From a virus: 64,000 bases of DNA. The stretch lies in the IMG/VR virus record IMGVR_UViG_3300010354_000075, positions 3,306-67,305 of that record; one strand, given 5' to 3'. Within the stretch, counting starts at the first letter, position 1; each line of letters begins with the position of its first letter. This document shows, piece by piece, positions 1-64,000 of this stretch. The position numbers were made by a program, and so were the translations under genes. Below the pieces are notes generated by a model. The model saw only the letters and a list, made by a program, of their open reading frames with translations, made no database searches and had not been told where the DNA came from.

Positions 1-14
1 TACTAGTTTTTAAA

Positions 15-1133
15 TTACTCATAATATTCTTTTAGCATCTCGTACAGTTCAGGGTTATAATCTTTCCAATGCTCATTTCTAACAGCATTTAGTCTACTAT
101 CCATTTCATTAAACTTAGCAAAATTACCTGGCATAGTAATATGTTCGTATACCACACCCCTAAAATCTTTTATTTCCTGATGTTCTAGTTTGTTTATTCT
201 CTGCATAATCTTGTCTTTAACATCGACAGGTAAATTACAAGGTCTAATCCAATTAGGACCATCTACCATAACATATTGAAAATGAACATTAGGATATTCT
301 TCCTTTACATGCTCTAGAAGTTTTTCTATATGATTTATGTTATAAATGCTAATAACAGAATGGACCATCACAACTTCAAAATTATTAGAATACCACCGTA
401 AATTTTTATCTACTTCGGTCCAATTACTTCCCTTACGTAAAAAATTATTTAAATTTCCGTAAGCATCAATACTACAGGAAATTTTTACCTGCTTACATCT
501 TCTAAATAATTTCATTAATTCAACATTAGGTCTCGTAGTTACATTTGTAGCAACGAAAATTGATAGTTGCGGCAAATGACATCGATTTAAAATAGAAATA
601 AATTTTTCTTGTTCTAGCATAGGCTCGCCGCCGATAAGTTTCAAGAACTCCAGCTTAGTCACATCTATTTTTGATAGAGGATCTACATTTTCTATTATAC
701 CTCGATTTATAGGAATTCCTAATTCTTTAGCATCAGGATACCAATTAGTGCTTAAATCAGGACCGCACATTCTACATCTGTTATTACAAACATTACTTAA
801 AGCTAAATCAATATGAACTAATTCTGATTTTTCAGGAATCTCAAATGATTTGCCTAATTTATTGTACATACCTTGAAGCATGTCCAAACGCATACTTTTA
901 CCTGAATTCTTTTCGTTTTGATAACACTGAACACATCCATCAACTGGTTTTCCTTCTGCTATGTCGCTTCTTATTCCTTGTAAAAAAGGATGATTTAATA
1001 CATCATCAGTTTTTAGATTAAATTCTTCAGGAGTACTTTCATGTCTAAAATAACAACAAGGATATACTCTGCCATTAGGTCTAATAGCTATGTGATACCA
1101 AGGCAAAGGACACAACACATCTTCTTTATTCAT
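15..1133 (-). CDS. Radical SAM protein with N-terminal SPASM/twitch-like Cys cluster
   Basis: CNNRCRMC (CxxxCxxC) and GGEP motifs; N-terminal CPLPW..YPCC..CVQC. Start moved to ATG 1133, which overlaps the end of the upstream gene. Confidence 0.9.
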   Translation of the reverse strand: MNKEDVLCPLPWYHIAIRPNGRVYPCCYFRHESTPEEFNLKTDDVLNHPFLQGIRSDIAEGKPVDGCVQCYQNEKNSGKSMRLDMLQGMYNKLGKSFEIPEKSELVHIDLALSNVCNNRCRMCGPDLSTNWYPDAKELGIPINRGIIENVDPLSKIDVTKLEFLKLIGGEPMLEQEKFISILNRCHLPQLSIFVATNVTTRPNVELMKLFRRCKQVKISCSIDAYGNLNNFLRKGSNWTEVDKNLRWYSNNFEVVMVHSVISIYNINHIEKLLEHVKEEYPNVHFQYVMVDGPNWIRPCNLPVDVKDKIMQRINKLEHQEIKDFRGVVYEHITMPGNFAKFNEMDSRLNAVRNEHWKDYNPELYEMLKEYYE

Positions 1134-1689
1134 TATACCACCCTTCATCTTGCATAGGATCTATACTAAGTTCATTAATATTAATATGTCTAGGTTGTGA
1201 TAAAACCCATTGAATATATTCTGCTGCTGCTTTGATATTCATTGTACGTCTAGAAGGATGTTTTAATTGATTATTACTCAAAGTACCAAAACTTACATAA
1301 CTTACTTTAGGGCCTTTATCCCATACACCTGCTATTCCTAAAGTGTTTGAATAATCTCTTAGTGCCTTCTTCTCAGCATTATATAACCAAGGCTTACCGT
1401 TTTTAACTCTATCTGTAGTACTACCAACATTTATAATATGAATCGAGTGATTAGCATTAACACAAGCTTTATATATAGAATCTAATAATACAGTTTGATT
1501 AAATTTCCATAAAGCACTAGAATTAATAAAGACATCATACTCAGTAATCATTTCTGCTAATTTATTTTGCGCTGATTGCAAGGTCAAATCAAACCCAGTA
1601 TATCTACTGGCAAAAAATGCATCTGGATAAAATTTGTACAATTCTGCTGCTAACCCAGAGTTCTTATTTCCTGTTATCAAAATTTTCAT
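1126..1689 (-). CDS. Short-chain dehydrogenase/reductase (Rossmann fold)
   Basis: KILITGxxxxGL glycine motif, DVFINSS, INVGS and catalytic YxxxK (YNAEK). Confidence 0.8.
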   Translation of the reverse strand: MKILITGNKNSGLAAELYKFYPDAFFASRYTGFDLTLQSAQNKLAEMITEYDVFINSSALWKFNQTVLLDSIYKACVNANHSIHIINVGSTTDRVKNGKPWLYNAEKKALRDYSNTLGIAGVWDKGPKVSYVSFGTLSNNQLKHPSRRTMNIKAAAEYIQWVLSQPRHININELSIDPMQDEGWYNE

Positions 1690-2035
1690 TTCTATCAATC
1701 TTATCCATTCTTACTAATTTAACTACATCCCTACCAGGCATTGTTTTTTCTTCTATCCCAATACCACAAGCACTTTGACATTTCTTAGGAGCCTTACCAT
1801 TATTAAAGTTATCTAAATTTAATATAGTTAACATAGTTCTTTTTATTGTTTCAAAATCATGAACTTTTAAATCATTCCAATCCTCAGGCAAGTTTTTAAA
1901 TCTTTTATCATCCCATGGATTCAATTCGTAATATCCATGATAAAAACAGCATGGGTAAACTTTAAGATTCACTGACACATCAAATTCGGCCCATTTATTC
2001 TTGTTGTAATCATAAGAGGAACATCGTACTTTCAT
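1664..2035 (-). CDS. Stand-alone SPASM/twitch Fe-S domain protein
   Basis: C..VYPCCF..WNDL..CQSACG matches the C-terminal domains of 9658..10722 (WPCCF..WNSL..CIRTC) and 10719..11891. Confidence 0.75.
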   Translation of the reverse strand: MKVRCSSYDYNKNKWAEFDVSVNLKVYPCCFYHGYYELNPWDDKRFKNLPEDWNDLKVHDFETIKRTMLTILNLDNFNNGKAPKKCQSACGIGIEEKTMPGRDVVKLVRMDKIDRNENFDNRK

Positions 2036-2715
2036 AAATTATTAATCCAAAAATCGTCAAGATGTATAATCTTATTAGTTTTTTCAAATCGTCTAACTAT
2101 TTTTTTTACTCTCTTTACTTCCTTTTCATGTATTCTATTAATACCGTGATAATTTGGTCGTAAATTAAATCTCAATGACAAGGGTATGTTGTTATCAATA
2201 GCTATGGTTATCACATCAGTTAACTCAAAAAGATTATGTTCAAATATTGTGTAATCCCAGTGAGCTTTTCCTACAGACGATAATAATAACATGTTTTTAA
2301 ATGCTAGTTCAGTATCTACATTTATTCTATACTTATTGTTTACTTCCTGTGTAAGACCATCTATACCAAATCTAACAATAACATTAGGGCCTTCATTTGT
2401 AAGATAATCAAAAAATTCAGTTCTGCGTAAACCGCCATTGGTGTAAACGCTTACTTCTTTAAAAATTTTAGATGCTACTTCTACAAAATCTTTTATTTTA
2501 GGGTGCATTAAAGGGTCGCCGAACTCTCCGCAAAAGTAACAAATCTTCTTTAAAAAATAAGACGAATTTCTTTCTATAATAGTTTTCCAATTATCAAAAT
2601 TCATATGTACAAGACTAAGGTTTTTTTCTAACTGTAAATAATTATCTGAATCAAATCTTTTACAAGTAGGACACTTAGCATTACAATAATTGGTTATATT
2701 AAAATCAATAATCAT
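2032..2715 (-). CDS. Radical SAM core domain lacking its SPASM domain
   Basis: CNAKCPTC, FCGEFGDP, TNGG, FGIDG; paralogous to the N-terminal part of 9658..10722 and 10719..11891. Confidence 0.85.
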   Translation of the reverse strand: MIIDFNITNYCNAKCPTCKRFDSDNYLQLEKNLSLVHMNFDNWKTIIERNSSYFLKKICYFCGEFGDPLMHPKIKDFVEVASKIFKEVSVYTNGGLRRTEFFDYLTNEGPNVIVRFGIDGLTQEVNNKYRINVDTELAFKNMLLLSSVGKAHWDYTIFEHNLFELTDVITIAIDNNIPLSLRFNLRPNYHGINRIHEKEVKRVKKIVRRFEKTNKIIHLDDFWINNL

Positions 2716-3905
2716 ACAATATTTTTAAGCACGGTGGTATTAAAATGATTAGAAATTACCTTAAAATAATTATCTTTGAATTTACTTTTTGGAGCACAAA
2801 GACCGCAGCCACAAGTATGTTTTGGACAAACTATAGTGGGCATCGTATTATTTTTTAAATTATACTCTAACTGTTCTAAAATCTTGTCACTTTCGCTTAA
2901 TTTACCAATAGGGCCGCGAGTTTGGCCGAACTGTGCTTGACAAGTTTGATGATGAAATACACTGTCTGTTTGTTGTTCTATGTGCATAAAAAACCAATTT
3001 ACACTACAATACCAGTCTTTAAATTCTCTTAAATCTACAAATTTACTTTTTTTACTTTCTCCCTGATTACTTAAACACATTGTTCTACTACCGCAACAAG
3101 GACGTCCTATAGTTAATCCTAATTTTTTTTGCGGTGTGGAATTATCTTCAGTAGCAGCACTAGTTCCAAAATCCACATTCTGTCTGACTTCTTCTAAACT
3201 AGGGTTATTAACCTTGTCAGTATTAGTTTTCCAATAGTCCTTCATCCAAACAAGCTGCTTTTCAGTATATTGATGCGCAAAATTACTGCGACTATCTGGC
3301 TCTTCACCTATAACACGGGGAACATACTTAATACCCTTGCTATCAAAATAAGCACACAGGTCCTGACACTCTTCGAAGTATCCGGCATGAAACATAACAT
3401 TTATGCTTATAGTGCAATTTCTGCTTGGCCCATACTTACTAAATTGCTCAATTCTTTCAACAACTTGTTTCTTAAGTTTTTCATCTGCTTCAGTATGATA
3501 ACTAATTGTTATATGATCCAGATGTTCCATTACGGCGTCAGCCATTTTACTACTCATAGCTCCATTGCTTGTTAATGCAAATCCAGCTCTCCATTTAGTT
3601 TGATATTTTTCTTGATATTCATTTTTTAAATATTGAATAAATGGAATAAAATTAGGATTCACTGTAGGTTCTCCTCCAGTAAAACTAATACTAGTTTCTT
3701 TAAAATATCTATGATTCATATACAAGTCTATATACTTGTATAAAAAATCTACATTACCTTTAAGTGTATCTAAACTAGCATGTGGACTAAAATTATCGTG
3801 CCTGTGACTTGGACAATAACTACAATCATAATTACATCTACGTCCTAAATCCCATGTTACTTGGAAAACATTACCATCTAATAAATCGACTGTGTCAAAA
3901 CTCAT
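2712..3905 (-). CDS. Radical SAM protein with Cys-rich C-terminal domain
   Basis: CNYDCSYC, FTGGEPT, TSNG, ISYH; C-terminal PCCG..C..C..C..CPKHTCGCGLC. Confidence 0.9.
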   Translation of the reverse strand: MSFDTVDLLDGNVFQVTWDLGRRCNYDCSYCPSHRHDNFSPHASLDTLKGNVDFLYKYIDLYMNHRYFKETSISFTGGEPTVNPNFIPFIQYLKNEYQEKYQTKWRAGFALTSNGAMSSKMADAVMEHLDHITISYHTEADEKLKKQVVERIEQFSKYGPSRNCTISINVMFHAGYFEECQDLCAYFDSKGIKYVPRVIGEEPDSRSNFAHQYTEKQLVWMKDYWKTNTDKVNNPSLEEVRQNVDFGTSAATEDNSTPQKKLGLTIGRPCCGSRTMCLSNQGESKKSKFVDLREFKDWYCSVNWFFMHIEQQTDSVFHHQTCQAQFGQTRGPIGKLSESDKILEQLEYNLKNNTMPTIVCPKHTCGCGLCAPKSKFKDNYFKVISNHFNTTVLKNIV

Positions 3906-4789
3906 AATTGTCTATCTTCTAAAAAATAAAATTTATTTTTAAACGCCCATGCTCTTTCTGAACAATGAAAACACTCTTTTAATTTATTACATCCGCCTTT
4001 AGCAACAGAACAACTTTGTGTCATATTTAAAAGATCTACAATTTTAAAATTGTAATACTGTGCTATTATCCAACTTTTTTCTATACGTTCAAATGGACTA
4101 ACTGAAATAAAATTTGGTAGATGTGGAGATCTATATATTGTAGGAACATGTTCATCTAAATTTTTAATTTCGTTTCTAAAAGCTGGCGGTCCTGCTATTT
4201 CATCAGTGTTTACAGGATTAGTAGTTGTTCCATCATATATAGCACTTAGATTATATTTTTTGCTTGCCCAATCTGTGAAATAATGAAAATATACAACATC
4301 GGCAGTAGCATTCGCAGATATTAGAAACTTAATTTGTTCTGAATTTACATCATATAGTTGAACATCTTTAACAGAAATTTGTTCAAATACTGGGGGTAAA
4401 AATCCTACTATAGAAGGTTGTACTATATCAGGAAAGCAAGTCTGTATATAATTAAGAATATCATGTCTAGCTGTTTCACTAAAATTATCTAAATCATAAA
4501 ATCTTATTACAGATATAGGAAAGATTTTAGTTTTTAAATTAAGTGTTTTAATAAATTTAGCTAGAAGATATAAAAGTAATGTACTATCGGTACCTCCACT
4601 GAAATTAATTCCTATAGATAAATGTCTATTGTCAAAATATATAGGAAGTCCATTAGCTATAAAATAATTAAAAAATTTTCCTTTTTCAATATTGTTGTTT
4701 ATCCAGTTTTGTAATTTTACAAAATAATGATCTGATGGAAAAGTATTGATATCATAATTATCAAACCCTATAGTACCTAATTTAGTCAT
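3902..4789 (-). CDS. QueC-like PP-loop ATP pyrophosphatase
   Basis: FSGGTDS PP-loop, PF..K..I motif, C-terminal Zn-type SC..C..CFHCxER. Confidence 0.75.
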   Translation of the reverse strand: MTKLGTIGFDNYDINTFPSDHYFVKLQNWINNNIEKGKFFNYFIANGLPIYFDNRHLSIGINFSGGTDSTLLLYLLAKFIKTLNLKTKIFPISVIRFYDLDNFSETARHDILNYIQTCFPDIVQPSIVGFLPPVFEQISVKDVQLYDVNSEQIKFLISANATADVVYFHYFTDWASKKYNLSAIYDGTTTNPVNTDEIAGPPAFRNEIKNLDEHVPTIYRSPHLPNFISVSPFERIEKSWIIAQYYNFKIVDLLNMTQSCSVAKGGCNKLKECFHCSERAWAFKNKFYFLEDRQL

Positions 4790-6085
4790 CGATAAAATCC
4801 ATAAATTTTGGTTCTACAGAAAAAATATTTTCTTGACGAATGCTATCTAATTGTTTTGTATATTTTACAAACTCATTCCAATATTGATCATAATAACTTT
4901 CGCTATTCATATAATTAATAACACCATTAACGATATCAGTAGCTTGGGAGATAATATCAGGATATTAACTTTTATCCATCCTAAAAAATCATAATATTGA
5001 TTTGTGATTTCTTTTTTGTAAGTGTCGGGTAATACCCTAACATTTAAGTGTTTAGGATGATGAGCAACATGATGAGTGATTATAGGACGCCTATTTGTAC
5101 TGTTAATTTTTTTAAACCCACTATCTTTCAATTTCCACTTCATAAAATCAATCATATGATTGACATTGTAAGCGGTTACAGTAAATGCTAACCACGCTAT
5201 AATATTACTAGGAAGATTGTCGACCTTATATAAGTTATCTAAAGTTTTCTCCCATTTAGCTGGAAATCTTTGATACTCTTGAATTTTACCCATTCCATCG
5301 ACACTAGCACCAATACGTACTTGTTTAAAACTTTCCCACAATTTGGTTACACGAGTAGGAAGGGTGCTCATATTAGTATTATACTCGATTATAATATTTT
5401 TAGCAACATCTTGTTCAATACATCTTTCCAAAAAATCATAATGACGTTCTATTAACATAGGCTCTCCGCCGGCAAAATAAACATGTTGAATATTATGCGC
5501 ATTTGATTCTAACTGTTGCCAAAAAGGTTCGTAATTAGGCCAGTCAAATTCTGTAGAGTAATAACCTTTATCATTTTTAAATATAGTTACTTCACCCGAA
5601 GTGTCTTTAAATTTATTAGATCCGGTTAAATTAATCCAATCATCATACCATGCGCTACTATCGGTAGGACCGCACATACGGCACTTCAAATTACAAAAAT
5701 TACCAAATCTTAAATCATAATAAATCACAGGTACATCAGAAATCGACCCATCCTCAGAAGTTTTAGATCTTGCTTCGTCTATGGTAAATTTCCACTGTTG
5801 ATTTTCATAAGTTCTACGACTAACAAGACCATTCGCTTCTTCTTGTTTACAACGTCCACATTCGTCACTCCATATGCCATTTAACATATTAAGACGAATT
5901 GATTTCATTATTTCAGCATTTCTACTCTCTTCTAACACATCCCGACCAGCATTATATGCCGCACCATCGACTTTTCTAATTACGCCCTGATTTTTAGTCA
6001 CGTTAGCTTGACAGCAAACACGTATATCGCCATTGGCTCTTACTGCTTGAAATATCCAAGGAATAGGACAGAAGGTATCAGACAT
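4782..6085 (-). pseudogene. Radical SAM protein with N-terminal SPASM/twitch cluster, frameshifted near 4965 (1-nt deletion or assembly error)
   Basis: CPIPW..VCC..CGRC, CNLKCRMC, FAGGEP. The called ORF stops at 4907, but the -1 frame from ~4964 gives YPDIISQ...YWNEFVKYTKQLDSIRQENIFSVEPKFMDFIDD* to 4782. This matches the paralog C-termini and overlaps the next start codon. Confidence 0.8.
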
Positions 6086-6935
6086 TTCTTAACTCATTAA
6101 CTATATTTTCAACAACACTTTCTGCCCACTCTCTTTCTTTACACCACCAACAGTGACCACATTTTGGCAATATATCAACCGTGTGCTCAACTGGATCATA
6201 TTCTTGTAGACTAGAAACTACTTCTTTAATTTTAGGATCATTAATATCACCTTCACAACTACGTGTGATATTATACAAATCAAGTTTTTCAAAAAGATGA
6301 TATTGTGCTAAAATATAAGATTTATCCACAAATCTAAAAGGATGACAAATAGTGTATCCTTCTTTTTGAATTATTAAATCCTTTAAAATTCCTTCACTAG
6401 CTGGTTTTTCTCTATTTTTCATTCCGCCTACCCAACTACTGCCTTCTGGATTAGCACTAGTAGCATTATACACTACATCTAATTTTTCTTTATGTATAAT
6501 ATAATTGTTAAAACTACCTACACATATTTGATCGCCACTACGGGGTCTACCGTCTTCATCCTGAGTAATTGGGCCTAGTACTCCCCATTCTAATTCTGGA
6601 GGAATAAAATTTGTATGTCTAACAAAATGTATACTAGGATAATAATCTTTAACAAATTTTTCATAAACATCTAATGCTATAGGACCCTGCCAAGGTCTAG
6701 TGTTGTAACATCTTACGTGACTTATCACATGAATTACACATCTTAATCTATTTCTGGTTATGATATTACAAAGTAAAGTTAAAAGACAACTGCTGTCTGC
6801 TCCTCCACTTAGATTAATTCCTATTTTTCTCCAACTAGGATTAAAAGGAATATCCAACCCATTAAACCTAAAAAGTTCTATACCACTGTCTGACTCTAAT
6901 TGCTCATATATAAGATTGTTATCCTTAAATTTCAT
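6078..6935 (-). CDS. QueC-like PP-loop ATP pyrophosphatase
   Basis: LSGGADS PP-loop, HPF..DK..I, RSCEG..CGHCWWCKER; paralog of 3902..4789. Confidence 0.8.
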   Translation of the reverse strand: MKFKDNNLIYEQLESDSGIELFRFNGLDIPFNPSWRKIGINLSGGADSSCLLTLLCNIITRNRLRCVIHVISHVRCYNTRPWQGPIALDVYEKFVKDYYPSIHFVRHTNFIPPELEWGVLGPITQDEDGRPRSGDQICVGSFNNYIIHKEKLDVVYNATSANPEGSSWVGGMKNREKPASEGILKDLIIQKEGYTICHPFRFVDKSYILAQYHLFEKLDLYNITRSCEGDINDPKIKEVVSSLQEYDPVEHTVDILPKCGHCWWCKEREWAESVVENIVNELRNV

Positions 6936-8269
6936 AGCATTTCCTTTCTTAGGATTTTATAATCATAAAATTTATAATTAACATAATGATCGTTAAAATT
7001 TTGTTGCCATAGTTCATCTGTTTTTCTTACATACACCAAAAAGGCTTCCCAATGCTTATATAAAGGTTTATGATTAATCACATAATCTTCAATTCCTTTT
7101 AATGCTCTATAAGCACTCTCGATGTCTTGAAAAATCTGTTTTCCCTTGCGCCAAGTCCTCATTTTTTGACTTTCTTCAAAATTATCTAAACGTTCTTGTT
7201 TTACTCTGTCAATTAATTCGTAAGTTTTTTTAATATCTTGAAGGACATAATCTTTATAATCAAACATTAATATAGCTGGATTTAAGTAGTCAGGTGTATA
7301 AACAATGGAACTATCTATCCAGTCAATATCCAAACTTAAGAAGCTGGCAAAAATATTTTCTAAATCCATCATCTGATACACACTTGTTGTACACACAACA
7401 TTTAAATCTACATTTTTTAATGTATTAGCCAATTTAAATCTTCTTATATTATCTTTCAAAACATCCCAGTCGCCTGTTCTAAAGTAACTGTATATATTTG
7501 TTCCAGCATCAATACTCATCATAATCGTAACATATCTAAATGGCTCTAACGATTTTGATAATTCTTCTGGATCAAATTTAGCGTTAAAATTAGTATGAAA
7601 ACTAATATGTAATTTATCAGCATGAGGATGCTTGGCTAGTGCTTTTAAACAAGGAATAAATTGTTTTTGATAAAGAACTTCGCCGCCGGTAAAATCAACT
7701 TTCTGAAGATTAGGAAAATTTTCATTTAAATCATCCACGATACTATGCATATCTTCAATACTCATATCTATACTGAGAGTATCATTAAATCCTGCTCTAT
7801 GCATAGTTTTTGTAAGTTGAATAAGTCTATGATTCCAATCATCTTTATCAGGTTCGTAGTGTTTTAATTTTGCCATCCACCCGCTACTGAATACTTCGCT
7901 ACAATGTAAACATGCCATATTACAAGCATTACTGAATCTAAATTCCACATGGTTAAGACCCTTAAAATCTATCATGCCTGATAAATCATCGAAATATGTT
8001 TCGTCGGCTGGATAATCCATACGCATACTGTGTCCAGCATTTGCGTCTTCTACATTTTTACAAAGATGGCATCCTGGACTCCATTTACCGGACATCATAT
8101 CTAATCTATGTTTTCTAAATCCCTCTGAGTTGATTATTTCAGAGGGTTTAATTACTTGTGTACCTTCCATAATATGGAGTTTATCACTTTGTTGTGGACA
8201 TGATGTAGCGAATCCATTTTTGTAATTAAGGCCACCTAACGTGTACCAACAAGCAATCTTCTTAGCCAT
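6932..8269 (-). CDS. Radical SAM protein with N-terminal SPASM/twitch-like cluster
   Basis: ACWY..SCP..CHLC, CNMACLHC, FTGGE, SIDA. Confidence 0.88.
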   Translation of the reverse strand: MAKKIACWYTLGGLNYKNGFATSCPQQSDKLHIMEGTQVIKPSEIINSEGFRKHRLDMMSGKWSPGCHLCKNVEDANAGHSMRMDYPADETYFDDLSGMIDFKGLNHVEFRFSNACNMACLHCSEVFSSGWMAKLKHYEPDKDDWNHRLIQLTKTMHRAGFNDTLSIDMSIEDMHSIVDDLNENFPNLQKVDFTGGEVLYQKQFIPCLKALAKHPHADKLHISFHTNFNAKFDPEELSKSLEPFRYVTIMMSIDAGTNIYSYFRTGDWDVLKDNIRRFKLANTLKNVDLNVVCTTSVYQMMDLENIFASFLSLDIDWIDSSIVYTPDYLNPAILMFDYKDYVLQDIKKTYELIDRVKQERLDNFEESQKMRTWRKGKQIFQDIESAYRALKGIEDYVINHKPLYKHWEAFLVYVRKTDELWQQNFNDHYVNYKFYDYKILRKEML

Positions 8270-9668
8270 TAAAAATATCCTTCATTTCAGGAAAAGTATT
8301 ATAAAAATCTAGTCCTCGTTGATTATCAATTAAATCAATATATTCTTTTAGTTCGGGCAATCTAACACTCCAGTCCTCACTTTCCATAAATTGTAACATA
8401 CCTTCTAATCTATCCAATCCATAACTAGCGTTTCTCCACATCTCATATGTTACGTAATGCTTTTTAGCTTCTGGAACTCCTTTTTGCCAATTAGCTTCCC
8501 ACCATGGATAAAATTCTTCATATTTTTGTCTACATTTTTCTTTAAACCATTTAGGTAAAACTTTAACATTTAAGTGTGGAGGATGATATACAAAATGATA
8601 ATTAATTCCTCCTGCTCCTAAAGGCCACATATTGACTTTCTTAAAATTTTGACTAAGCTTCCATTTTAAGAAATCGGGCAAATAATAAACATTAAGAGCC
8701 TGAACAGCACAAGCGATAGTAACCTCTACATTAGGAGAAGTTGCTTTATCTAATATATGAAAGACTTCATGAGTACGTTCCCATTCACTAGGATATCTAA
8801 TATAACTATTCATTTCTCCTATACTATCTACACTATAATGAAAACGAACTAACTTAAATTCTTTCCATAATTTGAATAAATCGTCCCTCCACTCTACACC
8901 GTTACTATTATATCGTAACTCTAAATTTTTAGCGTGGCCTTGTCTAATAGCTTCTTCCAGAATTTCATAATGTTCCTCTATTATTAAACTCTCTCCGCCC
9001 GCAAAATACAATTGTTGCATATTAGGAATTTGTTCATTAAATTGTTTCCAAAAAGTCGGATTATTTTTGTGCCAATTATAACTACTACCATTAATACTGC
9101 CTTTGTTAGACCACTGTGCTGTTTCTTTTAAACTTTTGTTTTGAATTTGCGGATATATAGCTTGCCAATCTTTGATCCACCCCGAACTATCATGCGGACT
9201 ACACATAACACAAGCTAGTTGACATTTAGTTCCGAATCGCAAATCAATATAACTAAGTTGCGGAGGTACACTTCCGTCTTCATCTGTGTTGGATAAAAGT
9301 TGTTCGAGATCGACACGTTGTCGCCAGTATTCAGTTTCCCACATACGTTTACTGTTATGCCCTGCTTCTTCCTCTCTATAACATTTTGTACAACTAGGAG
9401 GTTCTTCTCCGGCTAACATTTTTAATCTTACATTTTTCATGTAAGTACTATTCCAGCTACTTAAAAAGTCACTTACGTTTAAATTATTTGGTTTGCCCTC
9501 ATCTGTTTTAAGAACACCAACCATACCTCCATGTAACTTATCATTTGTTGGACCAACACTACTAGCATTGGCGGTACAACACACACGCATACTGCCATCC
9601 GGTCGTGTGCTTAAATGTACCCACGGAAGAATACAAAAAGTTTTACTTGGTAAATTTTTAATTGACAT
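8262..9668 (-). CDS. Radical SAM protein with N-terminal SPASM/twitch cluster
   Basis: CILPW..VCC..CTKC, CQLACVMC, FAGGE, YNSNG, SVDS. Confidence 0.9.
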   Translation of the reverse strand: MSIKNLPSKTFCILPWVHLSTRPDGSMRVCCTANASSVGPTNDKLHGGMVGVLKTDEGKPNNLNVSDFLSSWNSTYMKNVRLKMLAGEEPPSCTKCYREEEAGHNSKRMWETEYWRQRVDLEQLLSNTDEDGSVPPQLSYIDLRFGTKCQLACVMCSPHDSSGWIKDWQAIYPQIQNKSLKETAQWSNKGSINGSSYNWHKNNPTFWKQFNEQIPNMQQLYFAGGESLIIEEHYEILEEAIRQGHAKNLELRYNSNGVEWRDDLFKLWKEFKLVRFHYSVDSIGEMNSYIRYPSEWERTHEVFHILDKATSPNVEVTIACAVQALNVYYLPDFLKWKLSQNFKKVNMWPLGAGGINYHFVYHPPHLNVKVLPKWFKEKCRQKYEEFYPWWEANWQKGVPEAKKHYVTYEMWRNASYGLDRLEGMLQFMESEDWSVRLPELKEYIDLIDNQRGLDFYNTFPEMKDIFNG

Positions 9669-10722
9669 AATTAATTTCGTTTTGATATGCTTTATTATAG
9701 GCGCAGGTTCTAATACATCTAACTAGATGTTTAGCATGAGCCGGATTCCAACTTTCAGAAAGTATACGGTCAAACCATGGGTGTTCTAAGACCTCATCAA
9801 TAGAATGACATTTTAAACTGTTCCATCCTTCTGAATACTCACTTAATTTTTCTACAATACTTTCTTTATTTTTAAACATACTATCCCATAAAAAACAGCA
9901 AGGCCACATTGTTTGATTGCTGGCTATAAAAATTTCTCCTTCATGAACTAACTTACAAGTAATTGAATCTAAAATCTGTTGTTGTTTATCAACTATAGGA
10001 ATCATAAACATTCCTTTATTATATGTTGAAATAAACTTATCTAAGTCTTTTACTAAATCTTTTTTACTATGTTCCTTAGTTCCAGTAGTAGTAATCACTA
10101 CTTGTTCTTTACTTTTATCTTTTTTTCTAATTTCTGCTATCCAATTATGATAGCTGTTTCTCATACCTGTTCTTGTAGCAAATTTAAATCCTAATCTCTC
10201 AGCATGTTGTTTAGCTGCAGACATCTCATGTTCATTATGATCAAATACAATATAAATCCAAGATGCTGAACCTTGGGCTTGAGAATAAGCTGTCATGTTT
10301 TTTTCAATTACGTGAAATAAAGTGTTAACACGATATATATGATTCGTCTCTTTATGTCCATCTACGCAAAAACTTACATCGACTAAATTAGTGTCTTTAC
10401 TTAATTTTCCTAATCTACTCCACCAACTAGTCGATAAAAGTCCTCCATTTGTACTAATCTGACAATATCCTTTATTACTCACGAGATATTCTATCATCTC
10501 GTAACATTCTTTGTTTGCTATTGGATCACCTAATACACCACAAAATTTAAACTCTTTTCCCTGAATATATTTCTGAGTAGGAAAAATTCTTTTTAAATCC
10601 TCTAGTCCAAAACTGTTAATTTCTAAAATGTCTGGATTCTGTGTTCGAGCACATCCTGGACAGGCAGCATTACAATTACTAGTAATTTCTAATTCTACTT
10701 TTTTAATACTATCTATATTCAT
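9658..10722 (-). CDS. Radical SAM protein with C-terminal SPASM/twitch domain
   Basis: CNAACPGC, FCGVLGDP, STNGG; C-terminal C..WPCC..CIRTC. Confidence 0.9.
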   Translation of the reverse strand: MNIDSIKKVELEITSNCNAACPGCARTQNPDILEINSFGLEDLKRIFPTQKYIQGKEFKFCGVLGDPIANKECYEMIEYLVSNKGYCQISTNGGLLSTSWWSRLGKLSKDTNLVDVSFCVDGHKETNHIYRVNTLFHVIEKNMTAYSQAQGSASWIYIVFDHNEHEMSAAKQHAERLGFKFATRTGMRNSYHNWIAEIRKKDKSKEQVVITTTGTKEHSKKDLVKDLDKFISTYNKGMFMIPIVDKQQQILDSITCKLVHEGEIFIASNQTMWPCCFLWDSMFKNKESIVEKLSEYSEGWNSLKCHSIDEVLEHPWFDRILSESWNPAHAKHLVRCIRTCAYNKAYQNEINYVN

Positions 10723-11891
10723 TTAAATTGATCACTAAAAGCATCATATTTAGCTCCGCACGTTTTAGCACAGACAGCTAATTTACCATCGGCACAACTA
10801 GGCAACTCCCACCTATTTGGTATAACTTCTGTAAAGTATTTTCCTTCGATTATATCTTCCAAGTTGTGTAATTTAGCATTTAAACTGTCTTTACCTACTT
10901 CATTAATTGCTTGCCAAATTTGTCCACCTAACGGTTTCCAGTACCAAACATACATTTGTCCTGCTGTCCAACAACAGGGCTGTACTATTCCTTCGGCGCT
11001 TATATATACAGACTTTTCTTCACTGACCTTACACTTTATTTCGACTGAGTCCCAATACTTTTCCATTTCTTTTTTCTTACTAGCGTCAAAAGTAAAAGTT
11101 TGTCTTCCTAATATTTTTTCAGCATCTTTTACTGTACTTGGTATAAATTTAACCTCGTGAATATTTTCACTAGCAATTTTACTAAGTTCTTGTAAACTGC
11201 TATTTCTATATTTTGAATTACGAGGAGACTGAAGTAATGTTGTAGTAATACCTTTACGATTAGCGGCTTGATGTAACTCTTTTGTTGTGCCGCTAACATT
11301 ACTGAAAAATCTAGCACTTTTTTTATACTGAAATTTCTCAAAACCCATTTTTTTACTTAGTTCTTCTGCTTGTTCAACTTGATGTTCATTATGAGCAAAA
11401 ACAATAAAATCCCAACGAGCATTGCCACCTGCTTGAATAAATGCTTGAGCATTTTCCATAATTTTTGACCAAACTGTATTTTGTCTGTATAAATGATTAG
11501 TGTCCTCTAACCCATCAATACTAAACACTACATAACTATTTTTTCCTAAAACTTTTGCTAAATTAGTCCACCAATCTGGTTTTTTAGCACTTCCATTTGT
11601 GTACATACTTAAATTCATTTTGGAATTGTTAATTCTAAAATATTCAAAAACTTCCAAAGTATCTTTTGCCGCAATAGGGTCTCCGTAATTACCGCACATG
11701 TACATACGTTTTAATTGAGAAATAAACTCTGGTTTAAAAATCTTTTTACAATCATCTAAACTTAGTTCTGTTCCTGGTAGTTGAGGGTTGTCCTCTCCTC
11801 CGTTAATGTTTCTAGCACACATAGGACAAGCAGCATTACAGCTATCTGTCATTTCTAGATGAACTGTTTGTATTTCATTATATCTATACAT
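10719..11891 (-). CDS. Radical SAM protein with C-terminal SPASM/twitch domain
   Basis: CNAACPMC, MCGNYGDP, TNGS, FSIDG; C-terminal C..QPCC..CAKTCG. Confidence 0.9.
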   Translation of the reverse strand: MYRYNEIQTVHLEMTDSCNAACPMCARNINGGEDNPQLPGTELSLDDCKKIFKPEFISQLKRMYMCGNYGDPIAAKDTLEVFEYFRINNSKMNLSMYTNGSAKKPDWWTNLAKVLGKNSYVVFSIDGLEDTNHLYRQNTVWSKIMENAQAFIQAGGNARWDFIVFAHNEHQVEQAEELSKKMGFEKFQYKKSARFFSNVSGTTKELHQAANRKGITTTLLQSPRNSKYRNSSLQELSKIASENIHEVKFIPSTVKDAEKILGRQTFTFDASKKKEMEKYWDSVEIKCKVSEEKSVYISAEGIVQPCCWTAGQMYVWYWKPLGGQIWQAINEVGKDSLNAKLHNLEDIIEGKYFTEVIPNRWELPSCADGKLAVCAKTCGAKYDAFSDQFK

Positions 11892-11905
11892 TAATGTTTT
11901 CCAAA

Positions 11906-12133
11906 TTAATTATCTATGACAAAGTTAATATCGATACCTGGACCTGCTTTACTAGGCAAATCACCGTATTGATCAATGTACCACTGAATTACTGCTTTAT
12001 ACCAGTTTTGACTATCATGATAAGCTTTTTGATTGAATTTATAAATGTTATCATTTGTAGCATCCATAGTAGCTACAGCTCTAGCACATTCTTTTTGTAA
12101 CGTTCGTAAATCAAACTGATCTAAGTCAATCAT
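11906..12133 (-). CDS. Small hypothetical protein (75 aa)
   Basis: ATGA overlap with the upstream stop; in-operon position; Trp/Tyr-rich. Confidence 0.7.
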   Translation of the reverse strand: MIDLDQFDLRTLQKECARAVATMDATNDNIYKFNQKAYHDSQNWYKAVIQWYIDQYGDLPSKAGPGIDINFVIDN

Positions 12134-12984
12134 GGATATCCTATAAGCATTACACGTTTATATCCTTTTAATTGTAGTTCTCCCTCAAATAAAATTTCTT
12201 CCATAGGATATTTTTTCTTCATGTGATCTATGCTATGAACGCAATTAACATGCTCCTCTACATCAAACAAATTATTACTTTGTATCACAACTAAAGGGTT
12301 AGTTTCAAAATTCTTAAATCTTATATCATCGTACCATTTTTGGTCCATGTGTTCAGCTGAAGTATTAATGATTAAATCAGGCATAAATGTTTCACTAAAA
12401 TGCTTTGCTTCTATGTTTTTAAAATTTTCAACATTTAGAACATATCCGGCTTTATGTAACACTAAATTGTTTATATCAGCACAGATAGCTTTTACTCTAT
12501 AATCTTCTATAAAATGTAAATTAAAAATATCGTCACTAATAAGACAGGCAACTTTGTCCATATCTACTATACGCACTTTTCCAAACTTTAAATCTCTAAA
12601 GTACTGTAATAATTGTCCATACCATCCTGCTAACAAAAGAACTTTTTTATGTTCTTTTTTTATCTTTCCTAATTCTTCTGCTAGCCAGATTTTACTTTGT
12701 ACTTGCCCTCTACTAAAAGCATCTTGTAAATGTTTTGCATTATGATCTTCTCTATAATACTTGTGGAATACAGTAAAAATGTTATTATGAGTAAATTTTC
12801 TTAACAGACTTACAAACTCCACTATATCTGCTTCATCTGTAGATTTTATCATAGGATTATTTGCGTATAATAATTTCAAGATGAAATCAGTATAATTACT
12901 ACTAGTTTCGTCTCCCTGAAATTTAAAAAATTCTTGTAATCCATGTAACCAAGATATAGTGCTCTTATCCAGTTCTTCCATCAT
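12130..12984 (-). CDS. Class I SAM-dependent methyltransferase-like protein
   Basis: VLLLAGWYG motif I, acidic VDMD after strand 2, ADIN, DLIINTSAEHM. Confidence 0.7.
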   Translation of the reverse strand: MMEELDKSTISWLHGLQEFFKFQGDETSSNYTDFILKLLYANNPMIKSTDEADIVEFVSLLRKFTHNNIFTVFHKYYREDHNAKHLQDAFSRGQVQSKIWLAEELGKIKKEHKKVLLLAGWYGQLLQYFRDLKFGKVRIVDMDKVACLISDDIFNLHFIEDYRVKAICADINNLVLHKAGYVLNVENFKNIEAKHFSETFMPDLIINTSAEHMDQKWYDDIRFKNFETNPLVVIQSNNLFDVEEHVNCVHSIDHMKKKYPMEEILFEGELQLKGYKRVMLIGYP

Positions 12985-13654
12985 ACATCCTTTCAAAATA
13001 TTGCTTCAACCACCCAAAATCATTTATTTTCGCTAGTTCAGTAAGATTACCTTGATTAAATTTACCAAACTCTTCTCCATGTCTAGCACCATCTAATGCA
13101 TATTGTCCAAATGGTCTGTCTATACCTTTGATTTTCCAAGCTAATAATCTTTCTTCTGTTTCATCTGTTTTCTGTCTATCAATGACTTTGCTTGACAATT
13201 TACAGCATTCTCTAAATGCACTTCTCCAAGTGCTATATGGATCTGTATTAAACGCAGTGATATTACTTACTTCCGGCATTGGTTTAAAATGTTTACTTAT
13301 ACTGGTAGTCATATCAGGCTTACTGGTATCCATATTAATAGTTGCTAATCTTGGCAACAGTTTTACTCCACCATATCCATATTCTAAATCGTTTACAGGA
13401 TTACGACTTCTCCAAACATGAACAAATTTTGTTTGATCTGTGGTATAACTAAAGTCAAAACTTTCTAAAATTTCAGCATCGCCGTCTACTACCCAAAACA
13501 TATTAGTAAAACATTTTCTAGCTGCTGCTATATGAGCATTATGTATGCCCCTTACTCTATGAATACGTTTTGCCCAATAAAATCTTTTCGACAAGTTCTC
13601 CCAATTCTTTTCAGCGTTAGGTTCTTTATAACTTATGAAAACAATATCATACAT
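12965..13654 (-). CDS. GT-A fold (GT2-like) glycosyltransferase
   Basis: N-terminal DIVFISY, FWVVDGD DxD motif; paralog of 13654..14562. Confidence 0.65.
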   Translation of the reverse strand: MYDIVFISYKEPNAEKNWENLSKRFYWAKRIHRVRGIHNAHIAAARKCFTNMFWVVDGDAEILESFDFSYTTDQTKFVHVWRSRNPVNDLEYGYGGVKLLPRLATINMDTSKPDMTTSISKHFKPMPEVSNITAFNTDPYSTWRSAFRECCKLSSKVIDRQKTDETEERLLAWKIKGIDRPFGQYALDGARHGEEFGKFNQGNLTELAKINDFGWLKQYFERMYDGRTG

Positions 13655-14562
13655 CAGGATACCACCAAATTATTTTTCATTCTCGGAGGATTTATGTATA
13701 CTGTTTTAAAAAATATACTTTGATTTGGTAAGAAAGGATGAGGGCACGGAATTTTTAATTGAGATTCTATTTCGATTCCTAAATTTGTTATATCTGTTTC
13801 TATAGTAATGTCAGACACAGTTTCTTCATACAGATTATTAAGATACTTAAAATCTCTGACATTTGTAAAATCCCAGTCTGTACAATTTGTTTTATAACAT
13901 CCTTGTCTTGCTCCTAGCATAGCATAAAATCCGTTAGGTACATCCGCTCCTATAGTCATCCATATAAGTAGTCTATGTAAATTTTTCCAATGTACCTGTC
14001 TATCAAAAGGTCTGTCCTTAGTAGGTTTAGATCCTTCTAACAAACTCATTTTTACACCTTCTCTAAATCCTGCTCGCCATGCTTGATGCGGGCTACCATT
14101 ATTATATACGTCACTCATACATCTGTCCATTTGTATATAATTAATGTCCCAACAAAAATCAACTTGTGTTTTAGCATTATCTGATTCAGCGTTTTCATGA
14201 GTTCGCATGTTTAATATTAAGTCTGTAGGCCAGCATTTAACTCCGCCATTACCGTAAATTAAACCATTAATAATATTTCTTGCTCCCCAACTTATTACAC
14301 AATTAGTGTTAGCATCATCATAGAATTCAATTTCTTGATTAATTAAATCAGGTCTAACAATATTATCACCATCTACAATAACCACTCGCTCAGTTTCTGC
14401 TAATCTAGCACAAGCTTTATGTGCGCTATCACTACCATCGACTCCATGAACTCTTTTAGCCCAAGGGATTTTAGTTAAAAGATCAGCATAATTTTGTTCC
14501 GCATTTGGTTCATCATAGCTTAAATAAATTACATCACAATCAGCAACTTTTATTTTATACAT
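13654..14562 (-). CDS. GT-A fold (GT2-like) glycosyltransferase
   Basis: DVIYLSYDEPNAE, VIVDGD DxD motif, YGNGGVK and WRAGFRE shared with its neighbour. Confidence 0.65.
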   Translation of the reverse strand: MYKIKVADCDVIYLSYDEPNAEQNYADLLTKIPWAKRVHGVDGSDSAHKACARLAETERVVIVDGDNIVRPDLINQEIEFYDDANTNCVISWGARNIINGLIYGNGGVKCWPTDLILNMRTHENAESDNAKTQVDFCWDINYIQMDRCMSDVYNNGSPHQAWRAGFREGVKMSLLEGSKPTKDRPFDRQVHWKNLHRLLIWMTIGADVPNGFYAMLGARQGCYKTNCTDWDFTNVRDFKYLNNLYEETVSDITIETDITNLGIEIESQLKIPCPHPFLPNQSIFFKTVYINPPRMKNNLVVS

Positions 14563-15055
14563 AAATTAATCCATATGACTTATACGATATATTTGCTAAA
14601 ACTAAAATTTCATTAACTTTATATTCTAAACTGTCTATAAAAGAAACAGTAAATACTTTTTTAGCAGGTATATCAATCTTTCTAATTAAAAAATTTAGAT
14701 TATCGTTTTTACAAATATAAAAGGTAAAATTAAATAATTCCTTCGAGTTTACTATTATATCCCAACTATTAGTTTTAAGATTATGAGTTATAGTAACTTG
14801 TTCTTTTCCGTTACTTTTATCTACAATAAAAAAATCTTTATATACTAAATTTGTTGGTTCTGTAGATAATTTAATTTGTTTTGTTCCGGAACTAAGACTA
14901 GAAATTTTAAATTTTGTAAAATCTTTAGATCCGTTAAGAAAATCTGTTATTTCAGATTCGTCTGTTTCAAGATAAGTACCTTCTGTTTTTTTTTCGTTAG
15001 TTACAGAAGTAATATTTCCATCGTTATCATAATATACAAAAAATTTAGATCCCAC
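14555..15055 (-). CDS. Hypothetical protein
   Basis: GTG start at 15055 behind a GAGG Shine-Dalgarno; overlaps both neighbours. Confidence 0.65.
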   Translation of the reverse strand: MGSKFFVYYDNDGNITSVTNEKKTEGTYLETDESEITDFLNGSKDFTKFKISSLSSGTKQIKLSTEPTNLVYKDFFIVDKSNGKEQVTITHNLKTNSWDIIVNSKELFNFTFYICKNDNLNFLIRKIDIPAKKVFTVSFIDSLEYKVNEILVLANISYKSYGLIYV

Positions 15056-15881
15056 AATTTTCCTCAACGATTTGAAATATATTTTGATTTAAAAAATTAT
15101 CTTCAGTATAATGAAAAACACCATGCTGTAAACAATTGTTAATCCTTAATTCTAATTTAGAATTAAGATGAACATTCACAGCAGATTGCCAAGAAGAAGG
15201 AACAGGATACCAATTTTGTAACGCAGGTTTCATATGAATAAAATTTAAAGGATTAGCACTGGCAAATTCGTACTCAGCATTCATAATTTTTGTAGCTATA
15301 GCTGACGAAACATCCATACTACAAAATTTTTGTGTATTGTTTAATGTATGTTCGTTATAAAAAAGTCTCCAGTTTTTAACTATTATCTCTAACCATTTAT
15401 AAAATTCAAACGCACGTCTAGTTTTTTTAAAAAAATGTAATCCAAAATAAACATTTGGCAAATCATTATCTATAAATGTTTTTCGATATGTAGTATCTTT
15501 TATTAAATTATTTTTGTAGTTAAACACCTTACTGGTCAATGCCACATTTTTAGTTTCCAAATGCTTCCACCAATGATCTGTCGATGATAAAACTAACATG
15601 TCTGTATCATACACGATAGTTTCGTCAAAGGGACTTATGTGTATAAGCTTCCATCGATTTTCAATTTTCCAATCACTATTAGCAGCATCGTCAGTCCATG
15701 GAATCGTTTCGACTTTATCAAAAGCTTTTAAATATTTTAACGGAACAACATCATTTGTTACTAAACATGTTTTATTAAATTTGTTAAATTTCTTAATAGT
15801 AAGCGCAGCTATATAAGCTTGAGTAACATAATCGACTCCAGAATTCTGAGCAAAAAATAAATGTCCGCGATTACTCATCAT
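15045..15881 (-). CDS. GT-A fold (GT8-like) glycosyltransferase
   Basis: SPFDETIVYDTD DxD motif, late FIHMK His motif; paralog of 15871..16707. Confidence 0.65.
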   Translation of the reverse strand: MMSNRGHLFFAQNSGVDYVTQAYIAALTIKKFNKFNKTCLVTNDVVPLKYLKAFDKVETIPWTDDAANSDWKIENRWKLIHISPFDETIVYDTDMLVLSSTDHWWKHLETKNVALTSKVFNYKNNLIKDTTYRKTFIDNDLPNVYFGLHFFKKTRRAFEFYKWLEIIVKNWRLFYNEHTLNNTQKFCSMDVSSAIATKIMNAEYEFASANPLNFIHMKPALQNWYPVPSSWQSAVNVHLNSKLELRINNCLQHGVFHYTEDNFLNQNIFQIVEENCGI

Positions 15882-16707
15882 ACGCCCTTAATAAACTAAA
15901 TTTATTCATAACATGTACATCTAAATTATCAATTTTTACTCCAGTAAATTCCCCTAGACAATTTTCCTTTTCAACTAAAAATGATAAAGAATTTTCTTTA
16001 ATTTTTAACAAAATGTCTTTATCAAGTGTATAATACATTTTTCCTACAATCTTTCCATCAAACAAGTTTATATCAGTTCCATTTAGAATATGAATAGCTA
16101 TACTAAAAGCGTAATCATTTCTAAATTTTGTATCTCCTATCTGATAAATCAATCTATAATAATCCCAATTATTTCTAATATGATCAACTAGATTAAAAAA
16201 TACTAAATTAGACTTACTCTTAGTAAAATAAAACACTGTAGCCCAATAAAAAGGAATAGAATACTGATTAATCTGAGTAAATTCAGAAATATTTCTCCAG
16301 CCTGCTAAATCAAATGAATCCTTAAAACATAAAAAATCATGATTAGTATCAAAAACATGAAGCAAAAAATCCGAATTTACTACGTAATCTACATCTAAAA
16401 CTAAAGTTTGGTCATAAGGACTTAAATCATAAGCAGTAGCTCTGTTTGAATTCTTCCATACATACCTTTCAGAAAAATTATGACCATCACTAAATTTTTT
16501 TGTCTGTAACGTTTCATCTTTGCTTTTTACAATTTTATCAAACAAATCTAAACTAGTTTTATAATTCTCATTCAGATATTCTTCACTGTCGGTAATGATA
16601 GTAACAGGAAGATTATAATAATATTTTAGACGTTCAGTTAACTTTACAGCTAACTTAACATAATCCATTTTTGAATTCATGGCGAATAATAATATGCCTT
16701 TAGTCAT
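15871..16707 (-). CDS. GT-A fold (GT8-like) glycosyltransferase
   Basis: SPYDQTLVLDVD DxD motif, RNDYAFS, VHVMNK. Confidence 0.65.
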   Translation of the reverse strand: MTKGILLFAMNSKMDYVKLAVKLTERLKYYYNLPVTIITDSEEYLNENYKTSLDLFDKIVKSKDETLQTKKFSDGHNFSERYVWKNSNRATAYDLSPYDQTLVLDVDYVVNSDFLLHVFDTNHDFLCFKDSFDLAGWRNISEFTQINQYSIPFYWATVFYFTKSKSNLVFFNLVDHIRNNWDYYRLIYQIGDTKFRNDYAFSIAIHILNGTDINLFDGKIVGKMYYTLDKDILLKIKENSLSFLVEKENCLGEFTGVKIDNLDVHVMNKFSLLRAYDE

Positions 16708-17054
16708 AAATCTAAAATATTTTTAATATTCCTATTAGTTTTAAGTTTTTCAAATTTAGAATAATAAGCATTATTTGCCTGAAAATGCTTATCTAGCAAA
16801 GACTCTAGAAATTTTTCTATATCCAAAATTAATATAGGTGTTTGATTAATATCTAATACAACCAACTGCTTTTCTTTGGTTAATTCTTTTAACGTTTTTA
16901 CATAGACGATAGTTTCATTATTTGCCTTAAAAATTCCTCCTGATTCAAAATACATTAAATTTTGATCATATTCTTCTTTAAGCACTCGCTTTTGATTAGC
17001 AATAGTAACCATCAAATTACTAATTTCGAAAGCTTTTTCAATATTTTGATCCAC
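16704..17054 (-). CDS. Hypothetical protein (116 aa), first gene of the tailoring cluster
   Basis: GTG start with GGAG Shine-Dalgarno; ATGA overlap with the next gene. Confidence 0.7.
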   Translation of the reverse strand: MDQNIEKAFEISNLMVTIANQKRVLKEEYDQNLMYFESGGIFKANNETIVYVKTLKELTKEKQLVVLDINQTPILILDIEKFLESLLDKHFQANNAYYSKFEKLKTNRNIKNILDL

Positions 17055-17066
17055 AATTACTCCACA

Positions 17067-17099
17067 ATTATAATCTTATACTATAATTATGCGAGTTTC
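17067..17099 (-). promoter_or_regulatory. Probable promoter of the tailoring cluster
   Basis: Minus strand reads GAAACTCGCA (variant of the AAANTACGCA element) followed by TAATTA and TATAAT in the 61-bp gap. Confidence 0.4.
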
Positions 17100-17115
17100 G
17101 TGTGATAAGTTTGAA

Positions 17116-18081
17116 TTATGAACCTGTGAAAGTACTAGAAACTGTTGGACCGGTAACAGATACATTAGAACCAGATGGTCTAAAAATTGTAACCAAACTG
17201 GCTGTTGTACCTGTAACTGATTCATCAACTCTATTAGGATAAGGATCAAATGGCGTGGTGTCGTCGCCGATATCAGCGTCAACAAAGTTAATAGTTAAAA
17301 GAACTTGAGTAGGATTAGGGGAAGCGTTTACTCTTGCCTGAATTTGGTAATAGTTTTCCGCGTAATTACCTGAAGGACCATTTTTTATATAAATTTGTTG
17401 ATTAGTAGTAGTCAGATCGTAAAATCCAATAGCACTTCCTGTTCCCCTTTGGTCTGACGGTGATGTATCAAAAGTTCCTGCTAGTGTATCTGTAAGTGTA
17501 TGATTCATGTACATAGTACCCTGCCCGTTCAAGGTAGAATTATTTCCTAACATATTACTCCAGGCAGTGTCTTTTGTATGAGCTGCTGTTCCAGATCTAT
17601 AAGCTCTAATTCTTATTTCACCGCCTGCGTTAAAGAAATATCTAGCATTATTAGCATTACTGAAGTCAATAGTTACAGAATGTACTAAGCTTACACTCCA
17701 GTTTGTGGATCTAGTAGATGTTCCTCCTGCTGGTGCTTCTACTGTACCTTGATTACTTGCTACGGTTCTTTTATTTGTTGTAATTGTATCCGCTAAAAGG
17801 TTCGCTTGATTCCATACAGCATAAGTTATCTTTGCTGCTGATGATATAGTATCTAAACTGCCGGATGGATCAACACCGGTCTGATGATATCTTGCTCTAA
17901 TTAAATCAGATCTTAGATTATTCCAAACTGCTACTGAAATATCTGCGTTAACACTTTGTGCTGAACTTGACAAGTCGGCTTGCCCGTACCCGTCTGTGTT
18001 TTGTCCCATAACAGCGTTCATTTTATTATAAACTATGTTATAATCATTTGCCTGTATTTTACTACTAACAGCTATTGTCAT
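17116..18081 (-). CDS. Virion structural protein (paralog of 18090..19004)
   Basis: Ser/Thr/Asn/Gly-rich; shares GYGQ, WNNLRxD..ARxHQTG, ARYFFNAGGxIR and IFRPSGxNVSVT with its neighbour. Confidence 0.65.
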   Translation of the reverse strand: MTIAVSSKIQANDYNIVYNKMNAVMGQNTDGYGQADLSSSAQSVNADISVAVWNNLRSDLIRARYHQTGVDPSGSLDTISSAAKITYAVWNQANLLADTITTNKRTVASNQGTVEAPAGGTSTRSTNWSVSLVHSVTIDFSNANNARYFFNAGGEIRIRAYRSGTAAHTKDTAWSNMLGNNSTLNGQGTMYMNHTLTDTLAGTFDTSPSDQRGTGSAIGFYDLTTTNQQIYIKNGPSGNYAENYYQIQARVNASPNPTQVLLTINFVDADIGDDTTPFDPYPNRVDESVTGTTASLVTIFRPSGSNVSVTGPTVSSTFTGS

Positions 18082-18089
18082 ATAAATTC

Positions 18090-19004
18090 CTATACAATAT
18101 TGTTAGTGCCTGTACCTTGTAATACAGGTGCTGTAACAGATACATTTGCTCCTGAAGGTCTAAAAATTGTTACTGTGCTGTTTAAAGTTCCTGTTACTGT
18201 CTCATCTACTTTAGGACCAAAAGGTGGGGGAGGAGCAGGATATGGTCTATTACCAAGATCATCATCTCTAAATTCTATTCGTAGGATAACATTAATCGGA
18301 TCAGTAGCATTATTTACACTAGCTTGAATGTTATAGTCGTTTTCTGTATAGGCATATACACTAGAACCTTTAAAATATACCTGCTGTGGTGTAGTAGTTA
18401 AATTATAAAAACCTTTTGTACTACCTGTTCCGCTGCCGCCAGCTAAAAAATTTGTAGAATTATAATCCATTCTGATTGTTCCCATACTACTTAATAAGTT
18501 AGTCCAATCAGTGTCTTTACTACTAGATGCCGCACCTGTTCTTGATGCTGTGAATCTTATTTGTCCGCCAGCGTTGAAAAAATATCTAGCTCTCAGAGAA
18601 TTAGCAAACGCTAAGGTAATACTATGGGCAATTACTCCGTTCCAAGCTAAGGATCTAGTAGCTACAGACATAGTTTCTATTGTAGCTTGATTACTAGCAC
18701 AAACTCGTTGATTTGTTGTTATTAATGTACAAAAATTATCATATTGAGTAATTAATGACGAAGTAATTGGTGTTGTTGTAGTAACTTGAGTAAGATTAGC
18801 TGCTTCGCTGACTCCGGTTTGATGTTGTCTAGCTTTTAGCATGTCAGTTCTAAGATTATTCCACATTGTGTTTGTAAATGTTTGACCAGACTGAACAGCA
18901 GTGCTTAATAAATCTTGGCCGTAACCGGTAGATCCTTTACCCATAACTAGATTCACTCTATCACGCAAATTATTGTAAATCGAAGCGGTTACACTTACTG
19001 ACAT
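18090..19004 (-). CDS. Virion structural protein (paralog of 17116..18081)
   Basis: Same shared motifs; lies in the tail fibre operon. Confidence 0.65.
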   Translation of the reverse strand: MSVSVTASIYNNLRDRVNLVMGKGSTGYGQDLLSTAVQSGQTFTNTMWNNLRTDMLKARQHQTGVSEAANLTQVTTTTPITSSLITQYDNFCTLITTNQRVCASNQATIETMSVATRSLAWNGVIAHSITLAFANSLRARYFFNAGGQIRFTASRTGAASSSKDTDWTNLLSSMGTIRMDYNSTNFLAGGSGTGSTKGFYNLTTTPQQVYFKGSSVYAYTENDYNIQASVNNATDPINVILRIEFRDDDLGNRPYPAPPPPFGPKVDETVTGTLNSTVTIFRPSGANVSVTAPVLQGTGTNNIV

Positions 19005-19016
19005 ATTATTATTCCA

Positions 19017-20498
19017 TTAAAGTACTAAACACTCAACTACTTTAGTGTCGACATCTGAATTAGTTTCTAAGGCCACAGCAAACACATCACTATTATTGCT
19101 ATATGCAGCTTGAGCTGTTCCGTCCGGGCCTGCTACTAATTTTTGCCCTTTAATTACTGAACCTGAAACTTTTACTGGAACTCGACCCTTTAAAGCAATA
19201 GCTGTACCGCCTTCTAATCCAGAATTCATCAAATATGCTGGATTGGCACTAACCACTCCTATGGCTAATTGACCTACATTACAAGCAGTGACTTCTTTTT
19301 CACCGCCAATAACTACAACTGTTCCTACTTCGTACTCTTTATCAGCTAGATAGTTTTCTGCTAAGTCGGCGAAATAAGCACTTGTAGCAGTTCCTTGAAA
19401 TAAGATGGCTGTTAAATTGCCTGAAGAATCTCTAGCTGCTACTGTATTTGGTCCAGCTGCTATAGAAGCCGATCTATATGTTCCGCCAACATTTAAAGTA
19501 TTAGATTGTGTTGCTGTACCATTGAAAGTGACAGCAAATACGGTGTTATACTTTAATGCGCTTGAACCAATATTTGATACGCTATCGCTTCCTGGCAATA
19601 CATTATTTCCAACCAAAGTCAAAGGTGTTTTGATACCAGAACTTTGAGTCTGAAATTTAATTGTATCAGAAAGATTATTTTTTAGAATTGGGGTAACACC
19701 GTCAACATCTATTAAGATACTTAAATCGTCACTTGCTCCAACATTTAATCCAGCATCTACAAATTTAGCCACAGCAGTAAATTGTGCTGTCGAAGCTTTC
19801 ACATATTCTGTAGCAGATTCTCCGTTTAATTTTAAAGCATTACTGGCTGTTCCCCAAAATCTATGGTCAGAACTAGTAATACCGGAATCACCGGTATTCG
19901 CCATAGTAATACCTTTTTTAATTTTATTAAATCCTAATGCTGCTAGTTCAACATGATGTGCGTCAAAACTAGTGTCTAATACGAACTCATCATCAGCATT
20001 AACTATAAAAACAACATCTCCGTCTGCGATACCCTCTATAACACCATGAGATACATTACCTAAATCTCTTAAACCTCTGGATTTCATCCCAGTGAAGGCG
20101 AATCCTGCTACACCTTGTGGACCAATTAAAATAAATTCTGTTCCATTCTTATTAGCATACAGCTGATCATTGGCACTATCCCACCAAAAATCCCCAGTAG
20201 TTAATCCTGCTGGAGCAGAGGCAGATACTTCAGCTCCTCCACTAGTACGCCATCTAGTAGAATCATAAAATTTTAATTTTTTAGTGCCGCTGTCAAACCA
20301 TATTTGACCGCTAATTGGTCTAGGAGGAGCAGTAGTTCCTGAAAAACTTTCTAAAAGATGTAGAAAATTTTCATTCTGAACTTCCCCATATCCGGCATAG
20401 TTCTTGCCGATAAGCTTAATATCGGTTGTGGTATCGATTGTACCATCTTCAATAACTGTTAATGTTGTACCATTAAATCTATCAATGCTATATGGCAT
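19017..20498 (-). CDS. Tail fibre/spike with C-terminal peptidase G2-like intramolecular chaperone
   Basis: N-terminal LIGKNYAGYGE..ENFLHLLE..P..GQIWFD module; C-terminal ADLAE..GVVS..PAYLMN..ALKGRVPVKV. Confidence 0.75.
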   Translation of the reverse strand: MPYSIDRFNGTTLTVIEDGTIDTTTDIKLIGKNYAGYGEVQNENFLHLLESFSGTTAPPRPISGQIWFDSGTKKLKFYDSTRWRTSGGAEVSASAPAGLTTGDFWWDSANDQLYANKNGTEFILIGPQGVAGFAFTGMKSRGLRDLGNVSHGVIEGIADGDVVFIVNADDEFVLDTSFDAHHVELAALGFNKIKKGITMANTGDSGITSSDHRFWGTASNALKLNGESATEYVKASTAQFTAVAKFVDAGLNVGASDDLSILIDVDGVTPILKNNLSDTIKFQTQSSGIKTPLTLVGNNVLPGSDSVSNIGSSALKYNTVFAVTFNGTATQSNTLNVGGTYRSASIAAGPNTVAARDSSGNLTAILFQGTATSAYFADLAENYLADKEYEVGTVVVIGGEKEVTACNVGQLAIGVVSANPAYLMNSGLEGGTAIALKGRVPVKVSGSVIKGQKLVAGPDGTAQAAYSNNSDVFAVALETNSDVDTKVVECLVL

Positions 20499-20520
20499 TT
20501 AATTACCCCTTAATCCTATA

Positions 20521-20528
20521 TATTTATT
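20521..20528 (-). promoter_or_regulatory. T4-type late promoter (AATAAATA)
   Basis: One mismatch from TATAAATA, upstream of an AGGGG Shine-Dalgarno and ATG 20498. Confidence 0.6.
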
Positions 20529-20532
20529 TGTT

Positions 20533-22389
20533 TTACGGCGTTGTTACTGGTCCACTTATATTAGATTGCCATACCCAAACTCCTGAAGAAATTTGAAATT
20601 GCTTCGTAACTCGTGTTGTTTGAACAGTGGCATTTCCTAAATCAATCGTAGGGTTAGTGTCAAAATCCTGAAGCACAGGTTCATTTGGCTTCGCTCCTAC
20701 ATTTGCTGTATTATCAACGGCAATATAATGCTTTATAAAATCCCCTGAAGTAACTGGATATGTAGTCGATGTAAAACTCACACTAGGATACGTAATTACT
20801 TGATATGTACAATGTACCCTGGCTACTGTTCCCTCTCCAAAATCAGGATAAGGTGCTATTTCATCTAATACTAACGCTATATCTCCGTCTGATAACCCAG
20901 TACAATCCATGCTTAAGGCTAACGGCTTAGTTTGTACTTGAGTTTCTAAAGTAGTTAGATTCACAGCATCATTAGGACTTACTGGATTAGATAAATTAGT
21001 AATTCTGGAACTAGAGACACTTACATTAGCTGCTCCGTCCGGACTTAAAACTAAATCCTGCGCACTACTAGCTAATGTACTAATTGTATTACCATTTAAG
21101 TTTATATCATCGACAGTTAAAAAAGTTAAACCACTTAATGTAGTAATACCAGGTGCTGATGTAATACTAGCACCAAGAGATGTACCATCGATAACTTTTA
21201 CACCATTAATTCTATATTCTCTACCAGAAGATAAATCCCAATGCTCAGAACTTCTCCACGCACTTGTAGCACTGCTCCACGTAATACTGTGATCAGTAGT
21301 TCCTTTTAAAACTATACCACCTTGATCAGCATAGCTATCTGACGGTGTACTGTCAGATGCTTTAGCTAATTCAATAATATGATCTTCTATAGATAAATTG
21401 CTGCTATCTATTGTAGTTGTTGCTCCCTCTACTAGTAAATTTCCAGTTATTCTTACATCACCGCCTACATCAAGAGTATAAGCCGGTGTGCTTTGAAATA
21501 TACCTAAAGTACTAGAAGCAGCATTAATTGTAATAGCATCAACTAATCCACTAGGCTGTTTTACACTAACTCTAAAATTTTGATTAGTGATGTTAGATTT
21601 TATTTGGAAATTAACTCCGTCTGCTATAACTTCGTTATTTCCAAACGGACCTACAATTAAAGGTAACGTATTTGTTATCTGTACAGTACCTGTAGTACCT
21701 GTAGACTGATTAGTCCTCATAAAAAAGTTAGGACTGATAACATTACCTACGTCATCTATAAGATTATTAGCTCTTACAGCAGTAACATTAAATTTTAATC
21801 CGCTGAGCGAACTAGCATTAAACCCTGGCCCAATGGCGCCGCTGAATCCTGGTATTGTATTTTTAGGAAAGAATTGTAAAACTTCTTTACTCCATATACC
21901 TATAAGCGTAGAGCCTACCCATTGCTTAACAATAGTTCTTGGAATATTATTACTATCAAAGATAGTTTCTACAGTTTCCCCGCTTATACCCTGACTATTT
22001 TTATATATAGGACCAGCTAATTGTAAATCTTCACCATCATAAAAATATAATTGATTTTCTGCGCTATCGATCCACAAATCGCCTTGAACAAATGATAAAG
22101 GTGCTTCCCCTGTAACTATAGGACCGCTACCTAATCTAAATCCGCTTCCATCATATGCTTTTAATCTATTTTCAGCAGTATCAAACCATAATTGTCCTCG
22201 TACAGGATTACTAGGCTGACTTTCTGACGCAAAATTTTCTAATAACTTAACAAAGTTTTCGTTAATGTACTCACCATAACCGGCTACATTTTTACCAATT
22301 AAGGTTAAATCAGTAGCAGTTTGATCAATGGCACTATCAACTATCTCTGTTAATAAGGTTCCATCTGTTTTATTAATTTGATATGACAT
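20533..22389 (-). CDS. Tail fibre/baseplate-attached structural protein
   Basis: Same N-terminal module (LIGKNVAGYGE..ENFVKLLENFA..GQLWFD); beta-rich body. Confidence 0.7.
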   Translation of the reverse strand: MSYQINKTDGTLLTEIVDSAIDQTATDLTLIGKNVAGYGEYINENFVKLLENFASESQPSNPVRGQLWFDTAENRLKAYDGSGFRLGSGPIVTGEAPLSFVQGDLWIDSAENQLYFYDGEDLQLAGPIYKNSQGISGETVETIFDSNNIPRTIVKQWVGSTLIGIWSKEVLQFFPKNTIPGFSGAIGPGFNASSLSGLKFNVTAVRANNLIDDVGNVISPNFFMRTNQSTGTTGTVQITNTLPLIVGPFGNNEVIADGVNFQIKSNITNQNFRVSVKQPSGLVDAITINAASSTLGIFQSTPAYTLDVGGDVRITGNLLVEGATTTIDSSNLSIEDHIIELAKASDSTPSDSYADQGGIVLKGTTDHSITWSSATSAWRSSEHWDLSSGREYRINGVKVIDGTSLGASITSAPGITTLSGLTFLTVDDINLNGNTISTLASSAQDLVLSPDGAANVSVSSSRITNLSNPVSPNDAVNLTTLETQVQTKPLALSMDCTGLSDGDIALVLDEIAPYPDFGEGTVARVHCTYQVITYPSVSFTSTTYPVTSGDFIKHYIAVDNTANVGAKPNEPVLQDFDTNPTIDLGNATVQTTRVTKQFQISSGVWVWQSNISGPVTTP

Positions 22390-22399
22390 TGATTATTCC

Positions 22400-24532
22400 T
22401 TATACATATGTACCGGTGAATATAATATAGTTTATAGTAAGGTATGGATTCATTTTGTTAACAGGCTGGCCTAATGTTGCGTTATCTACACCACCACTAT
22501 TTGTTAAGTATTGACCGTTAGCAGGAGCGTCTGGTCCATTTGTAGTATGAGGAACAGCATCAACATCTGTAATTGGATCAGGCGAATTCCTAGTGGCATA
22601 ATATTGATTGCCTTTAGTACCTGATGCTGTTGTTCCACGCAAATCGTGTTTGTGATCTGGAAGTTGTGTCACACTTAATGTGACTTCTTCCTGCCCGCTG
22701 CCGGCACCAATGTTATCTGCTGTGATATCTGTTACTCTATTAGCTGTAGTTCCTGGATTACCGTCTTTGTCTATAATAGAGCTAACGAACGAACCGCCAG
22801 ATGTAGGAACTAAAGTTCCATTATTCATATTATCGGCACCAAGAGCAAAACGTCCCCTTAAATCAGGCACTCTAAATGTAGATGCTCCGACTAACGGAGC
22901 TGCTCCGTTATAAGTTGTTCCAATAGCAGCAAATAATACTGGATAAGATGAAATTAATTGCTCACTACCATCGCAAAGTAAAAATCCGTTAGGAGCAGTA
23001 GCACCAGCAAAAGGTAGTATAACCCCAGCAGGCATTACACCAGCATTGGCTAAAAAGTTAGATTTAGTAATTTTTCTTAAGCCAATGCTTGGTAAATTAA
23101 TTAATAATTGTACATTAGATGACGATGTTTCTACCGCTGTCTTAGCATTGATTAAATCAGCTGTAATTGTTGTGCTAAAAAACGCTTCTCCGTTAGCTTG
23201 TTGGCCGTTAAAATTTATTTCGTTACTACTTACATCACCTTGTAATTTAAATTTAGTAGCACTAGCCAATCTACTAGCAGTTCCTGATACACTACCTGCT
23301 AATTGTCCAGAAAAACTTCCAAAAAATGTATCAGCGAAAACTTCTCTACTGTGAATTGTTTTATATCTGCTAGTACTAGATCCTAAATCAAAAGTATTTG
23401 TAGTTGTAGGAATAATGCTATTAGAATTAATTTGTCCGGTAACAGTGGCACCTGTACCTACATATAAACTTTTAGCTATACTCACGCCGCCGGCAGTTTT
23501 TATACTACCAGTATTCAAATCTACAGCATTTGTAGTTCCTGTTACTATAAGTTGATCGTTAGTTTGAATATTTCCAGCAACATCTAATGTAGCAGTAGGG
23601 TTAGTTTTATTAATACCAACGTTAGTGCCTGTTAAACTTATAACATCTTTAGCCGTACCGTTTTGATTAGTTCTTAAAAATATGCTAGAGCCTTCTGTCT
23701 TATTATAAAGAATAGTAGCACCACTGCTATCAATAGTAAGACTCGTAGCTAAGTCTGAACCAATCGTCAATCCCAAATCAGTTCGTAAGCTCAAGCTATT
23801 ATTTGATGTACTAGGTTTATCTGATCTTAAAAAATTAACAGAACTAACTACTTCCCCTGATACAACTAAAGCGTCGGCTTTTTCTGCTGTACCCCATAAT
23901 TTATTAACTGTGCTTGTAGCGCCAGCATCGTCAATAGAAGTAATATTAATTCCTTTTTTGACTAAACTGAACCCAGGAATAGTTACCTTTGGAGTAAATT
24001 CATCTTTACTAATAATAATGATAACTCTGTTTGCTACATAAAAATTTATAAGAAGGTGTGTTGAATTTGTAGTATCAAATACAGTCTCAATTTTAGGTCC
24101 TGTTAATGTGCCTTCGCTGAATTGTGGTCCGACTAATACCCAATTAGAACCTGAGAATAGATATAACTGCTGATTAGTTGTATCTGTCCACAAATCTCCT
24201 TTCACAGCATTTAAAGGAGCACTGCCCGATTTTACTACATTGCCTGCTGGTACCCAAGTAGTGCCATCCCATAATTTTAGTTGTGGTTGCCTATTTTCTT
24301 CTATAACATCTGCTTCTGAATCATACCATAACTGACCTACGACTGGATTTGTTGGAGCATTCGCACTCGCAAAATTTTCTAACATATGTAAAAAATTTTC
24401 AGCAATAACTTTGCTGTATCCAGTATAATTCTTTCCTACAAATCCTATACTTTTTTCAATGTTTACTGTTTGGTCTTCTACTGTGATAGTTCCATAGTTT
24501 GGTTTATCTGTATGATCAATTTGATATGCCAT
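22400..24532 (-). CDS. Tail fibre with tail-collar domain
   Basis: Same N-terminal module; collar motif PAGVILPFAG..PNGFLLCDG..YPVLFAAIG..FRVPDLRGRF; LPDHKH; PYLTINYII. Confidence 0.85.
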   Translation of the reverse strand: MAYQIDHTDKPNYGTITVEDQTVNIEKSIGFVGKNYTGYSKVIAENFLHMLENFASANAPTNPVVGQLWYDSEADVIEENRQPQLKLWDGTTWVPAGNVVKSGSAPLNAVKGDLWTDTTNQQLYLFSGSNWVLVGPQFSEGTLTGPKIETVFDTTNSTHLLINFYVANRVIIIISKDEFTPKVTIPGFSLVKKGINITSIDDAGATSTVNKLWGTAEKADALVVSGEVVSSVNFLRSDKPSTSNNSLSLRTDLGLTIGSDLATSLTIDSSGATILYNKTEGSSIFLRTNQNGTAKDVISLTGTNVGINKTNPTATLDVAGNIQTNDQLIVTGTTNAVDLNTGSIKTAGGVSIAKSLYVGTGATVTGQINSNSIIPTTTNTFDLGSSTSRYKTIHSREVFADTFFGSFSGQLAGSVSGTASRLASATKFKLQGDVSSNEINFNGQQANGEAFFSTTITADLINAKTAVETSSSNVQLLINLPSIGLRKITKSNFLANAGVMPAGVILPFAGATAPNGFLLCDGSEQLISSYPVLFAAIGTTYNGAAPLVGASTFRVPDLRGRFALGADNMNNGTLVPTSGGSFVSSIIDKDGNPGTTANRVTDITADNIGAGSGQEEVTLSVTQLPDHKHDLRGTTASGTKGNQYYATRNSPDPITDVDAVPHTTNGPDAPANGQYLTNSGGVDNATLGQPVNKMNPYLTINYIIFTGTYV

Positions 24533-25143
24533 TATTGAACCTCACTTAAACCTGTTAGACTCTGTATTCTCACAGTATAATCGATTTGAATCAATCTGTT
24601 TAAACTTTTCTGAACTGGATGGAAAATCACATGTGTTAATAGTCTACTAGTTCCTGTAGTGCTATAACTTTTTAATCCAAGTTCATCAAATACATAATCG
24701 CTTTTGTTATCACTCGTATTATCGAATGCTTCTTGCCCTGTAGGCTCGCCGTAATCTAAAAGGCAGGTTACAAAAACATCTGTATAATTAACACCTGTGA
24801 TATGTCTAGTCTCTATTTTATTACGAATCGGATCAACATTACTTACGCTACGATCATCTACAACCTTATGGTATGTTTGATTATATAAAGCAGCATTGGT
24901 TCCTGTACTATTAGGTGTTAGGTAAGTGATTATGCCAGTAGGATCAACAGTAGTGCCTCCATTACCAAAAACCATTTCATAAATAAACCCTTGCCCTGAA
25001 TTCGAAATAGACTCAGCAAGAGCTATACTCATATTTTCATAATGAATAGCATTACGCTTATTAATGAATATTTCTTGTGTAGTAGGGTCATAAATTTTAA
25101 TATGCCCTTCGATATGTATTCCTGATAAATCTCTACCTTGCAT
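24532..25143 (-). CDS. Conserved-looking structural protein (baseplate/tail)
   Basis: Has its own late promoter; FDELGL..LLTHVIFHPVQKS..IDYTVRI beta-rich pattern. Confidence 0.6.
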   Translation of the reverse strand: MQGRDLSGIHIEGHIKIYDPTTQEIFINKRNAIHYENMSIALAESISNSGQGFIYEMVFGNGGTTVDPTGIITYLTPNSTGTNAALYNQTYHKVVDDRSVSNVDPIRNKIETRHITGVNYTDVFVTCLLDYGEPTGQEAFDNTSDNKSDYVFDELGLKSYSTTGTSRLLTHVIFHPVQKSLNRLIQIDYTVRIQSLTGLSEVQ

Positions 25144-25163
25144 AAGTTTTCTCTTTATTTGAA

Positions 25164-25194
25164 TATTTACCTAAAAGTATAAAGTGCGTATTTT
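25164..25194 (-). promoter_or_regulatory. Bipartite late promoter AAAATACGCAC-N14-TAAATA
   Basis: Plus strand TATTTA 25164-25169 and GTGCGTATTTT 25184-25194; same spacing as at 47427 and 53467. Confidence 0.7.
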
Positions 25195-25501
25195 ACTTAG
25201 GAAACTGATCTTTAATTGCTTGAATTTGTGCTTTCCAAGCATCGTAACCACCATGAAACATTAAATCTAACTGTTCTTCAATACTAGGATAAGCTTCTGC
25301 TCGTTGTCTTTGATAATCTTTTCTATCATATTCAGCTTGTAATCTTTGTAATTCAGCGTCAACTTCTTGTAAAGTTGGCTTAGGCACATTTTCGCTATAC
25401 CACTCTATGGTACTATAATCATCACCCCACATACTGAATTCAGCATTTGGTCTTAAAGATTTTATAGCATCAGTAATTCTAATTCCGTTTTCTTCTATCA
25501 T
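25193..25501 (-). CDS. Tail fibre assembly protein (XkdW-like)
   Basis: AIKSLRPNAEF..IEW..PKPT..E..RAEAYPSIEEQLD..W..IKDQFPK; directly downstream of a fibre gene. Confidence 0.65.
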   Translation of the reverse strand: MIEENGIRITDAIKSLRPNAEFSMWGDDYSTIEWYSENVPKPTLQEVDAELQRLQAEYDRKDYQRQRAEAYPSIEEQLDLMFHGGYDAWKAQIQAIKDQFPK

Positions 25502-25512
25502 AAATTGTCCTA

Positions 25513-28401
25513 TTATGGTCTAAATTCTGTGACAATAAGATTACTATAGTTTGGCATATCAACAATTCTCCTAGAATTAATAGTCATGTCATAAGAACGA
25601 TTGGCCCAGAAAGCACAGGCATATACTCTATAGGTAATGTATTGCCCGACTTCAGGAGCTACAGGATCTATATAGTTAAAATTAATTCTACGTACAAGAT
25701 GATCTATTGCTTCATTTATACTATAATGAATAAAATTAATATTTGGTAGGGCAGGCCCAAAACCTCCGCCGTATCCTTGACTATTTCCTGCGGTAGTATT
25801 CTGAGTATTTACTGTAGGTACAAATGGACCTCCGTTTATGGATTTTCTTATTTGCCAATGAGTTACATAAGTTGCTGATGCTGCTACATCTACATTAACC
25901 ATAAATCTACTATCTAAACTTAATGGATATATAGTTACTTCTAAAAAATTGCCGGACGGGGCTGCTAATGCCACAGGCGAAGATGAATTTATATACTGAT
26001 AAGCTCTAGCATTATAGCCGCCTTGGTCCCAAGTATTAATACCCCCATTCCACTCTGGTCTACCATATCCAATAGTTTTAGTTTTTATCTGTCTAACTTC
26101 ACTGTTAGCTAAAAAATTAATTCTATCATCTACATAATTTTTAGTAGCTGCTTGTAATGCCGATGTTGGTTTAGCATGTAAGAATAGGGAACCAGATAAA
26201 GATCCTCCAGTTAACGGTAATTTAGTATTATCTATAGTAGATACTGAATTAAATTTAGCGTCTACATAAGCTTTATTAGCGGCATGATTGGCATTAGATG
26301 GATTACTGTGTAATGTTAAAAATCCGCTCATTGTTCCGCCAGTAGTTGGCAAGAATGTGCTAGTATTAACTGTACTGGAAATAGTACTAAATGGACCAGA
26401 TGTTGTTATAGAAATACCTGCGCCGGCTTGTAATGTGCCGCCGCCTGATCCATCATCACTAGCTTTGATAATATAGTACACACCAATAAATGGAGGAAGA
26501 TTGGCATCTGTAGCACTGCTACCTGTTGATCCAATAGAAATTGATGTATTAACAGTACCACTAGGTACACCAGAGCTAACAGAATTTATAGATCCTGACG
26601 GAGTCCCTGCCGACGCCGAAATAATATTAATACCAACTGTGGATCGTTGAGTTTGTAGTATAGTTGGCTGAGGATTGTTTGAATTGGCACTATCGTTATA
26701 AGATGCGCTGTCTCCATCAGAATTTCCAGATTCTAAAATATAATGTGTATGTCCAGGGTCAGAATAGGCATGATCATGAGCAGGTAAAGTATTTCCAGTG
26801 AAAGTGTGACTATGATTAGGAAGAACATTTCCTATAAAAGTAGAACTAGCACTAGCACTATGTGTATGACCAGGAACAGTGGCGTCTTTACTGCCTCCCG
26901 TAGTGTTGGCTTCATATAATCCTCCTGCTCCAACTGGGAACCTATTAATTAAATTAGGAACATTAAAGAAGTCGCCGCTACCTCCATAAGAATAACCTAT
27001 TCTTGAAAACAGTGTAGGATACAATAATTTGCTAATGCTTTGCCCATTACACAATAACCAATTAGCCGGAGGTGTAGCACTACCCCACATTTTAATACTG
27101 CCTGCTAGTTCGTCTACTCTTGCTGGACTAGCAGGTAATTGAATGTCCTGCGATCCGTCAAAGTCTACTCCGTTAATTTTTCTTGGAAATAATAAAGTAG
27201 TTGCTGTTAAAGAATTACCTGTAACGTTACCTGTAACATTACCTGTAACATTACCTACAAAATTAGCAGCAACCACAGTAGTTGCTTGAAAATCTCCAGC
27301 ATTATCTCTAGCTACAACAGTATTAGGAGTAGCTGCGGAGGTAGCATTTACACTCCACGTACTAGCAGCACTACCGTCGTAATTTACAGACCCGCCTGTT
27401 AAAAATGCTCCCCTTGATAATGCGAAAGGACTTACAGAGGTTATATTGATGTCTTGTGTACCATTAAATGATTGTCCGTTAATTAATCTACTAGTTTGTA
27501 GTTGAGTAGCTGTAGAAGCATTGCCTGTGACATTACCTGTGACATTACCTATAAAGTTATTAGCACTAATATTACCTATACTATCTCTAGCCGCAATAGT
27601 ATCAGTAATAGCACTTGTACTAGCAGGCAAATAATCAATTCCTACTAACAAACTATTTGCTTCTAAACTATTTGAAGCAGTGCCTGTAACATTTCCAACA
27701 AAATTAGTAGCGTATACTTTATTCCACTTTAAACTAGGAGCTCCTAAATTCATCGGTTGACCGCTGAAATCAGGAACTAATGCTGGTGCTGTTTCGTCAC
27801 CTATGCCAGTGGTCATACTTCTAGCTAATAGTCTTATATCAGCAAGATTTCCTGCCATACTAGTGTCGCGAACGCTTAATACAAGAACTCCGTTAACATC
27901 ATCTTTAATTGTAGGTGTGTTACTGTTTTCTACATAAATTTTTAAATCGGTGTCATTGCCAATTGTGATGCCAGCATCATTAAACTGACTTGTTGAAACT
28001 GGTATAACACTCAAAATTCCGTTACTTATAGTTAAACCATTTCCTACTTTAATTCCGCCTAATACTGTAGGACTAGCAGTAGGAAGGGTAAAAGAATTAC
28101 TTAAAATTCCGTCATCACTGATAGATAGTCCACTACCAATAATCACTCCTCCTATCTGAGTATCTGTAGCTGGAGGCAAAGTATAGTTTTGAAATTGTGG
28201 AACACTTATAGTGCCGGTGTCGTCTATAGATATTCCTGTGCCAATTTTTACAACACCTAAAAGATTCGTTGAAGCTATAGTATTAATGGATGTTTTGAGA
28301 TCTAAAAAACTTATTTTTTTAGTAGTTAGTCCGTCACTGATAGGAAAAACGTTCCCGTCATTAGGACTAGTTATTTTTACTAAATCTGATATTTTTGCCA
28401 T
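25513..28401 (-). CDS. Long tail fibre with collar domain
   Basis: Three LGGVKxGxGLxI-type repeats, GNVT repeats, collar motif (GSIKMW..WLLCNG..FNVPNL), four HxH motifs, two LPxTGG..AxKxYVD repeats. Confidence 0.85.
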   Translation of the reverse strand: MAKISDLVKITSPNDGNVFPISDGLTTKKISFLDLKTSINTIASTNLLGVVKIGTGISIDDTGTISVPQFQNYTLPPATDTQIGGVIIGSGLSISDDGILSNSFTLPTASPTVLGGIKVGNGLTISNGILSVIPVSTSQFNDAGITIGNDTDLKIYVENSNTPTIKDDVNGVLVLSVRDTSMAGNLADIRLLARSMTTGIGDETAPALVPDFSGQPMNLGAPSLKWNKVYATNFVGNVTGTASNSLEANSLLVGIDYLPASTSAITDTIAARDSIGNISANNFIGNVTGNVTGNASTATQLQTSRLINGQSFNGTQDINITSVSPFALSRGAFLTGGSVNYDGSAASTWSVNATSAATPNTVVARDNAGDFQATTVVAANFVGNVTGNVTGNVTGNSLTATTLLFPRKINGVDFDGSQDIQLPASPARVDELAGSIKMWGSATPPANWLLCNGQSISKLLYPTLFSRIGYSYGGSGDFFNVPNLINRFPVGAGGLYEANTTGGSKDATVPGHTHSASASSTFIGNVLPNHSHTFTGNTLPAHDHAYSDPGHTHYILESGNSDGDSASYNDSANSNNPQPTILQTQRSTVGINIISASAGTPSGSINSVSSGVPSGTVNTSISIGSTGSSATDANLPPFIGVYYIIKASDDGSGGGTLQAGAGISITTSGPFSTISSTVNTSTFLPTTGGTMSGFLTLHSNPSNANHAANKAYVDAKFNSVSTIDNTKLPLTGGSLSGSLFLHAKPTSALQAATKNYVDDRINFLANSEVRQIKTKTIGYGRPEWNGGINTWDQGGYNARAYQYINSSSPVALAAPSGNFLEVTIYPLSLDSRFMVNVDVAASATYVTHWQIRKSINGGPFVPTVNTQNTTAGNSQGYGGGFGPALPNINFIHYSINEAIDHLVRRINFNYIDPVAPEVGQYITYRVYACAFWANRSYDMTINSRRIVDMPNYSNLIVTEFRP
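27215..27256. repeat. 12-bp tandem repeat (TTACCTGTAACR x3.5) encoding GNVT
   Basis: Direct repeat inside the fibre gene; a related copy lies at ~27521-27550. Confidence 0.85.
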
Positions 28402-31400
28402 TTAATCGAGCTCCAGAGGTTCTTCGCCGTCTACAGTTATAGATTCGCCAGTATCTGTTAATAATACATATTGATATTTATCAGCAAAGTATTGTGGCCA
28501 AACTGCCTCGGTATTTTTAAGGAAATTAGCTACAGGATTGTCAGAATCTGATAAACTAACTGTAGTAAATCCTGAACTTGCTCCGATGCCAGTATATGTA
28601 TATCCTAAAATACTAGCAGAACTATCATCAGAAATATCTGTTACTGTGATTACTATATCATTTTCTGGCGTAGTACCCCCTAAACGAGAACCTAATATAA
28701 TTAACACATCGCCTACAGAATAGTTTATGCCCCCTCTACGCAGAGTTAGTGTGTAAGTTGGGCCGTTTTTAATTACATCAAACACTGCTCCGCCACTGCC
28801 AGCCTGGATATTTCTGAATACCTTAGCAGGCGGAGCAGAATCTTCCCAAACTCTGCCCACTTTCTTTATCACTGTAATCTTAACATTTTCGGCTACTTCA
28901 TTAGTTAATCTAACTTGTTCCGTACCATCAACACTAAATTCTGCTTCATACTGATTGTCTCCTTCTGGACTATCTGGGTATTGATTAGTTTCATCGAATA
29001 AACTATAAGGATTTTTCTTTAAACGATATCCACCTACAAATACTTCAATTTCATCGCTTCTACCGTAAGTAGAAGGTATAGTATCTGTGTACCAATCTAC
29101 ATCTACCTTAGTAGGAGCATAACTTAATCTAATATTTTTAGTACTACCATCGCCTATACTAGATTCGACTATAAACTCGTCGTTGTATGGTATCGTTTCT
29201 GTTGGTCCAATATCCAACACCACAGATGTAACTCTATGTATTGCCGGACTACCTGTACCTAATGTTGCTCTGCGTAATTGTCCTAAAACATTACCGTTTT
29301 TAGTTAGATACTCGATTCGTTCTCCATTTATTTCTACAATACCTGGCAAATTCAATGCTCTATTAGGTTCAGTTAGCATGGATCCATTTTCTACTTCTAT
29401 AGTTAAATCACGCTGTTTAAGATCTTTAACTAATCGTGTAGATTTGTTTTTGCTAATTCTCTTATAATGTGTTCTATTCAACATATCCTTAAACTGCATA
29501 AATCCGAAGCTGTTTGTAACGTTCTTGTCCCCGAATAAAATAACATCAATTACATCAGAATCTTCGAACGCATCTTTAAATTTAATTGTTCTATGATCGT
29601 CATCTAGATAATAATCCACACTGTGAACTAAAAGCTCTCTATTTTTAGCTACCCAGATATAATCATCACTTTGTGCTAATCTAAACAATCTTAAACTACC
29701 ACCTTTTATACTATGATATTGATAGTAAGAAGCACTACCTGGAACTAATGTAGAACTTATACTAAAATATTCTCTAGTTCTAACAATATTCTGTACTGAA
29801 TGATTAAAGAACGTAATAACATCAACATTTCCAGATGGTGCTGTATCAAAAATAATGTTATTACCGCTAATTGTATAATCAGTGTCTTCAAATCTAGTTA
29901 AAGTTAAAATACCTTGATCTACATATACAAAGTCTCTAATTTCAATAGTCAAATTAGTATTATTAATAACATAATCTAATGAAGATAACAATTCGCCATC
30001 AATATACACTTTAATAGTGCTAGGATCTAAACTAAATGGCAGAGTTTTAAAATCTGCTATTTCATATACATATTCGTTATCACTCATTCTCCAATATATA
30101 GATTCAGCTGGTCTTAACAAATTACCATTAGCAATAACTAAAATATAATTTTCGTATGGTTTAGAATTATCTGTTGGCACAGTTCCTAAACTGAACGAAG
30201 TAGTAGACCCATCGGCAGCAATAGGAGTCGAATTAATTAACGACAATGATGTATTAGCATCGGCTGTCATGATGTAATTAATAATAGCATCCTGCTCTGG
30301 AGGGTCTGGAAATCTTATACCTACAAACCCAGTAGTTTCATATGATTCATCTGTTCTAAACAATTCGTAGATAACAGGTTGATTATTCACTAATACTACA
30401 GATCCTAGTCTGTCTATACTTTGTTCAAATACATCATCAGTATATAATTGCGGCCATGGAGCATTAGTAATATAATCACTAGTACTACCATCTGCTACAA
30501 AGAAGTTGGAATCTAAAAGATTATCTGAAGCCACACCAAAACATGTTACATTTAATATCTTCTTATTAGCAGGAGCTACTGTTAATATTATTTTTCGTGA
30601 TTGCCAATCTAATGTGTAGTCTGTTCCTAATTTTAAGATTTGGTTATCTAAGTTTACAAATACTCCATTTTCCCCATTAGGAAATTGTGAAATATCAAAC
30701 TGGTCCAATACACCATCACAGATATAATTTTTAGAAATTATTCTTGACGATCCAGAAACTGGTAAACGGAAAACTTTGATATTCAATGTATCAGTAATAT
30801 GTCCAGGAACTATTTCCTCTGGAGCATGACTAGTTTCAGGAGTTATAAATCTGCCGCCACCTTCTACTAATATATCGTCTGGGGCAAATCCTGTAGCAGT
30901 TGTATAACTTAAATTACCGCCTTGTAATTGTGTATCAAAATTCTTTGGATCAGGATTAATACTACCATCACTTGTGCTCTTACGGAAGATTATTTTATCC
31001 CCAGCATTGATATCCAAAGGAACTATGCTAGTTAAATTAGGTAACTCTATTGTTTTACTTAATCCATCACCTGTCCACGTTTGCATTACTCTGCCTTCAG
31101 GAGCACTTGTTCTACCGTTAGGTTGAACTGTAATACCGTCATAACTATCATAATACTCGTCATCTATTCTTACACCGTTTACATAAACATTAATCTGTTC
31201 ACCGGCTGTAGGAACATAAGGCAAATCAAACACATATGTACTGTCGCTTACCGAAACAATATAGTCAGTAAATCCTACATCGTATCCGTCCCACCCTTCA
31301 CTGAACCAAGGTTGACTGTCCCAACCACCGCCAAGACTTAGTCCTAAACCACTAACAATTACACCACCATAATCTATACCTGTCATTAACTGGGCCAAAT

Positions 31401-34400
31401 CTTTACCTAATTGGCCAGTTTGAGGATTATAATAAAAGTTAATTCGATCGGCAGCATTTAGATGTTCAAAATTCTTATCGTAAGTTATTTGTACTTGATC
31501 GCCAATAGCCGGTGCTGTTTCTAAAGTAAGAACTCCGTAATAACTGGTAAATCCTTTCGTAGTAGATTTTTTAATTGAAAGAGAATAATTGTCTCTTAAT
31601 ATTTCATTGTCATTTATTTTAACTAAAGTATTTCCTATAGTTAAAACAGGACTAAATCTTAAAGCAAATTGTTTTCTACTACCTGTTCCGACAAATGTTT
31701 CGACTTGTGTTAATTCAGTAACAAAATAATTTCTTGAATTTCTATCAAACTTAATCAAGGTTTTATTAGATCTTACCACATTATTTTTCAATACAGCATA
31801 TGCTTTAGCATGATAATTTTCAACAGTCGAATCTAATCCGCCTTCGAATACAACTCTAGGAGCAGTTAGATACCCAGAACCCTCTGTTCTTAAAACTATT
31901 CTGGAAACTTTACCATTAGTAATATATGCTCTAGCAGTAGCTTGTACTGCGTTACTGTTATATAAATTGTAAAATTTAGGAGGTGTTCCTTTGCCGTTAG
32001 ACGCATCATTTCTGTCTTGAGGAGCACTATCGCCAAAATATGTTGGGCCTATAACATACGGATAAACTGGCGTACCTGCGCTGTTAGTAGTAACAAAATA
32101 AGCGTAGGTACCGTTAGGGTAATCTGGTGTTATACAATATCTACCGTTGTGTTTATCTAATGTACCATCTCCAGAATATTCATAATCCTGAATGAACATT
32201 CCCATAGGATATGTAGTTAAATCTTGTAAAAATCCAGTACGATAAGATGAATTTTTTAACCCGTAACTACTGGTCATTCTATCAACTCCGCTATTAGGAT
32301 CAGTAGCTACATTATACCCATTAGGACCGTAGATAGGATACCCGTCTAAAGCAAATCCTAAAATTTTACTATGTCCATCGGCGTGTTCTAAACCATTTCT
32401 CAGATAAGGTATTTCTAAAGCATCTATCTTATCGACATCGGCTAAATCGTTACCGATACCAGATAACCACGCATCCAAAAAGCTAGAATCCCTATACGAA
32501 TATTGTCCATCTTCAGTAACTAATCCTCCGGCCCTATCATGTCCAAAATTTAATTCTAAAATTTCACTAGTAGAATATGCGGCATTATAATTGTAATCTG
32601 TTTGTGAATCGTATCCTTCTGGTGTAGCTGTACCTGCGCTAGGATTAAAGATAGCAACTCCATTCAACCAATATCCTATTATACCTTCAGGAATTTCTGC
32701 GTGGGGTCCGGCAGCATAACTACCTCCCCTTAAAGGAATTACCTGGTTATAACTTTGATCAACAGCCACATTATTTGCTTCTTGAGTACCATGACTATGA
32801 TATGGCAATCCTGTAGCAGTAATTTTTAAGGTTCCTTCTTGTAACAACCATACACTGTTAGGACCATCAAAATTTGATTTTAGTTCGTTGGTCGACGTTA
32901 CTAATCCGTAGTCGTCTACAATTTTAACTGTAGGAGGATCGATATACCCTTTACCTCCATCAAATAATTCAATTGTTTGAATAGAATAAGCAGCATTATC
33001 GTACCAATGTTTCCATGGATATTCTAACAATTGGAAGGCAGAGGAACCTAAAGCATAATTTTCATTTAGTACAACTGTTAACGGATGAACTTTAAAATCT
33101 TCGTTAATTATTGGTGGTAAATCAAAATCAGTTACAGATAGAGCAGCGTTATCTAGTCTAGTATATCCACTAACATATTCTCTAACTTTAGTTCTAAAAG
33201 GTTTTACCTCATTAATATAACTTTCAAAGTCTTGTAAATTATCACTGTTGTAATTTACTTTTTGCTTTAATTCCCCAGCATTATGTGTAGCTTTTACAAA
33301 GCTAGTTTTCATTATCCAATCCAAGAATGGCTGTTCTGATAATGCATATCTCATGCTCGAGAAAAATAGCTTCAAATAATCTGCTCTTAAATTATCAATT
33401 AAAATTTTGTTTTTAATAGTATCCAATATTATACTCAACTCAGCACTTGGAACACTATCATACTGTCCGGCATCATATAATAACGCATCAAATCCTTGCT
33501 CTTTACCTTTAAAATTATAAAGATTATCTAAAAACTTTATCGTGCCATTTTGTCTGCCTATAACTTTAAAGTTTTGTGTAAAGTCTGTAGTAATGATGTC
33601 ATTTATTTTTAAAAATAATGTCCACCCTCCAGTTCCTACATTGCTTACTTTAATAATTTGACCGATAAAAGATTCTAACGAAGCCAGTTCATTGGTATTA
33701 GCTACTACATGATTAAATTTAGTGAATTGATCATATCCAGTATCGTACCAGTCAATATAACTCCAATAAGTTGTTACATTATAACTTTGTGCTTTTTGTT
33801 TAGTCCAATCTCTGTTTGCTCTATTATAGTGATAGATGGCCCATTTATCATAGCTCTCACTATCGCTTAACACTAATACACTATAAGGTCTAACATTTAT
33901 AAAAGTATCTGCTTTGTAACCAAATCCAGGATTTACGATGTCTACAGTATCTACTCCGCCTGTAGCATTTAAATTAATTTTTATTTCGGCATTTCTTCCC
34001 TTACCAGTAATAATAGATGTAGGAGAATTAATATACCCTTTACCCCTTTGTACTATTTGAACTTCTGTTAATTTTCCATCAACTATTACTGGTGTTAGTT
34101 TAATCTGCTCTAACTGGCTAGTTCCTACAAATCTAAATTCAGGATATGTATCAATAGCAATATCCCATTGTCCACTTACAGCACTTGGAGGTTCTTCTAA
34201 TTTAGTTAGAGGTGTTAAATCAAACTCGTCAACAATTAAATTATTCTTTAATATAGAATTTACACGTTCGATAAATTGCTTCAACGCTTCGATTCTATTA
34301 ATGAACATACTTTGTCTTGGTCTATTTTCAATACCAAATCTTTGTTTTATAGGAAGTTTAAGATCAGGTACAGTACGTCCATTTTTATCTACGCCTTGTA

Positions 34401-37400
34401 AGCTATCTATCCATTTTTGTTCAATCTCATAAGGTAAAATAGTATTTGGATGTTCGCTAATAATTTTCCATTGAGAATGAGAATTATTTTCTTTATTTTC
34501 AACTGTCCAATATTGTACACTTAATACAACATCTTTGTCTTTTAGATAGCTATCTACATTAACAAGACCAAAACTGTCTGGCGATAACAATACCAAGCAT
34601 GGATATCCAAAACTTCTAGGATCTGCTATTAATCTAGAGATAGCTTCCGCAGCTAACATTCTGCCTTCCTTATTAGGAACTATTGTAGTATTTTTTACCC
34701 AATAGTAATAAGTGTTAACAAATGTTTTGCTTACAGTATCGTATTTTTTCTTAATACTATATACACTATCACCATACTTGGATTTTCCGCTTAAACCTTG
34801 AATTAATCCTTTTTCGGTATCGGCAATCTTATCTCGTTCTGACGGAAGTAGTTTGGATTCTACCCACTCATAGATATCAATACTGCCGGTTTCATATAAG
34901 GTATTCCAGTTTGTTGATCTGTAAACAATCTCTCCGCCTTGATTTTCTATAAATTTTGCTTTTGTTAAATCCCACCATAACATACCAGTATAGGTATTAG
35001 TCCATGCCATGCCATCGTCGACAGTTACTAGTTCGTTACCGACTGAATAAGTAGCCGGATCATAATAAGTTTTAAATTTAATTTCTTGATCAGCTATGCC
35101 TGGTATTTTTCCTTGAATAGGATCAATAACATCAAGATACTTAACTAATAAATTTTCTCGTCTATTATATAAAAACGCTTTTTTAATTTGATAGACATTA
35201 GGTCTAGCTCTTTCGTAGTGTACAACACTCCAGCTAAATTTTCCTGAAGGTTTTCTATAAGCATATACTATTCCAGCATCTGGAAAATCCTGATTTTCTT
35301 CTCTAGGAGCAGATACTAAAATATTATTTGATCCTACTGCTATGCTCTTTCCATATCCATCAGATGCTTCATTAATCGAACTAGTAGTTAATGACTCTCC
35401 AAATACATAGTTCGAATTGTATTTGTCGAATACATCTACTCTACCTGTTAAGAACTGTAAATCTACTATTCTCAGCGTAGAATTATCAAATTGTGTAGTC
35501 GAGTTATCGAACGTTGTTTCATTTTTGATATCACTATTGACACTATGTACAACTAAAGTATCAGCGTCATTCATAAATTCTACATAATGACCAAATTTAT
35601 GATTATTACCCGGATCAATACTAACTAGTGTTTGATATGGTGACCAAGATCCTGAATATGCTTCGAATATTTTTACAGATCCTTGTGCGTTATAGGTATC
35701 TGTATATAATGTAGAAGACACAGCGAGATGGCTTCCTGAATCACTTATAGAAACACTTTCGCCAAATCTTTGCTCTAAGTTTAGATTTAGATTCTGAGCT
35801 CCTAAAGAGTCTACAAGTACATAAGCATTGCCATTATATTCATAGGTAAAAATTTTACCTGTGTTATTAAATTGTGCTGTAGTTAATAATCTCCAATCAT
35901 TGGTGTTAAAGGTTCCTGCTACAGAACTATCAAAAGTTTTCTTGTAGCTGTAATAACCAGCAGGATCTACGCCGCCGCCATAATAAACTACATCATTAAC
36001 ATCATATTTTTCTGTTGATCTAAATTTTCCTCTATAATTATTGTAAGTATTTTGATCCGCATAAGGAGCACTAATTACAATTTTAGTTCCGTCGCCACTC
36101 ATGGCTATATCATACCCGAACAAGTCTCCAGGGTTAACTGATTCAACATTTTGATCTTTAACAGGCGATACTATAGCTAGTGTTACAATGCCGCCACCGA
36201 CATATTTGTATAAAGGATCTTCCAACCCTCCTAGGTATGGAGGAGATGGTAAAAATCTTGGGAACGGACAAACTATAACAGTTTGTGTAGTAGAAGAACT
36301 ATAAACTAACCAGTCTCCATTATATACATTAGGATTACAATTTCTAATTTCTATATATTGCCCTGCTGTAAATGGGGCACTTGGTCTGGTCGCATATGTA
36401 ATTGTTGCTCTTCTAAACTTTACAGTTCCTGTGGTAGCTGGAAAATTAGGTGTAATATTTGTGATGACTATCGGTGTAACATCTGCCACATTAGAAACTA
36501 CTTCCTGAGGAAAATATCCTAAAATGTTTGTTTCTTCTAAAATTTGCCAACCGCTAGCATTTGTTTCAAAAGTATTAGGATCTTGGAGAGTTATACATTC
36601 GTATAGTTCATAGTTATAAAAAACAACATCCCCTGGATAGTATTGTCTAGAAGGACTGAATATACCTGTGTATGATCTACGATAATCCATATGCCAATTA
36701 GACTGACTACTGTCCTCTTCTAATTCAGCATATCTAAACATATAGACTCTGCCCTGATTATCATTATATCCGGGGCTAGTTATAGACAATACATATTCAT
36801 TTCCGTTTTGAGCAAATACCATCTTAGAGCCAAATAATTCTCCTGCTGTTGGATTAGGGCTTACAAATGACTGAAATAAATTGTACGATCCGCCTGGAGT
36901 TCTAGCATAAAGATTTACATATCCCTGATTTAGATTAGAATTATTTGGTTTATATTCTTCGGTAGTAACAAGATATGCTGGCGCCCAGTCTTGAGAAAAT
37001 ATATCAATAGATGATAAATCGTTTGACACAGCACTACGTCTAGCACTAAAATGTGTATTCCTTACCTGTACAATATCTCCGAAGGCATATGAATTACTAT
37101 TATAAAAATCACCTTTCCAGTTCGATCTAATATTAGAAGCAGTAGGTGCTGCTATAGCCATCCACTTGCCGTCTGCGCTAAATGCTACTTCTGCTCCAAA
37201 GCCTAGATTGTCAGTACTAGCTAATTTTAAGTTAGGTGTTATCAGTTGTTGTTGTAACCAAACATCATACGTATCCGACACTGGGCCTTTTTCATAAATG
37301 TAAACTTCATTATTAGCAGTAGATACAGCTAGAATATTACCGTTCTTATTAATTGCTACTTTTGTTCCAAATTTTACTTCTAGTAATGGTTCTTTATTTT

Positions 37401-40400
37401 CTAATATAAATCTATTATAAATTTTTTCATTAGAATATACAGTATAAGGAATTGCGCCATTATAAGATAAATTTTTACTTCCTACATCTGCCCATAACAG
37501 TTCTTTATTTTTAATATAAGGAGGTAAAATTTCATTCGCATTATCAATATTATCTACTCTACTGGAAATAAACTTGTAAGTTAAAATTTCAGAACTATCA
37601 ACAAATGGTGGCTTCCAATCTTTAATAACTTTTTCGATGGTAATTTTTCTGGATTGAACAGAACTAACTATATGGAATCCTTTAATTTTTTCGGAATGTA
37701 TAATTCCGATAATATCTCCTTTTTCAATGTTAGGAAATATATCACATTGTAATGTAATAATTCCATCGCTATATTCTACATCCTCGATAGAAAATGTATT
37801 TTTTGTAAATCTATATACATTCCAGTCCCTATTTTCAAACGCTGTCCATACATAATCCCCTTCTTGAAAATCATCAATATCTAAATTAATAATTTCATTA
37901 AGAGTATCTACATTTACTTTAACATCCTCATATCTTACATAACCTGGAGATCTTAAAAAACGTTTTGTTCCTAAGGTTGGCCAAGGGGAATTCTTATATC
38001 CTAAAGGTTTTAGATAAACATCCCCAAGTGCGATTCTATAAATTAAATCTGTGTTGATATTTTCAACAGTGTTTACTAGTTGTATAGGCTGTGGGTTTAA
38101 TTTAAATTTAGATTCGTCTAATTTAAATTCAATTTCTTCGAACACAGCACTAGCACCATATTCTCCAACTCTTACAGCCCATTCTTCATTAAATGTAAGA
38201 CTTTCTTGATTATCGGCACTTAGAACGTCAAAAAGCTTGCTCAAAACATTTTGAGTGCCTTTTTCTATTATCATACCTTGATAGAACTTATATTGACTTA
38301 CATCGTCCTTTATAATATTTTCTAAGTACTGTCTATTTTGATAACCAATAAGATGCTGTGCTAATCTTTGTTGCTCGCTGTCAAAGTTATCGGTATCTAA
38401 ATCATAAAAATCTGTAAATTGTTCAGACCTATAATCCCAGTTAGGAATAAGTGTAGGTACAGGTTTTTCTCTTAGTAGTACCCACTCATCTGATTTAAAA
38501 TTTTCTCCGCCGACTACAAATTGTTTAGCACTGTAAAAATACTCTTTATGCTTTACAATATCTCCGAGATTATAATCAGTCCAAGGAGTAAAATCATTAA
38601 TAAACGCTTTGTCAAAAATAAATCCTGGGATATCAAATCCGCCATTCCAATCAGTTGTCTTATAACCAATTACTTTAACTCGTTCCTGCCTATATCCTGG
38701 TTCTTGATCATATATAACATCATTAAACAACGTTGTATTATCTAATAATAACACATGTTCTTTTTGTACAAGATAGAATGTTCCTCCATAGATACCATAT
38801 GCTGTATTTTCTGGAATTATTGAAAACTCATTTCCCGACCTGAATGTGCTTACAAATTCTGCTCCTAGTAATTGACCGTCTACTCTAAAAACTTTATATC
38901 CGTAAAACGGATTTCGTATATCATCTACTACAGCTAAATCATTTCTGATGATTAGTTTTACTGCTGCTGGGCTTAAAGATAGCGCAGACCCTTCGCCCCA
39001 ATTTTGTGTAGTCCAGAACAAAAATTCATTTACGCTAGTTTCCCAATTAGTTACAGCTTTAATTGTAGGATTATACTGGTCAAAAACAAATCCCTGTTCT
39101 TCTAAGTAAGCACCGTATCCTTGTAGAAAATCTACAACCTCCTGAATAGTTTTTAGTCTGGTTCCGTAAGATAAAAATAACTCTTGGTTCTTTACAAAAC
39201 TTTTTCTTAATATAGCTTCAGCACCACCTATCATTGGTAAGCCAGGTAATTTAGTAAACAATGTTTCATCAAAATTATCTCCAGATTGATGAGTGACATT
39301 TGTTCTGTAATATCTATTGCTATATAAAACTACTTTACCTGCTACATAAGTTTTATTTGTGTCCCAACTTGTAAAACTTTCTGATATTCCTCCTATTCTT
39401 ATTACTCTATCATTTTGTCTGAATGGATAGTAGGTAAAGAAGGGTTCGTCAAAATTATAACCTCTTAATTCATAACCGTCAGAAAACTTGCTAATCACAA
39501 CTCCACTATACACTAGTTTCTTAATTGGACTAGACACATTTAAGAATATATTGAAATTATCTTCTGGTACAAAAACTCCTCCTGAACTTGTAGGATTCTT
39601 ACTATCTAATAAAATTTTAAATTTATTCTTGCTAGTAAATCCTCCTAGTTTATGAGAAATTTTATTTGTTAAATGCTGTAAATCCTGTTTATATTCGTCA
39701 ATTTTAAAAGTTACATCCGATGTAGCAAAATCAATGATATAATTTACCAATCCTGATGTAAAGACACGAGTTGTATCATTTACTGTTGAAGGTAAAACTA
39801 TATCAGATAATCTTATTCTCAAACTAGTTGGACTGTAAACTAATTGTCCGGTGGCACTTCTAATCTGTCTATTTCTATCAAAACATACAGACAATGTTTG
39901 AGCAGGGTGTAATAAAAGAATAGTTTTAATTAAAGCAAAAGGATAATAGCTACTTCTGCGCCATGCTGTTTCAACAGGACCTTGATCTCCAAATGAATAG
40001 AATCCTTCCGATGTAGACGGTAACGGTCCGGTAACAAAATTTGATTCTAATGGGTTACGTAAATTTCCTAACTCGTCTGTAGGAGAAGTATTCCTTAAAA
40101 TAGGTCTAATAAATTTATCATGTACTTTGGGAGGTTTTCCAGGTTCTCTTATTATACCTTGACTCAGATCGTCCCATAGTAAAAAGTTATCAGATGTATA
40201 TGGAGCAGGACCATAAACTTCCTGCCACCACGTAGGTTCGATACTGAATCCCAAACACTGCCACGGAGTAATGTGTGGACTATCTGTATCAAATATCCAA
40301 TTATATATACCACGCCAAAACGCCTGACTATCTGAACCGTCAGGATAGTAGTTTCCTCGATAATTAAAGGTAAACGGTTCTAGTCTATCCCAGTAAGTTT

Positions 40401-43400
40401 GTTTAGTAAAATCTTCTTTAATTAAGCTTGTCCATTGGAAAAAACTAGGACTTAACACTCGGTCAAATTCTTCTTTAGAATACGCAGTTTTTCTATTGTA
40501 ACCTGGAATATAATTCCAAATATCAAATATTGCCGGATCGTATTTTTGTTTGATATTATTATAAATTCTTAATTCTAGTTCTAATAAGAGATCATCTCTA
40601 TAATCGCCGTAGCACAATGTTATGCTTCCGTCATGACCTTGAATAACTTCCTTAGGTTCTAAGTAGGTGTCATCTAAAAATTTTCTTGGTTTAAATTTAG
40701 GATATAACCCTAACTTTGTAGGTGTCGGTGGACAGAAACTGCCGTCAGTAGAATCGTATTCATATACTTCGATGATATCGTCATCATTAAGTTCGCCTAT
40801 AATATTAAAGAAAACATCGTCGTTACCAAAAACATAATCAACTCCTTCGATTAATTGAATACCATTTCTATAAACATAGACAGCTTGATTACTAAGTCTA
40901 TCTAAATTAAATGTTCTTGATATTGAAAATATTCTTTGAAATCTTCCATCCTCGACAAGATATTCTAATCTAGTATATCCGCTGTACCCGAACATATCTG
41001 AAAAATAATAAGAATGGGTACTAGGTTTATCTTTAAACATAGTTTCAAGAATTAAATCTACGTGTCTACGAGCATCCATGTCGACACCTAAATTTTCTGC
41101 TACAGTTAAAAATGTACGTTTAAATGTAGCATAATCTTCTTGTGCTTCGGTAATAGATTTTACAACGTTGATATCTAACTTAGCCAAATGATATAATGAC
41201 AAATTTAACGGGCAACTATGTTGAACTATTCTAGATCCAAATTCTGTTAAATTGCCTAGATCGCGTAGATTACCATTACCTGGGTAAGTACCTACAAAAT
41301 CAGATATGTTATCGACTACAGAACTAACATGATCAACAACTTCTCCTAATGTAAAAGATTCTAAATTTTTATTAAGAGGGTTGTTTTGAAGATTAATAGG
41401 TATTTCATAAAAACCATTATTGTTTTTAGATTGTTTAGCATAACATTTTAAAGTAACTATATCAGACAATGTAACATCATTATCTAACACAACTATAAAT
41501 CTTACTACACCTCTTTCTACTGTAAATTTTTCTCTATTAAGACGTTTACCATTAACGTACACTCTAACTTCTAAATCAGATAGATCATCTGTGTTATCAT
41601 ACACATCAACAGGAAAATTATTAACTAATCCTGATTCTTTGAAAATTCTTACTATTGGTTGAACATTTTTAATTTCTGATTTTTTCCACCCGTTAACATA
41701 ATTCCATGTGTCTAAACCAGTAATCTTTTTAAGAAATCCTATATCAGTTCTTTTACTATTAATCGAATTTCCATTTTTATAATTAAAAGACTCTTGTAAT
41801 AAATTAAAATTAAAAACTATATCGCCGACATTATTAATATTTTTGTAAGAAAGAGGAAATCCTAAAATTTTATCTTTGGATCCATTTCCCTGTTTGTAGC
41901 TAAAGATTTGATTACCATTAAAAGTAGACCCGTCATACGCAGTAACATCGCCATAACTATTGCCATCATGATCAAATACATCAAAGAAAATAGGCTGGTT
42001 AACTCTAGATTTAGATTGCGCCAATTTCCAATTCGATCCATCATACCAATACATAGAACCTTTGCTTGTATTACCGCCTCTTACTAATACTGTTTCATAA
42101 AGCAAAGGTGTAGTATCTGGTTCTTCTACTAAATTAATTTGTTTACGTTTGCCAAGAAAAACTTCAAATTTATGAGTATTAGCTCCCCTATTTAGGATGT
42201 CGACCTGCCTTGTTAATGCGCTATCAAAAAATAATTTAATTTGTGTAGCACTTACTACAAAAACATAGTATTGTTGTCTGTTGCTTAACCCACCGATATC
42301 ATTATTACCGTTGTTTAAATATGTAACTTGAACGCCGGTATTTAAAAAATGTTCCGAAGCAAATGTTATAACATCCGAATTAGGATTTACTGTAGCATCA
42401 GCTACGAATTCTATTTGTCTTTGAGGAACAATTATTTCAATAAAATTTACTTTAAAAATTTTTCCTTTAACTAGTATATCCGGATCGGCTGTAAATAATA
42501 CTCTCATATTAGGAGTAAGACTTACTCCATCGACATTGTATCCCGTACTACCTTCTATAATTGAAAAAACATCTGTAGTAAATGTATCAATCAAATCAAT
42601 ATCTTTTTTGGCCTGATGACCAAAATTATACAATTTAATATCAGCTTCATATTCTATAATTGGTCTTACAGCTCTTAATGACTGATCAACATCTGGAATT
42701 TTTCCGTTAAGTTCTGCTGAAACTTTAATAACATCTTCATGGAACCATCTATTATATCTACTCCATGGGTTTCTATCTTTAGATCCACGAGCCATTACAA
42801 TATAATCATTATCTCTAGGATAAGCACTGGCTACACTGAAAGGATCGTTATCGAATCCTGTATCATCAAATAATAATTCTGATTCTTGAGTATATGTACT
42901 AATAATTTCCAAAGCTGATTCTGGTATTAAAGTGATAGAAGTTCCCACACCGTCTACATACCAATTTCCATCTTTATATTCAGCCGGAGTAATATTACCC
43001 TCAAAATTAAGTTTCATTCCGTTAGAAAGTTTAACTCCCGAAGTTAAAGTATAATCTTTCTTTCCTAGAATATCTTTATCTACATCTAAAAATGTATTTT
43101 CTTCAATGTCTAATATTTGTATTACGCCACCGGCTGTAGGATCTTTTTCATTAACAAAATAAAGTAAATCTGGAGCATCTTTTCTTACTTTAAAAGTTAT
43201 CACTCCTTGCTCTACAGCAAATTTTGATACACCTTTTTTGTATCTGTCAGTATCTCCGCCGACTCTTGACAATTTAAAACTAAAAGGATTACCCGGACTA
43301 TTAATACTAAAGTTATAAGTCTGCCCTCTGAAAAGTCGTATAGTAGGATTTCTAGTCAGTCCGTTAGGCGAAAATACATAAGCGAAATTATCCTCTTCAT

Positions 43401-43926
43401 CTACTAGATCAACTTTGTATGTACTTTCAATTTCAAGTTGCTGTCCAAATACTTTTATAACGTCGGGACCGTATGCTAACCAATAATAATTTTGGAAATT
43501 AACGAACTTGTCCCAATTAATATGCGGATCCCAACTATAAAATTCTTGTTTGTTTAATCTTTCATGATTGGCTACATCACCGCCCAATACACTTATTTGA
43601 TTAATATAGTCGATATAATCTTTAAAAAATGTTACATTCTCAAACTTGTCCTGAATAACAGCAGCAGGTTCTAATTGATAATTTTTGCGAGATTCCTCTT
43701 TAGACTCTATATAAATGTCGTCGGACTTAGCAGATTTGGCATTTTGTTGGCCAATGTATCCATTAAGTTTTTTTACTTTACCAGGTTGCGTAAGTTGGTC
43801 TAAAGTAGCCTGTAAGAACTTTTTATTACTATCTGTTCTATAGGTTCTAGGAAGTAAATTAGCAGTTCTTCTTGGTTCGTTACCGCCAGTAGGTAACCCA
43901 AATTCGTCTTGATCGTTATTGGCCAT
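28402..43926 (-). CDS. Giant (5174 aa) multidomain baseplate wedge/adhesin, gp7-like by position
   Basis: Follows gp6; seven FG-GAP-like blades, YxxGDxV repeats, GxGY repeats, a YHYH-like domain and Ig-like DG repeats. Confidence 0.75.
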   Translation of the reverse strand: MANNDQDEFGLPTGGNEPRRTANLLPRTYRTDSNKKFLQATLDQLTQPGKVKKLNGYIGQQNAKSAKSDDIYIESKEESRKNYQLEPAAVIQDKFENVTFFKDYIDYINQISVLGGDVANHERLNKQEFYSWDPHINWDKFVNFQNYYWLAYGPDVIKVFGQQLEIESTYKVDLVDEEDNFAYVFSPNGLTRNPTIRLFRGQTYNFSINSPGNPFSFKLSRVGGDTDRYKKGVSKFAVEQGVITFKVRKDAPDLLYFVNEKDPTAGGVIQILDIEENTFLDVDKDILGKKDYTLTSGVKLSNGMKLNFEGNITPAEYKDGNWYVDGVGTSITLIPESALEIISTYTQESELLFDDTGFDNDPFSVASAYPRDNDYIVMARGSKDRNPWSRYNRWFHEDVIKVSAELNGKIPDVDQSLRAVRPIIEYEADIKLYNFGHQAKKDIDLIDTFTTDVFSIIEGSTGYNVDGVSLTPNMRVLFTADPDILVKGKIFKVNFIEIIVPQRQIEFVADATVNPNSDVITFASEHFLNTGVQVTYLNNGNNDIGGLSNRQQYYVFVVSATQIKLFFDSALTRQVDILNRGANTHKFEVFLGKRKQINLVEEPDTTPLLYETVLVRGGNTSKGSMYWYDGSNWKLAQSKSRVNQPIFFDVFDHDGNSYGDVTAYDGSTFNGNQIFSYKQGNGSKDKILGFPLSYKNINNVGDIVFNFNLLQESFNYKNGNSINSKRTDIGFLKKITGLDTWNYVNGWKKSEIKNVQPIVRIFKESGLVNNFPVDVYDNTDDLSDLEVRVYVNGKRLNREKFTVERGVVRFIVVLDNDVTLSDIVTLKCYAKQSKNNNGFYEIPINLQNNPLNKNLESFTLGEVVDHVSSVVDNISDFVGTYPGNGNLRDLGNLTEFGSRIVQHSCPLNLSLYHLAKLDINVVKSITEAQEDYATFKRTFLTVAENLGVDMDARRHVDLILETMFKDKPSTHSYYFSDMFGYSGYTRLEYLVEDGRFQRIFSISRTFNLDRLSNQAVYVYRNGIQLIEGVDYVFGNDDVFFNIIGELNDDDIIEVYEYDSTDGSFCPPTPTKLGLYPKFKPRKFLDDTYLEPKEVIQGHDGSITLCYGDYRDDLLLELELRIYNNIKQKYDPAIFDIWNYIPGYNRKTAYSKEEFDRVLSPSFFQWTSLIKEDFTKQTYWDRLEPFTFNYRGNYYPDGSDSQAFWRGIYNWIFDTDSPHITPWQCLGFSIEPTWWQEVYGPAPYTSDNFLLWDDLSQGIIREPGKPPKVHDKFIRPILRNTSPTDELGNLRNPLESNFVTGPLPSTSEGFYSFGDQGPVETAWRRSSYYPFALIKTILLLHPAQTLSVCFDRNRQIRSATGQLVYSPTSLRIRLSDIVLPSTVNDTTRVFTSGLVNYIIDFATSDVTFKIDEYKQDLQHLTNKISHKLGGFTSKNKFKILLDSKNPTSSGGVFVPEDNFNIFLNVSSPIKKLVYSGVVISKFSDGYELRGYNFDEPFFTYYPFRQNDRVIRIGGISESFTSWDTNKTYVAGKVVLYSNRYYRTNVTHQSGDNFDETLFTKLPGLPMIGGAEAILRKSFVKNQELFLSYGTRLKTIQEVVDFLQGYGAYLEEQGFVFDQYNPTIKAVTNWETSVNEFLFWTTQNWGEGSALSLSPAAVKLIIRNDLAVVDDIRNPFYGYKVFRVDGQLLGAEFVSTFRSGNEFSIIPENTAYGIYGGTFYLVQKEHVLLLDNTTLFNDVIYDQEPGYRQERVKVIGYKTTDWNGGFDIPGFIFDKAFINDFTPWTDYNLGDIVKHKEYFYSAKQFVVGGENFKSDEWVLLREKPVPTLIPNWDYRSEQFTDFYDLDTDNFDSEQQRLAQHLIGYQNRQYLENIIKDDVSQYKFYQGMIIEKGTQNVLSKLFDVLSADNQESLTFNEEWAVRVGEYGASAVFEEIEFKLDESKFKLNPQPIQLVNTVENINTDLIYRIALGDVYLKPLGYKNSPWPTLGTKRFLRSPGYVRYEDVKVNVDTLNEIINLDIDDFQEGDYVWTAFENRDWNVYRFTKNTFSIEDVEYSDGIITLQCDIFPNIEKGDIIGIIHSEKIKGFHIVSSVQSRKITIEKVIKDWKPPFVDSSEILTYKFISSRVDNIDNANEILPPYIKNKELLWADVGSKNLSYNGAIPYTVYSNEKIYNRFILENKEPLLEVKFGTKVAINKNGNILAVSTANNEVYIYEKGPVSDTYDVWLQQQLITPNLKLASTDNLGFGAEVAFSADGKWMAIAAPTASNIRSNWKGDFYNSNSYAFGDIVQVRNTHFSARRSAVSNDLSSIDIFSQDWAPAYLVTTEEYKPNNSNLNQGYVNLYARTPGGSYNLFQSFVSPNPTAGELFGSKMVFAQNGNEYVLSITSPGYNDNQGRVYMFRYAELEEDSSQSNWHMDYRRSYTGIFSPSRQYYPGDVVFYNYELYECITLQDPNTFETNASGWQILEETNILGYFPQEVVSNVADVTPIVITNITPNFPATTGTVKFRRATITYATRPSAPFTAGQYIEIRNCNPNVYNGDWLVYSSSTTQTVIVCPFPRFLPSPPYLGGLEDPLYKYVGGGIVTLAIVSPVKDQNVESVNPGDLFGYDIAMSGDGTKIVISAPYADQNTYNNYRGKFRSTEKYDVNDVVYYGGGVDPAGYYSYKKTFDSSVAGTFNTNDWRLLTTAQFNNTGKIFTYEYNGNAYVLVDSLGAQNLNLNLEQRFGESVSISDSGSHLAVSSTLYTDTYNAQGSVKIFEAYSGSWSPYQTLVSIDPGNNHKFGHYVEFMNDADTLVVHSVNSDIKNETTFDNSTTQFDNSTLRIVDLQFLTGRVDVFDKYNSNYVFGESLTTSSINEASDGYGKSIAVGSNNILVSAPREENQDFPDAGIVYAYRKPSGKFSWSVVHYERARPNVYQIKKAFLYNRRENLLVKYLDVIDPIQGKIPGIADQEIKFKTYYDPATYSVGNELVTVDDGMAWTNTYTGMLWWDLTKAKFIENQGGEIVYRSTNWNTLYETGSIDIYEWVESKLLPSERDKIADTEKGLIQGLSGKSKYGDSVYSIKKKYDTVSKTFVNTYYYWVKNTTIVPNKEGRMLAAEAISRLIADPRSFGYPCLVLLSPDSFGLVNVDSYLKDKDVVLSVQYWTVENKENNSHSQWKIISEHPNTILPYEIEQKWIDSLQGVDKNGRTVPDLKLPIKQRFGIENRPRQSMFINRIEALKQFIERVNSILKNNLIVDEFDLTPLTKLEEPPSAVSGQWDIAIDTYPEFRFVGTSQLEQIKLTPVIVDGKLTEVQIVQRGKGYINSPTSIITGKGRNAEIKINLNATGGVDTVDIVNPGFGYKADTFINVRPYSVLVLSDSESYDKWAIYHYNRANRDWTKQKAQSYNVTTYWSYIDWYDTGYDQFTKFNHVVANTNELASLESFIGQIIKVSNVGTGGWTLFLKINDIITTDFTQNFKVIGRQNGTIKFLDNLYNFKGKEQGFDALLYDAGQYDSVPSAELSIILDTIKNKILIDNLRADYLKLFFSSMRYALSEQPFLDWIMKTSFVKATHNAGELKQKVNYNSDNLQDFESYINEVKPFRTKVREYVSGYTRLDNAALSVTDFDLPPIINEDFKVHPLTVVLNENYALGSSAFQLLEYPWKHWYDNAAYSIQTIELFDGGKGYIDPPTVKIVDDYGLVTSTNELKSNFDGPNSVWLLQEGTLKITATGLPYHSHGTQEANNVAVDQSYNQVIPLRGGSYAAGPHAEIPEGIIGYWLNGVAIFNPSAGTATPEGYDSQTDYNYNAAYSTSEILELNFGHDRAGGLVTEDGQYSYRDSSFLDAWLSGIGNDLADVDKIDALEIPYLRNGLEHADGHSKILGFALDGYPIYGPNGYNVATDPNSGVDRMTSSYGLKNSSYRTGFLQDLTTYPMGMFIQDYEYSGDGTLDKHNGRYCITPDYPNGTYAYFVTTNSAGTPVYPYVIGPTYFGDSAPQDRNDASNGKGTPPKFYNLYNSNAVQATARAYITNGKVSRIVLRTEGSGYLTAPRVVFEGGLDSTVENYHAKAYAVLKNNVVRSNKTLIKFDRNSRNYFVTELTQVETFVGTGSRKQFALRFSPVLTIGNTLVKINDNEILRDNYSLSIKKSTTKGFTSYYGVLTLETAPAIGDQVQITYDKNFEHLNAADRINFYYNPQTGQLGKDLAQLMTGIDYGGVIVSGLGLSLGGGWDSQPWFSEGWDGYDVGFTDYIVSVSDSTYVFDLPYVPTAGEQINVYVNGVRIDDEYYDSYDGITVQPNGRTSAPEGRVMQTWTGDGLSKTIELPNLTSIVPLDINAGDKIIFRKSTSDGSINPDPKNFDTQLQGGNLSYTTATGFAPDDILVEGGGRFITPETSHAPEEIVPGHITDTLNIKVFRLPVSGSSRIISKNYICDGVLDQFDISQFPNGENGVFVNLDNQILKLGTDYTLDWQSRKIILTVAPANKKILNVTCFGVASDNLLDSNFFVADGSTSDYITNAPWPQLYTDDVFEQSIDRLGSVVLVNNQPVIYELFRTDESYETTGFVGIRFPDPPEQDAIINYIMTADANTSLSLINSTPIAADGSTTSFSLGTVPTDNSKPYENYILVIANGNLLRPAESIYWRMSDNEYVYEIADFKTLPFSLDPSTIKVYIDGELLSSLDYVINNTNLTIEIRDFVYVDQGILTLTRFEDTDYTISGNNIIFDTAPSGNVDVITFFNHSVQNIVRTREYFSISSTLVPGSASYYQYHSIKGGSLRLFRLAQSDDYIWVAKNRELLVHSVDYYLDDDHRTIKFKDAFEDSDVIDVILFGDKNVTNSFGFMQFKDMLNRTHYKRISKNKSTRLVKDLKQRDLTIEVENGSMLTEPNRALNLPGIVEINGERIEYLTKNGNVLGQLRRATLGTGSPAIHRVTSVVLDIGPTETIPYNDEFIVESSIGDGSTKNIRLSYAPTKVDVDWYTDTIPSTYGRSDEIEVFVGGYRLKKNPYSLFDETNQYPDSPEGDNQYEAEFSVDGTEQVRLTNEVAENVKITVIKKVGRVWEDSAPPAKVFRNIQAGSGGAVFDVIKNGPTYTLTLRRGGINYSVGDVLIILGSRLGGTTPENDIVITVTDISDDSSASILGYTYTGIGASSGFTTVSLSDSDNPVANFLKNTEAVWPQYFADKYQYVLLTDTGESITVDGEEPLELD

Positions 43927-46900
43927 TAGTCTTCAATTCCTGCGCTAGTTATAATTTGTTGTCCTGTTGCTGTGTTACTTGCTACGATAGCTCCGCTAGC
44001 TTTTAACTTACTAGCAGTAACCGCAGTAATAACTTCGATATCATTTACTGTTGCTCCATTTACAAAGATTTGATCTTTTTCGCATTTAATTTCATATAAA
44101 GCGCCAAACGTCAATCTTGTTTCTTTAGGAACAATAACAAAATTAACCACATATGGACTTAATCTGTTCATCACATAAGTAGCTAACTCTGTAAAATAAA
44201 ATGTTTCTCCAAACTCCCAATTTTCAATACTGAAAAATTCGTTTATAGCCGATAATGCGCTAGATTTTACATCATTATCGCTTATTACTAATTCTGAATT
44301 TTTAACAATTTTAAATGTAGCTTGTACATCTAATGTAGCTTTTTCTCCAAATAACACTTTATACTTTACTGGATGATAAACTATTTCATCACTTATAGAT
44401 TTTATTTTGTTTAGTTCTGTACTCATTAAACTAAACAAAGTATCTTGACTAGGAGGATAAGGTTCGCTATCTAAAGCATTGTTCAACCATTGTCTAAAAT
44501 TTTGATCGTATTGTTTTGTTAACACATAAATGTCAATTAAATTTGTAATACCAGGATCAATTCTAGACTCATAATCAGCATTGTGTATATACTGAAATTT
44601 AATATTAGGTCTACCAACAAACACTTTATAATCTATAGAAGGCTCAAAACTAGCACTTGCTAAGGTAAATTTGTAAACTGTGTCAGTTTCTTCTGAATAA
44701 ACATATTGTCCATCAGCCAACACACCTAAATTAGAAAGAATACCTAAAGAGCTGACTATTATAACTTTTTGATCTGTATTATCAACATATCTGTAATCTT
44801 CTTGCCCTGCTGAAATCTCATACTTTTCTAAAATTATTTTTTTAGTAGTTGGGGAAACAGTAGGAGCAACTATTTCTTCAAATAAAATAGGATTATCAAC
44901 TACACCGTCATCGTCTAAATCACTAAAGGTTACCTGTATTTTTTTAGTATCTACATAACCATCTAACCCTTTAAATTCTTCTGTAATTTCCCAATCTCTA
45001 CTTATGGTAAAAGGAACTAAACTATCTGGCTGTGTATTGATGTTTAAAATTCTAATTTTATCTTTTACTATTGTATTATTTCTAGTATCGTAGATTTTAT
45101 CGCTAGCATCAAAATAAAAACGAATCTGTTTCTCGCTTTCGAATACATAACGTAATAATCTAGATTTTACTGTATAAAATTCAGTATCGGTTGTAAAAAG
45201 TAACAACCAGCTAGAGTCTAATTGCTGATTACTGTTATCGCCTTGTTTACCTAGGCTAAATCTATCGTTTATGTTTAGATTAACTTCAAAAACAATTTTC
45301 CAAGTTTTAGATTGAATATCATATCTTAGTCCGAACGGCTTGTTCGCAAAAATCAAATCAATCATTGTGGACACTGTATTGTTTTCTAATGTAGTACGCC
45401 AAGCTGGAATAATCTGATTTACTATAGCATTTTGTGGAATAATATCATTAAATGTCACAGGACCGGATCCGTCAGCAAAGATCCCATCGCCACCTGCTGT
45501 ACCGTCACCCGAAACGTTAATGACTTTACACCATAAACTTGTAACAGCATTATCCACATTTGCTGTACCACGTACCAACTTATTATCATTACTTTTATCG
45601 AAGTAATAACCTGTCGGAGGAACAAACTGTATTAAAGCGCCTGGTGACAAGTATCTTAATAGTGTACTTGTATATGTTCCTAATTTATATGGTACTGGCT
45701 CGGTGTCATAGGATATACTAGGATTTCTAATATCACTAATATATCCTGTACATTGATTTGTATCAACTGTTCTACTGTACCATGAAACAGACAACGAATC
45801 AGTTACTACAGTAAAAAAATTACCGTAATAAAAATCTCTTAATGTAGAAGATTTTAAAGTGTCTATAACTTGATTATAAATGATTGCTTCTATATCTGTT
45901 CTATTCTGATAGCTAAATTTAAAACTTTCAGTAAATTCCTCTTTATATAAGATTCCATCATCAGCGAATAAATTTGTTTTACTAAATTTTCCTGTTGGGT
46001 CTACTAAATCAAAATATCTGCTTATACCGCTAGCACTTCTATTCACTGCCTTAATTTTTATAACTTGCTGATTGACACTTAACGGACTGATATTATAATC
46101 CTCTGCTGTAATCATTCTATTCTGAGTATAATAAGTAGCAGGAGCCTTTGACTTAATACTGTCATTACTCTCTGATTCGGAACTATTATCTACACTTGAT
46201 TGTAAACTTACGTTGATTGTCAGAGTTTCAAATTGTCCATTATTACTAATATAAGGAACAGCAATACTAATATTTCTGATATCTTTGGGATTTATAGTGT
46301 AGCTTATACCATTACTTGTTCTATAATATACTCTAAATGTTCCTCTAGGAATATTACCAAATGTACCATCACTGAATAACAGACTGGCTCTATCACCTGC
46401 TCGTGTCACTACACTATAAATGTTCCTTACTGATTTTTTAAGACTATTATAGATTATATTATTACCTTCAAGACTAGGAACTTTTTGCCAATATTCATTT
46501 TCTAACCCATTCTGATCTAAACGATACAACCAAATATCAGTATCATTAATGTTTACCGCATCAATATCGATGCTTTCACTTGTACTTGGTTGTAAAATAT
46601 CAAATGTTCCTTGAGCTAAAATTCCCTGTCTAAAATGTAGGAAAAATCCGGTATTAATACTGGCATTGCCTTTGCCGTCATTTCTAAAAATAAATGCTAA
46701 TCTATTTCCAATAGCAGGTGGTTCTTCGTAAATGTCTTGAGAATTTTTAAAAACAGTTGAAACTATTTCAAAGGGCATGTTTCTGCCGTCTACTGACTTG
46801 GTAAAACTGTAAACTGGAGCATCAGTGTTAGCACTCTGAAATCTATATTGTTCTGTTGGAATACCGTATATTACTGCTTTGTCGTCTGGATTACCAAATT

Positions 46901-47405
46901 GACGGCTAGAAGGTAACGCAGCATTAATGACCTTTATAAATTGATCGTACCAATTAGCATTAGATGGATCGTTCCATAAAATAATTTGTCCGGAAAGATT
47001 ACGACCATTGGAATCTATAACTGTTTGAGTAGTGCTTACACTACTAAACTTTAATAATCCACTACCTGCTATGTTTCTTTTAGGATTATAGCTTAGTAAT
47101 CTAGCTAATCTAAGAACACTTTCTCTACGTTCTGCTAACTCTAGAAAGTTGTCCCTAGCATTTAAATCAGTTCTAAAACTGATACTTTGACCCAAAAATG
47201 CTATTAAATCAATTAATGCCAAATACTCAGAACTTTCAATATAATCGTTGAAATCTTCTGGATAATTTTCCCTAATGTAATTAATCATTACACGTCGCAG
47301 ATTTTCAAAATCATAACTTTGAAAATCGGCATTACGGAAAGTTTGGTAAATTCTTTTCCAGTCTTCGGCTATTAATAATCTATTTTGTCTATCGGTTGCT
47401 GACAT
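43926..47405 (-). CDS. gp6: Baseplate wedge protein gp6-like
   Basis: DFENLR..FNDYIESS..LIDLIAF..AERRESVLRLARLLSYNPKR; ESNDSIK..AP..TQNRMITAEDY. Confidence 0.85.
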   Translation of the reverse strand: MSATDRQNRLLIAEDWKRIYQTFRNADFQSYDFENLRRVMINYIRENYPEDFNDYIESSEYLALIDLIAFLGQSISFRTDLNARDNFLELAERRESVLRLARLLSYNPKRNIAGSGLLKFSSVSTTQTVIDSNGRNLSGQIILWNDPSNANWYDQFIKVINAALPSSRQFGNPDDKAVIYGIPTEQYRFQSANTDAPVYSFTKSVDGRNMPFEIVSTVFKNSQDIYEEPPAIGNRLAFIFRNDGKGNASINTGFFLHFRQGILAQGTFDILQPSTSESIDIDAVNINDTDIWLYRLDQNGLENEYWQKVPSLEGNNIIYNSLKKSVRNIYSVVTRAGDRASLLFSDGTFGNIPRGTFRVYYRTSNGISYTINPKDIRNISIAVPYISNNGQFETLTINVSLQSSVDNSSESESNDSIKSKAPATYYTQNRMITAEDYNISPLSVNQQVIKIKAVNRSASGISRYFDLVDPTGKFSKTNLFADDGILYKEEFTESFKFSYQNRTDIEAIIYNQVIDTLKSSTLRDFYYGNFFTVVTDSLSVSWYSRTVDTNQCTGYISDIRNPSISYDTEPVPYKLGTYTSTLLRYLSPGALIQFVPPTGYYFDKSNDNKLVRGTANVDNAVTSLWCKVINVSGDGTAGGDGIFADGSGPVTFNDIIPQNAIVNQIIPAWRTTLENNTVSTMIDLIFANKPFGLRYDIQSKTWKIVFEVNLNINDRFSLGKQGDNSNQQLDSSWLLLFTTDTEFYTVKSRLLRYVFESEKQIRFYFDASDKIYDTRNNTIVKDKIRILNINTQPDSLVPFTISRDWEITEEFKGLDGYVDTKKIQVTFSDLDDDGVVDNPILFEEIVAPTVSPTTKKIILEKYEISAGQEDYRYVDNTDQKVIIVSSLGILSNLGVLADGQYVYSEETDTVYKFTLASASFEPSIDYKVFVGRPNIKFQYIHNADYESRIDPGITNLIDIYVLTKQYDQNFRQWLNNALDSEPYPPSQDTLFSLMSTELNKIKSISDEIVYHPVKYKVLFGEKATLDVQATFKIVKNSELVISDNDVKSSALSAINEFFSIENWEFGETFYFTELATYVMNRLSPYVVNFVIVPKETRLTFGALYEIKCEKDQIFVNGATVNDIEVITAVTASKLKASGAIVASNTATGQQIITSAGIED

Positions 47406-47426
47406 ACGCTATTCCCAATTATACAA

Positions 47427-47457
47427 TATTTAGCGTATTTTGAAATGTGCGTACTTT
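47427..47457 (-). promoter_or_regulatory. Bipartite late promoter AAAGTACGCAC-N14-TAAATA
   Basis: TATTTA 47427-47432 and GTGCGTACTTT 47447-47457; a second GCGTATTTT copy at 47433-47441. Confidence 0.7.
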
Positions 47458-47896
47458 ATATTATTGAATTATCTTGATCAAATTTTAGTTGTAAGGTTTC
47501 TGCGATATTGTAAGGCAAATATGTTAAGCGGCATTCTACTTGTATACCGCTTTCGTAACTAGTAACAATGATTTGCTCTGGGACAACACGGGGATCATAA
47601 TTTATAATCGTTTCTACATTTTTCTGTATCAACGTTTTTATTTCTTCTGTTAAAGGTTCGAACAAACAATCCCAAATAATAGTTCCAAATTCAGGATTTT
47701 CTAATCGTTCGCCCTGCCTTATATGAAAATGATTTAATAAATCTTGTTTAATAAGAGCCAGATCGTATAAAGCAAAACTGTTAGCATCTGAACTAATCGT
47801 GCTGAATCCTTTATAGGTTTTAGTTCCTGGTAACTTTTGTCCTTTAAGGTCTCCCTTAACTACAATTTTATCGTATAAACGTGAATTAGCACTCAT
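47456..47896 (-). CDS. gp25: Baseplate wedge gp25 (GPW/gp25 family)
   Basis: IKQDLLN..RQGERLENPEFGT.IWDCLFEP..I..YDPRV. Confidence 0.9.
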   Translation of the reverse strand: MSANSRLYDKIVVKGDLKGQKLPGTKTYKGFSTISSDANSFALYDLALIKQDLLNHFHIRQGERLENPEFGTIIWDCLFEPLTEEIKTLIQKNVETIINYDPRVVPEQIIVTSYESGIQVECRLTYLPYNIAETLQLKFDQDNSII

Positions 47897-47901
47897 AGTA
47901 A

Positions 47902-47909
47902 TATTTATT
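47902..47909 (-). promoter_or_regulatory. Late promoter AATAAATA, 5 nt before the gp25 ATG
   Basis: T4 late consensus-like; no room for a Shine-Dalgarno downstream of the promoter. Confidence 0.55.
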
Positions 47910-49590
47910 AGTCACTTTGTAGCTTTCTGAACGGATCTACCGCAGCACTGTATGTTTTCCAGCCGCTAGCAGGTGTTAACATGGTTACTGAAAATTCTGA
48001 TTGATCTTTGAGCTGTTCCTCGTCCGTATCTTCATATCTTCCTTCGATATCTCTGTCGGTTAATTCTGGTTTCACTTTAAGGGGATCAAGATTCTCGTGA
48101 TGCGGATACGGTTCATGAGTAATTATTCTTCGCATGATAGAAGGTTCTAATGGTAGTTCATCTTGATCAGGCAGTGTATGTAATTTTAGTCTTTGTGGTA
48201 ACTCTGCTTCTTTAGCTTTTGCTGCTGTTGAAGCAGCAGGTCCATTCATATGAATCAGTGCCGCAGTTTCAATATGATTGCCTCCGCTTTTAATTTCTGT
48301 AGTTTTTCCTGCTGTAAACCAATTATGCCCTGTGGTATTAAAATCTGTATCTTTTAAAACTGTAACTTTATGATTTTCATCAAACAGTTTTTCTACATCC
48401 TTTTTAACATGTTGTTTATAAGTCAACTCATAAGTTTTATCCACTTCTTGTTTAACGTGAATTTTTTGTTTACCATCTACAATTAAAATTTGATCCATCA
48501 TTACATGTGTATGTAATTCACTACCAACTTTAATATTCATGTTTCTTACACACTCAAAATTTATATCTCTGTCGGCAAAGAAATTAAGATCTTGTTTGGT
48601 ATGTATGCTAATACTATCCTCAGCAAAAACATCAATTTTTCCATCACTAGTTAATTCTATCCACGCAGTACCTTTACTATTTCCTATATAAATTAAATCT
48701 TCAGAATTATGTAATAAAATTTGATGCCCTGTTCTTGTACGTAATCTTATACATTCATTATGGGGTATAGTATTGTCACCATCAGTTTCACCGTTCAATA
48801 AATTACTGTATTCTGGAGGACCGTCTGAAGCAGGAGTTTTTCTAATAAATTTGTCATTGCCGTCGTCCATAACAAATGTAGACCCGCCTAATCTACTTAC
48901 AAAGGCGCCGTCAATTAAGTGTTCAGCTTTACCTATCTTGCCACGCTTTCCATTTTTATCAACTGGACCTGGTGTACTAATACCAAACACAGCACTTGGG
49001 ATTTCTCTTCTTGCTGAGCTAGTTGTGATACCCCTAGTATCATCTAAAATTAATCCTTGCTTAACTAAAAATTCTGTTATAGGATGTTGAGGTTTAGGTC
49101 TTTTTGTAGGATCTCCTGTATTTTCGTTGGCTACTTTATTATACTCGGCAACTGGTACTCTTTCGCTATCTTCTGTTTTGGTATCACCTACTACAAATTC
49201 CGTGGCGGCTAAGCCTGGGACCATGAAATTCATACCCTCGTCTTGTACACAACCTATCCAATAACCTTTACGGGGATCGCCGCCAATAAAAATTACTACT
49301 ACTAAGGTTCCTACATCTGGAGGAACAAACCACATACCATAACTTTTTTGTGTATTTTGAAAATCGTCTGTGTCAGTTACATGTTCCGCGCCAGTAACAC
49401 CATAGAAAGGATTAAGATATTTTACAGTAGTTAATTGCCCATCTGAATTTACATCCCCTGTGACCTCCCTTAGAATCTGAACTTCTAATCCGCCCATATA
49501 GGTTGGATCGAGATGGCTTACAACTTTAGCCAAAAAAGGACCAGGGTCTACTGGTGTACTACCTGCTTGTGGTCTGCTTTCAATAGCCAT
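47908..49590 (-). CDS. Baseplate central spike gp5/VgrG-like (OB fold plus beta-helix, no lysozyme)
   Basis: DPTYMGGLEV..GMWFVPPDVGTLVVVIF..YWIGC OB fold; RLRTRTGHQI..IELTSDGKI; repetitive beta-helix segment. Confidence 0.8.
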   Translation of the reverse strand: MAIESRPQAGSTPVDPGPFLAKVVSHLDPTYMGGLEVQILREVTGDVNSDGQLTTVKYLNPFYGVTGAEHVTDTDDFQNTQKSYGMWFVPPDVGTLVVVIFIGGDPRKGYWIGCVQDEGMNFMVPGLAATEFVVGDTKTEDSERVPVAEYNKVANENTGDPTKRPKPQHPITEFLVKQGLILDDTRGITTSSARREIPSAVFGISTPGPVDKNGKRGKIGKAEHLIDGAFVSRLGGSTFVMDDGNDKFIRKTPASDGPPEYSNLLNGETDGDNTIPHNECIRLRTRTGHQILLHNSEDLIYIGNSKGTAWIELTSDGKIDVFAEDSISIHTKQDLNFFADRDINFECVRNMNIKVGSELHTHVMMDQILIVDGKQKIHVKQEVDKTYELTYKQHVKKDVEKLFDENHKVTVLKDTDFNTTGHNWFTAGKTTEIKSGGNHIETAALIHMNGPAASTAAKAKEAELPQRLKLHTLPDQDELPLEPSIMRRIITHEPYPHHENLDPLKVKPELTDRDIEGRYEDTDEEQLKDQSEFSVTMLTPASGWKTYSAAVDPFRKLQSD

Positions 49591-52109
49591 TACGCTGTAA
49601 ATCCTCCAGAATTAATTACGCCTGGTAATCCAGTATTAGGCGGAGAAGTATTAACATTATTGTTTTGAACACTTCCACCAGTAATAGCACTAATTATGCT
49701 GCTATTAGTTTTCTGTACAAAATCTGTACCTTCATTTTTTTGTCCTATTAAGGAGCCAGCTGGTTTTTCTTTAAGTTTTACATCTTGTCCAGGCAATCTT
49801 ACAAGATGTAAAGTTTGAGTAAATTTATTTCTAACTATCGAACTATCAACACTAAGCACTCTAAATAAACCGCTAAATTGTGCTACTGGTTCTGTGTCTC
49901 TAAAATCCCATGAACCTTTTTCTAAATCAATATCTATTGGTGTTCTAAAATTAACTTCTACAACTACTTCACCATTTTGATAGTTAATAGAACCATCGCT
50001 AGTAATATTATCGTATCCATTTACTTCTTTAGCACTATAATTTCCCATGCCACTATCAGCAATATAATACGGATCGCCTAATATCTCTAAATCTAAATTA
50101 ATCATGTCAGCTTGAGCTGTGATAACATCATGAAACTGTCTAGCTACTACTGTGGCCTTATCGTCAAACGCAGAAGCTCCGCCTTTGTTAGCTGTTTTAG
50201 ATTTTATAACATCATTCCTAACTTGTGTAGGATTTTCAGGTTGAGCATTGCTGCCGCCTGCTAACCCTTTTTGAAAGGTAGCAGCAGCATTTTGTAAACC
50301 ACCAGACGGAGTAGATCCAACAGTTTGGTCTCTGGCTTCTGTATCAGTGGATTGTCCTGTTTGATCTTTTAAACGATCGCCTTCGGTGCTAGTACCAGAA
50401 AACAAAGCTGTGTAAAATCCTGCTTTGAAATCAATATTAAAATTTAAAATTTCTGTGTTTTGTCCTGTATAGATATAGTTGTATTCTTTTACTGCCTGTT
50501 TTTTTAATTGATCATAACCTTTGGCTTTAGAATCTGGCGGCATAAATCTTGAACTATTAACTTGATAAGGAACTACTCTGAACACTATACACTTAGGTTT
50601 AGTTCCTGTTTTTCCATCTTCTTGCGGAATATTATAAGCCTGTGTTTCTATCCTAAACCAAACTATATTACCTGTAGGTGTTAATTGCGCTTCGTTTAAA
50701 GCATTTCTGCCGTAGTCACTGTTTAAAATAACATTAGTAATCACATCGGTAATAAGAGCACCTTGCTGAAAATGGAACTTAGAATTATTCAAATCTATAG
50801 TAACAGATCCTATTTTTACTATTCCCTTCTCTTTATCATAACTATCAGCATCTTTAGCAAATGGTGTTTCTCCCTTAATTTTTTCGCTAAAACCTAACAA
50901 TGATTGTCCTATAATGTTTACAGCAGATTTGTCAATTCCTTGAACTTTAGTAGAATTAGCACCTTGACTAACACCTAATTTTCCGTAAAAAGCAGCAGCA
51001 CTTCCAACATTAGGAGTAGCAGTCGCTGTCTTTTCCGAAAGTTCATTACTAGTCACAGTTTTGTTTGATCCAGGATCTGACGCTGTATCCTTAGGAAATA
51101 AAATCAAAATTTCATCTGGTACTTCAACTTTTCCTGCTTTTTTTGCTTCTTGTAAACGCTTGTTTAATACTGCTTGTAAACTATTTGCTCCAGTCTGTAA
51201 TAAATTTTGAATAGTATAAGGGCCACCTTTATCACATTCTATACCTACATCGCTCTTAATTTCGTTAAAAGTTTTTGACATACCTTGTTCATTCCAAGGA
51301 TATGCTTCTACATTATATTCACACCCTTTGCCTGTAACAGTCATGCCTAGTTCTCTTATTTTAAGAGGTATTTGTCTTACTACCACAGGATTTTCTTTAT
51401 CTATATCTGTCCAACCTCTCCATTCTATGGTTAACAACAATGGTACTTGTGTATAATTTTCATGTCCGGCTTCTAAAGCACCTACTTGTAAAGATTGAAA
51501 AAATAAACCCATGCTATAAGGTTCTGTTACAGTGAAAGTTATATTAGAAGCATTAGTGACACCTGTAGCTTCATTTAATCCCATAATAGTTGTTAACTTA
51601 AAATTATCAAGGAAAAAATTATAAGATCCAAATGCTGTCTTAATTAATCCTTCAGGAGAAATATTATTTGCTGATTTTAAAATAATAGGACCAAGCTGTC
51701 CTTTTTTGTATGTTAAATCTGGAAAATTAATTGCTTCGTCACTTAACACACTTAAAGTAAAAAGCGCATTAACTGATACGTATTGACTTAACTGATTTGG
51801 TAGAGGAGGTTTAAAATTAGGAGGAGGAGCAACTTTAGTCTGCCCTTGATCCACTTGTGCTGCTACAGCAATATCTTGTTGACTTTGTGCTACACTATTA
51901 AAAGTCGCTGAACTAAAATCTAATCCCGGAATACTAAAAGAAGAAAGATCTGGTAACAGTCCTCCGCCTACAACTGCTTTTTTTAATTCATCTAACGCAG
52001 GGCCTACAGCAGAACCTCCGTTTTTTTGTACTATACCTGTAACTGTTTTTGATATTTTTTCTGAAGCAGATGTAGCTCCAGCTTTAAATTCTTTAGCAAA
52101 ATCTACCAT
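49590..52109 (-). CDS. Probable baseplate hub protein (gp27-like by position)
   Basis: Between gp53 and the spike; C-terminal LEILGDPY..FSGLFRVLSV..FTQTLHLVR hub-like ending. Confidence 0.55.
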   Translation of the reverse strand: MVDFAKEFKAGATSASEKISKTVTGIVQKNGGSAVGPALDELKKAVVGGGLLPDLSSFSIPGLDFSSATFNSVAQSQQDIAVAAQVDQGQTKVAPPPNFKPPLPNQLSQYVSVNALFTLSVLSDEAINFPDLTYKKGQLGPIILKSANNISPEGLIKTAFGSYNFFLDNFKLTTIMGLNEATGVTNASNITFTVTEPYSMGLFFQSLQVGALEAGHENYTQVPLLLTIEWRGWTDIDKENPVVVRQIPLKIRELGMTVTGKGCEYNVEAYPWNEQGMSKTFNEIKSDVGIECDKGGPYTIQNLLQTGANSLQAVLNKRLQEAKKAGKVEVPDEILILFPKDTASDPGSNKTVTSNELSEKTATATPNVGSAAAFYGKLGVSQGANSTKVQGIDKSAVNIIGQSLLGFSEKIKGETPFAKDADSYDKEKGIVKIGSVTIDLNNSKFHFQQGALITDVITNVILNSDYGRNALNEAQLTPTGNIVWFRIETQAYNIPQEDGKTGTKPKCIVFRVVPYQVNSSRFMPPDSKAKGYDQLKKQAVKEYNYIYTGQNTEILNFNIDFKAGFYTALFSGTSTEGDRLKDQTGQSTDTEARDQTVGSTPSGGLQNAAATFQKGLAGGSNAQPENPTQVRNDVIKSKTANKGGASAFDDKATVVARQFHDVITAQADMINLDLEILGDPYYIADSGMGNYSAKEVNGYDNITSDGSINYQNGEVVVEVNFRTPIDIDLEKGSWDFRDTEPVAQFSGLFRVLSVDSSIVRNKFTQTLHLVRLPGQDVKLKEKPAGSLIGQKNEGTDFVQKTNSSIISAITGGSVQNNNVNTSPPNTGLPGVINSGGFTA

Positions 52110-52110
52110 A

Positions 52111-52410
52111 TTATAATCCTAGTATCTGTTTTAGACTGTTGCCTTTAGGTATGTATATTTTTGTTCCCGCAACGAAGTCATAGATAGGATCTTGTATAGT
52201 ATCTAAATTTCTTTGTGTAAAGACCCACCATAGCTTAGGATCTCCATACAGGTCAAATGCTAACAAATCGGGTCTGTATGTATATTGAGGTTCGATAGTA
52301 TAAAGAAAATCGTCAGCTTCAGAACTAACTGGTCTAATTCTTAATACAGTTAGATAATTATTTTCAATTGGTGTGTCTTTCCAAGGACTCGAAGGTTTAT
52401 AGGCCGCCAT
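52111..52410 (-). CDS. gp53: Baseplate wedge gp53/LysM-like protein
   Basis: YRPDLLAFDLYGDPKLWWVF..N..DPI..F..G.KIYIP. Confidence 0.85.
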   Translation of the reverse strand: MAAYKPSSPWKDTPIENNYLTVLRIRPVSSEADDFLYTIEPQYTYRPDLLAFDLYGDPKLWWVFTQRNLDTIQDPIYDFVAGTKIYIPKGNSLKQILGL

Positions 52411-53447
52411 TATTGATATCCTATCTTATTATCTACATAAGCACCTTGAACAAACGCTTGTAAACTAAACTGTCGTATTGCCTGTCTACTATAAATTGGT
52501 TGTAATGTAATTGTAAAACTACTTTTAACAGGCACATGACTGTCTCCCTTCATAGCCTGAGTTTGAGAAGATTGTGCTGGAGATCCTGCTTTATTTTTAC
52601 TATCTAATCCGCTAATAAATGCTCCGGCATTTTGTAATCCGCCCGCTTGTAAAGCTGCTCCTGCTAGACTTAAAAATCCGCCTGACTGTGCCACTGGAGC
52701 TGCTGCTGTTGGGCCTGCTGGACGTCCTACATCTTTTCTCATACTTGTCGAAATATAATTTGTATCGGCACCTAGATCGACTGTAAAACTATTAACTACT
52801 ACAGGAATATTTTTAAAAACAAAATCTCCGTATCCATTTAAATATACTATCACAGGAGGATTGCCTTGTTCTGCTCCGGTATCAAATCCTGTAAACATTT
52901 TGGTAACGGATCTAAAATAATGTACAGCAGCCAACCAGTATTGTGCTTGAACAGCATCTTCTACAAAAAAAGGAGCTGTGATTTGAATTCTGTCAACTTT
53001 ACTATTTTGATAAGTAATAAATTGAAAATTTTGATGAACGATACTTTGCTCATCGTACGCGGCACTACTTGATATACTGATTGCGGGAGTGTAAGGAAAA
53101 ATCATTCCTCCGGCATTGATTAGTGGTTGTAAAACATAACTGTTTTTAAACACTCCGACATTGGGCAAACTTAATCGTACACGCCAGTCCTTGTCTACTT
53201 CAGTGCCGCCCCAAGTGGCTCCGGTGTTACCTAATGGATTAGATGTATTACCGCCAACTGGTAGATTTAAACTTCTTAAACTTGATAGCAATTTACCAGG
53301 ATCAGACAGGTTATTCAGTGCCCCAGATAGTTTACCTGCTGTACCTAACGCGGAACCTAAATTGTTTGGATTAGATCCTATTCCTCCAGTAAGATTTTTA
53401 ACCACTGTAGATGCGGTAGATGAAAATGTATCAAATAAATTAGGCAT
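52410..53447 (-). CDS. Tail tube initiator/baseplate protein (gp48/gp54-like)
   Basis: FPYTP.I..Y..H.N..PPVIVYLNGYG..F..IPVVVNSF pattern typical of tube-fold proteins; position. Confidence 0.55.
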   Translation of the reverse strand: MPNLFDTFSSTASTVVKNLTGGIGSNPNNLGSALGTAGKLSGALNNLSDPGKLLSSLRSLNLPVGGNTSNPLGNTGATWGGTEVDKDWRVRLSLPNVGVFKNSYVLQPLINAGGMIFPYTPAISISSSAAYDEQSIVHQNFQFITYQNSKVDRIQITAPFFVEDAVQAQYWLAAVHYFRSVTKMFTGFDTGAEQGNPPVIVYLNGYGDFVFKNIPVVVNSFTVDLGADTNYISTSMRKDVGRPAGPTAAAPVAQSGGFLSLAGAALQAGGLQNAGAFISGLDSKNKAGSPAQSSQTQAMKGDSHVPVKSSFTITLQPIYSRQAIRQFSLQAFVQGAYVDNKIGYQ

Positions 53448-53466
53448 TTTGGTTTCCTTTATTCAT

Positions 53467-53497
53467 TATTTAGTTGACAAAATAAAGTGCGTAGTTT
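53467..53497 (-). promoter_or_regulatory. Bipartite late promoter AAACTACGCAC-N14-TAAATA for the baseplate operon
   Basis: TATTTA 53467-53472 and GTGCGTAGTTT 53487-53497. Confidence 0.7.
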
Positions 53498-53502
53498 ACA
53501 AT
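53474..53502 (+). promoter_or_regulatory. Sigma70-type promoter of the gp55-gp47-gp46 operon
   Basis: TTGACA (53474-53479), 17-nt spacer, TACAAT (53497-53502); GAGGTG Shine-Dalgarno before ATG 53520. Confidence 0.85.
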
Positions 53503-53519
53503 TTAACAACGAGGTGCAA

Positions 53520-54341
53520 ATGAAAGTTAATTACTTAAACAACAAAGACTTACTAGAAGAAATACACAAATCAAAAAACACTTATTGCTCATTTACCAAA
53601 CCAGAATATCATCGCTATGATGTTATTTTGCCTAATATTGACAAAATTAATATAAGAACTATAGCCGATGCTAAACGTGCTCATGCCAAACGACTCAGTG
53701 TACAAGCTTATGAAGCACGTAAGCAAGCTGGAGAAAAAGTCAAATTAGCTGAATGCGAAGTGGACTATAAAAAGATTCCTAAATCGGATTTAATTTTCCG
53801 AATAATGACTTTTGATCATATACCATTAAACACTACACGAAAAAAGAATCCAAAAACTACAGCAGATGGACGCGACAAAGTTAACTTTCCTCCATTCCAA
53901 CATTATAAATTTAATGAAGATGATGTATTAGTTTGTGTAGGCAAAAGTCATTGGCGAGGGTCTGTAGACAAAGGAAAATTTAGTAAAGATCACGGTCAAA
54001 TTACTAACACTCTAGCTAAAATGTATATTAAACTTTGTGAAAGATATGCTACTAGAGGTAATGTTAGAGGTTATACCTATAACGACGAAATGCGTGGACA
54101 GGCTATTTTACAATTAACACAAATTGGATTACAATTCGATGAATCAAAATCAGACAATCCTTTTGCGTACTTTACTGCTGCTGTAACTAATAGTTTTGTA
54201 CGCATTATCAATATTGAAAAACGCAATCAAGTAATAAGAGACGACTTGCTAGAAATGAATGGCATGAATCCAAGTTATAGTAGAACTGGGCAAGGAGAAT
54301 ATGTGGCGGCACTTAGACGAAACGAAGGGTATGACGAATGA
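53520..54341 (+). CDS. gp55: Late-transcription sigma factor gp55-like (273 aa)
   Basis: NYLNNKDLL; NVRGYTYNDEM..A....FDESKSDNPFAYFT....NSF.RII..EK. Confidence 0.88.
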   Translation: MKVNYLNNKDLLEEIHKSKNTYCSFTKPEYHRYDVILPNIDKINIRTIADAKRAHAKRLSVQAYEARKQAGEKVKLAECEVDYKKIPKSDLIFRIMTFDHIPLNTTRKKNPKTTADGRDKVNFPPFQHYKFNEDDVLVCVGKSHWRGSVDKGKFSKDHGQITNTLAKMYIKLCERYATRGNVRGYTYNDEMRGQAILQLTQIGLQFDESKSDNPFAYFTAAVTNSFVRIINIEKRNQVIRDDLLEMNGMNPSYSRTGQGEYVAALRRNEGYDE

Positions 54342-54496
54342 TAACATATGTAACAGTGAAGGTAGGCGAAGGACACTATTTGAAACTTGTATTCACTAGA
54401 ATGACTGAAGATGACAACTGGATTTGTCAAATGGAGAATACCCTAATGTCAGAAGTACAGCAAATTATAGGAAAGGACATTTATGGGCCTTTTTAA
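54338..54496 (+). CDS. Small hypothetical protein (52 aa), missing from the ORF track
   Basis: ATGA overlap with the gp55 stop; MITYVTVKVGEGHYLKLVFTRMTEDDNWICQMENTLMSEVQQIIGKDIYGPF; overlaps the gp47 start. Confidence 0.6.
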   Translation: MITYVTVKVGEGHYLKLVFTRMTEDDNWICQMENTLMSEVQQIIGKDIYGPF

Positions 54497-55493
54497 AAAA
54501 GTAGCCTGCTTAACTGACATTCACTTCGGTTTAAAATCTAATAGTCAAACACACAATCAAGACTGTGAAGACTTTGTTGACTGGTATATTGCTAAGGCAA
54601 AGGAGGAAGGATGTGATACTGGAATTTTTCTCGGTGATTGGCATCATAATCGTAATAGTCTTAATATTACTACTATGGATTTCTCTCTCAGAGCTTTGGA
54701 GAAACTTGGTAGTAGCTTTGATCAGTTTTTCTTTTTTCCTGGCAATCATGATCTATATTATAAAGATAAACGAGATATACACTCAGTGGAGTTTGGAAAA
54801 TATATTCCAGGAGTCACAGTCGTACATCATCCCACGACCATAGACGACGTAACATTATGTCCTTGGTTAATTGGAGATGAATGGAAAGCTATTTCAAAAC
54901 AAAAAGGTCAATATATATTTGGGCATTTTGAACTGCCTAGCTTTTATATGAATGCTATGGTTCAAATGCCTGATCATGGAGAGATACAACTTAATCATTT
55001 TGCCAATTACGAGCTAGGATTCAGCGGTCACTTTCACAAAAGACAACAACGCGGTAATATGGTATACATTGGTAATTGTTTCCCGCACAACTATTCAGAC
55101 AATTGGGATAACGATCGAGGAATGATGATTTTAGAATGGGGTAAAAAACCAGAATATCACACTTGGCCCGGACAACCTACTTACAGAACTACTAAACTTA
55201 GCGAGTTGATTGATCGCGCTAATGATATTATACTACCTAAAACACATCTTCGTGTGAGCTTAGATATAGATATTAGCTACGAAGAAGCAAATTTTATTAA
55301 AGAAAAATTTATGGGCGATTATCCTATTAGAGAACTAACACTTGTTCCAGAAAAAAAGGAAGTAGAGATAATCAGCAATATTGAAATACAAGAATTTGAA
55401 AGTGTAGACCAAATTGTAACGAATCAGCTGGTCAATATAGATAGCGATACCTACGATAAAAAAGTTCTACTGTCAATTTATAACAATTTATGA
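54483..55493 (+). CDS. gp47: Recombination endonuclease subunit gp47 (Mre11/SbcD)
   Basis: TDIHFG, GDWHH, GNHD, GHFE, SGHFH phosphoesterase motifs. Confidence 0.93.
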   Translation: MGLFKKVACLTDIHFGLKSNSQTHNQDCEDFVDWYIAKAKEEGCDTGIFLGDWHHNRNSLNITTMDFSLRALEKLGSSFDQFFFFPGNHDLYYKDKRDIHSVEFGKYIPGVTVVHHPTTIDDVTLCPWLIGDEWKAISKQKGQYIFGHFELPSFYMNAMVQMPDHGEIQLNHFANYELGFSGHFHKRQQRGNMVYIGNCFPHNYSDNWDNDRGMMILEWGKKPEYHTWPGQPTYRTTKLSELIDRANDIILPKTHLRVSLDIDISYEEANFIKEKFMGDYPIRELTLVPEKKEVEIISNIEIQEFESVDQIVTNQLVNIDSDTYDKKVLLSIYNNL

Positions 55494-57268
55494 TAAGATT
55501 AAAAACACTAACAGTTAAAAATTTTATGAGTGTGGGTAACCAGACTCAAGCTGTAGATTTTACTAGAGAACATTTAACACTTGTACTAGGCGAAAACTTA
55601 GATATGGGTGGCGACGACAATGGCAGTCGCAACGGTACTGGTAAAACTACTATTGTAAATGCCCTTAGTTATGGATTATTTGGACAAGCTCTGACAAATA
55701 TTAAAAAAGATAATCTAATCAACAAAATTAATAATAAAAATATGTTGGTTACATTAGCGTTTGAAAAAGATGGGCAGGATTATCGTATCGAACGAGGTCG
55801 TAAACCCAACATATTAAAGTTCTATGTTAATGATATAGAGCAGGAAAACAACGAAACCGATGATAGTCAAGGCGATGTTAGAGAAACACAAAAGGATCTA
55901 GCAGATATACTTGGTATGAGTCACGATATGTTCAAACACATAGTGGCTCTTAACACGTATACTGAGCCATTTCTCAGTATGCGAGCGAATGAGCAACGTG
56001 AGATTATTGAACAACTGCTAGGTATAACTTTATTAAGTGAAAAAGCCGAGACTCTTAAAGAACTGATACGCATATCTAAGGATCAGATCCAACAAGAATC
56101 TGCTAATATCGAAGCAGCAAAGAAGTCTAACGAGAAAATACAACAAAGTATCGATGGTTTAGAAATTAAAAAAAGTGCTTGGTATAATCAACAAGAACAA
56201 GATTGTCTCAAACTAGCCGAAAAGATCATAGAACTACAAAGTGTTGATATAGAAAAAGAACTAGAGCAACATGCTAAACTAAAAACCTATGACGAACTAA
56301 GCGCAAAGATTAAAGCTCTACACAAACAAAAGGCTACACTTGAAACCAGTGTAATGCAGGCCGACAAAACAGTAAACAAATATAAAAAAGAATTAGAAAA
56401 GCTAGCAGATAACAAATGTCCTGCTTGTGAACAAGGCTTACATACAGATAAACATGAAGAAATGATTACTGTGGCTAAGAAAAATCTAGATGATTCCTAT
56501 ATATTTTTACAAGGAGTCAGCGATAGCTATGCTACTGTGATACAAGAACTAGAAGACATCGGTGATATTAATGGCAGACCTACTACTTTCTACGATAGTC
56601 TGGAAGAAGCATTAAGACATCAAAACAATTTAGCTAGTCTAGAAGACGCCTTAGGTAAACGACAACAAGAAATAGATCCTTACACTGAGCAAATTGAAGA
56701 ACTTAAAAATACAGCACTTCAAGAAATTAGTTGGGACACTGTAAATGAATTATCTGCTGTTAAGGATCATCAGGAATTCTTATTAAAACTATTAACAAAT
56801 AAAGATAGCTTTATTAGAAAGAAAATTATTGATCAAAATTTAAGCTATTTAAATAGCAGACTAACTTACTATCTCGATAAAATGGGCTTGCCACATCAAG
56901 TTACATTCTTAAACGACTTAAATGTAGAAATTACACAGCTGGGTCAAGACTTAGATTTTGATAATTTAAGTCGAGGCGAGCGTAATCGATTAATACTTGG
57001 GTTAAGTTGGAGTTTTAGAGATGTATGGGAAAGCTTGTACCAAAATATCAATCTATTATTTGTAGATGAGCTTATAGATAACGGGTTAGATGCTAGCGGT
57101 GTGGAGAATGCTCTTAGTGTTTTAAAGAAAATGGCACGAGAACGTAGTAAAAATATCTATTTGATTAGCCATAAAGATGAACTTATCGGTCGTGTAAACA
57201 ACGTCCTTAAGGTAATTAAGGAAAATGGGTTCACTAGTTATAGTACAGACTTAGATATCACTGATTAA
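55490..57268 (+). CDS. gp46: Recombination ATPase subunit gp46 (Rad50/SbcC)
   Basis: KNFMS, Walker A NGTGKT, CPAC zinc hook, LSRGE signature, LFVDE Walker B, ISH. Confidence 0.95.
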   Translation: MIRLKTLTVKNFMSVGNQTQAVDFTREHLTLVLGENLDMGGDDNGSRNGTGKTTIVNALSYGLFGQALTNIKKDNLINKINNKNMLVTLAFEKDGQDYRIERGRKPNILKFYVNDIEQENNETDDSQGDVRETQKDLADILGMSHDMFKHIVALNTYTEPFLSMRANEQREIIEQLLGITLLSEKAETLKELIRISKDQIQQESANIEAAKKSNEKIQQSIDGLEIKKSAWYNQQEQDCLKLAEKIIELQSVDIEKELEQHAKLKTYDELSAKIKALHKQKATLETSVMQADKTVNKYKKELEKLADNKCPACEQGLHTDKHEEMITVAKKNLDDSYIFLQGVSDSYATVIQELEDIGDINGRPTTFYDSLEEALRHQNNLASLEDALGKRQQEIDPYTEQIEELKNTALQEISWDTVNELSAVKDHQEFLLKLLTNKDSFIRKKIIDQNLSYLNSRLTYYLDKMGLPHQVTFLNDLNVEITQLGQDLDFDNLSRGERNRLILGLSWSFRDVWESLYQNINLLFVDELIDNGLDASGVENALSVLKKMARERSKNIYLISHKDELIGRVNNVLKVIKENGFTSYSTDLDITD

Positions 57269-57558
57269 TGGACACGCACGAACAACTAGTACACTTGTTT
57301 AGACAATATTTTGAAGCTAATCAAGAATGGGAAAGAAAACAAACACACACATCTGGTATAAAATGTAGAAACCTATTGGCAGAAATGCGAATATTGGCAC
57401 GTAAACGTAGGGCAGAAATAATGAAAGTAAGGCACGAAAAACCTAGTCAATCAAGTCCAGGCTACTTTGAATCAAATCGACGTAAGGCAGAATTAAAAAA
57501 GACTAAACAAGTTGATGTCGTGGTACCACCAGAATCAACTGATAACAGAACTTCCTGA
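57268..57558 (+). CDS. Small basic helical protein, Hc1 (histone H1-like) family-like
   Basis: HEQLVHLF..Y..E..SGIKCRNLLAEM..LARKRRAEI resembles the Hc1 pattern AGxRARKALxExxKLxKxxR. Confidence 0.5.
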   Translation: MDTHEQLVHLFRQYFEANQEWERKQTHTSGIKCRNLLAEMRILARKRRAEIMKVRHEKPSQSSPGYFESNRRKAELKKTKQVDVVVPPESTDNRTS

Positions 57559-57943
57559 AGATTGTATTGGATTTGTATATTGTATAACCAATATTACGAC
57601 CGGACGAATGTATATAGGCAAAAAACTGGCAAAATTTAGTAAAACCACATATAAAGTAGTAAAATTAAAAAACGGCACAAAGAAAAAGAAACGAATTAAG
57701 TCAAAAATAGACTCAGACTGGCAAACATACTACGGCTCCAACGACGAACTCAACAGAGATGTAACACAATTAGGCACAGACAAATTTCACAGAGAGATAC
57801 TTTATTACTGCAAAAGTAAGGCAGAGTGTAGTTACATCGAGGCAAAAGAACAATTCACAAGACGAGTACTGGAATCTAATGAATACTACAATGGTCAGAT
57901 CAGTGTTCGTGTCCATGGCTCACACATCAAAGGCAAATTATGA
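57515..57943 (+). CDS. Compact GIY-YIG endonuclease
   Basis: GFVYCITNITTGRMYIGKK, YYGS, F.REIL, catalytic-type E (YIEAKEQ), YYN; Lys-rich insertion; no C-terminal DNA-binding domain. Confidence 0.85.
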   Translation: MSWYHQNQLITELPEDCIGFVYCITNITTGRMYIGKKLAKFSKTTYKVVKLKNGTKKKKRIKSKIDSDWQTYYGSNDELNRDVTQLGTDKFHREILYYCKSKAECSYIEAKEQFTRRVLESNEYYNGQISVRVHGSHIKGKL

Positions 57944-58125
57944 AAATCACAGCTACAAATAAAAACGAATACGCATTAACTAAAATGCCCTGGGGCAAAT
58001 ATAAAGGCAGATTTATGAAGGAAATACCAGATGATTATATCATCTGGGCAGTAAAAAACTGGAAAGACGAAGCTACAGCACACATGTTTGTAGTGGAAAT
58101 GGCCAGAAGAAACATACAAATTTAA
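57940..58125 (+). CDS. DUF3820/ExoX C-terminal-like small protein
   Basis: MPWGKYKG....EIPDDYIIW matches the MPFGKYKG....xPxxYLxW signature. Confidence 0.75.
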   Translation: MKITATNKNEYALTKMPWGKYKGRFMKEIPDDYIIWAVKNWKDEATAHMFVVEMARRNIQI

Positions 58126-58135
58126 CAGTAATAGC

Positions 58136-58571
58136 TAGCGCAGGCTTATATCGTGCGCCTATGACAAGGGGTTTAACTACGCCTGGACAGAAGTCTCATC
58201 GCTGTAATGAGCACTCAGCAACTACCCTGAAAGAGGATGATGATCAGATATGCCTTCCCATACAACTGATTTTGCTGTTTAAGATTTCTATCAAAGGCTA
58301 AAAGAAGGGAGAAAACCCCTACGTTAACAAAGATGATAGCGTATTTTTGTTAACCGCCGTCGTAATAAAGACGTGGCTCGAGGTACCGGACGACCGCCTC
58401 TGTAATGCCATAACGCTGTGTGACATTGTGCAACTCGGATAATGTTATTTTTTAGCCCGGAAACGGGCTAAGTGTGACTGAACAATCTGGATAATATCTA
58501 AGTGCTTCGCACTGATTATAACTAAAAAAATGCTCGAGCATAAGCGAAGAGCAGATGAACGCAGTTCATCT
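58136..58571 (+). ncRNA. Large structured non-coding element (~440 nt), family unassigned
   Basis: No ORF in the supplied track, GC-richer than its flanks, about ten stems including TTAGCCCG-GAAA-CGGGCTAA; G-U pairs and a GNRA loop favour a plus-strand RNA; two possible pseudoknots. Confidence 0.75.
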
Positions 58572-58573
58572 CT

Positions 58574-58581
58574 AATAAATA
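58574..58581 (+). promoter_or_regulatory. Late promoter AATAAATA, 6 nt before ATG 58588
   Basis: T4 late consensus-like. Confidence 0.6.
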
Positions 58582-58587
58582 CATATT

Positions 58588-59760
58588 ATGAAAGTTCTTG
58601 ATATTATTCTAGAAAAAACACCTAGCTCTCCTACTAGTCCTAGTACTCCTTCTAGTCCTACACCTAAAGCACCTTTTAGAAAAAGACCTAAAAAACCTCC
58701 AGTAGTACCAGCTTCTCCTCCGAGTACAACACCGAAGCCAGGTTCTGGTGTTCCTAAACGTGCTAGTTCTGAAATGAAACTACTAGACTGGTTTACTAAG
58801 AGAGCCAAAGCTAGTAAAACTAGGATGGATCGAGCAGAGAAAGTTTATAATGGAAGATTCGCTACTAGATTAAAATGGCTTTTTAGATTAGTAGGTCTCA
58901 CTACAGCAGTATACGAATTATATGCTACATTAGATGAATTAGAAGAGTGGTATACTACAGGAAAACCTTTACCTAAAAGCGATGGTACTAGTGCTCCTAT
59001 GACCAAAGCAGGATACGAGCAGCTTAGAGAATTAGCATTTGGAACATTTCAGATACAAGTGTTGATTCCTATAGTTACACCGTGGATATTAAGATTTGTT
59101 AAAGGTGTTTTATTAGTTAATTGGATTAAACGAATTGGAGCATTTGCTAGTGCTCCGGTTACAGCAGGTGTCAGTGTTGCTGCTATGCTGGCTACTGAAG
59201 CAGGTGTAGCTGCTTTTCAAGCATGGTTAGGCAGTAGTGCCGGACGTGACTGGATTATTAACAGTATCTTTATGGAACCAATTAGACTATTTGGTAAATT
59301 TGGAGACACTGCTGCTAATGCTCTAAGTAAAGCATTTACTGGCAAGACCAGTTATGAAAAAGCAGACGAGAAGAGAGATAAAATTGTTGGACCTTCAGGG
59401 CAAGGAGGCCAAGAATCTGATAGAGCACTTCCTCCACCGGCTTCTGATTACAGAGATTCTTCTATTAGATATACCAGAGGAAAAGATGTGTATGTAGGCG
59501 GAGTTCCTGTTACCGATGCTGATGGATATTTAGATCCAAGAGCACTAGATAACATAGGTGTTATATCAGCAAGAAACCAGGCACAAAAAAGAGGACAAAA
59601 AGATCCGCTCTCAGGAATTCCGCAACGACCAGGAAAGCCACCAATAGAATTGTATGAGCCTGACAAGGAAGTTGTTCCTGCTGGCGGAGATCGCAGAGGA
59701 TCTACTAAAGATACTCAAGCAGCTTGGGAAAAGAAAAATCAAAAGCCAACGGCTGCTTAA
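58588..59760 (+). CDS. Hypothetical late protein, possibly an internal virion/ejection protein
   Basis: Late promoter; N-terminal MKVLDIILE; Pro/Ser/Lys-rich linker; hydrophobic helices. Confidence 0.55.
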   Translation: MKVLDIILEKTPSSPTSPSTPSSPTPKAPFRKRPKKPPVVPASPPSTTPKPGSGVPKRASSEMKLLDWFTKRAKASKTRMDRAEKVYNGRFATRLKWLFRLVGLTTAVYELYATLDELEEWYTTGKPLPKSDGTSAPMTKAGYEQLRELAFGTFQIQVLIPIVTPWILRFVKGVLLVNWIKRIGAFASAPVTAGVSVAAMLATEAGVAAFQAWLGSSAGRDWIINSIFMEPIRLFGKFGDTAANALSKAFTGKTSYEKADEKRDKIVGPSGQGGQESDRALPPPASDYRDSSIRYTRGKDVYVGGVPVTDADGYLDPRALDNIGVISARNQAQKRGQKDPLSGIPQRPGKPPIELYEPDKEVVPAGGDRRGSTKDTQAAWEKKNQKPTAA

Positions 59761-59978
59761 AGCAAGGGCATTCCACTTTTCTTAGTCAATTCAATGTTTT
59801 CTTTGATAATAACAGAGATAATGCTTCTATCTTCAAAGCTATAGTTATGAAAAAGATCTTGACTAGTAACACCGCCGCGCATATACCAAGCTAGTCTAAA
59901 TATTTCTTCTTTGATTCCCCGCGCTTGATCGTCTAATGTTTTTAGATAATCCTCTATATCAGAGTTAGGCAAGGACAA
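59757..59978 (-). CDS. gp51-like baseplate hub/tail assembly chaperone, probably the -1 frameshift extension of gp26
   Basis: IFRLAWYMRGG..DL....EDR..I; only a TTG start without Shine-Dalgarno; frame is open back through the slippery site. Confidence 0.65.
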   Translation of the reverse strand: MSLPNSDIEDYLKTLDDQARGIKEEIFRLAWYMRGGVTSQDLFHNYSFEDRSIISVIIKENIELTKKSGMPLL

Positions 59979-59983
59979 TAAGG

Positions 59984-60808
59984 TTAGGCGAAAAAACTTG
60001 ATTGATCCAATAAAATTTCTAAACTAGATTTATGATTACAACTGCCGCAAACTGTTGGCTGCGGGGGTATCTGCCACTGATCTTTATTATTTTCGATCTT
60101 TTCTTTAAGTGTTGAAAATAGATCTCTTTCACTGTTCTTTAACCAATCTGAAATAAGCTGCTTGTCTACTATGGTCTCGTCTGTAAGTTGAACTGATTCT
60201 ATACTGCTTAAGAAAAAATCTAACTGTAAATCTGCTAGATCTTTATATATTTCATCTAAAGTTTTTTGTTGATCTTCGACGGACAGATCAGCTATCTGCA
60301 TTAATTTCTTTTGTAGCTTAAAGTTTTCCATACTATAATGGGAAGTTTCGCTGTAGTTCAGTGGCCTTATTTTTAAAGATATATCATTATTCAATTTAAT
60401 TTGATTTTCAAACTTCAAAGTAGATAAGTGATCTAATATCTTTGGTAATTGAATGTCGTAATTGTTATCTGATCCACAATTTTCACACTCTTTTTCTAAA
60501 TTAAGAGTTTCGCCGTATGTGGCTATTCTGATTGCTATAATAATAGAATCAATATCTATGCTAGGTATTTTTCCAGCTTTTTTGATATATGGAACACAGC
60601 TTTCTATTACACGAATAGTTGCTTCTCCGCTGAACAAAGCATCAGGAGTTTTAAAAATAATCTCATCCATTCCGCTCATAGCAAACACAGGTACACTGTT
60701 ATAATCGCCTGTCAAGGTACCTGATTCGTAGTATAAACCTTTACTAGGAAGGTTTAAAAATACTTTAGGCTGTCTAAAATACTTTTGCAAAGGGTTATAT
60801 TGGCTCAT
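59984..60808 (-). CDS. gp26: Baseplate hub assembly chaperone gp26-like
   Basis: LPSKG..M...DEI..IDIDSIIIAIRIATYGE..CENC..IRPL..CGSC. Confidence 0.8.
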   Translation of the reverse strand: MSQYNPLQKYFRQPKVFLNLPSKGLYYESGTLTGDYNSVPVFAMSGMDEIIFKTPDALFSGEATIRVIESCVPYIKKAGKIPSIDIDSIIIAIRIATYGETLNLEKECENCGSDNNYDIQLPKILDHLSTLKFENQIKLNNDISLKIRPLNYSETSHYSMENFKLQKKLMQIADLSVEDQQKTLDEIYKDLADLQLDFFLSSIESVQLTDETIVDKQLISDWLKNSERDLFSTLKEKIENNKDQWQIPPQPTVCGSCNHKSSLEILLDQSSFFA

Positions 60809-60817
60809 TTTCTATCC

Positions 60818-60842
60818 GATAAATATAGTATAGATATTTATA
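60818..60842. promoter_or_regulatory. Face-to-face late promoters serving the divergent genes: GATAAATA (+, 60818-60825) and TATAAATA (-, 60835-60842)
   Basis: Both lie in the 59-bp gap between gp26 and the tape measure; TGCGCATTTT element at 60843-60852. Confidence 0.65.
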
Positions 60843-60867
60843 TGCGCATTTTTTGGACTAAATTTTT

Positions 60868-63252
60868 ATGGCAAAATCTACAGAAGAACTCTTACAAGAG
60901 CTTATAGCATTACAAAAGGCTAATGCTGGAAAAAATGTTTCAGCTCCTACTGCTACGACTGCTGCTTCGTCACCTGGAGCGAAAGCTTTTGAAGCAGCTA
61001 CTGGTGTCGCTTCAAAAGCAATGGAAGGAGTAACAGGTGTATTAGGAAAAGCTAAAGAAGGATTTGATTTTTTACAGGCCGCTGTTCAGCCTAGTTTAGA
61101 TACCTTTAGAACTTTAAGTAAGACTGGCGCCAGTTTTAGTAATGATATTGTTGGCATGACTGTGGCCAGCAAAAATATGAGATTGGAGATAGAGGAATTC
61201 GCAGACATTATGAAAAACAATGCTGCCAATTTTACAGGATTAGGTGGTAATGTAACAAGAGGAGCAGAACAGTTTGCCAAATTAAGTAAAGGGTTGATGG
61301 AAAGCCCTTTCATTGATACACTGCGTCAAGCTGGATATACTAATAAAGAATTAAATGATGTACTAGCTTTACAAATTGGTTTTATGAGAACCAGTATGGC
61401 AGATGGCAAAGAACGAGATCAAGAAGCAATCGATTCAGCACAAAAGCTAGCCACTGAAATGGATCTAATGGCCAAGCTAACAGGTAAAAGTCGCGAAGAG
61501 CAAATGGAAAACATGAAAAAGGCTCAAGCAGACATGCAGGTAGAAGCAAAATTTAGATTAATTGGAGCAAAAGAAGGACCAGAAGCAGAAGCTAAAGCTA
61601 GAAAGTTATTCGCAGAACAATATAATGAAGCACAACTTAGAGGACAGGGGCAAGTATTCAAAGAAACATTTGCCTTAGGACAAGTTGTTAGTAAAGAAGC
61701 AGCTACCCAAGTTGCGCTAACAGGCAAAGAAGGAAGAGAAACACAACGAGCAGCACTAGCAACACAGCGAGGCGAAGAAGAAGAAGCAAGAAAAGCTAGT
61801 AAAGCTGCACAACTAGAAGCTATTAGAAACGGTCAAGATGTTAGCAAACTTCAATTAGCGTTAACAGGAGATATGACCACTGCCGGTAAAGTTTTTACGG
61901 AGCAAATGGCCAATAATAGGGGTTTGTTTGATTCATTCACTGCTTTGAAAAAAGAAAATGAAGAACAAGCTCGTCAAGGCAAAGCTCGTAAACTTTCAGA
62001 TGAAGAGTTAATGACTGAAGCTAAAAAACGTGCTGCTGATGCTGCTGCTGGTAGGGATGCCGAAGGTAAACAGGTCAGTGGAGCTACAGCTGCCATGATA
62101 AACTTAGGTAGTAGAGCTAAAGATGTCACAGCAGCATTAACAGATAGCTTACTTACTCCATTGAACAGACAAATAGGACCTGGACTGTATGAGTTTACTC
62201 AAACATATTTAAGTAGCAGAGTAGCAGGAACAGGAAAGAGTGTAAGCCAAAGTATTAGAGATTCAGCAGCAGAAGGCAGAGCACAGGCAGGCAAAGAAGA
62301 AAAAGGCACAAGAAGAGGAGTGGGCGATATTGGTACTAAAGAAGAAGATAGATATTTTGGTGAAAGTACTGTAAAAGAAGCAGCACGTAATGTTCAAAAA
62401 ATAGTAAATGTTGCTGAGGAAGGAATTAACAAAGCAGTTCAAGCAGGCAACGCTCCCAAAAAACGACAAACCGGATCAATAGGCGAAACAGGAAATCTAA
62501 TTGAAGATTTTGGCACCGGAACTTTAGCCATGCTACATGGTAAAGAGGCTGTATTGACCGAAGACCAGTTGAAAAACCTTGCCAGAGGTGTTAACATCGA
62601 AGGTATGAAAAATCAAGCTCAAGCTTTTCAGCAATCAGCAGGTCTCAATGTTGAAAAAATGAGAAGAGAACTAGTCACATTTAGTTCTACTGCAGCTAAA
62701 AAAGAAGAAGTAACAAATCAAAATCAAACCAGTAATTATACAGGCGTTGATCAAAAGTCAGCTAATGCTCGGGATACTAAGGCATTATCGGATTTTCAAA
62801 AAATAACTGGTATGCTGCCATCACCTGAAGCTAAATCTGCCGGATTGCCTAAAACTCCAGTAACAGAACCATTAAAACAGATTGATCGAAAGTCGTTGAA
62901 ATTTGACCAATATGGTATGCCAATTACTCAGGACATCAAATATAAAGCAGACGAAATAGTTCAAACAGCACAAAAGAAAGAAGCAGAAGCCAAAGCTACT
63001 ACACCAAATGTTGAAGATATGAAGAAAGGAATAGCAGCAGGAGGTGTAACACCTAAACCAGAAGAAAAGAAATCAGACACTGCTAAACCAGCAGTTACGG
63101 CTAGTAAAGAGTCGACTCTTAACGATGTAGTAGCAGCCTTAAATCAATTAAATAGTAAGGTGAATTCTTTAATTGATGTACAAAAAGAGATTGGAAACAG
63201 ACAAATTAAAGCAACTAAGGCTAACAGTAACGATGTTTACGCCAGAGTATAA
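60868..63252 (+). CDS. Tail tape measure protein-like
   Basis: 794 aa, Ala/Glu/Lys/Gln-rich helical; DFGTGTLAMLHGKEAVLT motif; adjacent to gp26/gp51. Confidence 0.7.
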   Translation: MAKSTEELLQELIALQKANAGKNVSAPTATTAASSPGAKAFEAATGVASKAMEGVTGVLGKAKEGFDFLQAAVQPSLDTFRTLSKTGASFSNDIVGMTVASKNMRLEIEEFADIMKNNAANFTGLGGNVTRGAEQFAKLSKGLMESPFIDTLRQAGYTNKELNDVLALQIGFMRTSMADGKERDQEAIDSAQKLATEMDLMAKLTGKSREEQMENMKKAQADMQVEAKFRLIGAKEGPEAEAKARKLFAEQYNEAQLRGQGQVFKETFALGQVVSKEAATQVALTGKEGRETQRAALATQRGEEEEARKASKAAQLEAIRNGQDVSKLQLALTGDMTTAGKVFTEQMANNRGLFDSFTALKKENEEQARQGKARKLSDEELMTEAKKRAADAAAGRDAEGKQVSGATAAMINLGSRAKDVTAALTDSLLTPLNRQIGPGLYEFTQTYLSSRVAGTGKSVSQSIRDSAAEGRAQAGKEEKGTRRGVGDIGTKEEDRYFGESTVKEAARNVQKIVNVAEEGINKAVQAGNAPKKRQTGSIGETGNLIEDFGTGTLAMLHGKEAVLTEDQLKNLARGVNIEGMKNQAQAFQQSAGLNVEKMRRELVTFSSTAAKKEEVTNQNQTSNYTGVDQKSANARDTKALSDFQKITGMLPSPEAKSAGLPKTPVTEPLKQIDRKSLKFDQYGMPITQDIKYKADEIVQTAQKKEAEAKATTPNVEDMKKGIAAGGVTPKPEEKKSDTAKPAVTASKESTLNDVVAALNQLNSKVNSLIDVQKEIGNRQIKATKANSNDVYARV

Positions 63253-63265
63253 AGTGAGATAATCG

Positions 63266-64000
63266 ATGAGTTGGAAAAAATATTTTACCCCTGTACCGGT
63301 AGGTAAGGATGCTAGTAACTATAGTCCTATGAGTGTTACTGGACGTAGTGCTGGTCCAGCTCGTACTAATTATTCTAGTTTTTTACCAGATGTTTATACA
63401 GGTGCTCCTAATCGTATTGATCGTTATCTTCAATATGATACTATGGACATGGACAGTGAAGTAAATGCTGCTCTAGACATCTTGAGTGAATTTTGTAGTC
63501 AAAAAAACAAGGAAAATCAAACTCCGTTTCATTTTTATTATAAAAATAAAGCTACGAATTCTGAGATTCAAATTTTAAGAGAATATCTACAACACTGGTG
63601 TAAATTACAAAAATTTGATACAAGAATATTTCGTATTGTAAGAAATGTTTTCAAATATGGAGACGAGATCTTTGTACGCGATCCTGAAACTAAAAAATGG
63701 TTTCATATTGATCCAGGCAAGTTGACTAAAATTATTGTTAATGAAAGTGAGGGCAAAAAGCCTGAACAGTATGTTATTAGAGATTTGAATCCTAATTTTA
63801 AAGACTTAGTTGTTACTACAATAAATCCTAATACTGTTAACACTAATAATAGAGGAACTGCTTATGTAGCTGGCGGTGCAGCCGCTAGAGGGCAAGCTAG
63901 TGCTTATCCAATCAGTCCAGGAACACGTTTTCAAAATAATCAAAACGAAGTAGCGATTGATGCCAAACATATTATTCATCTTAGTTTAAGTGAAGGTTTA
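63266..64000 (+). CDS. gp20: Portal protein gp20-like (5' part, runs off the window)
   Basis: Open from ATG 63266: MSWKKYF..RIDRYLQYDTMDMDSEVNAALDILSEF..FRIVRNVFKYGD..IIHLSL. Confidence 0.8.
   Translation, partial: MSWKKYFTPVPVGKDASNYSPMSVTGRSAGPARTNYSSFLPDVYTGAPNRIDRYLQYDTMDMDSEVNAALDILSEFCSQKNKENQTPFHFYYKNKATNSEIQILREYLQHWCKLQKFDTRIFRIVRNVFKYGDEIFVRDPETKKWFHIDPGKLTKIIVNESEGKKPEQYVIRDLNPNFKDLVVTTINPNTVNTNNRGTAYVAGGAAARGQASAYPISPGTRFQNNQNEVAIDAKHIIHLSLSEGL

Follow-up and report, generated by a model that had tools for sequence, protein, structure and literature searches.

A hypervariable, radical SAM-rich gene island beside the fibre genes of an uncultivated jumbo myophage: a candidate for sugar building and editing

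An uncultivated jumbo myophage of aquatic origin has, at the end of its baseplate/fibre operon, a block of about 22 genes, 9 of which encode radical SAM enzymes. We read this block tentatively, at somewhat less than even chance, as a virus-encoded island for building and editing sugars. Gene families, synteny, gene fusions, co-occurrence with NDP-sugar genes and the absence of lipid-carrier and flippase genes were computed directly.

Extent and setting of the island

The window (the whole stretch of 64,000 nucleotides analyzed) carries the island at positions 15 to 17054. An ORF listing confirmed the proposal that this is a co-directional block of overlapping genes: all lie on the minus strand, as do all features given below, and adjacent genes overlap by 1 to 35 nt or are spaced by 14 nt. 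The block encodes eight radical SAM proteins, two PP-loop ATPases, a mini-SDR, a class I methyltransferase fold, two GT8-like proteins and two GT-A-like proteins. This content, as the initial annotation had listed it, was borne out by families and motifs. Each of eight proteins has one copy of CX3CX2C, two have SGGxDS and the four proposed transferases have DxD, while Pfam placed seven of the eight radical SAM proteins above the PF04055 cut-off of 29.5. Both gene counts needed amending. The block proved real, but a 75-aa ORF, sm (11906 to 12133), overlapping the stop codon of the methyltransferase-fold gene M, had been missed; it lies inside a supposed 239-nt gap (11892 to 12129), and the range therefore holds 21 genes rather than 20. 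Eight radical SAM genes do lie in the range, but a ninth, R9 (1 to 22; 390 aa), starts at base 22 and exits the left edge of the window, its remainder lying at positions 2155 to 3327 of the contig. Promoter-like sites (112 versus 103 ± 11) and terminator-like sites (9 versus 6.2 ± 3.2) were no more frequent than expected by chance.

Upstream on the same strand sits a virion module (17116 to 53447) encoding fibre-like proteins, tail fibres, a 5174-aa protein, and the baseplate wedge and hub. PHROGs names (tail fibre, tail collar, baseplate wedge and baseplate hub, 19017 to 53447) confirmed that the island lies directly downstream of fibre and virion genes; the baseplate wedge was also checked by tblastn. 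Composition likewise confirmed that the upstream fibre-like proteins are rich in Ser, Thr and Asn. The window contains no nucleotide-sugar synthesis gene except for a neighboring DegT-like ORF on the same contig (E 1.6e-17).

Enzymes encoded by the island

Four proteins passed the 170-bit cut-off of NF033640, a radical SAM family with an N-terminal twitch, at 204 to 422 bits: R1 (15 to 1148; 244 bits; PF04055, 41.1 bits), R4 (4782 to 6085; 352 bits), R5 (6932 to 8269; 204 bits) and R6 (8262 to 9668; 422 bits), the last being a conserved anchor of the island. These members have four invariant N-terminal Cys residues on top of CX3CX2C, and R1 has a Pfam SPASM match at residues 13 to 60. The names of the NF033640 matches included no characterized member. 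BtrN and its relatives are twitch-domain radical SAM enzymes acting on sugars and cyclitols; unlike in BtrN-type enzymes, the twitch-like motif of the NF033640 family is N-terminal, and BtrN was missing from the results of the PDB profile search. In the window, R4 lacks one base near 4961/4962 and its ORF seems to stop at 4907; this frameshift in the gene at 4907 to 6085 accounts for an apparent 117-nt gap at 4790 to 4906. Since independent contigs from three runs (X1, X3 and X4) have an extra T behind 4961/4962, the frameshift is an assembly error. R4 orthologues are 432 to 452 aa long.

Among the other radical SAM proteins, R3 (2712 to 3905; PF04055, 42.6 bits) has a Cys-rich C terminus and is a distant paralogue of R9. 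R7 (9658 to 10722) and R8 (10719 to 11891; PF04055, 37.9 bits) both have a Cys-rich C-terminal domain; R7 scored 27.2 bits against PF04055, under the cut-off, with CX3CX2C present. R2 (2032 to 2715; PF04055, 42.1 bits) is a 227-aa radical SAM core, and the ORF at 1664 to 2035, x3, is the C-terminal part of the same gene, split off as a second piece. It is the Cys-rich domain that ends R7-type enzymes (BLASTP E 9e-5 to R7 residues 262 to 311), and the R2/x3 junction is the same in one independent contig. R9 is better conserved than any other island gene, with a mean column identity of 70% in an alignment (A7) of phages and Bdellovibrionota; its 4793 homologue clusters have generic names throughout. 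For R6, R8 and R9, no close solved or characterized radical SAM enzyme was found, the best PDB profile matches having E values of 7e-5 to 7e-4.

The two PP-loop ATPases are PP1 (3902 to 4789; SGGTDS, with a C-terminal Cys motif) and PP2 (6078 to 6935; SGGADS, with a C-terminal CxxC pair). The label QueC-like is valid for them only as far as the PP-loop superfamily goes, the Pfam QueC score being 15.8 against a cut-off of 22; the atlas neighbors of PP2 are virus-only PP-loop/QueC-like clusters. A short SDR-like protein of 187 to 190 aa (1126 to 1698) has a Gly-rich N terminus, YxxxK and weak NCBIfam SDR matches (E 1e-4). The AF2 model of M (12130 to 12996; pLDDT 87.6) matched the class I SAM-methyltransferase fold (Foldseek E 3e-7; VIA Z 16.5 to BioC, 16.0 to NodS and 14.8 to RebM).

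A1 (12965 to 13654) has an invariant DxD and a nucleotide-diphospho-sugar transferase (GT-A-like) fold. Foldseek matched its AF2 model (pLDDT 92) to WrtF, PcManGT and PBCV-1 A64R at E 1e-4 to 4e-4, and residues 1 to 135 gave a VIA Z of 11.2 to the best glycosyltransferase; the fold is also close to the nucleotidyltransferases IspD (Z 11.0) and MobA (Z 9.8). Its paralogue A2 (13654 to 14562; 34% identical) is fused with A1 and M into one polypeptide in some relatives (L031, L036, L029, L043, L021 and L039). The second pair, B1 (15045 to 15881; D92 and D94 invariant) and its paralogue B2 (15871 to 16707), is GT8-like, a shared profile of 33 sequences matching glycogenin over residues 5 to 102 (E 1.4e-4). 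The four had been called glycosyltransferases; all do have DxD, but the GT8 profile match is weak and the GT-A-like fold is common to nucleotidyltransferases, and we therefore call them candidate transferases. Two further ORFs, the poorly conserved u (14555 to 15067; 170 aa) and v (16704 to 17054; 116 aa), which travels with B2 and B1, matched no known family in profile searches.

Conservation in related phages and bacteria

At least 80 IMG/VR contigs carry some version of this hypervariable island, the block described here being the local one, and they belong to a jumbo-phage clade related to PA5oct and RsoM2USA. A search with R6 matched 144 IMG/VR stretches, of which 80 were retained at 72 to 94% identity. 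The GT-A pair, the methyltransferase, the small ORF, R8, R6 and R9 make up a conserved frame, and the radical SAM and PP-loop genes inside it vary. Across the 80 loci we found R6 in 80, R8 in 78, a GT-A-like gene in 67, M in 63 and R9 in 52, which upheld the predicted conserved link to transferases, and sm was kept in 65 (50 to 82% identical). More variable were R7 (orthologues in 44), R3 (37, at 50% identity or more) and the SDR-like protein (29, likewise at 50% or more). The loci have 65 distinct gene orders and 2 to 12 radical SAM-like ORFs (median, 8) within 10 kb on either side. Among 50,697 isolate-phage records, R9 had no homologue and R6 had nothing beyond a 22%-identity match in two Vibrio phages.

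Proximity to baseplate and fibre genes was conserved as well. The order baseplate wedge, giant protein, fibre-like gene, v, B2, B1, u and A2 is shared by the window, a 342-kb relative (G001) and the cultured phage RsoM2USA (MG752970.1), in which the products of the upstream ORF361 and ORF356 were detected in virions. RsoM2USA has a minimal module downstream of the baseplate wedge and the virion-confirmed giant protein, running fibre-like gene, v, B2, B1, u-sized ORF, A2, radical SAM gene, A1 and M-like gene. Its single radical SAM gene is of the N-terminal-twitch type; the region has no R6, R8, R9, PP-loop or SDR gene, and all its genes are annotated as hypothetical.

The core is also present in the chromosomes of Bdellovibrionota (predatory Bdellovibrio-like bacteria), at 58 to 63% identity for R6 and 43 to 50% for R8. 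B1, B2, u and v are missing beside this bacterial core, so that its product need not be a virion decoration; sm, too, is missing from these loci and confined to phages. Neighbors of the bacterial core include GT2 genes (8 of 120 families) and carbamoyltransferase and B12-radical SAM genes.

The island had been described as new. Publications of 2010, 2017 and 2020 had already noted radical SAM cassettes in hypervariable islands of phages, but these accounts, in the portions consulted, give them no function. Campylobacter phages CP220 and CPt10 have 11 and 12 radical SAM genes (PMC2853527) and a 183-kb T4-like marine genome has 12 (PMC5332604); compared by description, these are likewise myophage accumulations of radical SAM genes in a partly exchangeable module, discussed in the sections consulted in terms of low-oxygen or Fe-S metabolism without a link to glycan genes. 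The host recognition cluster of pelagimyophages and cyanomyophages (Zaragoza-Solas et al. 2020, PMC7029224) is similarly a large nonsyntenic island in the structural region beside the tail fibres, in T4-like SAR11 phages of roughly 150 kb; as far as that text was consulted, it lacks the conserved frame, fusions and bacterial counterpart present here.

A sugar-editing island and its alternatives

Relatives with larger islands provide the sugar context. In G001 the island spans about 59 kb and is rich in NDP-sugar pathway genes. Its 39 scanned ORFs include nine radical SAM genes, two UDP-Glc/GDP-Man dehydrogenases, an NDP-sugar epimerase/dehydratase, a TylF O-methyltransferase, an NDP-hexose C-methyltransferase, DegT, a mannose-6-P isomerase cupin, a cytidylyltransferase and a carbamoyltransferase. 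Among 150 accessory ORFs scanned in the 80 loci were FkbM methyltransferases (5), carbamoyltransferases (2), phosphomannomutase, UDP-Glc dehydrogenase, CTP_transf_3 and DegT. Because such enzymes lie inside the islands of relatives, the earlier idea of an assembly line for an unusual glycan is the best reading. It agrees with the gene content, the transferase and virion-gene links and the NDP-sugar context, even though the terms QueC-like, glycosyltransferase and undescribed were overstated.

The same glycan chemistry might instead act on the host envelope, remodeling O-antigen or capsule against superinfection or re-adsorption of progeny to lysed cells. GT8 and deoxy- or amino-sugar genes are typical of O-antigen loci, and the bacterial core copies sit amid GT2 genes. 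The available text on the pelagimyophage cluster interprets its GT8 and LPS genes, within a GT8/radical SAM hypervariable region, as modifying the host O-chain (PMC7029224). We nevertheless consider an envelope target unlikely: Bac_transf, Glycos_transf_4 and Wzx, and with them a priming transferase or flippase, were found in none of five long relatives, one of them 92% complete (controls were positive in 9, 12 and 13 of 14 genomes), every enzyme of the block looks soluble, and the block forms one unit with the structural operon, not with early genes.

Still less probable is RiPP-like chemistry, in which radical SAM enzymes would cross-link, epimerize or methylate the fibre proteins, the 5174-aa protein or a small precursor, with sugars added later, as in glycocins. 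The weak partial NCBIfam matches are mostly to peptide maturases (PapB, SkfB, AlbA and HxsC), yet all fall far under family cut-offs. The A1 fold is also near the S-glycosyltransferases ThuS (Z 10.1) and SunS (Z 9.4), and Asp/Asn hydroxylases recur in the islands; against this, nucleotide-sugar enzymes are abundant there, no precursor-like ORF was found, and the sole small conserved ORF is conserved over its full length, with no variable core.

We give equally little credence to a diffusible small molecule (aminoglycoside-like, nucleoside-like or another glycosylated metabolite) directed at the host or competitors. Twitch radical SAM enzymes, carbamoyltransferases, TylF-type and C-methyltransferases, DegT and PP-loop proteins are what pathways for aminoglycoside and deoxysugar antibiotics typically employ. 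Genes of this kind are present in the islands, and predatory bacteria have the core as well, but the top 25 families listed include no scaffold-forming enzyme, resistance gene or exporter, and the virion-operon position would be left unexplained. DNA hypermodification, with transferases glycosylating modified bases and radical SAM and PP-loop enzymes building a deazapurine or other base adduct, is highly improbable: phage glycosyltransferases and carbamoyltransferases are DNA modifiers in known cases and the PP-loop proteins are QueC-like at the superfamily level, but TGT/DpdA was found in none of the five long relatives (control positive in 14 of 14 genomes), QueE, QueD and FolE gave no family matches, the thymidylate synthase homologue adjoining the G001 island (342 bits) keeps the dUMP-type PFNI motif, and the Bdellovibrionota core is chromosomal. 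A Tet/JBP search gave no match, and its control was silent too.

Precedents for sugar addition to virions lie elsewhere. Giant viruses (PBCV-1 A64R and the Mimivirus fibril clusters) autonomously synthesize lineage-specific sugars and transfer them in the cytoplasm onto virion proteins, a likeness reflected in the match of the A1 model to A64R (2p72; E 3.9e-4), and Freeman and colleagues reportedly described mycobacteriophage virion glycosylation in 2023. Radical SAM enzymes are not known from either system, whereas they dominate here (9 of 22 genes).

For the sugar-building and -editing island, we infer the acceptor, the timing and every step of the chemistry. Soluble enzymes would draw nucleotide sugars out of the host pool, to be supplied in relatives with larger islands by phage dehydrogenases, dehydratases, aminotransferases and nucleotidyltransferases. 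Radical SAM enzymes may perform C-H chemistry on the sugars (oxidation, epimerization, deoxygenation, or C-C or C-methyl formation), although peptides are the commoner substrates of SPASM/twitch enzymes. The SDR could deal with keto intermediates, and the PP-loop ATPases could adenylate carboxyl or acetamido groups for amidation. The two GT8-like and two GT-A-like transferases would attach and extend sugars on a cytoplasmic acceptor, most likely the Ser/Thr/Asn-rich fibre proteins encoded just upstream, with the GT-A pair and the methyltransferase-fold protein probably acting as physical partners. With R8, R6 and R9 constant and the remaining six radical SAM genes differing between phages, turnover of the variable middle may give each phage lineage its own glycan.

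Gene content of the packed block

The block (15 to 17054, minus strand) comprises 21 tightly packed genes whose neighbors overlap by 1 to 35 nt or stand 14 nt apart. The initial annotation had counted 20 co-directional packed genes; the orientation and packing stood, and the number rose by one with a 75-aa ORF, sm. This ORF occupies an apparent 239-nt gap between M, a methyltransferase-fold gene, and the radical SAM gene R8, overlaps the M stop codon, and recurs in 65 of the 80 related loci at 50 to 82% identity. The window also contains the start, at base 22, of a ninth radical SAM gene (R9) that continues past the left edge. Beyond it lie two convergent genes, for a 452-aa protein of no known function and a short DegT-family aminotransferase-like ORF (E = 1.6e-17). 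Megablast found no match to the 17-kb block among isolate phages.

The radical SAM gene R4 is truncated in the window sequence; all of its close orthologues encode 432 to 452 aa. Contigs assembled independently from three runs carry an extra T behind 4961/4962 that is absent from the IMG/VR sequence. The R4 frameshift is therefore an assembly error, and the true end of the gene lies at 4782, overlapping the PP-loop ATPase gene PP1. The Cys-rich C-terminal region of R7 can be aligned with the ORF at 1664 to 2035 (E = 9e-5), so R2 and this ORF make up one split gene of the R7 type (1664 to 2715), whose core of 227 aa and Cys-rich tail of 123 aa meet in an ATGA overlap. The junction is identical in an independent contig; the two products may act as subunits, or the gene may be in decay.

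Each of the eight radical SAM proteins in the window has one copy of CX3CX2C, and seven of them matched PF04055 above its 29.5-bit cutoff (R7 scored 27.2), in agreement with the eight enzymes originally called. R9 relatives carry PF04055 too. R1, R4, R5, and R6 belong to NF033640 ("twitch domain-containing radical SAM protein"; 244, 352, 204, and 422 bits, respectively, against a cutoff of 170) and share four invariant N-terminal cysteines, C12, C30, C93, and C96. The remaining four are not members (25 to 50 bits), and their extra cysteines are C-terminal. From these cysteine patterns, a second [4Fe-4S] cluster with twitch/SPASM function is predicted. Searches of PDB profiles with R9, R8, and the N-terminal-twitch (N-twitch) family found generic radical SAM cores only, and Atlas look-ups of R9 and of the second PP-loop ATPase, PP2, led to clusters that were virus-only, unnamed, or generic.

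PP1 and PP2 fall within the PP-loop superfamily by their signatures (SGGTDS at residue 64 and SGGADS at residue 43, respectively) and weak TilS-N matches, and the Atlas neighbors of PP2 were virus-only PP-loop/QueC-like clusters (score, 0.96 to 0.97). The superfamily was thus assigned correctly at the outset, but the label "QueC-like" did not carry over to the QueC family. Against the 22-bit cutoff of PF06508, PP1 reached 15.8 bits, in its C-terminal part only, and PP2 matched only ATP_bind_3, at 16.1 bits; NCBIfam-type profile scans of the block found no family match to the pathway partners QueE, QueD, and FolE. The SDR-like protein (187 to 190 aa) is shorter than classical SDRs. Its sequence contains ITGNKNSG and YNAEK, it had no Pfam match, and its NCBIfam SDR matches were weak (E = 1e-4 at best) and lay in the C-terminal half.

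The six genes from 12130 to 17054 had no Pfam, NCBIfam, or PHROGs match save one weak PHROG match, and alignments for them were built from relatives. For the GT8-like pair, B1 and B2, which had no Pfam match, a 33-sequence profile matched glycogenin (GT8) weakly over residues 5 to 102 (E = 1.4e-4), with D92 and D94 invariant. Sequence-profile searches of the PDB returned nothing at E ≤ 1 for M or for the GT-A-like pair, A1 and A2. The AF2 model of A1 (pLDDT, 92) has a GT-A/nucleotide-diphospho-sugar transferase fold. Foldseek matched it to WrtF, PcManGT, and the PBCV-1 capsid glycosyltransferase (E = 1e-4 to 4e-4), and in VIA its residues 1 to 135 aligned with B4GALNT1 (Z, 11.2; rmsd, 2.8; 134 aligned residues). 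Within the DxD motif of the A1/A2 family, D57 is nearly invariant and D59 invariant, and fused A-type homologues gave weak Pfam GT2 matches (E = 8e-4 to 7e-3). The initial proposal of four glycosyltransferases went further than these data: A1 has the GT-A fold, but nucleotidyltransferases tie with glycosyltransferases on it (VIA Z of 11.0 for IspD and 9.8 for MobA), and the GT8 match of the B pair is weak.

The AF2 model of M (pLDDT, 87.6) adopts a class I methyltransferase fold (Foldseek E = 3e-7). VIA aligned it with BioC (Z, 16.5; rmsd, 2.5; 161 aligned residues), the chito-oligosaccharide N-methyltransferase NodS (Z, 16.0), and the sugar O-methyltransferase RebM (Z, 14.8). Its SAM loop reads AGWYG. 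M has the class I SAM-dependent methyltransferase fold, which spermidine synthases also match, and its methyl transfer activity is putative. A2, A1, and M are joined directly as one polypeptide in one related locus (L031) and through a linker of about 300 aa, low-complexity in some, ahead of the methyltransferase domain in five others (L036, L029, L043, L021, and L039). These six fusion proteins, 848 to 1222 aa long, are good evidence that the three proteins work together.

The virion module and the island in other phages

The source record (67,305 bp) is 19% complete according to CheckV, from which we estimate a whole genome of roughly 350 kb. Most of the stretch was present in one sequencing run only, which may be the source sample. 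Every sizeable ORF from base 15 to 53447 in the window ORF listing lies on the minus strand. Upstream of the block, PHROGs identified tail fiber/tail collar proteins (22400 to 24532 and 25513 to 28401), a baseplate wedge (43926 to 47405; E = 3e-296), and a baseplate hub/tail lysozyme (47908 to 49590), all on the minus strand, and also named virion structural proteins. The wedge shares 34.5 to 36.6% identity with its counterparts in the jumbo phages Atu_ph07, Phosso, SCTP-2, XaC1, and PA5oct. Fiber-like proteins are encoded at 17116 to 18081, 18090 to 19004, and 19017 to 20498, and the two directly upstream of the block have a combined Ser, Thr, and Asn content of 33%.

Between the tail fiber and baseplate wedge genes lies a 5174-aa ORF (28402 to 43926, minus strand). 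Its counterpart in G001, a 342-kb phage relative, has 2912 aa (24% identical over 1221 aa), and in the cultured jumbo phage RsoM2USA (MG752970.1) this position is occupied by a virion protein of 2541 aa. The coding strand flips near 53.4 kb, and 53487 to 57268 is on the plus strand; among the genes there is a gp47/gp46-type (SbcD/SbcC-like) recombination endonuclease pair, whose gp46-like protein is 49.6% identical to that of PA5oct. G+C is 29 to 34% in the island (1 to 18000) versus 32 to 40% in the rest of the window, which fits a flexible, exchangeable region. A tRNA scan of the window found no tRNA genes, and promoter and terminator scans gave counts not above chance.

A search of IMG/VR with R6 returned 144 stretches, of which the best 80 (72 to 94% identical) were mapped with 10 kb on either side, the gene counts being limited by contig ends and this flank. 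Around R6 we found a conserved frame with a changing middle. R8 was present in 78 of the 80 loci, a GT-A-like gene in 67, sm in 65, M in 63, and R9 in 52. A PP-loop gene occurred in 49, R7 in 44, R3 in 37, SDR and R5 in 29 each, a GT8-like gene in 28, R4 in 21, R1 in 19, and R2 in 1. Radical-SAM-like ORFs numbered 2 to 12 per locus (median, 8), and the 80 loci showed 65 different gene orders. The link to glycosyltransferase and structural genes drawn in the initial annotation held in this comparison, with the GT-A-like gene at most loci and the block tied to the fiber operon in very distant relatives.

The genes of G001 (92% complete) run from baseplate wedge through giant protein, fiber-like protein, v, B2, B1, and u to A2 (u and v being small proteins of no known family). 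About 40 kb of extra genes follow, then an A1 fusion, M, R8, R6, and, further on, R9, giving an island of about 59 kb that ends at a convergent thymidylate synthase gene. This gene (32121 to 33020, minus strand) looks canonical (342 bits, PFNI motif) and is also found in two other relatives (G002 and G004); in the contig of the window, its place is taken by the 452-aa ORF and the short DegT-like ORF.

Among isolated phages, R6 was matched only in two Vibrio phages, at 22% identity, and no R9 homologue was found. A1, by comparison, is 45% identical in RsoM2USA, which has a minimal version of the island: fiber-like protein, v, B2, B1, a u-sized ORF, A2, one N-twitch radical SAM gene, A1, and an M-like gene. 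The baseplate wedge gene and genes whose products were detected in virions immediately precede this module.

A counterpart in Bdellovibrionota

With the N-twitch alignment as query, 75 loci were retrieved from species-representative genomes. R6 (58 to 63% identical) occurred together with R8 and R9 (56 to 67%) in 17 of them, all Bdellovibrionota MAGs, including a 2.9-Mb chromosome and a 936-kb contig. M was present in 12 of the 17 and a GT-A-like gene in 9; B1, B2, u, and v were found in none of the 75. The bacterial core genes occupy both strands; their surroundings include GT2 glycosyltransferases (8 of 120 neighbor families) and carbamoyltransferase, B12-radical-SAM, amine-oxidase, and QueC-like genes, in a Pfam tally that shows the 25 commonest of 148 families. 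Five Bdellovibrionota genomes (G006 to G010, the genomes behind L160, L168, L187, L191, and L219) carry 7 to 16 NF033640 genes each above the cutoff, largely in tandem arrays, with eight in a row at 792 to 803 kb of G009; the 14 control genomes had none.

The bacterial sequences (20 rows) group as a single clade in the R9 tree (99*); two phage rows are its sister (96*), and its inner order tracks bacterial families. The tree was rooted with R3, an outgroup on a branch of length 10, so long that the tree does not show whether transfer went from phages to Bdellovibrionota or the other way. Several "MAG" contigs (L153, L154, L172, L177, and L220, and possibly L155 and L178 to L180) have a phage-type co-directional island with sm and identities of 76% to up to 81%; they are probably misbinned jumbo-phage DNA. 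The MAGs concerned are assigned to Arcticimaribacter, Neisseriaceae, Rickettsiales, Gammaproteobacteria, and Micavibrio.

Sugar tailoring as the proposed function

We regard tailoring of sugars or glycans as the probable function of the island. The radical SAM genes are read in this way mainly because of their neighbors, for which Pfam tallies show the 25 commonest of 39 families (G001 island) and of 43 (accessory ORFs). Among the matches listed for the G001 island (39 ORFs) were nine radical SAM genes, seven with SPASM. The same island encodes two UDP-glucose/GDP-mannose dehydrogenases, an NDP-sugar epimerase/dehydratase (Epimerase, GDP_Man_Dehyd, RmlD, and Polysacc_synt_2 profiles), a TylF-type O-methyltransferase, an NDP-hexose C-methyltransferase (Methyltransf_14/13), DegT and class I/II aminotransferases, a mannose-6-phosphate isomerase cupin, a cytidylyltransferase, and, directly ahead of the A1 fusion, a carbamoyltransferase. 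The accessory scan covered 150 ORFs, namely two genes from the window's own contig and a representative each for 148 of the 161 ORF clusters found at the 80 loci; among the matches listed were five FkbM methyltransferases, four TauD dioxygenases, three Asp/Asn hydroxylases, two carbamoyltransferases, one phosphomannomutase, and one CMP-sugar-type cytidylyltransferase. Together these enzymes make up the usual set of tools for making deoxy-, amino-, and uronic sugars.

A lipid-carrier-dependent O-antigen or capsule pathway would export its polymer. The priming phosphoglycosyl transferase Bac_transf (PF02397), Glycos_transf_4 (PF00953), and a Wzx-type flippase (PF01943) were found in none of the five long relatives, with matches in 9, 12, and 13 of the 14 control genomes, respectively, and with the window's own genome only about 19% complete. 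The lack of a priming transferase and flippase in these relatives argues for a cytoplasmic acceptor over a lipid-linked exported polymer. Deazapurine modification of DNA is opposed by the absence of TGT/DpdA from the same five relatives, against matches in all 14 control genomes; a Tet/JBP search of the five found no match, and its control was equally silent. A RiPP cluster is unlikely, as no precursor with a leader and variable core was found and the sole small conserved ORF (sm) is conserved throughout (mean column identity, 76%).

From the computed families, synteny, fusions, and co-occurrences, we infer each step of a tailoring mechanism. Soluble enzymes would oxidize, epimerize, aminate, amidate, and methylate nucleotide sugars supplied by the host or, in larger islands, by phage enzymes. 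The GT8-like and GT-A pairs would transfer the sugars to a cytoplasmic acceptor, and M, bound to the GT-A pair, would methylate the product or the donor. R8, R6, and R9 would perform conserved radical steps, while the variable radical SAM and PP-loop genes may diversify the product. The favored acceptor would be the Ser/Thr/Asn-rich fiber-like proteins, because the block is tied to the fiber operon across very distant relatives, the relatives have no export genes, and giant viruses and mycobacteriophages offer precedents for virion glycosylation. The full statement, sugar tailoring with a virion target, is tentative, its likelihood falling somewhat short of even.

Accumulations of radical SAM genes in phages have been published, so the cluster is not "undescribed" in that respect: 12 occur in a T4-like marine genome (PMC5332604), 11 to 12 occur in Campylobacter phages (PMC2853527), and the "host recognition clusters" of pelagimyophages combine GT8, LPS genes, and radical SAM cassettes (PMC7029224). 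None of the three papers assigns a function to the radical SAM genes. Literature searches found no description of the conserved frame, the fusions, or the Bdellovibrionota counterpart, to which extent the earlier claim stands; Table S1E of PMC5332604 (the 12 radical SAM genes) and the supplements of PMC7029224 could overlap with them. The island is an extreme form of a virus-encoded hypervariable glycan island, built around uncharacterized enzyme families on a frame that we did not find in the literature.

A broader proposal, which we think unlikely as it stands, is that N-twitch radical SAM arrays constitute an unrecognized "glycan-editing" system. Each paralogue would make its own C-H-level sugar edit and cassette turnover would yield lineage-specific coats, with a widespread clade of aquatic jumbo phages dressing its fibers in this way and predatory Bdellovibrionota employing the shared core at their own surface; phage and predator alike have to attach to other bacterial cells. 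The core common to Bdellovibrionota offers an independent, culturable route to the chemistry and raises the question of donor and recipient. If the sugar-tailoring reading of the island is right, no other sugar pathway seen so far would concentrate as much radical SAM chemistry, and at least three uncharacterized enzyme families (R6, R8, and R9), whose environmental members run into the thousands, would be opened up. It would also show that an autonomous, fast-evolving glycosylation system can be carried by tailed phages as well as by giant viruses, which would bear on the host range, the evasion of defenses and grazers, and the diversification of abundant aquatic jumbo phages.

What the first reader, a model, noticed from the sequence alone, without database searches (positions are those of the whole stretch)
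58136..58500. Unassigned ornate RNA with multi-way junctions and pseudoknots
Seen stems: GCGCA 58138-42/TGCGC 58154-58; CTCAT 58195-99/ATGAG 58207-11; CAGCAA 58216-21/TTGCTG 58272-77 enclosing CCT-GAAAG-AGG and ATCAG 58243-47/CTGAT 58266-70; AGGG 58306-09/CCCT 58317-20; GTTAACAAAGA 58323-33/TTTTTGTTAAC 58344-54; CGTC 58358-61/GACG 58370-73; TGGC 58374-77/GCCA 58407-10 enclosing GAGG/CCTC and CGG-ACGA-CCG; TGACATTGT 58421-29/ATAATGTTA 58439-47; TTAGCCCG-GAAA-CGGGCTAA 58452-71. Loop pairings GCCTT 58252-56/AAGGC 58294-98 and AGCGT 58338-42/ACGCT 58413-17 would form pseudoknots. It is the only long non-coding stretch in the window. I cannot match it to tRNA, tmRNA, RNase P or group I/II introns. 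Inference: a ribozyme-scale ncRNA, possibly new.
Basis: partly seen in the sequence, partly recalled or inferred. Interest (0 to 1): 0.85.

Follow-up and report, generated by a model that had tools for sequence, protein, structure and literature searches.

The report
Large phage RNA extending Polynucleobacter-1 motif
The non-coding stretch is a real, roughly 450-base folded RNA of an uncultured freshwater giant phage; its first third is an already catalogued RNA motif of unknown function, and the other two thirds appear in no catalogue I could search.

Summary
Window 58125-58571 (+) is one conserved structured RNA, median 446 nt in 87 non-redundant homologues. It is not unassigned: Rfam RF01718 (Polynucleobacter-1, 141 positions) matches 58133-58280 at 89 bits against a cut-off of 37. 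That model covers only the 5' domain. I collected 189 loci (IMG/VR phage contigs and 7 MAG contigs), and wherever the locus has room the 5' domain is followed by the same middle and 3' domains.

On 87 sequences, 96 proposed pairs are 90.6% paired (shuffled 76.5%, slid 36-44%), and 74 pairs show compensatory changes.

The RNA abuts the stop codon of the upstream gene, usually a 144-aa GIY-YIG nuclease (160 of 165 loci). Its downstream neighbour varies (42 of 95 convergent), so it is not a leader for a fixed downstream gene.

One feature is unexplained. Two tandem modules carry a 7-nt word that is identical in both copies in 87 of 87 sequences, although the word has 9 variants.

The middle domain weakly resembles Rfam cow-rumen-2. 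Function is unknown. My best guess is a trans-acting structural RNA matured from the 3' end of an early operon.

The parts
58125..58571 (+). Whole conserved RNA unit (447 nt here; median 446, range 416-569 in 87 homologues).
   Evidence: nhmmer profile hits span the whole unit in 91 of 117 loci; the other 26 cover it only in part, most of them ending at a locus end. Length distribution. GC is 43.4% against 33.8% for the window. Minimum free energy z = -3.38.
58125..58128 (+). PK0 5' strand (ACAG). It pairs with the P3 loop at 58202-05 (CTGT). It lies upstream of the Rfam model start and touches the stop codon of the upstream ORF.
   Evidence: 84.2% paired, 4 of 4 pairs change on both sides. 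Found through mutual information.
58133..58280 (+). 5' domain = Rfam RF01718 Polynucleobacter-1. Helices: P1 58138-42/58154-58; P3 58195-99/58207-11; three-way junction P4 58216-21/58272-77, P4a 58226-28/58234-36, P4b 58242-47/58266-71.
   Evidence: cmscan 89 bits, E 1.3e-17, model positions 1-141 of 141. Helices covary.
58252..58298 (+). Candidate pseudoknot PK1: P4b loop GCCTT 58252-56 with AAGGC 58294-98.
   Evidence: Weak. Only about 23 rows have letters in the aligned columns. Longest Watson-Crick run 3.55 against 2.91 for shuffled loops.
58306..58420 (+). Middle domain. Helices: P5 58306-09/58317-20; P6 58323-33/58344-54; PK2 58338-42/58413-17; PK3 58360-63/58390-93; P8 58374-77/58407-10; P8a 58380-83/58397-400; P8b 58387-89/58394-96. 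The near-invariant core is GGTACCGGAnnACCGCC.
   Evidence: P6 11 of 11, PK2 5 of 5, PK3 3 of 4 and P8 4 of 4 pairs covary. Sub-threshold resemblance to RF02947 cow-rumen-2.
58418..58471 (+). 3' domain, unit 1: GTGTGAC, then module M1 (A-CTC-GGATAAT, word at 58437-43) in hairpin P9 (58423-27/58441-45), then hairpin P10 (58452-59/58464-71).
   Evidence: Pair counts. Single-sequence folds of 18 homologues show an M1-type hairpin in several rows, read by eye. Word identity.
58472..58513 (+). 3' domain, unit 2: GTGTGAC, then module M2 (A-TCT-GGATAAT, word at 58489-95), then hairpin P12 (58501-04/58510-13, loop CTTCG).
   Evidence: The word is identical to the M1 word in 87 of 87 sequences. P12 pairs change on both sides, but the hairpin is absent in some homologues.
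58532..58571 (+). Terminal hairpins: P13 (58532-35/58549-52, with inner GC/GC and tandem G-A positions) and P14 (58553-60/58564-71).
   Evidence: P14 is 96.8% paired and 8 of 8 pairs covary. P13a is 99.4% paired. The T-tract after P14 is weak: 4 or more T in 8 bases in 16 of 87. No + strand terminator.
57512..57943 (+). Upstream 143-aa GIY-YIG nuclease gene, the syntenic neighbour of the RNA.
   Evidence: Pfam SegE_GIY-YIG, E 1.2e-33. PHROG 447. A homologue lies on the same strand within 1.2 kb upstream in 160 of 165 RNA loci.
57940..58125 (+). 61-aa ORF (QSregVF_b / DUF3820-like) inserted between the nuclease gene and the RNA in this phage only.
   Evidence: Pfam E 4.7e-08. Relatives lack it (alignment A1). 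A DNA contig of run X1 joins 57937 to 58129.

Best explanation
Window 58125-58571 (+) encodes one RNA of about 447 nt with three domains. The phage is an uncultured freshwater giant phage with T4-type replication and baseplate genes; its gp46 is closest to Pseudomonas jumbo phage PA5oct.

Shown here:
- The 5' domain is a bona fide Polynucleobacter-1 RNA (RF01718).
- That Rfam motif is only the first third of a larger conserved unit.
- The unit's helices and at least three pseudoknots (PK0, PK2, PK3) are maintained by compensatory changes.

Inferred:
- The RNA has no promoter of its own. It is made as the 3'-terminal part of the early/middle transcript that carries gp55, gp47, gp46 and the small nuclease. 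The compact fold and terminal hairpins then leave it as a stable stand-alone RNA.
- It acts in trans as a structural or binding RNA rather than as a leader of the next gene.
- The two tandem modules of the 3' domain present the same 7-nt word (GGATAAT here). I take them to be two equivalent contact sites for one partner that differs between phages or hosts. The partner is not identified.
For: Identity of the 5' domain:
- RF01718 matches at 89 bits against a cut-off of 37, covering the full model. It is the only family above threshold in 64 kb.

One unit:
- An nhmmer profile finds the RNA in 117 loci from the first three scans, 91 of them full length.
- A scan with a pattern from the 5' domain alone gave 66 further RNA loci: 57 full length, 8 cut by the locus end, 1 odd.
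- In all, 189 loci carry the RNA.

Structure:
- 96 pairs are 90.6% paired, against 76.5% for shuffles (0 of 500 reach the observed value) and 36-44% for slid controls.
- 74 of 96 pairs change on both sides.
- PK0 is supported.
- Many G-U pairs fix the strand, for example GU in 85 of 87 rows at columns 221/252. The + strand z is -3.38 and the - strand z is -1.97.

Not a leader:
- The nearest downstream ORF is convergent in 42 of 95 loci and on the same strand in 52 of 95.
- In 36 of those 52, a TAAATA lies between the RNA and the ORF. That resembles the T4 late promoter, which I quote from memory.

Read-through origin:
- A + strand ORF ends within -200 to +40 of the Rfam start in 98 of 100 loci, and mostly within 20 nt.
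- PK0 overlaps the last codons or the stop of that ORF.
- No sigma-70-like promoter is found in 57400-58800.
- Contigs from RNA libraries of two studies bridge the end of a relative's nuclease gene into P1. This is only a weak hint.

Twin words:
- The words are identical in 87 of 87 sequences at four variable positions.
- At least 34 changes of the word are needed on a tree built without those columns.
- 7 of 7 independent pairs on supported branches change the same way.
Against: - No raw-read RNA data were available. Transcript ends, abundance and processing are unknown (one search is contigs only, and DNA may be present in those libraries).
- The hairpin at the 3' end is not a canonical intrinsic terminator.
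- No partner for the twin words was found. There is no complementary column inside the RNA, no enrichment of the word or its complement in the flanks, and no covariation with the adjacent nuclease above background.
- The loci were gathered with patterns taken from conserved blocks, so the invariance of those blocks is partly by construction.
- The alignment is MAFFT, not structure-aware.
- The sequences are related, so the shuffle counts are not probabilities.
Confidence: 0.55

Rival explanations
1. Cis-acting 3' element of the upstream operon. The folded RNA stays attached to the mRNA for gp55, gp47, gp46 and the nuclease. It acts as a barrier to 3' exonucleases and as an insulator or terminator between the early + strand unit and the late genes that follow.
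For: It abuts the upstream stop codon in nearly all loci and lacks a promoter of its own. It sits at the border between the replication/recombination genes and baseplate genes that are often convergent: the baseplate hub lies on the - strand downstream in 83 of 117 loci. It ends in two covarying hairpins.
Against: About 450 nt with three or more pseudoknots, a near-invariant core and twin words is far more than a stabiliser needs. The last hairpin lacks a T-tract in most homologues. In L156 the RNA keeps its form in a different gene neighbourhood.
Confidence: 0.2
2. RNA partner of the adjacent small nuclease. The 144-aa GIY-YIG protein consists of a catalytic domain only. On this reading the RNA supplies binding or targeting, by analogy with the RNAs encoded at the 3' end of TnpB and IscB genes.
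For: A GIY-YIG homologue lies directly upstream on the same strand in 160 of 165 loci. In L122 and L201 a different small nuclease (PDDEXK_15) takes that place. The Pfam domain (123 positions) matches residues 4-130 of 143, so there is little room for a DNA-binding domain. The RNA overlaps the end of the ORF.
Against: Homologues of the nuclease occur in 330 phage records. In 5 of 5 cultured phages checked, the gene has no long non-coding neighbour and RF01718 is absent from the whole record. Other genes are tolerated between nuclease and RNA (window, L076, L083). L156 has the RNA without the nuclease. There is no covariation between the words and the protein above background.
Confidence: 0.08
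3. Cis-regulatory leader or riboswitch of the downstream gene. This is the tentative class given to Polynucleobacter-1 when it was described.
For: Table 1 of Weinberg et al. 2010 (PMC2864571; I read passages only) marks the motif 'y' for cis-regulatory and '?' for switch. In 52 of 95 loci the next ORF is on the same strand.
Against: The next ORF is convergent in 42 of 95 loci and belongs to different families in the others. A late-promoter-like TAAATA lies between the RNA and the ORF in 36 of 52. The original 141-nt motif is separated from any downstream gene by about 300 nt of further conserved RNA.
Confidence: 0.06
4. A ribozyme (self-cleaving, self-processing or intron-like).
For: Size, several pseudoknots and a near-invariant core (GGTACCGGAnnACCGCC and neighbouring positions) are typical of catalytic RNAs.
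Against: No match to any ribozyme or intron family at E up to 10. No interrupted host gene is apparent; the flanking ORFs look complete. Nothing here measures catalysis.
Confidence: 0.07
5. The twin words are DNA-level sites (iteron- or operator-like direct repeats 52 bp apart, about five helical turns) for a phage DNA-binding protein, overlapping an RNA gene.
For: Direct repeats kept identical within a genome but different between genomes are what co-evolving protein-binding repeats look like. The spacing is 52 nt in the window.
Against: The rest of the region shows RNA-type compensatory changes with G-U pairs on one strand. At least 34 word changes would require as many changes of protein specificity. 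No candidate protein was identified.
Confidence: 0.04

Closest known systems
Polynucleobacter-1 RNA motif (Rfam RF01718; Weinberg et al. 2010, Genome Biol 11:R31)
   Same: Window 58133-58280 matches the whole 141-position model at 89 bits, with P1, P3 and the three-way junction covarying. The paper's table gives the motif's habitat as fresh water/estuary. The DNA runs found to hold the stretch are on record as aquatic, freshwater, lake-water or aquaculture metagenomes; only X1, an aquatic one, was laid.
   Different: The Rfam model stops after the 5' domain. Here the conserved, covarying unit starts 8 nt earlier (PK0) and continues for about 290 nt more (middle and 3' domains) in every homologue with room. 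It is carried by phage contigs. The only 'bacterial' copies are in MAG contigs: 7 true hits of 10, and none in isolates. The proposed cis-regulatory role does not fit.
cow-rumen-2 RNA motif (Rfam RF02947)
   Same: The middle domain gives full-length but sub-threshold matches: 16.6 bits in the window, and 15.3-20.5 bits in three of four other RNA-bearing records, at the middle domain where I checked coordinates (L009). In the other direction, my middle-domain model R1 hits 25 cow-rumen-2-like loci at 15-20 bits. Shared features: a hairpin with a TAGC-containing loop, GCCGCC, and GG-GTAC-n-GGAyrACC-n-CC followed by GTAA. Both RNAs lie next to a T4_baseplate (PF12322) gene.
   Different: All scores are far below the cut-off of 66 bits. 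The fourth record gave only a partial match of 8.8 bits. The loci were picked with a pattern that shares 18 bases with the model, so that test is partly circular. cow-rumen-2-like loci have other flanking sequence and gene order, and they lack the Polynucleobacter-1 domain and the twin modules. Homology is a lead, not a result.
Large 'ornate' bacterial and phage RNAs (GOLLD, ROOL, OLE, raiA, HEARO)
   Same: Several hundred nucleotides, many helices and pseudoknots, unknown function, found by comparative genomics, some phage-borne. GOLLD, ROOL and OLE form RNA-only homo-oligomers (abstract of PMC12286853, seen in the listing).
   Different: No sequence or structure match to any of these families at E up to 10. 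Oligomerisation was not tested.
RNAs encoded at the 3' end of TnpB/IscB nuclease genes
   Same: A structured RNA begins at or overlaps the 3' end of a nuclease ORF on the same strand.
   Different: The nuclease here is a GIY-YIG or PDDEXK enzyme of about 144-188 aa, not a RuvC-type one. No transposon ends were noticed. Homologous nucleases exist without the RNA. No variable guide segment was identified.

Membership tests
Rfam RF01718 Polynucleobacter-1 | Covariance-model score at or above the curated gathering score (37 bits). | tested here: met
   89 bits, E 1.3e-17. The same result from the whole-record search.
Rfam RF01718 Polynucleobacter-1 | Full-length match with the model's helices (P1, P3, three-way junction P4/P4a/P4b). 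| tested here: met
   Model positions 1-141 of 141. These helices are 89-99.5% paired across 87 homologues, with compensatory changes. The model's second hairpin is poorly formed in the window itself (non-standard pairs flagged).
Rfam RF01718 Polynucleobacter-1 | Tentative cis-regulatory position in a 5' UTR (Weinberg 2010, Table 1). | tested here: not met
   The downstream ORF is convergent in 42 of 95 loci and of varying family in the rest. This is a proposed property, not a defining one.
Rfam RF02947 cow-rumen-2 | Score at or above the gathering score (66 bits). | tested here: not met
   16.6 bits in the window and 8.8-20.5 bits in four relatives. A recurrent resemblance only.
Group I / group II introns, RNase P, tmRNA, tRNA | Match to the family model, or detection by ARAGORN. 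| tested here: not met
   No such hit at E up to 10 over 57900-58700. No tRNA or tmRNA in the window.
GOLLD / ROOL / OLE / HEARO / raiA | Match to the Rfam model. | tested here: not met
   Only RF01718 passes the gathering score in 64 kb. None of these families is listed at E up to 10.
Intrinsic (rho-independent) terminator | GC-rich hairpin followed by a T-tract. | tested here: not met
   No + strand site in 57400-58800. After P14, 4 or more T in 8 bases in only 16 of 87 homologues.
Self-cleaving or other ribozyme | Catalytic activity. | not testable with these tools
   Needs in-vitro transcription and cleavage or ligation assays.

The most novel reading that the evidence does not exclude
Polynucleobacter-1 is the 5' domain of an unrecognised class of large (about 450 nt), multi-pseudoknotted RNAs of giant T4-type phages. 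The core of this class is shared with cow-rumen-2 RNAs, which would make a superfamily. Its two tandem 3' modules display one and the same 7-nt word, which changes often between phages but always in both copies. On this reading the word is a programmable recognition element that reads a partner nucleic acid, for example a host or phage RNA. The nine variants all read as a codon of the form NNA (GGA, AGA, GCA or GAA) followed by UAA or UGA.
Probability: 0.2. Interest if true: 0.85.

Novelty: new variant of a known kind. Interest (0 to 1): 0.6.

Why it matters
Few natural RNAs of this size and complexity are known outside ribosomal RNA, RNase P, introns and a handful of 'ornate' RNAs, and each has been informative.

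- **A known motif is only a fragment.** A 141-nt Rfam motif first described in 2010 turns out to be the first third of a roughly 450-nt RNA. This changes what should be synthesised, probed or imaged for this family. It also argues against the cis-regulatory label the motif was first given.
- **The twin words are an unusual signal.** They vary by identity rather than by complementarity. That points to a specific partner, which could be identified by pull-down or by comparative analysis of complete phage genomes.
- **A possible recurring module.** The weak link to cow-rumen-2 suggests a core RNA module that recurs in giant phages from unrelated habitats.

Tried and rejected
- **blastn against GenBank phages.** Window 58100-58600 against 50,697 records gave no match.
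- **Loose 5' pattern.** The pattern returned 53 loci, mostly chance; only six carry the RNA.
- **Cultured phages.** RF01718 is absent from the whole records of Melnitz-3, S-SRM01, phiN3, ACP17 and P-HM1 (0 of 5) and of PA5oct. nhmmer on the PA5oct locus found nothing.
- **Partner for the twin words inside the RNA.** The best other mutual information is 0.47 or less, and the pairs are not complementary.
- **Partner for the twin words in the flanks.** Own word 0.93 and its reverse complement 0.75 per locus, against 0.90 and 0.62 for other loci's words.
- **Partner for the twin words in the adjacent GIY-YIG protein.** The top columns are the same C-terminal columns that also top the control RNA columns.
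- **Reading the region as coding or as translational bypass.** Rejected. The upstream ORF stops at 58125, and insertions and deletions in the alignment are not multiples of three.
- **Self-pairing of the M2 palindrome as a dimerisation site.** Rejected by eye: the GCAT variants (7 of 87) would break it.
- **RNA-library contigs.** X18-X20 hold short pieces of relatives and cannot show expression, ends or strand. Parts without cover mean nothing.
- **RNAalifold on the gappy MAFFT alignment.** It recovered only 54 pairs and missed the pseudoknots.
- **Supplements were closed.** Those of Weinberg 2010 and of Fremin et al. 2023 (PMC10690425) may list extensions or short fragments (151 nt or less) of this region that I could not see.
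- **Literature searches bearing on novelty.** 'Polynucleobacter-1' returned 1 paper, 'cow-rumen-2' returned 2, and the searches found no description of the long form.

Full report
**What is there**

The stretch between the stop of ORF 57940-58125 and the start of ORF 58588-59760 is the longest part of the window without an ORF of 90 aa or more. The + strand folds better than shuffles (z = -3.38, 0 of 100 as good). The - strand does less well (z = -1.97).

**It is partly known**

A scan of all 64 kb against Rfam 15 gives one hit above threshold. RF01718, the Polynucleobacter-1 RNA, matches 58133-58280 on the + strand at 89 bits against a gathering score of 37, with E 1.3e-17 and model positions 1-141 of 141. 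A permissive scan of 57900-58700 adds only chance-level hits. The best of these is cow-rumen-2 (RF02947) at 16.6 bits over 58322-58419. ARAGORN finds no tRNA or tmRNA.

The motif was described by Weinberg et al. 2010 (PMC2864571; I read passages only). Their Table 1 lists it as a probable RNA, probably cis-regulatory, from Burkholderiales and fresh water/estuary. It is the only paper in the library that names the motif.

**The Rfam model is only the first third**

An exact-pattern scan of IMG/VR with the P1 region gave six contigs, all RF01718 hits. Aligned with the window, they stay conserved for about 460 nt, through window position 58570 or so.

An nhmmer profile then found the RNA in 117 loci. 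Of these, 91 were full length and 87 were non-redundant at 97%.

As the converse test, a pattern from the 5' domain alone gave 68 new loci. Of these, 66 hold the RNA: 57 full length, 8 cut by the locus end and 1 odd (L238). The other 2 were chance. So the 5' domain is not found alone.

In total 189 loci carry the RNA. In species-representative prokaryote genomes a stricter pattern hit 10 contigs. Seven are true, and all of these lie in MAGs of assorted labels, two of them Polynucleobacter. The RNA is therefore phage-borne. The unit from PK0 to P14 is 416-569 nt long (median 446). It has 43.4% GC in a window of 33.8%.

**Structure**

I wrote a structure from window coordinates and counted it on the 87-row MAFFT alignment A2.

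| Measure (96 pairs, 22 helices) | Value |
|---|---|
| Cells paired | 90.6% |
| Cells paired, shuffled | 76.5% (0 of 500 reach the observed value) |
| Cells paired, 3' partners slid | 36-44% |
| Pairs with changes on both sides | 74 of 96 |
| Covariation score | 0.392 (shuffled 0.157) |

Well supported: P1, P3, P4, P4b, P6 (11 of 11 pairs covary), P8 (4 of 4), P10 and P14 (8 of 8).

- PK3 pairs 58360-63 with the P8b loop at 58390-93. It is 99.4% paired, and 3 of 4 pairs covary.
- PK0 pairs 58125-28 with the P3 loop at 58202-05. It is 84% paired, and 4 of 4 pairs covary.

GCCTT/AAGGC (PK1) is weakly supported. P5, P12 and P13 score lower in this alignment, and I suspect misalignment there. Frequent G-U pairs fix the + strand.

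Caveats. The alignment is not structure-aware. The rows are related, so shuffle counts are not probabilities. The loci were collected with patterns from conserved blocks.

**Genomic setting**

The neighbours are:
- a late sigma factor (53487-54341);
- gp47-like and gp46-like recombination nucleases (54483-57268);
- a 96-aa ORF;
- a 143-aa GIY-YIG protein (57512-57943; Pfam SegE_GIY-YIG, E 1e-33);
- a 61-aa DUF3820-like ORF;
- the RNA;
- a 390-aa ORF of no known family;
- a baseplate hub gene on the - strand;
- a T4-type portal gene.

gp46 is closest (49.6% identity) to the Pseudomonas jumbo phage PA5oct. PA5oct shares the order sigma factor, gp47, gp46 ... baseplate hub but lacks the RNA. The record is 67 kb, and CheckV rates it 19% complete.

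Across RNA loci, a GIY-YIG homologue lies on the same strand within 1.2 kb upstream in 160 of 165 loci with room. Its stop is typically within 20 nt of the Rfam start, so PK0 overlaps the last codons. The exceptions:
- L122 and L201 have a PDDEXK_15 nuclease in that place.
- L092 has an unknown 175-aa ORF.
- L219 has none.
- L156 has another neighbourhood altogether.

Other genes can sit between nuclease and RNA (window, L076, L083). The nuclease family is widespread: 330 phage records, often labelled 'NAD synthetase'. In five cultured phages it has no such RNA.

Downstream, the next ORF is convergent in 42 of 95 loci and on the same strand in 52 of 95. In 36 of those 52, a TAAATA lies in between. 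That resembles the T4 late promoter, which I quote from memory.

No sigma-70-type promoter or + strand terminator is predicted around the RNA.

RNA-library contigs from two studies contain pieces of relatives. Some run from the end of the nuclease gene into P1. That is compatible with co-transcription but does not prove it.

**The twin words**

The 3' domain is a tandem pair of units. Each is GTGTGAC, a short linker, a module A-YYY-RGAURAN, then a hairpin. The 7-nt word (58437-43 and 58489-95, GGATAAT in the window) has nine variants among the 87 sequences. It is identical in the two modules of every sequence.

The three bases in front always differ between modules (CUC in one, UCU in the other), which argues against simple gene conversion.

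On a tree built without these columns, the four variable positions need at least 21, 5, 8 and 9 changes. The whole word needs at least 34. On supported branches, 7 of 7 independent pairs change the same way (p = 0.016).

I found no complementary partner in the RNA, in the flanks or in the nuclease. This identity-type covariation is unexplained. It suggests that both sites read one partner that differs between phages.

**Relation to cow-rumen-2**

The RF02947 model aligns full length to the middle domain in the window and in three of four other RNA-bearing records, at 15.3-20.5 bits. The fourth gave only a partial match of 8.8 bits.

My own model of the middle domain (R1, from 59 sequences) hits 25 cow-rumen-2-like phage loci at 15-20 bits. 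All these scores are below significance. The second test is also partly circular, because the loci were picked with a pattern that overlaps the model.

Those cow-rumen-2-like loci are themselves conserved well beyond the 106-nt Rfam model. They occur up to three times in one giant contig. They lie about 200 nt upstream of a T4_baseplate gene. A shared core module is a lead worth testing.

**Verdict**

This is a large, ornate, phage-encoded RNA, but its 5' third is a catalogued motif and no catalysis is shown.

The likeliest reading is a stable trans-acting structural RNA matured from the 3' end of an early operon (confidence 0.55 for the whole statement; the 'what it is' part is much firmer than the 'how it works' part).

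I rate it a new variant of a known kind, with interest 0.6.

I found no description of the long form. The searches were those. Fremin et al. 2023 report only candidates of 151 nt or less and discarded those overlapping Rfam (passages). Supplements were closed and may bear on this.

Noticed in passing
window 57940-58125: A 61-aa ORF (QSregVF_b / DUF3820-like) sits between the GIY-YIG gene and the RNA in this phage only. Relatives lack it, and a DNA contig of run X1 joins 57937 to 58129 with 12 other letters in between.
   Followed up: partly
window 28402-43926 (- strand): A single ORF of 5174 aa with CBM_5_12, FG-GAP and YHYH matches. It is probably a giant fibre or adhesin-like virion protein.
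   Followed up: partly
L122:8819-9385 and L201:3963-4484: In two RNA loci the gene directly upstream of the RNA is a PDDEXK_15 phage endonuclease instead of the GIY-YIG gene. One small nuclease has been replaced by one of another fold at the same place. Pfam was run on the L122 protein only; the L201 protein is 55% identical to it by blastp.
   Followed up: partly
L268-L376 (for example L268:12091-12189, L277:4289-4331): cow-rumen-2-like RNAs in 58 viral loci are conserved about 150 nt upstream and about 70 nt downstream of the 106-nt Rfam model. They occur 2-3 times in single contigs of 230-424 kb. They lie about 200 nt upstream of a T4_baseplate gene, with a RegA-type translational regulator nearby.
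   Followed up: partly
L263:7367-8031 (Pseudomonas phage PA5oct, NC_071039.1 76516-77180): A 664-nt stretch without annotation lies between gp46 and the baseplate hub, at roughly the place of the RNA. It shows no similarity to it.
   Followed up: partly
window 57512-57943 and its homologues: This GIY-YIG family is labelled 'NAD synthetase' in many GenBank phage records and in PHROG 447. That looks like a propagated mis-annotation.
   Followed up: no
window 58572-58587: TAATAAATAC lies just before the ATG at 58588. It resembles the T4 late promoter (quoted from memory). The same TAAATA lies between the RNA and the next + strand ORF in 36 of 52 loci.
   Followed up: partly
window 58225 and 58238: A non-Watson-Crick coupling in the 5' domain: T with C in 54 rows and C with T in 33 rows. 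It looks like a one-position register shift of the P4a helix.
   Followed up: no
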